Source: Antedon mediterranea (taxonomy: Eukaryota; Animalia; Echinodermata). Taken from it: a stretch of DNA of 64,000 bases. Below, in pieces: positions 1 to 64,000 of the stretch. The stretch's first letter is position 1. Each line of letters starts with the position of its first letter. A program made the position numbers and the translations under genes. The notes under the pieces were generated by a model. The model saw only the letters and a program-made list of their open reading frames with translations. It did not search any database and had not been told where the DNA came from. The stretch is from assembly GCF_964355755.1 (NCBI RefSeq), contig NC_092672.1:12090001-12154000 (forward strand). Reading direction: 5' to 3'.

Positions 1-442
1 GGCAGCCAAGCAAAACGTACCTGCGCTTCGCTTAAATTTACCGCAGTCATGCGAAACAGATTTTTACTGGCTTACGAAAACGAATACGTGTGCGTGACGT
101 ATCCGTTTTCGTTATCAGATTCGTAAGATTTGGAAACCACTCTATTATTCTAAACTTCTTATTTTCAAACTTTTGCATTCCTCTCATTCATCTCATTCAT
201 TTTTGGTGAAAAGGAGGGTATTTTATAATATTCTTCCCCTGAGTTTATAGTCTCTCTACCCGAACACGAACAGAATAGAATAATAACTACTGTCACAACT
301 AGGTTTTTAATCAATATACTTATAACAGAGCATAATAAAAGTTGGACGAACCCACACAAAAAAAAACATTGAAGAATAAAAGAAAATATTCAAAATAATC
401 AGTAGCCTAGTAATTAGTATTGATTTTAAATCATGCTATTAC

Positions 443-547
443 CTTATCTTTTAATGTAACCGATGCACCATGGGTTAATAGACTGTTCACTACCTCTGAC
501 TTACAATTGGAATTGGCCAAGTATGATCTTAGAAGTGTTTCACCATT
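443..547 (-). CDS. Ankyrin repeat exon ([35 protein letters not shown])
   Basis: 105 nt, tttttttcag|...AAG|gtaata, phase 0-0. Confidence 0.9.
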
Positions 548-3500
548 CTGAAAAAAAAATAAGATTAGTCTTACGACATCAAATGGAATTTATCGATATA
601 AAACCAAAAATAATGGGTTTGCAACAAATGATGTAATTAATGTGTATTTATTACTGCGCTTAATGAAGAAAGGACAGCGAATGAGGCACAGGCTGGTAAA
701 TAGGGTAGAAACGGTAGTACAAGTACATGTACAACACAATGAAGATAGTTTGGTAGATATAAACTGTAAATAGCAAAAAAATGTGATTAGATATGGACCG
801 TAACAATTTGGCAAGGTATAACATTAACGTTTAAAAAATTGATATTTAGATGAAATAAAATATATAACCATTTTGTGATTTCTTGAACGAGAAATAAAAG
901 AGGTAGAAAAAAAAGAAAAAAAAGTTTCAAGATGATTTAAACGAATTTTGTAATAAATATACTTACATAGTTAGGGATAGATCACTAAGCATGTTACCAG
1001 ATTTACTTACTTGGTGCACTGATTATTTAAAAAAAATAATGTAAAGGAGTATAATAGAGGGAAAAGATGATTTCACTGGTCAAACAATTGTTTAAAATAT
1101 AATAGTAAGAAAATGAAAAAATAAATTAATAATGAATTATTATGAAAAGTTAAAAAATAACGTCAGTTGTACTACATTATACAATATTACATTAATAGTA
1201 AGTACAATACATTGTAAATGAACAAGTGGGTCGAAAAAAAAGTAGGAATGGAGAACTAAATAACAACTCAAATGGTGATTAATATTAAAACTTACTGTAA
1301 CTTTGGGAAGTTTGGTTTAACACATACGGTAGGTAAATATATGAGTCCTTTGAGAATAAACTTGCAATACTTTGACAATACTGTAAATACCTATTAACTA
1401 TTTTTGGTCCTCATTTGAATCGAACATTTCTTACTGTGAATGTTCGTACTGTTAGATGTAATATAAAAATATATACAAATAAACTTTATTACAGAGATTG
1501 TGGTTAGGCTTCACTGTTAGATATATAAACACATTATTATATAGAAATAAACTTTATAATGACAGTTCCCTCTCAACGTTTGTATTAATTATTAATTAAC
1601 AATTACCAATAATATAAACGTCGTAGTGGTGTATCGTGAATGTACTTTAATATTTCAATCGATTATGACAGTGACAGTTTTAACAAAGTATTACATCGCA
1701 AATGTTTTACTGTATTTAGAGGTTTATTATTTATAGGCCTATAAAACATGAACACAATATTTCGTTACTGAGTGGATAAAGAATATATTTCATTGTTCCT
1801 CTTTGTACTTATCCGCTTTCCCATCCCTCAAACCTAATGTTACATACAAAACACAAATTGGGTTTCTTTAAATGAGTCCAAATTGTGATAAGTTTCTCCT
1901 TCGAAAGTAATTCCCTGGGTGCTAATTTTAGTTGACTACATAAATCATCGTGACTATTTATTCGTTTCTGTAAACGACAATGTATTATATAATAGTACAT
2001 TTGAAATCGCCAGTTTTGTTACGCTGAAATTACTGTGTATTCGAGAACCTACTGTGGGCACGACCTAGAACGTACCATCTAGTATAAATAAATATAGGAA
2101 CAACATACAGTTTACTTAGCTGCACCAGTCAATCAAATAGTCTTTCATTTATGATCAATCTCTCTCCCTATGTTTTGAAGTTCAGTAAGTTTTACAAGAT
2201 CGTAATTATAACCTAAGGTGTAGGTGTGGTTGTTCAGAGAGTGTTGTTGTTCTAGATGGGTAGTTGTCCTAGGGGCATTGCAGTTGGACTAGGCAGTTGT
2301 AAGATAGTGGGACTATAGCAGTCCCTTATTATCGATAAAATTGGCCAGATTTTGTTCTCTCTTTTCTTTTTGAAAACAAATGTTTTACCGTAAGAGCTTA
2401 TGTTATGCTGTTTAATGACATTATACGTTTACTACTACAAGTCCAGAAATAATAGAATATTGGTTTGGCTGTTACTACTTCATAGAAGAACTTTGATTTG
2501 ATTTGTTTTTTACATTTTCTCCCCACTCCTGAGAAAATAGGACAATAAACGTTTTTAGAACCTAAAGAATAATTATATCCATGATGTGTTAATATGACTT
2601 ACACATTTCTACTTATTTCATTTTATTCCAATTCGTATTCTACAGTACAGCAAAGAACCTCCTAATTTTACTTTAGATTTAAAAAATCCTACACTATTAA
2701 TCAATTGATTACATTAGATGATTTGAAAATCAATCTCTCTCTCCGATCGCCCGTTTGCCAGGTTCATACATTTCTTAGTCTTTCTATTATGAAAACATAG
2801 CTAACTGTGCCAATTAAGGAAATCGTTTTTCATAGTTTGTCCTAGAAGTTTTTAGAAAATAAATATTGCTACAGTTATTACAAAATAGACAACACATCCT
2901 AGGTAGGCCTACATACGTCGATATTTTAATAATTTCACGTCAAATATTGTTAAATGTATAGTGTGGTACAACGCCCTCGTAGTCCCCTCTTCACACAAAA
3001 GCAGCTTGTTACTTTGGTTACCAATCGTAGTTGTCCAAAGCTGTAGTTGTCCTATGGGCCAATTGTAATTTTCCTAGTGGGTAGCTAGAGGGTAGTTTTC
3101 CTAGTGGGTAATTGTCCTAGAGGGTAGTTGTCCTAGAGGGTAGTTGTCCTAATAAAGTAGTTGTCCGTGGGGGGGGGGGGGGGTAGTTGTCCTAAGAGGG
3201 CGATTGTCCAGGGGGTAATTGTCCGGGTGGTAGTTGTCCTAGACCCGATCATTTTGTTCCAAAATTAACAAGATGCATCACAAAAAACAAACATGCATTA
3301 CTCATCATATGCATTAATCGTCATATGCATAGGTGTCCGCCGGGCTTTAATTTCAAGAGGCGTTGGTCATGTGTTGGAGAACGATTCAAGTACACCCATT
3401 AAAGCCAATTTACACAGACGAGCGGTAACGGTAAGCGGTAATTGTAAGCGAAAAACCGCGTGGCTTTTCCCATTTACACAGCGCGCGGAGTTCGCGAACA

Positions 3501-6500
3501 GAGTGGTGGAAAGTAGGTGCGTGTAGGCCTCGAGGCTAATGCATGTTACAGTCACTGCTGGCCTGGATGTGACTGACTGTCAGTAGGCCTAGCACACACA
3601 GGCCTAAGTTTTAGAGGAATTGTTGCCTAATAACGTACTAAAATGTATATTTTCTTTTCACTATCCTTATACGAACATTAGTCACGTCGTAGGTGTTTGT
3701 ATTTCTGAATAAAAAGAAGAAGAAACTATAGGCTAGGCCTACTAACGGCACTCGTATTTATTGTCGTCTTTCACTCGACGGACACAAAAAAATATTTGTT
3801 GATAGATGACGTCATTTCAATCATGTCGTTGGTTGGCAAGAATCCATAATTACCGCGCGGTATTTTCACAAAATCGAATCTGTTTCAATCCTGAGCGGAT
3901 TTCCGCTCAACCGCTCGTCCGCTCCGCGTTCTGTGTAAATGGTCATAAGAAATAACATAGATTCTATTTTTGCGTTTTCCGCTCAACTTTACCGCTTACC
4001 GTTACCGCTCGTCTGTGTAAATTGGCCTTTAGAGGGTGCGCGAGCGAAGCGAGTTTTGAGTTCAATTTTATTCAGTTTCTTTAATATTTTTGTTTTGAAA
4101 GCTTCGCTTCACGTATAAACGTAAAACTAGTAGTAGTAGGTTGACGATGTACTGACGCATATTAGTATGTTGACGCGGGTTTCAAACGTAAGTTGTTAAC
4201 GCAAGTTGACGTCAAGTAGCAGGATAGAAGGTAATACAACGCGACGATTTATCTCCACTCGCACAGAGTAACTACTAAAAGCAGGGAAATATTTTAATCT
4301 AGCAATGGGTGGCCAATATATTTTTTTATGTCCGAGAACGAATATTAAGTAAGAAGTTACAAATCAGATACAAAAGAGCTATTGTTTAGCCAATAAAAAT
4401 CAAAAATATTTAATAGACTTTTATTAATTGGTGATGCTAAAACAAGAAGATTAATCAAAAGACAATTTACAAAATACTGTGTATTCCTTTCGGTAAAAGT
4501 TGATTTAAATAATTAAACAATACATTTATCAAAAAGGAAAAATGAAAAAAAAACCAAACAAAATGATTTGCCTTTATTGAAATTCAAATTAAAAATTAAA
4601 TTTTGCAAGCTTATCTCTAATTATCTAATTAAATGTACTGGTAAAAAACTATAAATAGTATGGCGAGAGTGATATAACAACTGTAGAATGATAATTTCTT
4701 ATTATGATGTTGTTTCTTCATATGCCTGACAATAAAAATTATAATTATTTTATCTTAATGAGTTTTGAGTTCAATTTTATTCAGTTTCTTTAATATTTTT
4801 GTTTTGAAAGCTTCGCTTCACGTATAAACGTAAAACTAGTAGTAGTAGGTTGACGATGTACTGACGCATATTAGTATGTTGACGCGGGTTTCAAACGTAA
4901 GTTGTTAACGCAAGTTGACGTCAAGTAGCAGGATAGAAGGTAATACAACGCGACGATTTATCTCCACTCGCTAGTGATCAATTAGGCCTAGAATCAGGTA
5001 AATAATCATTGTTACAACTCCAGGCCTTCAAATTTTATATCACCTTCAAATCTACGAAAACCTCTTTTTTGCTTCACCTAAAAAGAGCTGATTTGAAATA
5101 ACTTGTACTGTACAAACACGAATAATACAAACATTAAAAAAAAAAATTCAATCCAATGTAAAGTTCATTAATTACCTTGTCTGTTGATGTGACTGATGCA
5201 CCATGGCTTAAGAGACTGTTCATTATCTCTAAATTACAATCGGAATATCTGAAGTGTAAACTTAGCGGTGTGTCTCCATCCTAGAAAAAAAGTTTTCTAA
5301 TTCTTAAGATTGTGTTTCAATTCATCAATATACTCATATATATATTTATATGATATAAAAAAACTATTATCTTCATATCGAATATTTAAGATAAAATAAA
5401 TTCCCTTCAACATTATGACATCTTGTATCACGTATCGTCCATCAAGTATTTATCACATGAGTTCAATTTGAAATTCAGTTCGTGTGCTTAACTATTTTAC
5501 GTTTAGTCAAGTCTTTTGTCAACTTAAAATGGTCATTTAGTGGAATTACTAACTAACTAGCGCCGTCTACATATACTGTTGTACTGAATGAATACATGCC
5601 CGGATGCAGGAAGATGAAGCTCCGACTCGCGTGTTTGTTGTTGTTGTTCCCTGATTGTTAGGATATTCTACATTTAATGGTGTTAGGACACAACAAATTG
5701 GAGACGTAGTGGAGCTATCATATATCGTAATTTCTCTCTATATATTCTGTTGTGCAGAAACTTACAGAGGTAAAGGTTATTGGAAAATGAATAATGAATA
5801 TCTCAAAGATGAAATATAGGCCTACTGCAACACGATTAACGAATTAATTGAGAATTGCATTACAAATTTTAGTGAACCTCTGTCACCTTCCGAATTATGG
5901 GCAATGTGTAAAAATAAAATACGTAGTTTTAGAATTGAATATAAAAAATCCAAGAAAAAATTAAAAGAAGTCAAATTTAAGTAAGTATGATTAGAGCATG
6001 GAAGGGTAGAAACCTATCAATGATTGGCAGAAATATAATAGTTAAATCATTGTTAACATCCAAACTAACTTACATTGCTTCAACCATCGTCGTAACTGAT
6101 GAGGTCGTGAAAAAGTTAAACACAATATTTTTTAATTCATTTGGAATAGATCCGAGGGTGTTAAAAGAGGCACAACGACCAGCGAATATCAATAGGTGGA
6201 TTAAAAGTGTTCCACCTTGGCTCCTATTTAGAATATATTACTAAAATAAAACATCTAGGTTTAAATTTGCTTATCATAACACTTAAAGATATATATAAGT
6301 TTGATCAAACACTACGATACGAAGAAATGATACAATGTGTCAAACAAGAAAACGAATGCGGCAATTTTACTCTATTCTATAAATAGCACGATTGAGATGC
6401 CTAGCAGAGTCAATGTGGCAAAAAAAAATGGGTATACCTAGACAAAATTAGAACAGAATTTATTTTTGTGGTAAATATCTATAAGATACATCAGAGCAAC

Positions 6501-9500
6501 AAAATCAACAAGGCCATATACATGACTGCAGTCGTGTGCTCAAGTTAGCGTTTACCGACCAACCGACCGACATAGTGAGCTATAGAGTCGCGTTGCACGT
6601 CACTAAAAAATGGAGAAAAAATGTAGTTGAAGAATTTAGGTTAATGTCCATAAAACCAAACAAATTGCGAAAAAGCATTTATTTATAAATTGAACACATA
6701 TGATGTGGAGATAAAATTCCACAAATCACACCTCGGTCACACCTTGGGAACATATGTAAATTAGCTGAAATATAAAAAGACTTATTGAAGTTATAGATAA
6801 AACAAAATAAAAATAAAATTGTCGGACTTGTTTACCGACCTCCGCTTATGAAGATTAATAAGTTTAGCGAATCTTTAAATGAGGAATATAAAAAGGAGCA
6901 AACCATGCCACATCATTGGCGACTTTAATATCAATCTTCTTAAACAAAATAGCGACAACAATGAATTTATTGATGATGTCCCATTCGTTCCATCCATCGA
7001 TATCAAGGCGCACTAGAATACAAAACAAATCAGCGACGCTGATCGATAATATATTTTCTAACACCCTATCCGAAAAAAATTTTCATCCGGTATACTTATT
7101 TCAGACCTCTCCGACCACTTACCAATATACCAGATAATTCATTCTACGCAACAGTTAAATATTAAACGACAAAAATAAAAATATTACTCTCTCAGACAAC
7201 AAATACTTAATTAATTACAGGAATATAATGCAACTCAACAATGATTTGCGTCTTGCTGAATGGTCTGACATCTATGAAATAAGGAACTCCGAGGACGCTT
7301 ACAATGTTTTTCTTAATAATTTTATAAAATTATCTAATACTAATTTAAAGAAAAAAATGTAAAACAACCAAAAATTGTTAACAACTTTGGATGAGTTCTG
7401 GGTTATTAAAATCCAGCAAAAGAAAGCATGTCTTATATAAAAGGTATATAAAACATCCCACACCCAAAACCAAACTCGTATATACACAATTTAAAAAAAT
7501 CTTCACGCGTACCTGTAAAAAAGCAAAACAATTATATTATGAAAGTGTTTTTTTCCATACAAATGGAAATGTGAAAAAAACATGGGACGTTATAAATGAC
7601 GTCATAAATCCAGGGAAAGGTAAAAATAATATTCCATCTTATTTTACACACGACAGCGAAACTGTTGAGGGTTGCGATGCTGTGGCATTTAAATGATTAC
7701 TTTATTAATGTCGGTCGAGAGGTTTGTGACAGTATTGAGTCTACGACGACTCAATATTCTGATTACCTCTCCATTCAGCAACGCAACTCGCTGTTTTTCT
7801 GTCCTGTGAACGAGGAAGAGATAATGAGTATTATCCGATCTCTTGAGCACCCGGATTTGACAGTATTTCACCAAAGGTTATCAAGAAAATAGGATATACC
7901 ATTGTGATACCTACACATATTTTTAACCAATCCCTCCAAACTGGAATAACTCCCCAAAAAATGAAAATCGTCCCCATCTATAAGAAAGGCGATCGCCATG
8001 TAGCCTCTAATTATCGTCAAATATCCCGCCAATATGATAGAATAAGATAAGCCAATCGGGTACAATCGCAACAGGTCTATAGCGATCACTTAATGACATT
8101 TTGTACAATATTTTATTAAACCGCCAATATGATTGAATAAGATAAGCCAATCGGGTACAATCGCAACAGGTCTAAGCGATCACTTAATGACATTTTGTAC
8201 ACGGAAAACTATTAAACTTAAGTTCAATGGACATAAAAAATGTATATATCAGATCAGTAAAAAACTATACCGTTGATCAATTTAGAAACATACTAATAGA
8301 TATCGATTGGTCAGTAGTTACCTCTATCGGAGATGTAAATGAAGCTCTGTAAAAATGTAATACATTACTTTTGGCTGCTATTGATTCCATTTCCCTCTCC
8401 CCCCCCCCCCTTAAAAACATTAGGATGAAACAAAGAACGGAACCATGGTTAACTAGAGAAATATTACAAGACATTGAAACCAGAGATAAATTATTAAATA
8501 TGTATAATAAAACCAAGAATAATAACGACTTATTAATACAATTAAACAATACAATAAAATACAGCGTGATATAAATAAAGCTAAATCAAATCATTTGTTA
8601 AACAAGGCTGAAGAAAATAAAAATAACCCTAAAAAATTATGGAAAACGTAAAAGGTATAGGCTATAGTAATAAATCTAAGGATAGTGCTAAAACGGTTAT
8701 TGACCTGCCCAATGGTACTAAATGTTTTGACCAAGCCAAAATTGCTTCTTGCTTCAACGAATATTTTACTACTATTGCAGCCAATTTGGTCAGTAAACGT
8801 CCATCCCCTAAGAATGTGTATGACTGTTCGTTGTCCAAACTTAAGTATTTCTATAGAACAGTTAGTGGTAATAACTTTATGCTCAACTCAGTGGACAAAG
8901 ACTTTATATATAGTGAATTAAACAAACTTAATGCGACAAAAAGCACGGGTGTCGATAAGATACCTCAAAAGTTCCCATTACCTACATAATTAATTTATCA
9001 ATTAGTACCAGTACAGTCCCAGAAGATATGAAAAAGGCCAAGGTCATACCTTTTTATAAAAAAGGTAGTAGAACCAATATTGGAAACTATCGCCCCATAA
9101 GTATACTCAGTACAATGTCTAAAATTTTAGAGAAGGCTGTTTTTATTCAAATCGAAAAATACCTTACTGAAAACAACGTATTGTATAAATATCAATCTGG
9201 ATTTCAAGCTGCCTTCTCTACTGTCACATGTTTGATAGACTTAGTTGATTCCCTTAAAACCCAAACTTCTAAGGGAAATTTCTCGGGTATGGTGTTGGTC
9301 GATTTAAAGAAGGCTTTTGACACTGTGGATCATGACATTGTATGTAATAAGCTTAAATTAATGGGTATTGGATCTATTGAATGGTTCAAATCTTACTTGT
9401 CAATAAGAAAGCAAATAGTAACTGTTGATGATCATTGCTCTCAATCTTGTACTGTTACATGCGGGGTTCCTCAAGGAAGTATCCTTGGACCCCTTTTGTT

Positions 9501-12500
9501 CTTATGTTTTGTTAATGACATGGTAACTTGTATTGATCCTGATTGTAAACTCCGTCTATACGCTGATGACAGTGCAATTGTTTATTCACACAAAAATCCA
9601 GATATTATTTTTAAGGAGCTAGGGTCAACACTAGACTCCTTGTGTGATTGGCTTGTAGACAATAAATTAACAATTAACCTGGATAAAACTGAATGTATAC
9701 TATTTGGTTCTAAGAGAAAAACTAAAAATGTTATCAATTTTAATGTCTCAACAAACGGTAACAGTATCAACGCTAGTAATTGTGTCAAGTATCTGGGTAT
9801 TGAAATAGATCAAAATTTAACGTGTTCGGAATATGCATGTAAAACTATTAAGAAAATAAATAATAGGCTTAAGTTTATGTACCGCCAACGTAAGATACTA
9901 AGTTGTAAGAATCGTAAACTATTATGCTCTGCTCTCATCCAATGTGTTTTTGACTATGCTGCATCTTCTTGGTTCTGTGGAACCTGTAAAGCTATCTAAA
10001 GAAAACTACAAATTGCTCAAAACAAAATGGTTAGACTCATAAAATGAGTTGAACCCAGAAGACATATAGGTGCTGATCAATTAGACGATTATGGATTGTT
10101 AAATGTAAAATATCGAGTAAAGTTCTTGCAAATTAGCCAAGTTCATAAGATATTTATGGGCAGAAGTGCTTCATACCTAAACGAAAACTTTCGTAGAGTT
10201 AATAACTTACATGGTCACTTCACTCGTGGTAGTAAACTCAATTTTGTTGTACCTAAAGTCCAAGGCATAGAATGCAATACATTCTATTTTAATGCAATCA
10301 GAGAATGGAATAACCTTCCTGACTATATTAAACAAATTTCCAACACATCTAAATTTAAAACTGAATTGAAATAATATTACAAAATTAAACATAGATAAAT
10401 TATTATTGTGCCATTATATCAGATGTTTTTCTTATATGCTTATATATTTATGAACCCCCGTCTTTTAATGTTTGTTTTGTTTAAATTATAATTACTATCT
10501 TTTTAGGGACCACATTGGAATTAAGTTGTTTTACTTTAAACGACTTCATGTGTTTTCCCGTGCATCGTCAGACTTCATTAATCCCGCCATTTTTATTTGC
10601 TTTTTTGATGTATTTTAATATTTAAGGTGATAATATATATTATTGATGTATTTTTAATGTTATGTATTGAGATGCCAAATAAATGAAAGAAAAAAAATGA
10701 AAGAATATGGCTTTAGAACTAAGCATACAACCTCACATGCCATAATTGACATGGTTTATACATTATTAGATGCCTTCGAAAAGAAGCAATATGCAATCGC
10801 CACATTTATGGACCTATCAAAGGCGTTCGAGATTATCGACCAAAATATATTAATAAGTAAACTGTCGCATTAGAGGTATTGCGTTGACTCTGTTTAAGAA
10901 TTATTTGAAATCTCGCAACAAAAAATATTTATATTAATGGTACAGCATCTATTATACAGGAAAATGGTATTGGAGTCCCACAAGGCTGGGTATTAGGGCC
11001 ATTACTGTTCCTTTTATACGTTAATGACATATTATAATGCCAGTACTGAGCTCAATGTCATTTGCTTTGCAGATGATACAACAAGCATACAATGTGGCAA
11101 CGATCTCAAAGTATTGTCAAGTATAATCAATATTGAACTTGAGAAAATAAACATGTGGTTTAAAGCCAATAAGCTCTTTTTGAACATTTGTAAAACAAAT
11201 TATGTTTGTGTTTAGAGCTCCACAAAAATGTGTAAATCCAAACAAAGTGTGTATAAAAATGAATAATATTATACTAGAACAAAAAGAAAATGTTACATTT
11301 TTAGGTGTCATGATCAATGAAAACCTCTGCTGGAAGCAACATATTAAACTTACTAGCTAAAAAGTAGCCACTGGAATACTAGTGAAAGTTAGATATTGTT
11401 TTCCATCTCATATTTTAACGAACTTATATAATCACCTTAATATTACGCCATTTCCAATATGGCAATCTTATATGGGGAAACACATACAATAGTACACTGG
11501 AAACATTATGGAAGCTCCAGAATAATAACTCATTCAAACATGAGAGTGTCGTCTGCACCTCTGTTTAAAAAACTAAAAATACCTAATATTCACGACATCC
11601 ATAAACTAAATGTTGTAGGCGCTTCATGAATAATGTTAGGCGTGGTGTGTTGCCACAATATGTTCTATACATTTTTAGTAAGCATGACAACAATTATCAC
11701 AATCTTAGACACAAATATGCAATGAATGTACCTTTCTCAAGACTAACTTGTGGCCAACACTTTATTCATATAAATGGGCCTAAACTTTGGATTTATTTCT
11801 GTAATAAAATTCCAAACACGGTGCATAAACATGGCAAAAGTTTAAAAATGTCCATTAAAAAATATCTTTTATTAATGTATACCTCAGATGGTAACCTAAT
11901 TAATTAAGATTATAAATTCTAAACCACCCGGTGAATGAAATACAGAAATGAATTAGAAACGATAAAGATGAGGAAATCTGTTAGAATGAGTAAAAGTCGC
12001 CTCAACCGAGAGACTCAAACCCGGAACCTTCTGCTTTCATGGTATTGTTCAAATTCGATTGGATAGCGACTCTTTAAAATTATATATTATTATTACATTA
12101 TATATATGCGTGTGGGTGTGTGTGTGTATTGCACTGATGAAGGGCTAGTGTTGCCCGAAAGCTCTGCTAACTTTTCTGGCTGTTTTACTTTATCGTTTGG
12201 ATTTAGCTTTTCGCTTTTTTTGTGTATCTCCATTGATATCCAGCCACTGATACCCACAGCATTGTCATTTTTGTCAGTTATTTGCCTTTGGATTTATATA
12301 TATATATATATATATAAATACAAAAGGAATTTGGATAACGTCATAGTATAAAAACTGGGTGAACAGGAATAAAAAAAATTACAACAAAAGGTGACAGGGT
12401 GGAGTCTGAATAAGAGTAGAAAACAAAGAAGGAAGCTTGGTAGAGATATAAACAATTTTGGAATGAAACTAAAAAACAGCTTAAATGCTGGTTAATATTG

Positions 12501-15500
12501 AAACTTAAATCTTGGTAGTCAATGGAATATCCATCGATTGATGCTGCATCAGTTAAACATTTTTTTAACAAGATTCAAGACACAGGTGAAACCTAACTAT
12601 GGTGAGAAAGCAAAGTGTTGGAAATGTTGTTGTTGTCCAGCAAAGAGGTCAAGTGTCATCTTAGGACGTTTTTAAATTGTTTGTAGATGTAAGAATAAAC
12701 TACCTGAAAAAAAAGGTAATACTAGTACACGTACTATAAAGAAAGGTTAGGGATAATTTGGGAGAAATATAAGTATATATGATAAATATGAAGATAATTA
12801 CCTACTAGTAACGATTGTATTTACATATACCATGAGCTGTTTACTATTGATAATATTATTAGGGACTTTTAGATTTGATTTCGTAATTTACTTGAGATCT
12901 GACCTTGTAATCTCTAGTAGCGCTCGTTCGTGGAGCTATTTCCACCGCAATTGGCCAGAGGAAGTACACGAGCTTAAGTCAGGATAAGTGTATAGCTTAA
13001 TAGACCTAGCCTAGATCCTTAATTTTCTGAACTGTATTATAACAATTTTTATTTTAAATAACAAATAAAATTCAATAATTTACATTATGCAAATATAATT
13101 TTACTAAATATATGCGCTTTACTACATTCTGAGCCATGGATTTGGTAAACATTTGCAGTGATATTAATCTTTCAAATTAACATATTTAATTACCATATGA
13201 CGTACATATGACTTCATAAGGTAGTTGTGACGTCATATATTATGTTATAACTCCTTAAATGACATTATCTTATGCTAAAAAATGTTGAAAAAGTTCCATT
13301 TTTTCTGTTGAAATGAACATCATATTCAAAGTTTACCCAAATCGGACATCAAGAAGGAGTTAATTAGCGTTTATCTAAATTACCATGACGTACAATGTCA
13401 TGGTAGTTATGAAGTTATATCATATCACAGTTTAATGCTCATAATCATAAGGGAAAATGTAAAAGCCGCATGAAACCAACTTTCTTTACATTTTTCATGT
13501 TGAAATTGATCGTTAAGTTTCTTCATTTACAAAATCTCATGAAAATAGTAATTCTACAGAACATTTAACATATGTTAAGGTTATGATCATCAACTGATAT
13601 AAAGTATTTGGCAACGTACTTGTACTCATATGTTACACTACAACATTCTTTTGTTTTTCCTACAATTACATCTTTTAGAACTTCAATCTCTTTTTTTTAT
13701 AGTAAATTTGGTAAAGGGTAATAAACAAGGCCATGGACACATGGCTGCAGTGGCATGCTCAAGTTAGTGTTTACCGACCAACCGACCGACCGACATACTG
13801 AGCTGTAGAGTCGCGTTGCACGCGACTAAAGACAACATTGTAATGAGGCCATTTTATGTGGTTCATGATATTTAAACCATGACACATGAAACAAATAATG
13901 TCATCAACAGCATTCAAAAGGGGTTCGAAATAAAGTAATTTTGCCATTTTATCCGGTAAACTTATTGTCATCCACACCGGCATTTATTATAAAATCTCTA
14001 TTATGAATTTGAAATGGTAAATATATTGATAATTGATACTTAATTACAATGTTTAAAGTCTACAACAAGCAGTATTTAACTTCCTTGGAAAAAATGGAAT
14101 CGAAACTTTCAATGTCTACTATAACTTTGCCATCATTAAAATGGTGATTGTGTTTTAAGACAGAGGAAGCAAAATAGTGGAACAATCTGTAGTTAAAGAA
14201 AACACTGATGGGAACCCTTCTTTTAACCTCTTTGTGGAATTTTGAATGAGAAACGCTCTGTGGTTATAAAGAAAAAGGAATGAATTATCGTTTGTTCACT
14301 CCAAATCAACAAGACATCAGAAAAGCCAGTGAAAGTAGACTTGCTGTGCCTGTATATTGAAACTTTTGGATAGCTTTGATTCCTGAAGAAAGAAAGGCAT
14401 TTTACAATAGAAAGTTTCCATTAGTATTTTGACGGCACCAAAGATTACATTTGTGTATCTGTACTTTGGATGGGAAACTGTGATCTAACTCCAGACTGAG
14501 AATGGAGTTTGATTAAAAGTAGGATTAAACCACAGTTATCGGATGCAAATATAAATGATATTGCCGTTATAAAAGATGCATTTGTAGAAAATGAATTGGA
14601 ATGTTCTAGTTCATGTTGTGAAAGGTGTCTGAAATATAACTTCTGGTAATCAGTTGATGACATTAATCTACGTGTTACAATGCCCATTGAGCATTATTAT
14701 GATATAATATTACGACGTCATATAGGTACATCATATAGTAATTTAAATATGCTAATTTGGTAATGGTTTTTTATCACATTTATATCTACTCGTTATGTCA
14801 TAATTTGGTAAACTTTGGATATGATGTTCATTTCAACAGAGAACTTGTTGTCCTGCAATTTCTACATTTTGTAGCATAGGATAATGTCATTCAAGAAACA
14901 GTTATAACATAATATATGATGTCACTCCTTATTGTGTCATAGGTACGTCATATGGTAATCTAAACATGCTCATTGGAAAGATTAATATCACATTTATATC
15001 TACTCGTAATGCACTTACTGTAGGTGGTCTAAAACCAACGGTTAAGAAGATACAGGGCTTCAAAATCGCAAATGCCGGCCATTTTGAATGTATGCTAATT
15101 AACCCACTACACGATGTCCAATTTTGGTCATGGATTTTTATTTGGAGACATATCAAACAGACAAAAATTATGTTGCATTTTGTTGTATGCAATTAGGTTA
15201 CCCTAATGTTGTTTTTCTTTACTGGATTATACAGAAGACTGATGAAACCTTCCAAACAACACTAATCGATGACTCACATGGCATTGTCGGTGAGCCCGAC
15301 ACACTGAATGACATTGATCCAAGAAATACACCACCACCAATTGAATTACATAAGCTCATGCCTAAATTCTGTGATCGGACAAGGAAAGCAATATGTAACT
15401 AGATCTGGCCGATTATTGAATCCACCAAAGCGTTTTGAAATCACAAATTGAACTTGACTGCAGCTATACAATAACATAATACCTTTAATATGAACGTTTT

Positions 15501-18500
15501 ACAAACTATATTTAAAGAAGGAAGATACAGTATTTATTTTATTATTTATTTATTTTCAATCTTTCGACAATCAGAAACAAAAAAGTTGAACGGGGCGGTC
15601 GAGTAAAAAAATAAAAGAGAATTGACACATTCTAATAATGTATTGGAAACATAATAATTGGGTTTATTTACATGTGTCAGGATTCAAACAAAGGGAGTTC
15701 TTCTTAACCCATTAATCAATGGCGAATAAATCATTCTGAAGTATTGGGCTCGAATCCCTATCAGTAACACGGCGAAAAGGAAAAACGTCATTAGCATATT
15801 GAACCATGGTAGAAGAAACATGAAGGTGTAAAACATTAACATACAAAACAAATAACAAAGGACCCAGGACAGACTATTTAACAGAAGATTTGCCCTTATG
15901 TACGACACGCTGTAAACGGTTAGAAATAAAAGAGTTTATCCAACTAAATGCGGAATCATTGATCTTAAAAGTCAACATGAGTTTTCTAATGAGAATACTG
16001 TGCGATATCGTGTCGAACACACGACTGAAGTCCAGTGCGATAAGGTCAACAGCAGGAGATTTAGAGTCAGGCGCGCGTAACCAGTCCGTCATAGCTGACA
16101 TCAGTGCTGTGGTACATGATCGACTCGGAAGAAAACCATGTTGATGCGCTGCCAGAAGACCATTACCAACACAATGATGAATAATTTGTTGAGAAACAAG
16201 TTTCTCCAATATCTTACACACCACTGACGTATGAGATACAGGCCGGTAATTGAGTTGGTTAGCTTTGTCCCCTTTCTTGTAAACTGAAACGAAGTTCGCT
16301 CGTTTCCACATGCAAAGAATTTGACCACAAGACAGCGATTGATTGAAAAAGTTAATAGTCACTGGGATAATAACTGGACATGCTATCCATCAGTGCCATG
16401 CTTTATTTGCTACAAAGTTTTTAATGCCAGATTCCACTTGACAACGGGAGACTCAGAAATGCTTTAAAGACGGTATATCCAAAGTGGGAGACGTGACACT
16501 GCCTAGTTCAGTAGACGTGGTAAATAAACTTACAAACAATTTATTAAAATTATTGGCAATAAGAGTAGGATCCTTGATAGTATTGCCATTATTCAAAAAG
16601 AAACCAATATTATCGGATGATTTACGCTTGTTTTTCATGAAGGACCAAAATGACTTCCGATTATCTTTCTTCTTGAATAAGTTAGTGATGAAATCACCGT
16701 ATGCCCGTTTGGAGACATTACGAACTTTATTACGTATAATCTTATAAATATTCCATGCCGCAATTGTATTTTGTGTACGAGCTGTTTTGAACAGGGCACG
16801 ATCGCTTCTGAATGATAAGTTCATGAACATCAGGCGAAATCCAAGGTTTTGCATTTTTTTACGTGCTCGCTGAAACCAACAATAATAATATAACAAAACA
16901 CGTTGTAGTTGTCGTCCATCTTTATTCATCTCTCCTCTTCCTAACATTATATTTAATTAAATAAACACTTTTAAAATCAATAAAACTTTTAAGAATCATT
17001 TCATGTTTTATCTAAACTCTTGACAATGGGTCAGCTACAACATTATCCTTTCCTCTGATATGATGAATTTCCAGATTCATGTCTTGAACTGCTAAACTCC
17101 ATCTCAACAAGCGCTGATTCTTGTGCTTGATTCTTGCCAAGAACGTCAATGGGTTGTGGACAGTCCAAACTACAATTGGAAACGGAGTAGATACAAGATA
17201 CACCTCAAAGTGCTTTAACGCTGACATCAAAGCTAATGTATCCTTCTCAACAGTAGAACAACGCTTCTCATGCTGGTTGAATTTTCTCGAGAAGAAACAC
17301 ACAGGCTTATCAACATCATTCTCGTCTTTTTGCACCAACACAACACCAGAACCGATATCACTGGCATAGATCATTAACGAGAACTGTTTATCAAATTGAG
17401 CTATCAACACCAGTTCGTTTGATAACATCGCTTTAACTTTAATGAACGCATTACTGCATTCTTCCAACCACACAAAGCTCGCATTCTTTTTCAACAGATT
17501 CGTTAATGAAGCTACAAGCGTTGAGAAACTTCTGCAAAAACGTCGATAAAATCCAGCCATTCCCAGGAAACGCAAACTCCTGCTTACTCTTTGGAACTGG
17601 GAAATCACAGACTGCCATAATCTTAGCAGTTAATGGTTTCACTTTTCCGCAACCAACTTTATGACCTAAGAACACAATTTCTACACAGGAAAAATTTACT
17701 TTCAAGTTTTGAGCTGACAACCTGTCAAACAATGCATTAATTCTCTGCACATGCACATCCCATGTATCACTATAAACAACCAAATCATCTATATAAGCTT
17801 CACAGCCCTCCAATCCTGAAAGTATACCATTAACCAATCTCTGGAAAGTGGCTGGCGCGTTTTTTAAACCGAAAGGCATGACCTTATACTGATAACGACC
17901 CAAGTGACACTTTTTTCGCACGCTTTGTTAAAGGAATTTGCCAGTAACCCTTTAGAAGATCAAATTTACTGACAAACTTAGCACTACCCACACGATCAAT
18001 TCAGTCATCTATCCTCGGTATGGGATATGAATCTGTAGTAGATTTGGCATTAACCTTCCGATAATCAGTACAAAAACGATAAGATTTATCTGGCTTCGGA
18101 ACTACAGTAATATACATGGATAACTCCAAGCACTACAACTAGGTTCGATGATATCATTCTTAATCATGTAATCAATCTCATTTTGTAATATCTTCATCTT
18201 GAACGGATTTGCTCTATATGGATTTTGTTTTATTGGTGAACAATCAGCTGTCTTAACGTCATGCTCCACTAAGTTCGTTAGACCTGGAACATCCAAAAAC
18301 AACTGCAGATTTCCAAATATCAAACTAACAATTTCAACCTTACGATCACGAGATAAATGACCAACTTTTCTTCAATGTTTGCAAGGACATCTGAATTACT
18401 GAACTTAACACATGTATCAGGATCCCCAAACTCTTCAGAATTCTCTTCAACAACACACGTAACTGGTCTTGACTTAGGCCTATCACTAATATTTCTTACT

Positions 18501-21500
18501 GTGTATGGTTTCAACATGTTTATATGACACCGTCGCACGCTTCTTCTTACGCCTATCTGGAGTATCTAACACATAGTCAACTTCTCCTACTATTTCTAAG
18601 ACTTTGTAAGAATCAGCAAATCTTGCAGATAATGGTTGACTGGGAAGAGGCAACATAATAGACCGGGCGCCCGGAAGATTTATTCATGTGAAAAGATACA
18701 AAAGGTTTGATGATGTAGTTAGGTGCGTATTAGGGTGAGATGCAATATTCGACATTGCTGCCGGGTCACAGCCTGTACATGGGGCCTGTGGGGATCATAA
18801 CATAGGGGGGTAAAAATGCATTTATTCATGTTAAGCGATACAAGAATAAACTTTTTTGGATATCATTCGCAGTGGGCTACTAATGATTACATCACCAATG
18901 ACAGCAACTTTATCCTGTACGGGGCGCCAAACAGCAACATTTTAGGGACACGCCCAAATGGGTTTATTCATGTGAAGCGATACAAGGTTGAATCTTTTTT
19001 TAATGGCAGCAGTACATATTGGGGATATTGGATTTCTTTTTACACGATTTGTGACAGCGTCATTTATAAATTTGATTATATCACACTGTAATGATTTTGG
19101 ATTTTACCGCAAAGGCAAGTCAATCCCATTTACATATTATTTAGTGAAGGACAAGAAACATGTTGCTGCATTAAAATCGCTTTGTGGTGACAGGATGGAC
19201 AAACCCGCAGTCACTGCCTATGTATGCAAGATATATGGGTTTAAAAGCATGAACAGTATTAATGAGGCCAGGTACCAATCGTTTCGCAAAATGACAACTG
19301 GAAAGAAGAAATTTAAGAAGATCAACTGTTCGTCATTGCCACCATGTGAAATCACAATCACCCAGCATCTGTTGAGGGCAAATTATGTATCTATTATGTG
19401 GAGACACGCTCATACTCCTCAGCCAACACAAAACCTACAGTGACCCATTAAACTATGGATGGGTTGATAATGGTGATGGAAGGTATGTACCTAAATGGTT
19501 TAATAAAAAATGCTCTACCAGATACGTTGACTAGTGATCCACACTCGGAACAAAGTGCTGAATCAAACACAGTTCTTGACGATACTGATGAGGAATATTG
19601 GAACAAAGTGATGATGAAGAACTTGAAATAATATATTTGAAGCTGAAATCGATGATGACCAACCTTGGAGTGATGACAGTGAAAGTGACTGTGATGATGA
19701 CGAATAGATAAACTCAAAAGATTAAGCATTACGGCTGATTTAATAGTTTTTAATCGTTTACATAAAACATTTGAGAGTTTTGAAGTAAATATTGTATAAT
19801 ATTATATCAAATGTAAATACTGAACTATTTGTTCAACAGATAGTTGGCAAGAAGAATCCAGTATCATTACAGTGTGATAATTATAATCAAATTTATAAAT
19901 GACGCTGTCACAAATCATGTAAAAAGAAATCCAATAGGCCCTATTGGTTTTATTATATCGTGTATTCTGTTTAGCTACTAACTGTTACGGCTCATTTTTA
20001 GTTTAGCGCCCTCTATAATTAAAGGTTGTCTAATATGTCCGCTCACAAAGATAATGTGTTCTATGCGTAGGTCTATCTAGAAGAGACACAAACGTAAGTT
20101 TTAATCATCTAATGAATAATATTGTGATAATAATAAGAAATTATGATTAATGCAGTAGTTGATTGAAGTTATATTATAGTTAAATTTGACTCCGAACGCC
20201 GTCTAAATGGTGCGTGGAGTGTAGGCCTATCTGTGGCCAAGATTGAAAGCATGTTCATGCTTGTTTTATAATGTTGTAACGTTCGCAATTCTCCCGCGGT
20301 TGTCATGGGATGAAATCCAGTGATGCGGACGGTGCTCGTTCCGCTTGATTGAGCACGGCTCTATTCAAGAGCTATTTACACGGAAGTGTTTGTTATTGTT
20401 ATGTTTGGAGCTCCGTAAGAGTTATTTAAACGTAAATGCTTGTTATAATACAAACATGTTATTATCTTTTGTTTCTAGTTGAAACCATCATCATCATCAT
20501 CATTATCATCATCATCATCAGTAAAGTCAGTCTTTATTCAATAGCTGATCATCATCAGCGTCATTATCGTGATCTTCATCACATCGGCAAGTTGCCATGG
20601 CCATCGCCATTGAGAGTTGAATAAAGTGTTTGATGCGTTACAAGTTGTCTGTGATTGTTTATTTGATCGTTCAAGTGAAAACCTACGCCCAACAGTAGAG
20701 GCTGTTATAGTAACAATGGAATATGATGAATGTACAATATTCAGTTATTTAATGCATACAGCCAGTAACCTCGATGTCTTTGCACAATTGTGCTTTTACA
20801 GTGTATTCGACCTGGGTTCAGTTAGAGAAAAATAATGTGCAATAATCAATACAGTAGTCGATCCATTGTGGATAAGTAACGATATTTAATGTTGTCCAGT
20901 ATTATTAATGTTGCCTTTTATCAGATATCACTGTATAATGTTAGTACAGTAACAATTTTAAATTTGAATTGGGCAGTTATAGTAGAATAATGTGCAATAA
21001 TCGATACAGTAGTCGATCCATTATGGATAAGTAACGATATTTAATTTGGTCCTGAGTATGTTGCATTTTATCAGATATCACTGTTTAATGTTAGTACAAT
21101 AACAATTTTAAATTTGACTAGGGCAGTTATAGTATAATAATTTACAGTAATCAATACAGTAGTCGATCCATTTTGGATAAGTAACGATATTTAATTCGAT
21201 TCAGTTTGTTGCGTTTTATCAGATATAACTTTCTTATGTTAGTTAGTAAATAATGTGCAATAATCAATACAGTAGTCGATCCATTGTGGATAAGTAACGA
21301 TATTTAGCGCAACTATTTAGGCATTGGAACACCAGCAGCAGGATCTTAAATTTAACACGTGACTCCATGGGAAGCCAATTTAACTCTTTGAACAATGGTG
21401 TGACGTGATCATACTTCTTGGCACACATCACCAAGCGAGCTGCCCAATTTTGCACCTTCTGGAGAGTCCGCAACTGCTTCTTTGGCAGACCATACAGCAG

Positions 21501-24500
21501 GGAATTTCCCATATCAAGCCGACTGGTAACAAAAGCATGTACAATCTGCTCTGTTGCACAATGGTTCAAGTAACGTCTGATCTTGGCGATGTTTACATAA
21601 ATGGAAAATAGCAGATCGGCAGATTTTGTTGATATATGATTCCATGGTCATTTTACAATCAAGTTGTACACCAAGGTTACGAACTTCTGATGATGGATTG
21701 ACTAGTACGCCACCAATATGTAGGCCATCAAACCGGATCTTTTTTCTCTGCTGAACAGAACCAAATAGGATCACCTCGGTCTTTTTATCATTTAGCTTGA
21801 AGAAGTTGTAGCCCATCCATTTTCTAATCTCAGCAGTGCATTCTTCTTACCGTTTTACGGCGGACAGAAACTTGGTCTGGCAAGGCTAGACAGAAACGTA
21901 GATTTGAATATCATCTGCATAGAAATGATGACATAATCCGTGTCTTCGTATTATTTCAGCAACTGGGGCAACATAGATGGAAAACAGCTGTGGTCCAAGC
22001 ACCGAACCTTGTGGGACACCACATAATAGAGGAAGGTCATCTGATGAAACATCACCAATGCAGACGGCCTGGGTTCTGTTCCTTAGATATGATGTGAACC
22101 AAGACAATGCTTGATCTCTAACCCCAATATCATGTGACAATATATGAAGAAGCAGTGAGTGATCTACTGTGTCAAAAGCAGCCGATAAGTCTAGTAAAAC
22201 TAGAATAACAAGTTCTTGATTATCTATTGATGTCAAAACGTCATTCTGAACACGTAGAAGCGCGGTCTCCACACTGTGGTTACTTTGTATGCTGATTGGT
22301 AAGTTTCATGGAGGTTGTGATTTGACATATGCTTAGAGAGTCTAACTGTAACAACACGCTCAATAAGCTTCGAAACAAAGGATAAATTTGAAACCGGTCT
22401 ATAATTTTTAAGAACTTCTGGGTTGAGGCCAGTCTTCTTCAGCAAAGGCCGTACATGTGCTTTCTTTAAATTCTGCGGTACTGTGGATGTGATAAGTGAA
22501 AGATTAACTAATTTCATTAGCACTGGAACTATTACAGGGAACTCCCTCATCCCATTCCTTTTCACATTCAAAACAATAGGTTTTAAGCATATTCTTAAGT
22601 GTTTGATGAAATCTCTGAAGTGCCCCTTGAAACTGTGGATGGTAAGCTTGAACTTATATGGGCAACACCTAACCGACCTGGACGTGAAGTAAATATCAGA
22701 TCAATGATTGTATTAGATTTCAAATCGTCGGATGATCGAGTAACGTCACGAACAAGTTGATCAAAACAGCGCTTCAGATAAATTCTCTAAGTTAGACTTA
22801 AGTTTTGTGGTAATATTAGGCGAAAAGTCGATACTGTATTAAAATCACCCAACAAGATGACGCCTGCGTAAGAGTCCAAGTCAAGAATATTGAGGATATC
22901 ATCTAGGCTATCGACACTACCAGTGTCGTACGGGGGTCTATAGTAAACTCCACAAATCCACTTTTCTGATCCAATTTTTAATTGAACAACTTCGGTTGTA
23001 ACATCTGGTGGAAGATCAATAATGAAAGGTGAAAGTCCATTTGCGACAGCTAGCATCACACCACCTCCATGACGATTTTTTTGTCATTTCTGAAAATAGT
23101 GTAACTATCGGTATCCAAAATTAAAGTAGATAGTATAGTAGAGTCCAGCCATGTTTCCGTAAAAGCAATTATTGATAGAGACATTGACGAAACTACAGCT
23201 TGAAACTCTGCAAGTTTGTTTTTTAAACTCAGAGAATTTAGTAAAGCGCAACGAAGAGTAGGTCCATTTCGAGAAGATGACGATGATGAAATCTCGGATA
23301 TATCAGATTGTGACTCGGTTGATGAATCGATACTGATGTTTGATGCACTACATTCAAAGAAGGAATCCGAGAATGGGGGTAGCGAACAAGCCCCAAAAAA
23401 ACCAAGGCTCATCTGGACAGGCATATAATCGGCGTATTCAATGTTCGACACAGCTTGACACCTTGTGTGAAACCACGAATTGCAACAAACACACTTCAAG
23501 CCCTTTTGGTTGGACTTCACAGGTTTACTACAGGTTCCGAAAGGAAATTTGTAGGGACCTGGGTTAATCTCAATTTCACCGCAAAGGAGGATGAAAAAAA
23601 ATCAGTGTACGCATTTACCAACTCTTAGAATGTGCTGTGGAATGTGCGGCTAAGCCTATGCTTTGTGACCGTGGTCGTCGCCGGAGCGAGTCTTCGTCGG
23701 CTGAGTTAACTATACTATAACGGGCAAGGTCCGACCCTAGTACAAAGTCAAGTCCATGAAAGCACAACATACCCTGATTTTTTATTTGTAGTTGGCTAAC
23801 ATGATCCCAGATAGGTTCAGCAACGTTCAGGAGATGGCCAAATACGAACTGCTACGATTATACTCAAATACAAAGATAACATAGGTAGTGTCATTGTACT
23901 GTTTTGGAGATAGTTCTGACATAACTAATAATGCTGTCACCTATTCTGGTTTTACCTTTGACCAAATAAACACTTCCATATTGTTAATGTCAATAACCTA
24001 AGCTCACTAAAAAATAAACACGTTTAACGATTACGCATAAAAAAAAGAGGGGATTAACATCGTGTGGAGCATTGTGTTTAGACTCTAAACACTGTTTTTA
24101 GAGTGTACACAGTAAATTAATTTACCGAATTTAAGATGGTAATTTTAGTTTCAATTTCATGTTTGACATTACATTTTTGTAAATTATATTATTTGATCAT
24201 TGATTGGGTTTTTATATAACGGAGTAGATTAGAATCAATTGTAGCGCACTAATACGATTATCAACATTATTTATTTTCGATATTGTGGCATTGGATGTAC
24301 ATTAATTACCTTGTCTTTCGATGTGGCCGATGCACCATGGTTTAACAGAGTGTTTACTATCTCTAATTTACAATCGTTGATGGTCAGGTATAAATTGAGT
24401 GGTGTATCTCCATCCTGAAAAAAAAAGAATAAGAATATTTCAATTGGTTATCAAATGGGAAGAACATTTTGAAAAAAATACTGAGGTTTGAAAGTGCAGA

Positions 24501-27500
24501 AACACATTAATTTAAGTCAAACGAATTACTCAATTTTCTTTTGTAATGCCAACTAACGCAATTATCAATTATTCACCTAGGCCTGTATAGTATGTGGGTC
24601 GGGTCATTAGGGAGTTTGCTCCTACTCTGGAACATTAAGATTGTATTTTAGTTCTGTAAAGTAGGCCAGACTATATTTACAAAAAGTTTACTTACTGTTT
24701 ATCAAATTACTGATATTATAATAAATCATTATACAATGATTAAAAATATCATTTATATATTATTCAATTATTTCGTCGTGTTCTGTAATCTGAAATGCTA
24801 CAGCTTTGGTGTTCAAAATTATTCTGACATTTAAATTAACTACTATAATATGCATTTCAACAATGCAAACAATAAAAAAAACGAACAATGATTAAGAAGG
24901 AGCGGGGTTGGTGAAATCTTTTCATAGTTGGACCCTTGTCCATTATATGGACTGAGGACGCTGAAAATAAAAAAAAATAATACTAAAAACTAATAAGATT
25001 ATTAAAATTATTGATTTTAAATCCTTGTAAAACTAATTTACATACATTACCTTGTCTTGAGTTTTCACTGATGCACCATAGGTTAAGAGACTGTTAACTA
25101 TCTCTAACTTACAATCCGAATTTCTCAAATATAAACTTAGAGGTGTCTCTCCATTCTGGAAAAGGAAAGTTTTCAATAAACAGGCATTGTGACGGGGCGT
25201 TTACGCCCTCAGGCGTCGTAATAACACAAAGACAAGTATACGCATAACAGAAATTCGATCCATTTTTCGCGCAGCAGCTTTAAACCCCAGAGGAAATAAT
25301 CAATAAAAAACTGTCAGTTTTAATATTTTGTAAACTCAACTAACGAAAAAACGTATGTGAAAAAAGAGTCTATGAGGGCTCACTGTTGATTTTAGATTCT
25401 CGCCCTTTGATTGGTTGACGCGAATAAACAGACTCCAGAAGAATTATATCACGTGTGCCGTTGTCTCTGAGGATCGGACTGCATATCCTGGCATGTTTTA
25501 CACACGTCGGGAAAATAATGTATTGAAGTTAATGAGGTTAAATATAATATACTCTTTTTAAAGTTCATACAATTGCCTACCGAGGACCCAATTTACTTAC
25601 TTCGTTCGTGGCTGGCTAAAAACGATCATTTTCGGCGATGTTTTGGACCCTATATTTCGAAGACTACAAGTCAGATTTTCATAATTCTTTCTTTATTTAA
25701 TATTGATACAAAATATTAACAGGCAATGTATGTTATTAACTTATAATGTTGCATCATTATAATAGACCTAGGCCTGTATAGTATTTGGGTCGGGTCATTA
25801 GGGAGTTTGCTCCTACTCTGGAACATGTACATGTACTGTAGTTTAGTTTATGATTGTATTTTGTTCTGTAAAGTAGGCCAGACTATATTTACACAAAATG
25901 TTTACTTACTGTTTATCAAATTACTGATATAATAAATCATTATACAATGATTAAAAATATCGAGCAGCGTTTTTTGTAAGAAATATTTATTTTTCAATCT
26001 GTGACTGCAGAGGTACCATATCTGTACCATCAACTTTGTTATCGGAGTCTAACCACCACCCACACCACCCCCTCCCCCTCAATGTCATGAGTAGCGTTGT
26101 AAATCCAGTAGGCTACCTCTTATTTCAATTGATCAGACAGTTAAAATATATAATTATATGTAACACTAACAATGCTAATACCAGTAGATGTACAGTAGTG
26201 TACAATAAATATATATTATGAAATATTGCATGACGTCGTTGTAAGAAAAACAATCCAAGTTTGATACGAATTTTAGAAATATGAAGATACCACTCCATCA
26301 TAAAATAATGAGACAGAAATGTGGCAGGCCAATACCATGCAATTCAGACAATTAAAGTCTAAAGTTTATTTTTAAATTTTAAATTTCTCGTGATAGCAAT
26401 AATATTGCCCTCGCAAAAAATAACATCAGAATTTGAATAGACCATTTTGCAGTTTGTCTCTTCTGTCGAAAAACGAAGAAATTCAGAGATTTCATTTATA
26501 AAAAGACAAAAATAAACGATAAAATGTAATCAAAAACACATTGTCTGAAAGGACAATTTTACTACTTTGGATTTAATTACAGTTTTTGCAAGTCCGTATT
26601 TTTTTTTTGATCTAGTTTTTGTGAATGATTTTTATGCTACATTAAAAAAAAACATATTCAATAAAAAAAAAAAAAAAAATTTGTTTCATAGGGACAATAT
26701 TATGTCTTTAAAATTAAATGTACAATTACCTTGTCTTTTGAAGTAACTGATGCACCCTTTTGTAGGAGACTGTTAACTATCTCTACATCATCGTCATAAC
26801 TCAAATATGCAATCAGCGGTGTATCTCCGACCTAAAAAAAAATTGATTTTTACTAAACCACTACTCCCACAGACTTCCATACTGAAGTGACTACTTTCTG
26901 TGGTCATCGTGCATTCTCTCACCTAGCTCCATCGCGAAGATGCACGGCCAGTGATCATTGAACCACTGGGGCTATCAATGTAATGTTCAATTTTGATTGG
27001 AAAGCGACTCTAAAAACCCCCCGGCGTATTACGGCGGAACAGCGCTAGTTCTTAATATTGTATGCACGCGCAACATATATCAAATTGCAGGGGGCACCCA
27101 GCGCTAAAATAGAGGGGTCAACTAGTAATTTGTGAGCAACAATAACAGAGCCATATTAAAAGATTTACGACATTACAACATGGATTAGAAGCAAATTGTT
27201 GTGTTCAAACATTCCGCGCTCAAAGCACGCTCTCCGCGTTTTTGTCCATGGGATTTAGAATTTTAACTCACACAAATTGCAAGAAAAGTTTTTTTTTTAT
27301 GAAATGTGTTCTTTAGACCCTACTGAACACATTTATAAACGTTATGACATTTTTCGACAACGGGAAGTAGCCTAATTTGCATAATTAAAAATGGCGGCCA
27401 TTTTTAAAAACGTACTATGTATCTTGGAAACCGCTAGTCACACATACTTAATTATGGTGTTAAAATCATTAGAATATATGTATTTATTTTCACTTTAAAA

Positions 27501-30500
27501 TGAAAAAGTTTGTCCAAAAATGAATGGAAGTGCTATTTCTAACATTATTGACATTTGACCTTGATTTATCATATCTCAGCAACCACTAATCGGAGATATA
27601 CAAATTAGGGCTTAAATTGTTCAGAAACTACACATTTATATCCAGTCTAATGGCATGTTTTTGCAAAAAAATGACGGATTCTAACATTATTGACATTTGA
27701 CCTTGATTTATCATATCTTAGCAACCACTAATCTGAGAGACACACAATATGGCTCAAACTGTTCAGAAACTATATATTTATATTTAGTCTAATGGCATAT
27801 TTTTGCAAAAAATGGCCGATTCTAACATTATTGAACTTTGCACTACATAAAATCGCATAACTTTGAAAATATTGTACATATGAAATTATTTTTAGTGTCA
27901 AATTGTTCAGAACATACATGTTTCTATAGAATCCAATGACACATTATGTCCAATAATGGCCTATTGTATGGTTATTAACATTTGAACTATATTTGAAAAG
28001 GATTTAAGAGAATAAGCTTAAACCGAGTGCCCAGCTGCAGTTAATCTCATTCCCAGCTCATGATTTGTTCGTAGTCTATCTTTCATCTTCCATCATTTTA
28101 ATGTTTCACCAATAGCTTTTCATACTTATACCTAAAGAATTATAGTTGCATATGTCCCAGTTCACTTCTGGCCACCTTATAAAGAATAATATTTAAATTC
28201 TTTCAGATTGATATTCTTATTTTCTTCAATATGATATGTTCCATTTACTTGGTTAATAGAAACCCTTTATTTAAATGTTTTTACGATTTCAATCTCAGTT
28301 CCATTAATTAAAAAGTCATCGTTTTTGCTGCCCGTACCCAGTAAGGGCCTGTACTTGTGTTAAATATATATTTGCTTTTGGATACAACATTTGAAAGAGA
28401 ATACGATATAAAAGTACAAGGTCATCTGCAAAATTAGTTAGATATGAATGAATGGAAATCTTTTTAATACTGGGGATAATAAATGAAATCGAGGATAAGA
28501 GACATCCTTGTTTCAATACAACTGTGCTTTTAAAATGTTTAGTTAGTCCGTTCTGCCTTTTACATGGCTTGGCCCATAGGAAAACGAGCCCTATTTAACG
28601 TGAGCTTTTAGTACCCCGGCTAACCCGGGGTACTATAATTGCCTGACCCTGATCAGTCTTGTTGATGGGTAATTAACAGAACAGTGGCCATCAATCATGC
28701 AGGAAAGTATCTGGGTACTAAAAGAGGCCAAGCCCACTTTGTTTGCCAACAGCCAATCACCGACAGCATCAGGTTTCAGTTACAGCATGTTTTAATGATT
28801 AGGTAATAGTTTGATTTCATGAAATAAATGAATATTTATATAATAGCCTTTTCACGCCTTATAATTATTTAAGTAAGCCTTTATTTCCATGTTTCCTTTT
28901 CGATTTTGTACATTTTAACAACATTGTATGGGGAGCTACAAAGTTCAACCTTAGATTGAGTAGTCAAGCGATCAACCAATTACAATTGAATAATTTTAAT
29001 TTTATTAATTTACCAATGAAATACATAGCCTACTACAAATTGATTCTGAAATAAACTGGGATGGTGCGATGGGATTTGGTAGGGATGTCAAGAGGTACAC
29101 CATCACATCAGACTCGGGCTGAGGTATAGGCAGGGAGTTGTTATTAATAACAACTCCCTGGTATAGGTAGGCCTACAACAATTTTTGAGAATATGAGCGG
29201 GAAATTCAAATAAAATAATGTAGCCGTAGGGGGTGGTACCCACGCTTCCCAAAAAGTGTTTGCGCTATATTAGTATATAGGACCAGATATATGAATTAAT
29301 TAATAATACTAAACAATCTAAAAAATAAATCTTTTTATTTAAAAAAATGTAATTGAATGAATGTTAATAAACATAAACGAAACCCATAAATAACAATCTT
29401 TTTTATTGTGTAATAAAAAGTTGATGTTATACGATATTATAATAGAGGGATTATGCCTCATTTTAGTTGTTTATGTTATTCTAAGAAAACTGCACATAGG
29501 CCTACATACATTATGTTCACTTTAGCACTCTAGTATTTTAAAACATTGATGACTAGCAATTATACACGCCCGGGCGGGTTTCCTATGTAGTTTTAAAACT
29601 TCACAGTACATTCCCGATCATTTGATAATTCATTATCCAGATGCCCTAAAATGTACCCACCTCCCCAACACACACCCGCACTCGGGGATTTTTTAACTTA
29701 TAATGTTAAACTTCTTGGTACAAATTCTATTGCAAACCCCGGCTCTATGACGGTTTTCAAATTCAGTTAAAACATACCCCCAGTTCACATTACTCATGTG
29801 GTCATTGATACTAGCCCCAGCAAATCACTAAGCCTCTCCAACCCCTCTAACCTCTGCACACTGTGATTTTTTTAAATATAGTTTAAAACCTTCCCAGTAC
29901 AATTGTGGTCATACAATCACGAAATATTGTGCTACCTACATTTGAGAAAGTGTGCAATCCTTTAAAAAAATTGTGCTCCTCTTTGAGAAATTGTGCAATA
30001 TGCAAAATTCAGGAAATTGTGCTACCTTTTTGAGAAATAATTGTGCTAACCATTCGGGAAATTGTGCTACCTCTTTGAGAAATTGTGCTACCCATTCGGA
30101 AAATTGTGCTACCTCTTTGAGAAATTGTGCTAACCATTCGGGGGGAAATTGTGCTACCTCTTTGAGAAATTGTGCTAACCATTCGGGGGGAAATTGTGCT
30201 ACCTCTTTGAGAAATTGTGCTAACCATTCAGAAATTGTGTTACCCATTCGGGAAATTGTGCTACCTCTTTGAGAAATTGTGCTAACCATTCGGGAAGTTG
30301 TGCTACCTCTTTGAGAAATTGTGCAATCCATTCCGGAAATTGTGCTACCTCTTTGAGAAATTATGCAATCCATTCGGGATATTTTGTGCTACCTCTTTGA
30401 GAAATTGTGCTAACCATTCGGGAAATTGTGCTACCTCTTTGAGAAATTGTGCTAACCATTCGGGAAATTGTGCTACCTCTTTGAGAAATTGTGCTAACCA

Positions 30501-33500
30501 TTTGAGACATTGTGCTAACCATTCGGGAAATTGTGCTACCTCTTTGAGAAATTGTGCTAACCATTCGGGAAATTGTGCTACCTCTTTGAGAAATTGTGCT
30601 AACCATTTGAGACATTGTGCTAACCATTCGGGAAATTGTGCTACCTCTTTGAGAAATTGTGCAATCCATTCCGGAAGTTGTGCTACCTCTTTGAGAAATT
30701 GTACGTACGGTATACCTATTTGAGAAATTGTGCTATCTTTTTCACATTTTTTCATCCCCTTCATAATCCATATTCCTATATCTTACCATGCACCAACTCA
30801 TTCCAAATGTTAAAGGATACAAGATATACTGTGAAGGGATTTAATATATGTGCCAACAATACTTTATCGCATTATACAGGTTCACATTTTTAGTCGCGTG
30901 GACGCGACTCTATAGTTCACTATGTCGGTCGGTCTGTCGGTCTGTCTGTCTGTCGGTCCGGTATCACTATGCATGTTATCGCTTTCTGACCTTATCTTGA
31001 TATCAGTTTAATCTTAAGTCAATTTTTCACAGTATATTCCTTATGGCCAGGAATCGATGTGGTTATGTTTTCACGGTGCGCAATAAAAAATTACGCGGTC
31101 TACGCACGATTTAACGAAATCACGTTTGTAATCATATCTTCACAACCATGAATCACAATTAAATAAAATTTGGTACTCGTAAATTTCAGGGCATAAATCA
31201 TCATATGGCAATACAATTACGTGCGTAGCGCATGTAACGCATGCGTACGCGCGCTTAAAATTTTCAAAATTTATTTTCGATGAAATAAGAGTACGTTTCA
31301 GGCAATTTTAAGCGTTTACAAAATTGCCATGAGTGCGCAGATTTTTGCGCGCGCACTGTGCGCGTTAAATGTTATTGCGCACTCTTTTTGCCCGATTTCT
31401 GTTTTCTTGACTTAGTTTTTAACTAGAAATTACGTTATATGAGCACGTCAAAAGTGACAGGCTACGCACGTGTAAATTAAAAAAATATAAATGTTTTTAA
31501 ACATTTCAACATTTTTACACATGTTCAGTAATTTCGATCAGTGTACTTCACTATGTCGGTCGGTCTGTCGGTCTGTCGGTCGGTCCGGTATCACTATGCA
31601 TTGTAGTAGCACGCGACTTAATGGCTGTTGGCCTTGTTTTTTAACGGACAGGAATTTTTTAAGAATAAATACTCTATAAAATTTAATTCAAATTAGGCCC
31701 ATAATATATGTTAAAGTGGAGCTCCACCCAGAAAATTACTATTTTTCATACATTTCAACTATTATTTAAAAATATCATCCCCCATACTTCATATTTTTTT
31801 GAATTTTTTTTCAATGAGTACGAGTTTCTTGAAAATCACGCCTTTTTGCGTTTTGGGGGGATACCTTGTAATTTCCTATTCTTTTACATGCAAAAGGGGG
31901 GTATATTTGAATAATCCTAAAAAATTAATTTCTTCACTAAAAAAAAAATTTTAAATGTAGTTTTATGTAATTTTTCCAGATCTTTCTATTTCTGGTATAG
32001 TTATCGCGTATACATTGCGCAATTTTGCGTAAATAGACACTTTCCCCCTTTCGGGTCCAATTGGGTTTTTTATTTTGCTAGGGAGTATGATCACGTGACA
32101 TTTTTCACAATCACACTACTGCAGCTGGCGATCTGTTATTTTGTCGCGATGTTATTTTTGACGGGCAAAAAGTATATTAAAACATTCTGAATTTGACCCT
32201 ATCATGTTTCACAGTGTAATAATGTGATTATGAGACTTAATACTAAAATGTCAAATCTAACGAGATTTGAGAAAGATGTGGCTATATATTCAATAAAGCT
32301 AGGCCTAGGCCTACTAGAGTGTAGGTATGTACCGATGCTGCTTGGGCTCCAGCTGCTAGGCTGACACTCAGCAGTGAAGTTTGTTCTGCTGTCACCCAAC
32401 CTCGGCCTACCCATATGGGCCATGATAGGGTGCCTGAATAGTTGCTTTTCAGTCAGGCCTAAGCTTCCACATCGCTTTACTACTCTTGTTCTGTATAGGA
32501 TTTTGTGTTTCACAATTCTAATGTGCGAGAAAACCCAGGAATGATAAATGGGGCGAAACGACCAAGAATTTTCAAACCCATGAATGCATATAGGCCTAGA
32601 CAAAAAATTCAAGGCTAGCTAGGCTGAGCAGACGGCTTAGCTAGGCCTAGCTTAAAGTTAATAAACAATCTGATAAGATTATTATGCTGTTGTTGTACAG
32701 TGCAAATCATGAGGTTACAATACATGTAAATTATACCAGGGAGTTGCTCCCTGATTATACTGACATTTTTATCGGAAATATTACTTAGGCCTAAAACAAA
32801 TCGTATAAAATGTATTCCCAATTTTTCGACACATAATTTACCAAAGGGGAGACATTTCACCCATGCGTTCACCGGCGACTAAAACGCGTCAGTTGCTAAG
32901 TGTAACGCGTTTTGCGACGTATTGTAAACTAATAACCCCTAAGTTACTGAAAAAGTGTAATGTATTAAAAAACACTATTTTCTGACCGATTTTTTTAAAA
33001 ACGAGTTTTTGGAAAATATTTCCGTATTTTCCCTGTTTTTTTTATGTAATCACTTTCATTTAAACATACTTAAACATAATATAAGCTGAGAAAGTCTGAG
33101 TGTAGCTCCACTTTAACATGGCAATTGTTAATTTTCAAATTAAAATAAATATATAGCATGCACATACAGATTCTATTCAGTGTATTAATTACAGTAACTG
33201 ATTTTTTAGTTAATCGTTAAAATAATGATATCCTGGCCTATAACAAAAATGTTCCATCTGTAACATTAACAACCATTTTTTAATATTTACTTAGACCTAA
33301 TCTATTGATTACAATTCAGGAGTTACAAATTAAGAGTTAACATTTTTGGTATCATTACTTCACACAACTTAGACAAACAAATGTCACATTAATGTGTAAT
33401 AAAAACTGAACTATTATGTATTGAGAAAAACATCAATATATATTTCCTCCATAAATGTGCATACAATTGGGGTATACTCAAGAAAAGGGATTTATAATTG

Positions 33501-36500
33501 AGACATAAAGTAACTATTATATAAAATATGATTATAAAATACAGTATTTAATTGTTTGCTTATAATTTGAAATAGTATTACTGTACTATTTATTATAGGC
33601 CTATATATTTAACATTAGAGTGGTGGCAAATCCATAGAGATCATTTTGAGATCTCAGCTGAAGAACATGAAATAGTTTATAAATATAGTTTTAATTTCAA
33701 GTTTTTGCTTTTCCAGCGATTTTAGTCTGGATGCACAAAACACACATTTTTATTTTAAACTCATCTCTACAGTTCATTCTTTGGCTCCCTGCTATTAGAT
33801 TAGAACTGACCTTGCTAACCACAAGGCCACTTGCATTCTTAAATTTTGTGTGCAAAAAATTTACCCATGGTATAATGGTGGTTTCTAAATACAATGAGTG
33901 ACCAATTCCAAAATAGGCTGTGCATTGCAGCCAATCAGAAGCAAGGAAGGCTGAGCCTGGAAGATGAACAAGGTGTTACGTGATTTATTAATTGACTAAG
34001 ACATTAATGACTGGCTTTAGGCAAAAATAAACAAGTAAGATGCCAGAGGCAAAAGCTCACGCTAAACAGGGCTCGTTCTCCTAATGATCATCATATAGTT
34101 GGTGGATTTCCCATTTGTTTCATTTGATAAAAGTAGTATATTTATGTCTTTGCTCATATGATTGTTTAAAACTAACACAATCAAGTTTCCCAATCTTTTT
34201 GCTCAGGGCTTTCTTAACAAAAGTAGGGCTTTCTAATAATATGAACGTATTATCAATTGTACTGTATCTGTGTATAAACCCCACTTGATCTTCATGTATG
34301 ATATTATTTAGTTATACCCATTTCTTAACTCCTTTTTTATATCATTCGTGTTATTATTGGGTACAGTATTAAGTAACATATTGATCTGTAGTTTTTAACA
34401 TTATTTGTGTTGTTTTCTTTTTGAATGTGAACTCGAATTAGTTAAATAAACCTCAATATTTATTATTTTTAAAAAACAGTTTTTATAATGTAGAGAATAT
34501 TCGTGGACGGTCTCTTAAAACTTGAAGTCGTTAGTTTAGGGATCAATTTAATTTAAGGTGGTTAATGCGGTCTATGACTTATTGTAATGGTAATGGGGCG
34601 TGTTCTTTTTTGTTAGGACATGTGTTTAAATGTGATTATGCCAGCCATCACATATTATTTTAGTGTAACTAGTTAGTTCTTTGACATTTTTAAATCTCTC
34701 TCAAAAGCCTTTTCCATTTTGCTTTAATGTTGTTAAAATATGTTTCTGTCATTCGTTCCTTTCGTATGCTATTTTGTTTCCTTTTTAATTAGTACTTTGT
34801 GTATCTGTTTACTTTCAGTTCTTTTAGTAGCCTCAGTTATTGTCTCTATGAATCTGTTTAAGTTCCTTTTAATGTCATGACATGACATTCAGCATCGAAT
34901 AAGGGTTTATTTTTGTTTTGTGTATTTGTACTGCTAATGCGTGGTATTATTCTCCTTCCTTCTGCGTCATAATGCAGATGTCCCAACTAATAAACCACAT
35001 AGCGCGCTCATTGTATTTGATTAGCTGAAAAAACATTATTACAATATTATTTATTCACTGTAAAACTGATTATTTACCTTATTTGTTGATGTTACTGATG
35101 CACCGTGTGTTAAAAGAATATTCACTATCTCTAACTTACAACAGTAAGAGCTTAGGTATGCACTTAGCACTGTGTCTCCATCCTGAAAACAAATTAAAAT
35201 GGCTGATGAATAGGCGGGTATGGTTACCACTTTACCTTTTAAATATTGTCAAGATATTATCAATATTAACTCGTTGGCTTACTATTATCTACGTATGGTT
35301 TCAAATCGATGTCCGGTGTTTGTTGCGTGCGTGCACGATTCTACAAGGTCAAGGTCCTATACCATTACATGCTACTTGTAGCGTGGGGTTAACTCGTTGG
35401 CTAATACTATTATGTACAGACATATATATTTTGAACAATTTGACATCAAATACAAAATACAGCTGTCTATATACTACAAGCCGTTAACCGATTTTTTAAA
35501 AATTGGCGGCCATCTTGTTAACATAAAATGTTGAACCTTTGCGGTAATCCGATTTGAGTAAACTTTTGATATATATTTTTTAGACCATATTTTATTGTAA
35601 TAATACATAAAAAACCATTTTCTGGCATTTTTTGTGGAGTAATGCAACAGTTTTACTCGACTATCAATTAAACCAGCTTACTGTACTTGTTAAAACTGGG
35701 CTCTGATTTGTAAATTTTACACTCGTATTTATATAGTATTTAAATTTACATAAAAAGCAGTTTTTTATGACCTGACCTTGGGCGAAATTAGATCGAGAAA
35801 CATAACTATGTTCCTTCCTTCCTTCCGAACTAGACTCATAATATTCCAATATTGTATTACTTAGTGTAGTTAGTTCAAACAGGAACATGTTAACACTATC
35901 TCAAATTACAACTTAAATTAACTGTTTTCAATCGAATTAATTTTGAGCTGAGATATTTTCATTAATTGCATTGTTTCCTCATCCTTCTTGGTTTTGAATA
36001 ACTTGCTCCTGAATTACCAACTATGGTAATACTAACTAGCATGGTTGACCGTGCAAATAGTCACTACCGTAATTACTTTTAAAGTGACCGGAAGATGCAT
36101 GTAATTAAATTTTTTTATTGGCATGGTTTACTGTACTGTACGCATACTTCTCTGTGTTCATAATAAATAGAATTCGATAGCGAGAATAAAAAAAAACAAG
36201 GTTACATACATGGTTGCAGTCGCGTGCTCAAATTTGAGTTAGTTTTTACCGACCGACCAACCGGCCATCCGACCAACATAATGAGCTGTAGATTCGACAG
36301 GCGATAGAAAACAAGGGAATTAGATGCCTTGTTAATCGTATTGTTTGCAGTCGCGTGCTCAAATAAACAAGAAACATAAAGGACAGGCAAACACAGAGAT
36401 CAACACAAGAAAAGGGTGAGTAACTAATCTACACTCTAATTACCATAATTATACTTTCATACTGACAGTGGCATTTATTTTATACATTGATATTTCTTGT

Positions 36501-39500
36501 TGATACTTGTATTATGATATTATTAATTCTAATAGTTAAGTCTACAATGTTATTAGCTTAATTAATTTACAGCCTGGCCACTCCCTATTTTTATTCAAGG
36601 ATTTTATTCAATAAAACGAAAATTTACATAGTAGCCAAAGGCTAAATTGTGTAAAATTTTTCAAAATATTGCACACATAAAAAAGTTGTCATATTAAAAA
36701 AACATCTTATATTAAAATGGAATTAGATAAAGTACATAATATGAAAATGAGAAAAACAGTGAAAAAATCAAAGAAATTGATACAAATCATAGCCTAATAA
36801 AATATCTGTATTAAAACTTATGTATTATTTGTTTATTATTTCACATTGGTTGATGAAGGCTACTTTGGCTAAATGTAATTATTCTTTATTATTCAACAGG
36901 TTAATTAGGTATAGTAAAGGGCTATTTTTATATCGTTTAGTTTTACATTTTATTTGTTGATATGGGTTGATCTTTCTTAAGTTGTACGGTTTACTTCTAG
37001 TATAAATAAAATATGCTAACTTTTCGAGGTCTTCAGCAAACCTTAGACATAGGTAATTATTACTTCTAGTAGAGATGGTTTCTAAATTACATACACTGAG
37101 AGCATTTTCATTGCTTATATAGTTTATAACAAGAATTATTCTAAGTACCCTCTTTTGTATTGCTTCCAATTTATCAATCTGATTGTTCGTTATGCCAGAA
37201 TTCCAAACAGGAACAGCATACACAAAAAGAGGTCTAATATAACCCATGGTAATTAGGTCATCTTTATTAAGCTGGAATTTCTTAAGTAAATATATATGTT
37301 ACTGTTCACTTTTAAGATGTTAAATATATGGGCATTCCATTTTAGATCAGAACTAATCAATAAACCTAGGATTTGCATACAAGGTACAATCTTTAGTTGC
37401 TTATTATCTATTTGCGGAACAGTGTAGTAGTAGGAGGGGATATTGAAAAATCAATAAGCATAGCAGCACATTTGCCCGCATTCAGTTTCATATTATTATC
37501 GCATGACCATCTCCCAATGGCATTTAAATTTGTTTGCATGTTACCTGGTGTACCAATTCTATGATTGTCAATTAAAGTCATAACATCTACATATTTTAAG
37601 TATTAATATTACTGTTGGTAATCAGATACGGTAGTATTCATTTACACATTGTGATCTAATTTTATTGATATAATTTTATGTAATCATAAATTTAATCAGA
37701 TTTATTATTTGTTTATCAGATTGAATTTATTTGTAGTATTTGCTATTGAAAAATAAAAAAGAACGGTATTTTGGAAACCAGTTTCGGCAGTTGTTTATAA
37801 TAAAGATCGCGTTGCAACTCAATTTTTACTCCAATAAAACCGGTTCCGTCCATGTGCGATGCAATTACGAGGTTCGTAATAAAGATGAGAGGGAGACTAT
37901 CCGCAGTCGGAAGAAGACTCACATGTTGTAAAGCGTGTGAAAGACGAGTTCAACTTGACAATATCGGAGGGTGCGACGTACCTATACTTTAACCAAGGAC
38001 CACAATAGCATTTCAGGCAATAATGATAGGATTACCTGCCCCTTATATGACGAAATGGATGCAATTCTTGGGGATCGCGCTATGCCTCGATCCAATCGCG
38101 CTTCCGCCTAATGAACTGCATTATGGTATATAATAACATCATTCATAGCGAACGCACATGGACGGGACGCTTTATTTTTTTTCCTATCCCATTAAGGCAG
38201 AAATCATGAATAATTCATTAGAATAATTATGACATAATATGGCACATTATAGAGGGCGCTATATAAGCATGCAAAGAGATAAAATAATTTGTGTAAACAT
38301 CTTTTGCCAACCGAAATGTTTGGTTTAGTGGTAAAGGCTTTAACCTACCTATTACACTTGAGCCCTCAGTTCAAGGTCTTTCAAGAACATGTCTTTTTTT
38401 AAATAGTTTAGAGAGATTATTTAGAGGGTTAGTGTACGCGATTGGCGTACCATACTTACATGGGGTTTTGGACAGCGTGGTGTGTTCAAACAGGTTGGAG
38501 GTATATTCAGAGCGTCATTTCGACGATCGAGCATTCTCTACTTCTACGGAGCGCCATTTATGCCTTTATTTACTTCCAAATTAGAAATAGTACTACGGTA
38601 ACTGCTCCAGTGGACCAAATTTAGCACCGGTGGAGCACAGTGATATAAAATAGAAATAAGTCACTAATTTTAATATCTTTTCGTATGTAAATACAATGTG
38701 CTCAAGTGGACCCAATTTGGAGCCAGGGGAGAACAATAATATAAAATAGAAATAAATCACTGAATTTTAATATCTTTTCGTATGTTAATACACTGTGCTC
38801 AAGTGGACCCAATTTGGAGCCAGGAGAGCACAGTGATATAAAATAGAAATAAGTCAATGATTTTTAGTATCTTTTCGTATGTTAATACACTGTGCTCAAG
38901 TGGACCTTCAGAGCGTCGCGAACGTTCTGAAGGTTTCGCAAATACGGTTTACAGTTCAGGAAGTGTGCAAAATCAAGGAACAGTTTCAGCTATGCCAGCT
39001 ACAGTTGCTGTTGCACGTAAAATCAAGAACTGTATATTTTGTAATAGGACAAATCATAGCTCATGGAAATGTAGACAACTTAGATCGATGACACATACTG
39101 AGAAATCGAATGCGATTAAGGAAGCACACGCCTGCTTCAAATGTTTGAACACTAGTCACTTTGCAAGGAAATGCAGTTTCAAATGTCGCAGTTGTATAAA
39201 CGGACCTCATCATGAAATTATCTGCCAGAAAGGAACAACACAGACAGCCACTCCGGTTCCAGTTTCCACAGAACCAGTAGTCCAAGCTGCAACTACAGAA
39301 CCATTAGTCCAAGCTGTAACTACAACTCATTCTAACACTGACATTCCTCATAGTCATACTGTCTTACAGACTGCTAAAGTCAGAGTTAAAGGTAGTAAAG
39401 GTGACTGTCTAGTAACTGTCATGTTTGACACAGGTTCTGATAACACGTATGTATCAAGTAATGTTGTAAATAAGGTAGGACCTGTATGGTTAACATCCAA

Positions 39501-42500
39501 ATCATTTGCATTTGCTGCCTTTGGTGAAGGTAAGCCCTCCCAAAGTGAAACTAGGAATATTTACAAATTAAATGTGGAAAATAAATATGGTGGGTGGGAA
39601 ATAATTAATTGCATTGAAGTTAAATCGATATGTGCACCCATGTTTAGAGCTAAGGTTCCACAGTCCTTCTTGAAAGCAGTAGCCCATCTCCCATTAGCAG
39701 ATGACTATGACAAAGAGAGGTAGATCCATGTTAACATTTTAGTGGGCTTAGATTATCATTGGCCATTTATGGGACGTGGCATACACAATCTTCCAGAGGG
39801 TCTGGTAGCCCAAGACACTGTTTTCGGTTGGGTTATCTCAGGGAGATGGAATTTGAATGACAATATAAATGTTACTCGTAATCATAATGTTAATGTATCC
39901 CCACAGTTGCTTTGCATTACAGACATACCCGATGACAGATTGAACAAATTCTGGGATCTAGAAACAATTGGAGTAAAACCAAGTGATGGAGTGCAAGATG
40001 CTGTACTGAAAGAGTTCAATGAGAGCATACGTCTGGTGAATGAGAGATATGAAGTTAAGTTACCATGGAAAGAGGGTATGAAAGAGTGCCTTCAAAATAA
40101 TAGAGAGATAGCCAAGGTGAGGTTAAATAGTATGAGTAGGAGGCTTGCTAAAGACAAAGAATTAGGTTAAAAATATGAGGCCTCTATCTCTGAAATGGAA
40201 AGATTAGGCATAATTGCTGAAGCTGACACCACAGATAGTGGTATTGTTTATTACCTTCCCCATTACCCAGTAGTGAAAGATGCCAGTTTTACAACCAAGG
40301 TTAGGGTGGTATTCGATTCCTCTACTAAATGCAATAATGGGATTTCACTGAATGATTGCCTAGAAACGGGGCCCCCACTTATACCAGGACTTGTTGACAT
40401 TTTTATTACGGTTCCGAAGGTGGAAAATTGGATTAACCTCTGACATTACAAAGGCATTTTTTGCAAATCAAGGTCCATAAGGATGACCAAAATATCTATA
40501 GGTTTCTTTGGAAAAGGGAGGACAAAATCAGAACAATGAAATTTCTGAGAGTGCCATTTGGCCATGCTAGTAGCCCTTTTTTATTAAATGCCACAATTCG
40601 CCACCATTTGACAAAGTACCCAAGTTGCCTCCCCATTACAGAACTATTAAGGATAACCTTTATGTAGATGACTGGCTCACAGGAGCTGACTATTATGAGG
40701 ATGCATTATTATTGTTTCAACAGGCAAAAGAAATCATGGCCCAAGGGAAATTCCCCCTCACATCCTGGAACTCTAATAACACAAAGATTATTGAAAATGT
40801 TCATCTGGTTTGTAGGTATAAGTATATTGGAAATATTCTTTTTTTCAAATCAATAATTAGTAAAACTAACCTTGACAGTGTCGCTGTCCTGCTGATCGGA
40901 CAGCTTCTTCAGAAATAATGACGATTATCACATGTATGACCCTGTCATTAAACAGAATAGGCCCTCTAGAGGTCAGTCTGTTTGATGATAGCAAAGCAAA
41001 GATAGTGTAGAGTAGGAAGATGTTACACTTCGCTTAAAAATTAGAGAACCGCTCTAGATAGGGCGCCTCTCACGACAAGTAGGGATAGACGAATCTCAAA
41101 CATAAGGAGCGCAATGCCAAAGCCCAATGAAAATGGTGTTTTCGGCAATAAATTGTAAAAATAAGCCACAAAAAACAAAACAAAAACTTCTTTTTTGTCT
41201 TTATTATACAAATTTAAAAATTAATATGATGTTTTCATACTGTTTTTGGATCTTTTTAATTGTTAATACATTTATTTGGAGTGAGTTTTGGCATGATATG
41301 ACTGTAAACACTGAGATAGGATCAGGAGGAGGCTTACGCGCGCCTGTAGACGCATTCATGAATGGATGCTGGTCATCTCGTACCCAAACCAACCCGTAGT
41401 AGTCAAGCGATCAACCAATTACAATTGAATAATTTTAATTTTATTAATTTACCAATGAAATACATAGCCTACTACAAATTGATTCTGAAATAAACTGGGA
41501 TGGTGCGATGGGATTTGGTAGGGATGTCAAGAGGTACACCATCACATCAGACTCGGGCTGAGGTATAGGCAGGGAGTTGTTATTAATAACAACTCCCTGG
41601 TATAGGTAGGCCTACAACAATTTTTGAGAATATGAGCGGGAAATTCAAATAAAATAATGTAGCCGTAGGGGGTGGTACCCACGCTTCCCAAAAAGTGTTT
41701 GCGCTATATTAGTATATAGGACCAGATATATGAATTAATTAATAATACTAAACAATCTAAAAAATAAATCTTTTTATTTAAAAAAATGTAATTGAATGAA
41801 TGTTAATAAACATAAACGAAACCCATAAATAACAATCTTTTTTATTGTGTAATAAAAAGTTGATGTTATACGATATTATAATAGAGGGATTATGCCTCAT
41901 TTTAGTTGTTTATGTTATTCTAAGAAAACTGCACATAGGCCTACATACATTATGTTCACTTTAGCACTCTAGTATTTTAAAACATTGATGACTAGCAATT
42001 ATACACGCCCGGGCGGGTTTCCTATGTAGTTTTAAAACTTCACAGTACATTCCCGATCATTTGATAATTCATTATCCAGATGCCCTAAAATGTACCCACC
42101 TCCCCAACACACACCCGCACTCGGGGATTTTTTAACTTATAATGTTAAACTTCTTGGTACAAATTCTATTGCAAACCCCGGCTCTATGACGGTTTTCAAA
42201 TTCAGTTAAAACATACCCCCAGTTCACATTACTCATGTGGTCATTGATACTAGCCCCAGCAAATCACTAAGCCTCTCCAACCCCTCTAACCTCTGCACAC
42301 TGTGATTTTTTTAAATATAGTTTAAAACCTTCCCAGTACAATTGTGGTCATACAATCACGAAATATTGTGCTACCTACATTTGAGAAAGTGTGCAATCCT
42401 TTAAAAAAATTGTGCTCCTCTTTGAGAAATTGTGCAATATGCAAAATTCAGGAAATTGTGCTACCTTTTTGAGAAATAATTGTGCTAACCATTCGGGAAA

Positions 42501-45500
42501 TTGTGCTACCTCTTTGAGAAATTGTGCTACCCATTCGGAAAATTGTGCTACCTCTTTGAGAAATTGTGCTAACCATTCGGGGGGAAATTGTGCTACCTCT
42601 TTGAGAAATTGTGCTAACCATTCGGGGGGAAATTGTGCTACCTCTTTGAGAAATTGTGCTAACCATTCAGAAATTGTGTTACCCATTCGGGAAATTGTGC
42701 TACCTCTTTGAGAAATTGTGCTAACCATTCGGGAAGTTGTGCTACCTCTTTGAGAAATTGTGCAATCCATTCCGGAAATTGTGCTACCTCTTTGAGAAAT
42801 TATGCAATCCATTCGGGATATTTTGTGCTACCTCTTTGAGAAATTGTGCTAACCATTCGGGAAATTGTGCTACCTCTTTGAGAAATTGTGCTAACCATTC
42901 GGGAAATTGTGCTACCTCTTTGAGAAATTGTGCTAACCATTTGAGACATTGTGCTAACCATTCGGGAAATTGTGCTACCTCTTTGAGAAATTGTGCTAAC
43001 CATTCGGGAAATTGTGCTACCTCTTTGAGAAATTGTGCTAACCATTTGAGACATTGTGCTAACCATTCGGGAAATTGTGCTACCTCTTTGAGAAATTGTG
43101 CAATCCATTCCGGAAGTTGTGCTACCTCTTTGAGAAATTGTACGTACGGTATACCTATTTGAGAAATTGTGCTATCTTTTTCACATTTTTTCATCCCCTT
43201 CATAATCCATATTCCTATATCTTACCATGCACCAACTCATTCCAAATGTTAAAGGATACAAGATATACTGTGAAGGGATTTAATATATGTGCCAACAATA
43301 CTTTATCGCATTATACAGGTTCACATTTTTAGTCGCGTGGACGCGACTCTATAGTTCACTATGTCGGTCGGTCTGTCGGTCTGTCTGTCTGTCGGTCCGG
43401 TATCACTATGCATGTTATCGCTTTCTGACCTTATCTTGATATCAGTTTAATCTTAAGTCAATTTTTCACAGTATATTCCTTATGGCCAGGAATCGATGTG
43501 GTTATGTTTTCACGGTGCGCAATAAAAAATTACGCGGTCTACGCACGATTTAACGAAATCACGTTTGTAATCATATCTTCACAACCATGAATCACAATTA
43601 AATAAAATTTGGTACTCGTAAATTTCAGGGCATAAATCATCATATGGCAATACAATTACGTGCGTAGCGCATGTAACGCATGCGTACGCGCGCTTAAAAT
43701 TTTCAAAATTTATTTTCGATGAAATAAGAGTACGTTTCAGGCAATTTTAAGCGTTTACAAAATTGCCATGAGTGCGCAGATTTTTGCGCGCGCACTGTGC
43801 GCGTTAAATGTTATTGCGCACTCTTTTTGCCCGATTTCTGTTTTCTTGACTTAGTTTTTAACTAGAAATTACGTTATATGAGCACGTCAAAAGTGACAGG
43901 CTACGCACGTGTAAATTAAAAAAATATAAATGTTTTTAAACATTTCAACATTTTTACACATGTTCAGTAATTTCGATCAGTGTACTTCACTATGTCGGTC
44001 GGTCTGTCGGTCTGTCGGTCGGTCCGGTATCACTATGCATTGTAGTAGCACGCGACTTAATGGCTGTTGGCCTTGTTTTTTAACGGACAGGAATTTTTTA
44101 AGAATAAATACTCTATAAAATTTAATTCAAATTAGGCCCATAATATATGTTAAAGTGGAGCTCCACCCAGAAAATTACTATTTTTCATACATTTCAACTA
44201 TTATTTAAAAATATCATCCCCCATACTTCATATTTTTTTGAATTTTTTTTCAATGAGTACGAGTTTCTTGAAAATCACGCCTTTTTGCGTTTTGGGGGGA
44301 TACCTTGTAATTTCCTATTCTTTTACATGCAAAAGGGGGGTATATTTGAATAATCCTAAAAAATTAATTTCTTCACTAAAAAAAAAATTTTAAATGTAGT
44401 TTTATGTAATTTTTCCAGATCTTTCTATTTCTGGTATAGTTATCGCGTATACATTGCGCAATTTTGCGTAAATAGACACTTTCCCCCTTTCGGGTCCAAT
44501 TGGGTTTTTTATTTTGCTAGGGAGTATGATCACGTGACATTTTTCACAATCACACTACTGCAGCTGGCGATCTGTTATTTTGTCGCGATGTTATTTTTGA
44601 CGGGCAAAAAGTATATTAAAACATTCTGAATTTGACCCTATCATGTTTCACAGTGTAATAATGTGATTATGAGACTTAATACTAAAATGTCAAATCTAAC
44701 GAGATTTGAGAAAGATGTGGCTATATATTCAATAAAGCTAGGCCTAGGCCTACTAGAGTGTAGGTATGTACCGATGCTGCTTGGGCTCCAGCTGCTAGGC
44801 TGACACTCAGCAGTGAAGTTTGTTCTGCTGTCACCCAACCTCGGCCTACCCATATGGGCCATGATAGGGTGCCTGAATAGTTGCTTTTCAGTCAGGCCTA
44901 AGCTTCCACATCGCTTTACTACTCTTGTTCTGTATAGGATTTTGTGTTTCACAATTCTAATGTGCGAGAAAACCCAGGAATGATAAATGGGGCGAAACGA
45001 CCAAGAATTTTCAAACCCATGAATGCATATAGGCCTAGACAAAAAATTCAAGGCTAGCTAGGCTGAGCAGACGGCTTAGCTAGGCCTAGCTTAAAGTTAA
45101 TAAACAATCTGATAAGATTATTATGCTGTTGTTGTACAGTGCAAATCATGAGGTTACAATACATGTAAATTATACCAGGGAGTTGCTCCCTGATTATACT
45201 GACATTTTTATCGGAAATATTACTTAGGCCTAAAACAAATCGTATAAAATGTATTCCCAATTTTTCGACACATAATTTACCAAAGGGGAGACATTTCACC
45301 CATGCGTTCACCGGCGACTAAAACGCGTCAGTTGCTAAGTGTAACGCGTTTTGCGACGTATTGTAAACTAATAACCCCTAAGTTACTGAAAAAGTGTAAT
45401 GTATTAAAAAACACTATTTTCTGACCGATTTTTTTAAAAACGAGTTTTTGGAAAATATTTCCGTATTTTCCCTGTTTTTTTTATGTAATCACTTTCATTT

Positions 45501-48500
45501 AAACATACTTAAACATAATATAAGCTGAGAAAGTCTGAGTGTAGCTCCACTTTAACATGGCAATTGTTAATTTTCAAATTAAAATAAATATATAGCATGC
45601 ACATACAGATTCTATTCAGTGTATTAATTACAGTAACTGATTTTTTAGTTAATCGTTAAAATAATGATATCCTGGCCTATAACAAAAATGTTCCATCTGT
45701 AACATTAACAACCATTTTTTAATATTTACTTAGACCTAATCTATTGATTACAATTCAGGAGTTACAAATTAAGAGTTAACATTTTTGGTATCATTACTTC
45801 ACACAACTTAGACAAACAAATGTCACATTAATGTGTAATAAAAACTGAACTATTATGTATTGAGAAAAACATCAATATATATTTCCTCCATAAATGTGCA
45901 TACAATTGGGGTATACTCAAGAAAAGGGATTTATAATTGAGACATAAAGTAACTATTATATAAAATATGATTATAAAATACAGTATTTAATTGTTTGCTT
46001 ATAATTTGAAATAGTATTACTGTACTATTTATTATAGGCCTATATATTTAACATTAGAGTGGTGGCAAATCCATAGAGATCATTTTGAGATCTCAGCTGA
46101 AGAACATGAAATAGTTTATAAATATAGTTTTAATTTCAAGTTTTTGCTTTTCCAGCGATTTTAGTCTGGATGCACAAAACACACATTTTTATTTTAAACT
46201 CATCTCTACAGTTCATTCTTTGGCTCCCTGCTATTAGATTAGAACTGACCTTGCTAACCACAAGGCCACTTGCATTCTTAAATTTTGTGTGCAAAAAATT
46301 TACCCATGGTATAATGGTGGTTTCTAAATACAATGAGTGACCAATTCCAAAATAGGCTGTGCATTGCAGCCAATCAGAAGCAAGGAAGGCTGAGCCTGGA
46401 AGATGAACAAGGTGTTACGTGATTTATTAATTGACTAAGACATTAATGACTGGCTTTAGGCAAAAATAAACAAGTAAGATGCCAGAGGCAAAAGCTCACG
46501 CTAAACAGGGCTCGTTCTCCTAATGATCATCATATAGTTGGTGGATTTCCCATTTGTTTCATTTGATAAAAGTAGTATATTTATGTCTTTGCTCATATGA
46601 TTGTTTAAAACTAACACAATCAAGTTTCCCAATCTTTTTGCTCAGGGCTTTCTTAACAAAAGTAGGGCTTTCTAATAATATGAACGTATTATCAATTGTA
46701 CTGTATCTGTGTATAAACCCCACTTGATCTTCATGTATGATATTATTTAGTTATACCCATTTCTTAACTCCTTTTTTATATCATTCGTGTTATTATTGGG
46801 TACAGTATTAAGTAACATATTGATCTGTAGTTTTTAACATTATTTGTGTTGTTTTCTTTTTGAATGTGAACTCGAATTAGTTAAATAAACCTCAATATTT
46901 ATTATTTTTAAAAAACAGTTTTTATAATGTAGAGAATATTCGTGGACGGTCTCTTAAAACTTGAAGTCGTTAGTTTAGGGATCAATTTAATTTAAGGTGG
47001 TTAATGCGGTCTATGACTTATTGTAATGGTAATGGGGCGTGTTCTTTTTTGTTAGGACATGTGTTTAAATGTGATTATGCCAGCCATCACATATTATTTT
47101 AGTGTAACTAGTTAGTTCTTTGACATTTTTAAATCTCTCTCAAAAGCCTTTTCCATTTTGCTTTAATGTTGTTAAAATATGTTTCTGTCATTCGTTCCTT
47201 TCGTATGCTATTTTGTTTCCTTTTTAATTAGTACTTTGTGTATCTGTTTACTTTCAGTTCTTTTAGTAGCCTCAGTTATTGTCTCTATGAATCTGTTTAA
47301 GTTCCTTTTAATGTCATGACATGACATTCAGCATCGAATAAGGGTTTATTTTTGTTTTGTGTATTTGTACTGCTAATGCGTGGTATTATTCTCCTTCCTT
47401 CTGCGTCATAATGCAGATGTCCCAACTAATAAACCACATAGCGCGCTCATTGTATTTGATTAGCTGAAAAAACATTATTACAATATTATTTATTCACTGT
47501 AAAACTGATTATTTACCTTATTTGTTGATGTTACTGATGCACCGTGTGTTAAAAGAATATTCACTATCTCTAACTTACAACAGTAAGAGCTTAGGTATGC
47601 ACTTAGCACTGTGTCTCCATCCTGAAAACAAATTAAAATGGCTGATGAATAGGCGGGTATGGTTACCACTTTACCTTTTAAATATTGTCAAGATATTATC
47701 AATATTAACTCGTTGGCTTACTATTATCTACGTATGGTTTCAAATCGATGTCCGGTGTTTGTTGCGTGCGTGCACGATTCTACAAGGTCAAGGTCCTATA
47801 CCATTACATGCTACTTGTAGCGTGGGGTTAACTCGTTGGCTAATACTATTATGTACAGACATATATATTTTGAACAATTTGACATCAAATACAAAATACA
47901 GCTGTCTATATACTACAAGCCGTTAACCGATTTTTTAAAAATTGGCGGCCATCTTGTTAACATAAAATGTTGAACCTTTGCGGTAATCCGATTTGAGTAA
48001 ACTTTTGATATATATTTTTTAGACCATATTTTATTGTAATAATACATAAAAAACCATTTTCTGGCATTTTTTGTGGAGTAATGCAACAGTTTTACTCGAC
48101 TATCAATTAAACCAGCTTACTGTACTTGTTAAAACTGGGCTCTGATTTGTAAATTTTACACTCGTATTTATATAGTATTTAAATTTACATAAAAAGCAGT
48201 TTTTTATGACCTGACCTTGGGCGAAATTAGATCGAGAAACATAACTATGTTCCTTCCTTCCTTCCGAACTAGACTCATAATATTCCAATATTGTATTACT
48301 TAGTGTAGTTAGTTCAAACAGGAACATGTTAACACTATCTCAAATTACAACTTAAATTAACTGTTTTCAATCGAATTAATTTTGAGCTGAGATATTTTCA
48401 TTAATTGCATTGTTTCCTCATCCTTCTTGGTTTTGAATAACTTGCTCCTGAATTACCAACTATGGTAATACTAACTAGCATGGTTGACCGTGCAAATAGT

Positions 48501-51500
48501 CACTACCGTAATTACTTTTAAAGTGACCGGAAGATGCATGTAATTAAATTTTTTTATTGGCATGGTTTACTGTACTGTACGCATACTTCTCTGTGTTCAT
48601 AATAAATAGAATTCGATAGCGAGAATAAAAAAAAACAAGGTTACATACATGGTTGCAGTCGCGTGCTCAAATTTGAGTTAGTTTTTACCGACCGACCAAC
48701 CGGCCATCCGACCAACATAATGAGCTGTAGATTCGACAGGCGATAGAAAACAAGGGAATTAGATGCCTTGTTAATCGTATTGTTTGCAGTCGCGTGCTCA
48801 AATAAACAAGAAACATAAAGGACAGGCAAACACAGAGATCAACACAAGAAAAGGGTGAGTAACTAATCTACACTCTAATTACCATAATTATACTTTCATA
48901 CTGACAGTGGCATTTATTTTATACATTGATATTTCTTGTTGATACTTGTATTATGATATTATTAATTCTAATAGTTAAGTCTACAATGTTATTAGCTTAA
49001 TTAATTTACAGCCTGGCCACTCCCTATTTTTATTCAAGGATTTTATTCAATAAAACGAAAATTTACATAGTAGCCAAAGGCTAAATTGTGTAAAATTTTT
49101 CAAAATATTGCACACATAAAAAAGTTGTCATATTAAAAAAACATCTTATATTAAAATGGAATTAGATAAAGTACATAATATGAAAATGAGAAAAACAGTG
49201 AAAAAATCAAAGAAATTGATACAAATCATAGCCTAATAAAATATCTGTATTAAAACTTATGTATTATTTGTTTATTATTTCACATTGGTTGATGAAGGCT
49301 ACTTTGGCTAAATGTAATTATTCTTTATTATTCAACAGGTTAATTAGGTATAGTAAAGGGCTATTTTTATATCGTTTAGTTTTACATTTTATTTGTTGAT
49401 ATGGGTTGATCTTTCTTAAGTTGTACGGTTTACTTCTAGTATAAATAAAATATGCTAACTTTTCGAGGTCTTCAGCAAACCTTAGACATAGGTAATTATT
49501 ACTTCTAGTAGAGATGGTTTCTAAATTACATACACTGAGAGCATTTTCATTGCTTATATAGTTTATAACAAGAATTATTCTAAGTACCCTCTTTTGTATT
49601 GCTTCCAATTTATCAATCTGATTGTTCGTTATGCCAGAATTCCAAACAGGAACAGCATACACAAAAAGAGGTCTAATATAACCCATGGTAATTAGGTCAT
49701 CTTTATTAAGCTGGAATTTCTTAAGTAAATATATATGTTACTGTTCACTTTTAAGATGTTAAATATATGGGCATTCCATTTTAGATCAGAACTAATCAAT
49801 AAACCTAGGATTTGCATACAAGGTACAATCTTTAGTTGCTTATTATCTATTTGCGGAACAGTGTAGTAGTAGGAGGGGATATTGAAAAATCAATAAGCAT
49901 AGCAGCACATTTGCCCGCATTCAGTTTCATATTATTATCGCATGACCATCTCCCAATGGCATTTAAATTTGTTTGCATGTTACCTGGTGTACCAATTCTA
50001 TGATTGTCAATTAAAGTCATAACATCTACATATTTTAAGTATTAATATTACTGTTGGTAATCAGATACGGTAGTATTCATTTACACATTGTGATCTAATT
50101 TTATTGATATAATTTTATGTAATCATAAATTTAATCAGATTTATTATTTGTTTATCAGATTGAATTTATTTGTAGTATTTGCTATTGAAAAATAAAAAAG
50201 AACGGTATTTTGGAAACCAGTTTCGGCAGTTGTTTATAATAAAGATCGCGTTGCAACTCAATTTTTACTCCAATAAAACCGGTTCCGTCCATGTGCGATG
50301 CAATTACGAGGTTCGTAATAAAGATGAGAGGGAGACTATCCGCAGTCGGAAGAAGACTCACATGTTGTAAAGCGTGTGAAAGACGAGTTCAACTTGACAA
50401 TATCGGAGGGTGCGACGTACCTATACTTTAACCAAGGACCACAATAGCATTTCAGGCAATAATGATAGGATTACCTGCCCCTTATATGACGAAATGGATG
50501 CAATTCTTGGGGATCGCGCTATGCCTCGATCCAATCGCGCTTCCGCCTAATGAACTGCATTATGGTATATAATAACATCATTCATAGCGAACGCACATGG
50601 ACGGGACGCTTTATTTTTTTTCCTATCCCATTAAGGCAGAAATCATGAATAATTCATTAGAATAATTATGACATAATATGGCACATTATAGAGGGCGCTA
50701 TATAAGCATGCAAAGAGATAAAATAATTTGTGTAAACATCTTTTGCCAACCGAAATGTTTGGTTTAGTGGTAAAGGCTTTAACCTACCTATTACACTTGA
50801 GCCCTCAGTTCAAGGTCTTTCAAGAACATGTCTTTTTTTAAATAGTTTAGAGAGATTATTTAGAGGGTTAGTGTACGCGATTGGCGTACCATACTTACAT
50901 GGGGTTTTGGACAGCGTGGTGTGTTCAAACAGGTTGGAGGTATATTCAGAGCGTCATTTCGACGATCGAGCATTCTCTACTTCTACGGAGCGCCATTTAT
51001 GCCTTTATTTACTTCCAAATTAGAAATAGTACTACGGTAACTGCTCCAGTGGACCAAATTTAGCACCGGTGGAGCACAGTGATATAAAATAGAAATAAGT
51101 CACTAATTTTAATATCTTTTCGTATGTAAATACAATGTGCTCAAGTGGACCCAATTTGGAGCCAGGGGAGAACAATAATATAAAATAGAAATAAATCACT
51201 GAATTTTAATATCTTTTCGTATGTTAATACACTGTGCTCAAGTGGACCCAATTTGGAGCCAGGAGAGCACAGTGATATAAAATAGAAATAAGTCAATGAT
51301 TTTTAGTATCTTTTCGTATGTTAATACACTGTGCTCAAGTGGACCTTCAGAGCGTCGCGAACGTTCTGAAGGTTTCGCAAATACGGTTTACAGTTCAGGA
51401 AGTGTGCAAAATCAAGGAACAGTTTCAGCTATGCCAGCTACAGTTGCTGTTGCACGTAAAATCAAGAACTGTATATTTTGTAATAGGACAAATCATAGCT

Positions 51501-54500
51501 CATGGAAATGTAGACAACTTAGATCGATGACACATACTGAGAAATCGAATGCGATTAAGGAAGCACACGCCTGCTTCAAATGTTTGAACACTAGTCACTT
51601 TGCAAGGAAATGCAGTTTCAAATGTCGCAGTTGTATAAACGGACCTCATCATGAAATTATCTGCCAGAAAGGAACAACACAGACAGCCACTCCGGTTCCA
51701 GTTTCCACAGAACCAGTAGTCCAAGCTGCAACTACAGAACCATTAGTCCAAGCTGTAACTACAACTCATTCTAACACTGACATTCCTCATAGTCATACTG
51801 TCTTACAGACTGCTAAAGTCAGAGTTAAAGGTAGTAAAGGTGACTGTCTAGTAACTGTCATGTTTGACACAGGTTCTGATAACACGTATGTATCAAGTAA
51901 TGTTGTAAATAAGGTAGGACCTGTATGGTTAACATCCAAATCATTTGCATTTGCTGCCTTTGGTGAAGGTAAGCCCTCCCAAAGTGAAACTAGGAATATT
52001 TACAAATTAAATGTGGAAAATAAATATGGTGGGTGGGAAATAATTAATTGCATTGAAGTTAAATCGATATGTGCACCCATGTTTAGAGCTAAGGTTCCAC
52101 AGTCCTTCTTGAAAGCAGTAGCCCATCTCCCATTAGCAGATGACTATGACAAAGAGAGGTAGATCCATGTTAACATTTTAGTGGGCTTAGATTATCATTG
52201 GCCATTTATGGGACGTGGCATACACAATCTTCCAGAGGGTCTGGTAGCCCAAGACACTGTTTTCGGTTGGGTTATCTCAGGGAGATGGAATTTGAATGAC
52301 AATATAAATGTTACTCGTAATCATAATGTTAATGTATCCCCACAGTTGCTTTGCATTACAGACATACCCGATGACAGATTGAACAAATTCTGGGATCTAG
52401 AAACAATTGGAGTAAAACCAAGTGATGGAGTGCAAGATGCTGTACTGAAAGAGTTCAATGAGAGCATACGTCTGGTGAATGAGAGATATGAAGTTAAGTT
52501 ACCATGGAAAGAGGGTATGAAAGAGTGCCTTCAAAATAATAGAGAGATAGCCAAGGTGAGGTTAAATAGTCTGAGTAGGAGGCTTGCTAAAGACAAAGAA
52601 TTAGGTTAAAAATATGAGGCCTCTATCTCTGAAATGGAAAGATTAGGCATAATTGCTGAAGCTGACACCACAGATAGTGGTATTGTTTATTACCTTCCCC
52701 ATTACCCAGTAGTGAAAGATGCCAGTTTTACAACCAAGGTTAGGGTGGTATTCGATTCCTCTACTAAATGCAATAATGGGATTTCACTGAATGATTGCCT
52801 AGAAACGGGGCCCCCCTTATACCAGGACTTGTTGACATTTTTATTACGGTTCCGAAGGTGGAAAATTGGATTAACCTCTGACATTACAAAGGCATTTTTT
52901 GCAAATCAAGGTCCATAAGGATGACCAAAATATCTATAGGTTTCTTTGGAAAAGGGAGGACAAAATCAGAACAATGAAATTTCTGAGAGTGCCATTTGGC
53001 CATGCTAGTAGCCCTTTTTTATTAAATGCCACAATTCGCCACCATTTGACAAAGTACCCAAGTTGCCTCCCCATTACAGAACTATTAAGGATAACCTTTA
53101 TGTAGATGACTGGCTCACAGGAGCTGACTATTATGAGGATGCATTATTATTGTTTCAACAGGCAAAAGAAATCATGGCCCAAGGGAAATTCCCCCTCACA
53201 TCCTGGAACTCTAATAACACAAAGATTATTGAAAATGTTCATCTGGTTTGTAGGTATAAGTATATTGGAAATATTCTTTTTTTCAAATCAATAATTAGTA
53301 AAACTAACCTTGACAGTGTCGCTGTCCTGCTGATCGGACAGCTTCTTCAGAAATAATGACGATTATCACATGTATGACCCTGTCATTAAACAGAATAGGC
53401 CCTCTAGAGGTCAGTCTGTTTGATGATAGCAAAGCAAAGATAGTGTAGAGTAGGAAGATGTTACACTTCGCTTAAAAATTAGAGAACCGCTCTAGATAGG
53501 GCGCCTCTCACGACAAGTAGGGATAGACGAATCTCAAACATAAGGAGCGCAATGGCAAAGCCCAATGAAAATGGTGTTTTCGGCAATAAATTGTAAAAAT
53601 AAGCCACAAAAAACAAAACAAAAACTTCTTTTTTGTCTTTATTATACAAATTTAAAAATTAATATGATGTTTTCATACTGTTTTTGGATCTTTTTAATTG
53701 TTAATACATTTATTTGGAGTGAGTTTTGGCATGATATGACTGTAAACACTGAGATAGGATCAGGAGGAGGCTTACGCGCGCCTGTAGACGCATTCATGAA
53801 TGGATGCTGGTCATCTCGTACCCAAACCAACCCGTACCCAAACCAACCCGTACCCATAAAAACTCTTACCCATCTTGGTAAACCCCAGTCAAGTCTGAAG
53901 TCATAATGCAAATTTTACAGTATACAGTATTGTTGTTGGCAAACAATATATGATTTATGAATAAATATATTTTCTATAAAGCAATTTCTATAAAACTCTA
54001 GGGGTAGAATCTTTAAATTCATTTCTATAGTAGAAATTATCTGTTTCATCTATAGATTAACATAGAATTCTAAAACTTCTATTGATAGAACATTTTTTGT
54101 AAGGGTAGTATAATGAAAGGGGGTAAAGTAGGCCTCCCCATGGATATTTTTTCCTTTATATAACCTTACTAATAATGAACTTATTGGCTTATAATTAATA
54201 TTATCAATAATGTTAGGCGTTACAATCATGGCATATAAAATTACGTTGAATGCACGAAAGTTCAGAGTGTTACAAGCATAACGGTTACAGTATTATTTCA
54301 GTAAAAAAACATACCGTACTCGTAGTCCTAAATTCCTATAATGTTCAGTGTATGCAGATCGACTATTTGTATAATATTATTGATTACAATAAATATTGAT
54401 TGATTGATTGATTATTGATTACATGGCATACTACCTATTCTCTTTTATTACCCTTAGAAATAAACCATACGTAATCGATTATTATATAGGCATACACATT

Positions 54501-57500
54501 GTACCTTTTTACCACTAGGCTCCTAATATATTTATTCACTCTGATGAAGAAGTGTTTCTAAAGCTAGGTATTAAATTCTCTATCTCTGTCCAATGATAAA
54601 CAATTAAATGTAAATAATTTAAAAAAGTTCAATTGATTTGATGATAATAAAAACATTAAAATAAAAGAAAAAATACGGGTAGATAAATTCCAGGTACCTA
54701 AACAATTCCAGGTAATTGAAACACAAATTTGTATTCCTAAGCATATACATATTATTCATTTGCACTTTCTATAAAGATAACATTACATTTTATATGTTAA
54801 TTCGTATTAAATCTTAATTTTACAATCATATTATTCTACTGTTATAATAGCCTATTTCCTATACAATAACTTTCCGTATCCCTACTCGACGTGCGAGGCG
54901 CCATTTAAATTTAGCTCCATGTTGTCTCGCTTTTATTTGCATTGAACGAATAGGAAGTGTAACATCTTCCTACTACACTATCTTTGATGGTAGATCGTCA
55001 TTATTTCTGACGCAGGTTGGGTTGAAACGTTGTCATGTTATGTTATGTTGAAGTATAGAGTATTTAATAAACTTCACTTTACTGATAATAGTGGTCGATA
55101 TATTTATTCGAGTCAGTAAAAGTTAGGTTTAGTATATTTAAGAAGTAGATCAGCTATCTTACAATTTTTCACTCTGATGAAGAAGTGTTTCTAAAGCTAG
55201 GTATTAAATTCTCTATCTCTGTCCAATGATAAACAATTAAATGTAAATAATTTAAAAAAGTTCAATTGATTTGATGATAATAAAAATATTAAAATAAAAG
55301 AAAAAATACGGGTAGATAAATTCCAGGTACCTAAACAATTCCAGGTAATTGAAACACAAATTTGTATTCCTAAGCATATACATATTATTCATTTGCACTT
55401 TCTATAAAGATAACATTACATTTTATATGTTAATTCGTATTAAATCTTAATTTTACAATCATATTATTCTACTGTTATAATAGCCTATTTCCTATACAAT
55501 AACTTTCCGTATCCCTACTCGACGTGCGAGGCGCCATTTAAATTTAGCTCCATGTTGTCTCGCTTTTATTTGCATTGAACGAATAGGAAGTGTAACATCT
55601 TCCTACTACACTATCTTTGATGGTAGATCGTCATTATTTCTGACGCAGGTTGGGTTGAAACGTTGTCATGTTATGTTATGTTGAAGTATAGAGTATTTAA
55701 CAAACTTCACTTTACTGATAATAGTGGTCGATATATTTATTCGAGTCAGTAAAAGTTAGGTTTAGTATATTTAAGAAGTAGATCAGCTATCTTACAATTT
55801 TTCACTCTGATGAAGAAGTGTTTCTAAAGCTAGGTATTAAATTCTCTATCTTTGTCCAATGATAAACAATTAAATGTAAATAATTTAAAAAAGTTCAATT
55901 GATTTGATGATAATAAAAATATTAAAATAAAAGAAAAAATACGGGTAGATAAATTCCAGGTACCTAAACAATTCCAGGTAATTGAAACACAAATTTGTAT
56001 TCCTAAGCATATACATATTATTCATTTGCACTTTCTATAAAGATAACATTACATTTTATATGTTAATTCGTATTAAATCTTAATTTTACAATCATATTAT
56101 TGTACTGTTATAATAGCCTATTTCCTATACAATAACTTTCCGTATTCCTACTCGACGTGCGAGGCGCCATTTAAATTTAGCTCCATGTTGTCTCGCTTTT
56201 ATTTGCATTGAACGAATAGGAAGTGTAACATCTTCCTACTACACTATCTTTGATGGTAGATCGTCATTATTTCTGACGCAGGTTGGGTTGAAACGTTGTC
56301 ATGTTATGTTATGTTGAAGTATAGAGTATTTAATAAACTTCACTTTACTGATAATAGTGGTCGATATATTTATTCGAGTCAGTAAAAGTTAGGTTTAGTA
56401 TATTTAAGAAGTAGATCAGCTATCTTACAATTTTTTATAAAAGAAAATAATTAGGTTAATGAATTATTCATGATTTCTACCTTAATTGGATTGGAAAAAA
56501 AACAATGCGGACGTGAGTTGCAACGCGATCTTTATTTATAAACAACTGCCGAACACGGTTTCCAAAAAACCGTTCTTTTTTATTTTCAATAGAAACAGGC
56601 CCTTAAGTTTTACTGTCACTGTCATAATGAATGATGTATGTTGAATTGTGTTTCATTGATTCTCGCCTCCTGCACACTGGATGCAAGAAGCTTTTCACAA
56701 CTATGTTCCCTGAAAATAAAGTTTGCAATGGATCACAAGAAACTTTTAACACTTATAGTCAGGGTCCTCGTGTATTTCCGTAGGATTTTAATGCCCAAAG
56801 TGAGATTTCACTTGATTTCACTTTATTATGGTGCTAGGATACCAAAAATGCTAGGTAACAAATTTTCACGATCCCGTAACCATGGTAACAGCCCCAAATT
56901 CAAAATGGCGACCAAATGACCATATCTCCATAACCCTTTGAACTAAATGCAACCGGAAATGCTATTTTCTGTACTATTGACCCTTGACCTTGACTCGTAC
57001 TGTATCTTAAAAACGGCTGGTAATAGAAATTTAAAAATGGTCTCAAATTGCTCAGACTTTATATATTTATATTTATTGTAACGCAATATTTTGTTAAAAA
57101 ATGTCCGGAAGCAAAGTTATTGACCTTTGACATAGAGAAAAGCTTACAAGAATTTTTATTCCGTAGTCTATGGTCATATCTCCATAACCCTTTGGTCTAT
57201 TGACAAGATATTGGCATCAAAATACTCGGAATAAATCATATATTTATATTCGTTGTAATAGAACATTTTTACTAAATGTAACCGGAAATGCTATTTTTCT
57301 GCACTATTGACCCTTGACCTTGACTCGAACTGTATCTAAAAAACGGCTGATTATAGAAATTTAAAAATGGTCTCAAATTGCTCAGACCATGCATATTTAT
57401 ATTGATTTTAATGCAACATTTTGTTAGAAAATGACCGGAAGTAAAGTTATTGACCTTTGACCTAATAAACATGAACTTTATGTATATAAACATTTATCTA

Positions 57501-60500
57501 TTTGAGCATGTATAGTCAATTGTTTGTGGTAGGGATTAAAAACATGAGTTTATACATATTATCATCATTCGAATATTTAATTTCTAATCACATTTAGTTT
57601 TTATATATTTTATAAATAGTATATACTTTATAGTGAAAGCACATTTATCTATGTAAACAACTTCGGACAATAGTAAAAATTACAGTGCGAGTCAAGGTCA
57701 AGGGTCACTAGTAAAGAAAAATGGCATTTCCGGTTACATTTAGTGAAAATGTTCTATTACAACGAATATAAATATATATATTCCGAGTATTTTGATACTA
57801 ATATCTTGTCAATAGACCAAAGGGTTATGGAGATATGGCCATTTGGTCACCATTTTGAATTTGGGGTTGTTACCATGGTTACGGGATCGTGAAAATTTGT
57901 TACCTAGCATTTTTGGTATCCTAGCACCATAATAAAGTAAAATCAAGTGAAATCTCACTTTGGGCATTAAAATCCTACGGAACCCCTATTTTCATACTTG
58001 AGGAACCTGACTATTACATGAGAATGTTTCAGTTTATTCTATGGATTGATGCTAAACTTGAGTCAATAAATAAACTTTTTAAACATTTTCTTTAAAATGG
58101 ACCTGAAATGGATTTTCGATTTTTTTCATTTTAGAATGATGTTTTGGGGGCTATTAGGTGTTGCTAGAATGTATATTGTTACAAAATATAAATTGGCCCT
58201 TTTGGGGAAAGCCCCATTTGAAAATCAAAAAAAATCGCGGGTGACGTCACTTTGCGAATATATTCCTATCCCTCCAATGGAAAATTTGCAGTTTTTTGGC
58301 TATAACTCTTGAAATCTATGGAGTATTTTCTAAAAAATGCTTGTGCATTTGCAGAAATGTATTTAGAATTTTTTAGATAAAATTATTACCGTATAAACGG
58401 TTATTCATCGAGTAAATGACGATTCAAAATCTTAAAATCAACGGTTTTTTTCTGGCAATACCGAAGTTGGCCTGGCAACGTTGTCCGGGATACAGCTCCG
58501 TGCGCAATGATGCGTATCCATATTTTCCGTTCGTGTATTTTGTATATCGTTCGTAATTTATACTGCTAAAATGTGTTAGTTTCTTTAGTTTTTAGTTTAG
58601 CAGAATTAAATTAGTAATATGAGATGATAATTTTTTTGTCACGAATCAGGCAGTTCGAAAACAAATTTTATTCATATTTTACTTTGGCTTGACAATGAGC
58701 AAAGCAAGTTGTTGATATCGCTTTGGTCCTTGGATGCACATGAAACGGAGCCTCGCCGCATGATGTGGGTGGTGGATCGTCTCCGCGCGCTGGATTGGGG
58801 GGCCTAGGCCTAGTAAAGGTTTGGGAGGTAGGCCTTCTAAATTCGGGTTTTAGAACAAACGAAGTACATTTTAGGGACCTATATTTCAACAACATTAGAT
58901 ATTGAATAAATTAGTGTCAACGCTTTGCGTATCTTTCCAGGCCGTCGATCATTCACTGACTATCGGGCGGCATACACGCTCTCGATATCATCGTGTGTAT
59001 ATGTGACGTCGTGAATATAGAGGTTTCCGACAGCCGTTAAAATAGAATATTGCAATGGCGTGAGTAATTTTCGCTAATTTACCATGGTATCTTAAAATTT
59101 CGTTTTTACTCAAAATACTATACATTTTGTTTTTATTTGTATGGGTTTGTGTTAATTTGATACATTTAAATAACATGTGTGAATTTCTTGAAAATCTAAA
59201 TTCCATTTCAGGTCCATTTTAAGATAAACTACGTAGTCAATTGCAGTTCCGTTGTTCAGACTTTTTGTTACAAACTGAATTTTGGGAAGCCGGTCAACTT
59301 GTTTCCAGGCAACGGACTGATTGACGACTGCTGATTGATGTATCCATCGGGAGTTAACTGACTTTTATTTTCAACTGAGCATTGCTGAGCTGTGTACGAA
59401 CACTTTATATGATTATTATGACTTTTAATTTGGGAACTTTGAACAATTTGACTTTTGTATATTTTATCATGTTTGCCGATCTATTGATTTGTTACGATTT
59501 GCGTTACTTTTCTTTTTTGTTTCGTTTTAAGATGTTCGTATACTTTAGTTTAGTTTTCTCAATACAATTTTTGGCTCAGAGTTTTGTTGGTTTCGAAGAC
59601 ACGGCTTCGAATTGACGAGCAGGGGGATGTAACATGGTGGGACCAAATCCCATTGGTCACACAGTCTATTCACCCCTTGCTCTCCCCCGATGCCTACTTA
59701 ACTTGGAACACTACCTTCCTGAGGTTGGTCTTCCAAGGAAAGTCAATCAGGATGTGGTAACATTTAATTAGTCATCCTTCCTGTCCCCTTAATATAATTA
59801 CTGTATATGTTTTGTACAGTTAGTTATGTCACGTCAGAATCACTACATTTTCGCATTGTTTTATACTGATTACTTTTGATTGAATTGAATTAAATATTAT
59901 TTTGTACATTGAATAATATTGTGCCATCGTTATTGTCTTGGCCCTTGACACGACTACCGTTACAACATTCACATAATAACTCTACCCTTATGTTTTGAAT
60001 ACCGGAATGTTGGTTACTAAACCACCACATAATTATGTTTACGTGTTTTAATTTTAATAGATTGAATCACTTATTAGGTGATCATTTAGAATAAAATTAT
60101 CACCTATTATTGTATGAAATCTTTATTATTGTTTTCTTATTTATTTCTTTCTGTACAGATTTTGTGTGTCAATTACCTCGAAAAGTTAAATGTCAATAAT
60201 CACAAACATTTCTAAATATATTAAAAACAATTTAGTTTAGTCGTAGTTAGTTTTTCAGCGCGATCACTCATCCGTGACGTCATTTATATTATGCCATTTT
60301 GTGAAATCACATTATCAATAATATCTCCATAATTCATTATCACATATTAATGAAATTCACTACACGTAAACTTCAGGTCAAGGGTAAAAATATTAGCAAA
60401 TAAAAACGCAAGCGCACGTAGGGTCATGCGTGTGAAATCGCGCGTTAACAATTTAAAAAGCTCAAAATTAAGTTTTGATCAATTTAGAGCATGAATTAGG

Positions 60501-61919
60501 CCATTTGCGTGTTTCAAAACATTACTGCGCAAAAACAAATTTTTGCGCACGCGATACTTAAAAAGCGTAAAAAATACGAATTTTAGTCAGTTCCGACTTA
60601 AAATAACGCTATACGAGCAGGTTAAAAAAGACAACATGTGCAAATTAATTGCATCAAAGTGCTGAAAATGGTGAAAAATAAGGCATTTTTAAAATGAAAG
60701 TAATTCTTCAGAATGCAAGATGACAAGCAATTTTTTTAACTTATTCTGGAAGCCATTGAGTTTTAGATATGAATTCATGTACACATTTTACGTACAAAAT
60801 GTTATGACGTCATCAAATGGCCACTTGAATTTAAAATTGTTTTTTTTTCTCTTTCGTCATATTTTATCACATTCAATAGAACGTATATTTTTTACCCAAT
60901 TTTCGCTCAAATTTTAGTATGTGATTGCTCAATTAATTGACGTTCTCACGACTTGCCACTATTTTATTTTGATGACCTCATCACGCGTAAAAACTTGAAT
61001 AACGTAGGTCGTTAAATTTCACCTTCGCCGTAAATTTGAATATCTTACAGCTCTTCGGAATTGAAGGTTACCTTGATGATTATAATTTATTATGAAGGCT
61101 AATGAAATGTAGATATGAATTCATATAAAAAACAAGCCTACCGGATGTTGTGACGTTAACATATGGCCAGTTGAAGTTAAAAAGCAGTTTTTTCATCTTT
61201 TTCGTCAAAGTTATAAAAATTTCAAAGAGCGCGCACAGCAATTCTACGTGCCAAATTCTCTTCCAATTCTTATATTTATTTGCTCAATTCATTATCTTTC
61301 GAAATTGTCATCTTCTAGTTTATTTTGATAATTCCATCATACCACAAAATTAGAACATGATGTGTGTCCCGTAATTTCACCTATGTTACACTGTATATAG
61401 ATACATTATATACTGTACATATTGTATATGGCATATAATAGGCACAACTCAGAACTATAAGCGTATAATAGGATGGCATACATCAACATTTTCTGATCGT
61501 ATGTTAACGTACATGCATGTAAAAAAAAATTATTTCAGTAAAATGATAAAAATTATCACCTATAATTCATCAAAGTGACGAATTAAATTCTAGTATTATA
61601 ATTATAATTGTTTTTTAAACCTTATTGGTTTCGTCCACAAGATGCGGATATGTTGTGCACAATCTTTTAATTTCTGCCACGTGTTCACGTTTAATAGCTC
61701 TTAATAACGAATTTCTGAAAAAAAAAAACATTTGAAAGTGCATTATAGCAGAAATATGCGGTTGATAATGTAATATGTTTATTGTTTATGCTTCTAAGCA
61801 AATAGTAAAATTGATTTTTTTAAATATAAATTACATTATTAAAAAATTATTCAAAATTAAATAATTCAGTCTCCAACAGTGTTTAATGATAATATAAGAA
61901 ATACAACTTACAGCTCCAT
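443..61919 (-). CDS. Spliced multi-exon ankyrin-repeat protein gene, 3'-incomplete. CDS join (minus): 61912-61919, 61621-61714, 47517-47621, 35078-35182, 26730-26831, 25051-25155, 24310-24414, 5176-5280, 443-547
   Basis: Every exon has a polypyrimidine-YAG acceptor and a GT donor, phases are compatible (2, then all 0), and the joined frame is open for 278 aa: [34 protein letters not shown] followed by 7 ankyrin repeats. No stop codon is reached in the window. Confidence 0.85.
1610..1790. repeat. Dispersed repeat; diverged inverted copy at about 63062-63247
   Basis: AATATAAACGTCGTAGTGGTGTATCGT...CAATATTTCGTTACTGAGTGGATAAAGAATATA matches the reverse complement of 63062-63247. Confidence 0.8.
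3020..3245. repeat. About 16-bp minisatellite (GGGTAGTTGTCCTAGA)n, with weaker copies at 2250-2300
   Basis: Repeated gtagttgtcctag motif with a poly-G interruption. Confidence 0.8.
3402..4028. mobile_element. PIF/Harbinger-like MITE
   Basis: About 40-bp TIRs (A[A/G]GCCAATTTACACAGACGAGCGGTAACGGTAAGCGGTAA), TTA direct repeats at 3399-3401 and 4029-4031, and a second internal IR pair (CCATTTACACAG). Confidence 0.8.
4051..4971. repeat. 212-bp direct repeat pair (4051-4262 and 4760-4971)
   Basis: Apparently identical copies, offset 709 bp. Confidence 0.9.
5176..5280 (-). CDS. Ankyrin repeat exon ([35 protein letters not shown])
   Basis: 105 nt, ttttttctag|...AAG|gtaatt, phase 0-0. Confidence 0.9.
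5660..6260 (+). mobile_element. Decayed Tx1/L1-clade LINE ORF2 fragments
   Basis: [15 protein letters not shown] and [25 protein letters not shown] motifs typical of L1/Tx1 ORF2. Confidence 0.65.
6507..6608 (-). mobile_element. Short HINE/DINE-1-like (Helentron-associated) element
   Basis: Reverse complement of the ttttAGTCGCGTG..CGCGACT / (GTCG)n / GGCCTTGTT family seen at 30888 and 63247. Confidence 0.65.
6810..8025 (+). mobile_element. Older CR1/L2-group LINE, 5' part (APE endonuclease to pre-RT), frameshifted
   Basis: [58 protein letters not shown]. Confidence 0.8.
8026..10690 (+). mobile_element. CR1/L2-group (Crack/Daphne-like) LINE, 5'-truncated, nested in the older LINE
   Basis: ORF 9028-9999 carries RT motifs [40 protein letters not shown]; C-terminal ORF 10096-10374; AATAAA and A-rich tail near 10680; 5' end locally duplicated (8026-8107 / 8121-8201). 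Confidence 0.9.
10700..11910 (+). mobile_element. Older LINE, 3' part (RT and C-terminus), continuing 6810-8025
   Basis: [55 protein letters not shown]. Confidence 0.8.
12131..12167 (+). ncRNA. Minimal type I hammerhead ribozyme motif (Penelope/retrozyme type)
   Basis: GCA-CTGATGA-A-GGGC(tagtgtt)GCCC-GAAA-GC-TC-TGC: intact core, 4-bp stem II, palindromic AGCT stem III, GCA/TGC stem I; sits in a ~200-bp segment flanked by (TA)n/(TG)n. Confidence 0.75.
13158..14990 (+). mobile_element. Old DNA transposon remnant (Academ-like) with long inverted arms
   Basis: 13158-13340 is a diverged inverted copy of 14805-14990; interior has a frameshifted transposase-like C-terminus (W.G..DLTP..W..., [21 protein letters not shown]). 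Confidence 0.45.
13724..13830 (-). mobile_element. Short HINE/DINE-1-like element
   Basis: AACAAGGCC...(CCGA)n...GAGTCGCGTTGCACGCGACTAAA. Confidence 0.7.
15200..15530 (+). mobile_element. Gypsy pol C-terminal/3'UTR fragment
   Basis: [20 protein letters not shown], the TRSGR...P.R motif typical after integrase, followed by purine tract AAAGAAGGAAGA. Confidence 0.5.
15530..16870 (-). mobile_element. CR1-like LINE fragment (RT), internally deleted
   Basis: ORFs 15874-16362 ([33 protein letters not shown]) and 16453-16947; (AAAT)n-like tail at 15530-15560. Confidence 0.8.
17012..18655 (-). mobile_element. Ty3/Gypsy pol fragment in Gmr1-like order (integrase C-terminus, RT, RNase H)
   Basis: [31 protein letters not shown] precedes [36 protein letters not shown] and RNase H ending [15 protein letters not shown]-stop. 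Confidence 0.85.
18659..19940 (+). mobile_element. Academ-like DNA transposon derivative with transposase C-terminal fragment
   Basis: Starts TAG where the Gypsy breaks off; three subterminal TTTATTCATGT.AA..GATACAA repeats; FYRKGK...INEARY..F...LPPC....QHLLRANY...W....P..P..YGW motif; 70-bp IRs at 19026-19095 / 19863-19936. Confidence 0.7.
19983..20420. mobile_element. Possible solo LTR
   Basis: TGTTACGG...CCGTAAGA imperfect terminal IR; no TSD seen. Confidence 0.3.
20833..21306. repeat. Tandem repeat, about 110-155-bp units, 3.5 copies
   Basis: Recurring TAATCAATACAGTAGTCGATCCATT.TGGATAAGTAACGATATTTA. Confidence 0.85.
21300..22540 (-). mobile_element. L2-clade LINE RT fragment
   Basis: [67 protein letters not shown]. 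Confidence 0.88.
22540..23600 (-). mobile_element. CR1-group LINE 5' ORF fragment: 2A-like peptide, PHD finger, APE endonuclease
   Basis: [13 protein letters not shown], then [23 protein letters not shown], then SLKNK..TETWL, YYRPP, LLGDFN. Confidence 0.8.
24310..24414 (-). CDS. Ankyrin repeat exon ([35 protein letters not shown])
   Basis: 105 nt, tttttttcag|...AAG|gtaatt, phase 0-0. Confidence 0.9.
24575..25961. repeat. Direct repeat pair in consecutive introns (24575-24750 and 25766-25961)
   Basis: ACCTAGGCCTGTATAGTAT.TGGGTCGGGTCATTAGGGAGTTTGCTCCTACTCTGGAACAT...ATTAAAAATATC occurs in both, with a ~20-nt indel. Confidence 0.9.
25051..25155 (-). CDS. Ankyrin repeat exon ([35 protein letters not shown])
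   Basis: 105 nt, ccttttccag|...AAG|gtaatg, phase 0-0. Confidence 0.9.
26730..26831 (-). CDS. Ankyrin repeat exon, 34-aa variant ([34 protein letters not shown])
   Basis: 102 nt, ttttttttag|...AAG|gtaatt; one-codon deletion in the variable loop preserves the frame. Confidence 0.88.
28030..28570 (-). mobile_element. Decayed LINE RT fragment; its upstream part resumes near 34090-34900
   Basis: [15 protein letters not shown]; EDQVGF near 34275-34295 on the same strand. Confidence 0.6.
29131..29160. mobile_element. 30-bp perfect palindrome with 7-bp flanking direct repeats (transposon footprint); copy at 41570-41599
   Basis: GTATAGG-CAGGGAGTTGTTATTAATAACAACTCCCTG-GTATAGG. Confidence 0.7.
29921..30736. 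repeat. 42-bp minisatellite of two alternating 21-mers; copy at 42360-43175
   Basis: (GAAATTGTGCTACCTCTTTGA GAAATTGTGCTAACCATTCGG)n. Confidence 0.95.
30888..31638 (+). mobile_element. HINE/DINE-1-like element, long form; copy at 43327-44077
   Basis: ttttAGTCGCGTGGACGCGACT 5' hairpin, (GTCG/GTCT)n microsatellite, 3' CACGCGACT subTIR plus GGC-tgtt-GCC hairpin, T-rich target. Confidence 0.75.
31715..33112. mobile_element. Kolobok-like non-autonomous element; copy at 44154-45551
   Basis: TTAA TSDs (31711-14, 33113-16); TIR AGTGGAGCT.CAC.CAGA. Confidence 0.8.
32737..32753. mobile_element. 17-bp footprint of the same CAGGGAG family with 7-bp TSD; copy at 45176-45192
   Basis: ATTATAC-CAGGGAGTTGCTCCCTG-ATTATAC. 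Confidence 0.65.
35078..35182 (-). CDS. Ankyrin repeat exon ([35 protein letters not shown])
   Basis: 105 nt, ttttcag|...AAG|gtaaat, phase 0-0, open frame. Confidence 0.88.
36585..37590 (-). mobile_element. CR1/L2-group LINE 3' fragment; copy at about 49024-50029
   Basis: [43 protein letters not shown]-stop, followed by an AATAAA-rich tail. Confidence 0.75.
37838..38171 (+). mobile_element. Harbinger-derived MITE with Myb/SANT-like remnant; copy at about 50277-50610
   Basis: IRs CCGTCCATGTGCG / CGCACATGGACGG with TAA/TTA flanks; internal [28 protein letters not shown]; an empty-site homolog of the flanks lies inverted at 56455-56592. Confidence 0.65.
38604..38906. repeat. About 97-bp tandem repeat, 3+ copies; copy at 51043-51345
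   Basis: GCTCAAGTGGACCCAATTTGGAGCCAGG...TATCTTTTCGTATGT.AATACA.TGT repeated. Confidence 0.9.
38907..40795 (+). mobile_element. BEL/Pao LTR retrotransposon gag-pro-RT fragment (pseudogenised)
   Basis: Three Cys/His knuckles (CIFC..H....C; CFKC....H....C; CRSC....HH...C), protease [47 protein letters not shown]. Confidence 0.92.
40871..40915 (-). ncRNA. Hammerhead ribozyme-like motif (GAAA changed to GACA); copy at 53309-53353
   Basis: Minus strand: TTT-CTGAAGA-A-GCTGTCC(gatcagca)GGACAGC-GACA-CTG-TC-AAG; perfect 7-bp stem II and GUC cleavage triplet. Confidence 0.6.
47517..47621 (-). CDS. Ankyrin repeat exon ([35 protein letters not shown]), duplicate copy
   Basis: 105 nt, ttttcag|...AAG|gtaaat, phase 0-0; identical to 35078-35182. 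Confidence 0.85.
51346..53233 (+). mobile_element. BEL/Pao fragment, duplicate copy
   Basis: Same motifs as 38907-40795, inside the second duplication unit. Confidence 0.92.
54535..56435. repeat. 633-bp tandem triplication
   Basis: Units start at 54535, 55168 and 55801 (TTCACTCTGATGAAGAAG); only a handful of substitutions noticed. Confidence 0.97.
56756..58013. mobile_element. Academ-like non-autonomous element with long TIRs
   Basis: TAGTCAGG...CCTGACTA termini, 3-bp TTA TSD (56753-55, 58014-16), ~185-bp near-perfect inverted arms, internal direct repeats. Confidence 0.8.
58096..59218. mobile_element. Kolobok-like non-autonomous element
   Basis: TTAA TSDs (58092-95, 59219-22); TIR AATGGACCTGAAATGGA. 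Confidence 0.8.
59628..59964 (+). mobile_element. 3' LTR (337 bp) of an LTR retrotransposon, preceded by a polypurine tract
   Basis: GAGCAGGGGGA|TGTAAC...GTTACA. Confidence 0.7.
61621..61714 (-). CDS. N-terminal capping ankyrin-like exon ([31 protein letters not shown])
   Basis: 94 nt; strong acceptor tttttttttttcag; AAG|gtttaa donor; ends in ...NK at phase 0 like the repeat exons; helix-loop-helix ankyrin-cap pattern. Confidence 0.75.
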
Positions 61920-61960
61920 TAAAGCACAATACTTTGTAGTTACCAATCATTCACTGGTTG
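61912..61960 (-). CDS. Exon with 5'UTR and start codon (ATG 61919-61917; ATG GAG CT, phase 2)
   Basis: Acceptor ttttttttttcag and perfect donor gtaagt. In-frame TGA lies upstream of the ATG. The phase-2 end matches the 1-nt overhang of the next exon, giving M-E-L-N. Confidence 0.7.
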
Positions 61961-62767
61961 CTGAAAAAAAAAACCAAACGTAAGCTTTTAAGAGCAGTTG
62001 TCTATAAATATCGACCTTTAGGTGGCCAAGTCAAAAAAATAGATTTTCTTTCAAATTTACACAATGAAAGAGGTTTGGTTGAAACATGCAGATAACATTA
62101 TTTTTGAAACCTGTATCTTGTTGCCATAGTAACGGCCATTTTAAAAATGACAGCATTTTCTTGCAATTTTTCCTATTATTTCTCTGTCATATAAACGTTG
62201 ATTTCATTTGAACGTTGACCTCTTACACGGTTTGTTGAAATTTAATTTAATTTTTAATAAAAAATGATGACTTATAAACAAACTGAAAGCAAAAAAAATG
62301 TTGGTTGGGCATGGGAATGGATCGTACCATTTATTTTCAATAGAGGTGTTTTTACTTGTGCTAAAAATCCAATTTTGGCCAAAGTTTGGAGCTTCACAAC
62401 ATCTATAGTAACAGTTGAATTGCGAAACCGAAATTTAGAGTAGACATTACTCTTTACATTGACATAATATAAATAATTAAAGGTTTGTACAAGAAAAACT
62501 GTATTTATAGCTATTTTTGATCATACCCAAAATTGTTTAATAATCTAGAACTCAGTGTTTTGTTAACTTGTGTTTATATATATTAATGAATATATTCATA
62601 GCTATAAACATGTGCATAACGATGCTTAAATGAATCAGAGTATAGACCTATCATATACAGTATTATATATACTAGATGGTACCTAGGTGTCCACAGATGG
62701 TTCTCGAATACACAGTAGTTTCAGCGTAAAAAACTGTCGATTTCAAATGTACGAACCGCAGGACTAT

Positions 62768-62820
62768 TCAATTCAATTCAAAATTCTTTAATCATCCCAC
62801 ACGGGGCAATTCATATAAAA
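62768..62820 (-). mobile_element. LINE 3'-tail remnant
   Basis: Minus strand: AATTGCCCCGTGTGGGATGATTAAAG followed by (TTGAA)n. Confidence 0.45.
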
Positions 62821-63246
62821 AGGTCTGGATAAATAAATACACATAAATACATTGTCGTTTTCAGAAACGAATAAATAGACACGATGATTAGTGTAGTCAA
62901 CTAAAATTAGCACCTGAGAATTAGGCCTGCTTCCGAAGGAGAAACTTGTCTTAAAAATGAGTCAACATTTTTTATTTGAACTCATTTAAACAAACCCAAT
63001 TTGTGTTTTGTATATAACATTAGAGTTGAGGGATGGGGAAGAGGATGGGAAGAACAATTGTTAAATATATATTCTTTATCCACTCAGTAACGAAATATTG
63101 TTTTAAATGTTTTATAGACCTATCAATAATATACCACTAAACACAGTAAAACATTTACGATTTTATAGTTTTTAAAACTGTCCCTGTTATAGTCGATTGA
63201 AATAGTAAAGTACATGTATACGATACACCACTACGACGTTTATATT

Positions 63247-63357
63247 TTTAGTCGCGTGGACGCGACTCTATAGTTCACTATGTCGGTCGGTCGGTCTGTC
63301 TGTCGGTCCGGTATCACTATGCGTTTTAGCACGCGACTTATGGCTGTTGACCTTGTT
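63247..63357 (+). mobile_element. HINE/DINE-1-like element, short form
   Basis: Same termini and microsatellite as 30888-31638 with the interior deleted. Confidence 0.75.
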
Positions 63358-63369
63358 TATAATTATTAA

Positions 63370-63991
63370 AGCCCCCTTCCCTACGTTTTTTAGATCTAAT
63401 TTAAGATCACAAACTATATTTAATGTAAAAATAATACTATATTTATTACGATAACTTTTTTCGTCTTTAAACGGTTAAAAATGTGAAAAATATTTCGATT
63501 CTAATAATTATAGCGGCCCGCTATAAATCCCAAAATGCATTGCGCGCGGATTGATATTTTTGTTTTTCACCTGTAATTCGCCCACTTTTCGATCGATCGT
63601 GAGGCCAAAACAAATGGAAGATTCCTAACTTTTCAGCGAAAAAACCGGGTTTTCCCCAATTTGTATCAACGGAGTCTGGCAAAAATAGAAAGACAATTAA
63701 TGCAGCAACTATACAACGTCAGGCTAGGTATATAGCTAGCGTATGATGTTCGTACGTTACCGATGTTTACCAGCTAGGCCTACAAAACTAAGCCTAGCTA
63801 GGCTAGGCCTAAGACCGTCCACGAGAGGTCGATCGCCGCGAGCTACTTAGGTAGTGCATTGTTTCTCACTTTTTATCATAATTTACCATAAAACGTACAT
63901 TTAAGACAAGGAATGACATGGTTTAATGTTTTTAAAGTGATATATATGTATTATTTTCCAAAAAACGTCCAACATTGCAGGGAAGGGGTCT
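63370..63991. mobile_element. Kolobok-like MITE
   Basis: TTAA TSDs (63366-69, 63992-95); TIR AG.CCCCTTCCCT. Confidence 0.78.
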
Positions 63992-64000
63992 TTAATTAAT

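What the first reader, a model, noticed from the sequence alone, without database searches (positions are those of the whole stretch)
443..61919. Hidden one-exon-one-repeat ankyrin cassette array: candidate diversifying receptor gene
Seen: seven homologous 105/102-nt exons scattered over 47 kb of transposon debris. All are phase 0-0, all end in AAG|GTAA, none has a stop, each encodes exactly one ankyrin repeat, and they follow a start exon and a capping exon. Because the exons are symmetric, any subset can be skipped, duplicated or swapped without breaking the frame. Established: modular repeat-per-exon genes underlie receptor diversification elsewhere (Dscam alternative exons; LRR/TPR exon shuffling in brown algal ROCO and NB-ARC genes). 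Inference: this could be a modular ankyrin binding-protein system, diversified by alternative splicing and/or exon copy-number change, possibly immune related.
Basis: partly seen in the sequence, partly recalled or inferred. Interest (0 to 1): 0.9.

Follow-up and report, generated by a model that had tools for sequence, protein, structure and literature searches.

The report
Feather-star ankyrin-cassette ROCO sensor gene
Seven tiny exons, each coding one ankyrin repeat (two are identical copies from a very recent duplication), form the front end of a gene, likely from a feather star, that probably belongs to an expanded family of sensor-GTPase (ROCO) proteins with cell-death domains; the repeats appear to multiply by copying exons in the genome, while mix-and-match splicing and an immune role remain untested.

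Summary
In detail: seven phase-0 exons of 105/102 nt on the minus strand, each one ankyrin repeat, behind a start exon and a capping exon. One correction: two of the seven are identical and lie inside a 12.4-kb tandem duplication (99.98%), so there are six distinct repeats plus one fresh copy.

The closest relatives are uncharacterised crinoid proteins (Antedon, Anneissia) built as cap + 34-38-aa ankyrin repeats + Roc-COR GTPase + death-fold or HEPN tail. A cap profile made from those proteins alone finds the window's cap exon. Repeat number differs among these predicted paralogues (2, 4, 6, 8, 13), and repeats cluster by gene in a tree. The exons are under purifying selection overall (pN/pS 0.51), with change concentrated on the predicted binding face; positive selection is not shown.

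Best reading: the 5' sensor half of a crinoid ANK-Roc-COR-death-fold gene whose binding array grows by intragenic exon duplication, an animal parallel to brown-algal LRR-ROCO genes. The Roc domain would lie beyond the window's left edge and was not seen. Splicing, exon skipping, variation between individuals and immune function are untested. New variant of a known kind.

The parts
61912..61919 (-). Coding end of the predicted start exon (ATG at 61919, phase-2 donor GTAAGT). An acceptor just before 61960 implies an untranslated exon further upstream.
   Evidence: Sequence; intron of 197 nt with GT..AG ends; frame open when joined in a script. Splicing is predicted.
61621..61714 (-). N-terminal capping-repeat exon (phase 2-0)
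   Evidence: 14 of 30 residues identical to the N-terminus of Antedon mediterranea XP_071944626.1; only significant hit in the window's six frames for a cap profile built from 8 crinoid relatives (E 9e-7, next 0.46); no Pfam hit.
47517..47621 (-). Ankyrin exon 1 (105 nt, phase 0-0), in copy 2 of the tandem duplication
35078..35182 (-). Ankyrin exon 1' (105 nt), identical to exon 1, in copy 1 of the tandem duplication
26730..26831 (-). Ankyrin exon 2 (102 nt, one codon shorter in the variable loop)
   Evidence: covered by contigs with 0-1 differences in runs X1, X2, X4
25051..25155 (-). Ankyrin exon 3 (105 nt)
24310..24414 (-). Ankyrin exon 4 (105 nt)
5176..5280 (-). Ankyrin exon 5 (105 nt)
443..547 (-). 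Ankyrin exon 6 (105 nt); its donor is intact, so the gene is predicted to continue beyond the window's left edge
   Evidence: no Roc, COR or death-fold match in the window (best E 0.25 for 18 family proteins)
28959..41397 (.). Copy 1 of a 12,439-bp head-to-tail duplication holding one ankyrin exon and its flanking intron; junction near 41397/41398 with about 3 nt of microhomology
   Evidence: Self-BLAST 99.976% over 12,440 columns; junction compared with both flanks. Not verified in reads.
41398..53836 (.). Copy 2 of the duplication

Best explanation
These exons encode the ankyrin-repeat front end of a gene that is likely crinoid and likely continues, beyond the window, into a Roc-COR GTPase and a death-fold tail, and its binding array appears to grow by copying single-repeat exons within the gene. 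Shown: the exon set, its open frame, the cap and repeat homology to crinoid ANK-Roc-COR proteins, and a 12.4-kb duplication in the assembly that adds one repeat in frame. Inferred mechanism: each repeat sits on a phase-0 exon inside very long, transposon-filled introns, so almost any tandem duplication or deletion with both breakpoints in introns adds or removes whole repeats without a frameshift; the copies then diverge mostly at the end of helix 1 and the following loop, the predicted ligand face. The usual transcript probably includes all repeats in order. The protein would act as a cytoplasmic sensor: ligand binding to the ankyrin solenoid would alter the Roc-COR nucleotide/dimer cycle and expose the death-fold tail to adaptors or caspases. 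The ligand is unknown; a microbial or damage signal is my guess.
For: Top hit of the word-index search is A. mediterranea XP_071944626.1 (E 9e-53, next 1e-28): cap + six 34-35-aa repeats + Roc start. Among 285 fetched proteins the three best per-repeat scores are all Antedon (39.5, 34.4, 22.8 bits; next 20.7). A search with the repeat-to-Roc region of XP_071964198.1 gave 13 hits among 3645 candidates, all crinoid (7 Antedon including the query, 6 Anneissia); the 12 new ones all have a Roc match, 11 of 12 a COR match, with DED-like, Death, HEPN or ZU5 tails. Profiles built without the window find exactly its cap exon and seven repeat exons. Repeats group by gene: 3 label changes, the least possible, against 17 in shuffles. 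Relatives hold near-identical neighbouring repeats (0-2 differences in 4 of 6 proteins examined). pN/pS is 0.51 (bootstrap 0.37-0.75); face columns pN 0.33 against 0.18 elsewhere, permutation p 0.013. The AlphaFold model of XP_071944626.1 folds the repeats confidently, with the variable columns at the end of helix 1 and the loop after it.
Against: No Roc, COR or death-fold sequence lies in the window, and no genome is held to extend it. The relative with the best per-repeat score, XP_071943401.1, has no Roc by Pfam, though it shares the DED-like tail. In the tree the window's repeats join XP_071944626.1 with only 89/93 support and do not resolve as their own clade. DED matches are below Pfam's cut-off. 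Repeat counts come from predicted gene models that may miss small exons. The duplication was not confirmed in reads, and its three differences all fall in the last 1.3 kb. The face columns were chosen from recalled DARPin positions after I had seen the alignment, and pairwise counts are not independent.
Confidence: 0.62

Rival explanations
1. Same gene family, but diversity is made mainly by alternative splicing: cells skip subsets of the symmetric exons and make many isoforms from one gene, as reported for brown-algal LRR-ROCO genes.
For: All repeat exons are phase 0-0 and lie in introns of 0.6-19 kb, so any skip stays in frame. Splice variants with different LRR content are reported for two Ectocarpus ROCO genes (PMC11378527, results read).
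Against: Every repeat exon has a strong pyrimidine tract and an AAG|GTAA donor. No shared 8-10-mer upstream of the exons beyond random sets (4, 1, 0 against means 4.4, 1.5, 1.2), so no sign of Dscam-type docking. No silent, inverted or broken spare exons in the window, unlike Ectocarpus (PMC3341825, passages read).
Confidence: 0.13
2. An ankyrin + death-fold adaptor without a GTPase, like XP_071943401.1: same cassette growth, different signalling core.
For: XP_071943401.1 has the best per-repeat score (39.5 bits), 13 repeat intervals, no Roc, and a tail homologous to the family's DED-like tail (27%, E 2e-9).
Against: The window's cap exon matches the Roc-bearing XP_071944626.1 best; whole-model BLAST ranks it first (204 against 194 bits) and the 35-aa period matches it; most relatives found carry Roc (though one search used a Roc-containing query and so favours them).
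Confidence: 0.15
3. A decaying or truncated paralogue of a birth-and-death family, or an ordinary non-immune scaffold; the repeat-per-exon layout is a by-product and the 12.4-kb duplication is neutral or an assembly error.
For: No transcript evidence; introns are swollen with LINE, Gypsy-like and Bel-Pao-like fragments; several Antedon models are fragmentary; the last repeat has replaced otherwise conserved residues. One repeat unit per exon is common in repeat genes (PMC3995336).
Against: All exons keep frame and splice sites; pN/pS 0.51 with 11 invariant columns indicates purifying selection. The duplication junction is an N-free join with short microhomology, which fits a repair-type event.
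Confidence: 0.1

Closest known systems
Uncharacterised crinoid ANK-Roc-COR-death-fold proteins: Antedon mediterranea XP_071944626.1, XP_071943867.1, XP_071944625.1, XP_071964198.1, XP_071964214.1, XP_071947615.1, XP_071944718.1; Anneissia japonica XP_033124951.1, XP_033108299.1
   Same: Same N-terminal cap, same lengthened 34-38-aa repeat, repeats beginning and ending in the register of the window's exon borders; 42% identity over 269 columns to XP_071944626.1.
   Different: No one-to-one counterpart found: the window's repeats are its own set. The relatives' exon structure could not be read here, and the window's C-terminal half was not seen.
Brown-algal LRR-ROCO and NB-ARC-TPR candidate receptors (Zambounis et al., PMC3341825, passages read; Teng et al., PMC11378527, introduction, methods and results read)
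   Same: One repeat per symmetric exon ahead of a Roc-COR core; clustered, expanded family; variable repeat number; variation on the binding face.
   Different: Ankyrin instead of LRR; 105-nt phase-0 exons instead of 72-nt phase-2; animal host; death-fold tails. No spare or inverted exons, no positive selection and no splice variants shown here.
DAPK1 and LRRK1/2 (animal ROCO proteins; ankyrin and death-domain layout recalled, family context from PMC4104024 passages)
   Same: Ankyrin repeats upstream of Roc-COR; DAPK1 also ends in a death domain.
Arthropod Dscam hypervariable exon clusters (recalled; search listings only)
   Same: Arrays of duplicated homologous exons.
   Different: Dscam picks one exon per cluster; here the repeats must stack in tandem to fold, and no shared docking-like motif was found.

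Membership tests
Ankyrin-repeat protein | Tandem helix-loop-helix repeats matching the ankyrin profile | tested here: met
   6 of 6 distinct exons hit PF00023; profile hits DARPins in PDB; relative folds as an ankyrin solenoid.
Crinoid ANK-ROCO family | Family-specific N-terminal cap | tested here: met
   Cap profile from 8 relatives finds only the cap exon, E 9e-7.
Crinoid ANK-ROCO family | Lengthened 34-38-aa repeat of the crinoid type | tested here: met
   Best per-repeat scores are Antedon proteins; profile of 34 relative repeats finds all seven exons, E<=1.5e-9.
ROCO proteins | Roc GTPase domain in the same polypeptide | not testable with these tools
   Not in the window; it would lie left of position 1; no genome held.
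ROCO proteins | COR domain following Roc | not testable with these tools
   Present in relatives; outside the window.
Exon-shuffling receptors of the brown-algal type | One repeat per symmetric exon | tested here: met
Exon-shuffling receptors of the brown-algal type | Repeat number and order vary among paralogues through intragenic copying | tested here: met
   2, 4, 6, 8 and 13 repeats in predicted Antedon models; repeats cluster by gene; duplication in the window. Gene models are predictions.
Exon-shuffling receptors of the brown-algal type | Positive selection on binding-face residues | tested here: inconclusive
   Face columns vary more (p 0.013) but pN/pS stays below 1 (0.33/0.48; columns 11-14 0.47/0.53) with only six sequences.
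Exon-shuffling receptors of the brown-algal type | Non-coding, inverted or inactivated repeat exons in the introns | tested here: not met
   None on either strand of the window.
Exon-shuffling receptors of the brown-algal type | Splice variants with different repeat content | not testable with these tools
   No transcript was available to examine.
Dscam-type mutually exclusive exon cluster | Shared selector sequences upstream of each alternative exon | tested here: not met
   Exact shared 8-10-mers in the 400 nt upstream of the six distinct exons do not exceed random sets; a crude test that would miss degenerate pairing.

The most novel reading that the evidence does not exclude
Feather stars carry an undescribed, polymorphic repertoire of cytoplasmic ANK-Roc-COR-death-fold receptors whose ankyrin binding surfaces are rebuilt by exon gain, loss and skipping, so that repeat number and order differ between individuals and between transcripts: an animal counterpart, built from ankyrin instead of LRR, of the brown-algal exon-shuffling ROCO system, with this window catching one exon gain just after it happened.
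Probability: 0.25. Interest if true: 0.8.

Novelty: new variant of a known kind. Interest (0 to 1): 0.5.

Why it matters
ROCO genes in animals are usually treated as a few conserved genes (LRRK1/2, DAPK1, MFHAS1), with an expansion noted in Trichoplax (PMC4104024). A crinoid family that couples a self-rebuilding ankyrin array to Roc-COR and death-fold domains would add a candidate intracellular receptor class in a deuterostome, laid out like NLRs but with a GTPase core, and a second repeat type for the exon-cassette route to receptor diversity known from brown algae. The window gives a concrete, testable event: a 12.4-kb duplication that adds one repeat. Such genes are easily missed, because 105-nt exons in 10-19-kb introns defeat gene prediction. 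If splicing is constitutive and copy number fixed, it remains a tidy example of ordinary repeat-gene growth.

Tried and rejected
Expression: no RNA holder listed for 24250-26900; this says nothing about expression. Run X5 (another sample, RNA only by guess) held next to none of the words; at 80% likeness it had some depth in the three exon bins and none in 4 of 30 bins, but no exon-to-exon joint among the rows shown (19 not shown), so nothing is concluded.

Variation between individuals: X1, X2 and X4 are one sample and match the window with 0-1 differences in their long unique contigs, so they may be the source individual and are not independent support. Extra depth over two exon bins (about 3-8 exon equivalents) is partly explained by the window's own exons, which share stretches of 47-128 nt at 80% or more; summed contig depth is not a copy number, so further copies are not claimed.

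No genome was held, so the gene could not be extended. A search with the first 350 residues of XP_071944626.1 among longer proteins was swamped by generic ankyrin proteins (3677 hits, 120 listed); only 2 listed hits were named Antedon. The representative-library search (6874 hits, 150 listed) ranks by repeat count and gave no names. Dscam-type docking was rejected. A transposon origin of the exons was rejected: the intronic ORFs are RT, RNase H and protease fragments unrelated to the repeats.

Literature: searches listed no paper on crinoid ANK-ROCO genes or their exon layout; I saw listings only, apart from the papers cited, and read no supplements (the domain-architecture figures and supplements of PMC11378527 may include such proteins). 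I found no open text for exon layouts of vertebrate ankyrin genes or for the numbered DARPin positions (one search confirms only that they lie on the concave face).

Full report
Observation. The window is AT-rich DNA (28-40% GC per 2 kb) full of retroelement fragments. A motif scan and profile searches found seven homologous exons on the minus strand at 47621-47517, 35182-35078, 26831-26730, 25155-25051, 24414-24310, 5280-5176 and 547-443. Each has a pyrimidine-rich acceptor, ends AAG|GTAA, is 105 nt (one is 102) and stop-free, and matches one ankyrin repeat. There is a wide gap between these hits and the next (protein E 5e-21 against 0.13), so there is no eighth, broken or inverted copy in the window. 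A start exon (ATG at 61919) and a 94-nt cap exon (61714-61621) complete an open frame of 278 codons when joined by coordinates. Introns run from 197 to 19,029 nt, all GT..AG. The splicing itself is predicted, not observed.

The exons at 47621 and 35182 are identical because both lie in a 12,439-bp head-to-tail duplication, 28959-41397 and 41398-53836, with two substitutions and one indel. The junction has about 3 nt of microhomology and no N. So there are six distinct repeats (57-69% identical in protein) and one new copy. If real, this is the proposed mechanism caught in the act: a duplication with both ends in introns adds one repeat in frame. It fits a repair-type duplication, but it has not been checked in reads and an assembly error is not excluded; the three differences cluster in the last 1.3 kb, which I cannot explain.

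What the gene is. A profile of the exons found A. mediterranea XP_071944626.1 first (E 9e-53; 26 hits among 3982 candidates). It has a 35-residue cap that matches the window's cap exon (14 of 30 identical), six repeats of 34-35 residues in the same register as the exon borders, and the start of a Roc domain. Further searches gave XP_071964198.1 (8 repeats, Roc, COR, DED-like) and XP_071943401.1 (13 repeat intervals, no Roc, homologous tail). These three have the best per-repeat scores among 285 fetched proteins. A query spanning the last repeat, Roc and the approach to COR returned 13 proteins of 3645 candidates, all crinoid; their tails are DED-like, Death, HEPN_DZIP3, ZU5 or a second Roc-COR. 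Six Antedon records share one contig length (38,962,182) and three another (22,273,604), which suggests clusters. Profiles made only from these relatives pick out the window's cap exon (E 9e-7) and all seven repeat exons. The host is therefore likely a crinoid; this is inferred from best hits. No Roc, COR or tail sequence is in the window, and the last exon's donor is intact, so the rest would lie to the left.

How the array evolves. In a tree of 32 repeats (six from the window, 26 from three relatives; repeats over 50 residues left out), repeats group by gene with 3 label changes against 17 in shuffles. The groups of XP_071944626.1 and XP_071964198.1 have 100/99 support; the window's six are unresolved beside XP_071944626.1 (89/93). 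Only 36 columns inform this tree. Four of six relatives examined hold repeat pairs differing by 0-2 residues, and predicted repeat counts are 2, 4, 6, 8 and 13. These are automatic gene models, and missed exons can fake losses (PMC5100051, passages read). Among the six distinct exons pN is 0.22 and pS 0.43 (ratio 0.51, bootstrap 0.37-0.75), so the exons are under purifying selection. Eight columns taken as the binding face (recalled DARPin positions plus the insert) have pN 0.33 against 0.18 (permutation p 0.013), but never exceed pS. In the AlphaFold model of XP_071944626.1 (repeats at pLDDT 82-95) those central columns lie at the end of helix 1 and the loop after it, and the model matches ankyrin solenoids.

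Sequencing runs. Four runs of one sample hold the region; three were laid and match the window almost exactly in unique parts, so they may be its source. No RNA holder was listed. Splicing, exon skipping, the duplication junction and differences between individuals remain open.

How it most likely works. The protein is probably a cytoplasmic sensor: cap plus at least seven ankyrin repeats as the binding surface, a Roc-COR switch, and a death-fold tail for signalling. The first part is shown; the switch and tail are inferred from relatives (about 75%); sensing and an immune or cell-death role are inferred from architecture and from analogy. Diversity most plausibly arises in the germ line, by exon-sized gains and losses in long introns plus gene duplication, with all repeats spliced in. 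Exon skipping is possible but has no support here, and a Dscam-like one-of-many choice is unlikely because ankyrin repeats fold as a stack (established knowledge) and no shared selector motif was found.

Comparison and novelty. It works like the brown-algal LRR-ROCO genes, where each repeat has its own exon, families are clustered, and shuffling, positive selection and splice variants are reported (PMC3341825, PMC11378527). It is not a member of that family: different repeat, exon size, phase and host, and no spare exons. One repeat unit per exon is itself common (PMC3995336). ANK-ROCO architectures are mentioned for oomycetes and Gonium, and about forty domain combinations for animals (PMC11378527); my searches listed no account of the crinoid family or of its exon layout. 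Unchecked notes from this scan describe a similar ankyrin-cassette gene in a mussel and in microbial eukaryotes, which suggests the layout recurs and lowers its surprise; I did not test them. Verdict: real feature, new variant of a known kind, interest 0.5.

Noticed in passing
window:54527-56435: A 633-bp unit repeated three times head to tail at 98-99% identity inside the long second intron: a second very recent tandem duplication beside the 12.4-kb one.
   Followed up: partly
window:29926-30742 and 42365-43181: A 21-bp minisatellite (about 32 copies) with open frames on both strands, followed by TGTCGGTCGGTC-type short repeats; probably part of a non-autonomous mobile element.
   Followed up: no
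window:38842-40170 and 51281-52609: Gag/protease-like frames of an LTR retroelement (Bel-Pao-like by my reading; weak Pfam protease hit), copied with the duplication.
   Followed up: partly
window:8959-9999, 15874-17927, 21264-23601: LINE reverse-transcriptase fragments and a Gypsy-like RT/RNase H fragment in the 19-kb intron.
   Followed up: partly
window:61960-61912 (minus strand): The start exon holds an upstream ATG at 61950 in another frame; after the predicted splice it would close within about 20 codons, a possible upstream ORF overlapping the main start.
   Followed up: no
window:63656-63647 (minus strand): A single GGGAAAACCC in the window, about 1.7 kb upstream of the ATG in a CpG-richer stretch; it resembles a Rel/NF-kB site (recalled) but one 10-mer can be chance.
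   Followed up: partly
window:26831: The 102-nt exon begins with GT, so splicing to any upstream AAG would recreate a weak donor at the junction.
   Followed up: no
window:4051-4262 and 4760-4971: An exact 212-bp direct repeat in the intron between the last two ankyrin exons.
   Followed up: no
P0286 (XP_071947615.1): An Antedon model with two ankyrin repeats, two Roc-COR units in tandem and a hydrophobic C-terminal end that may span a membrane.
   Followed up: no
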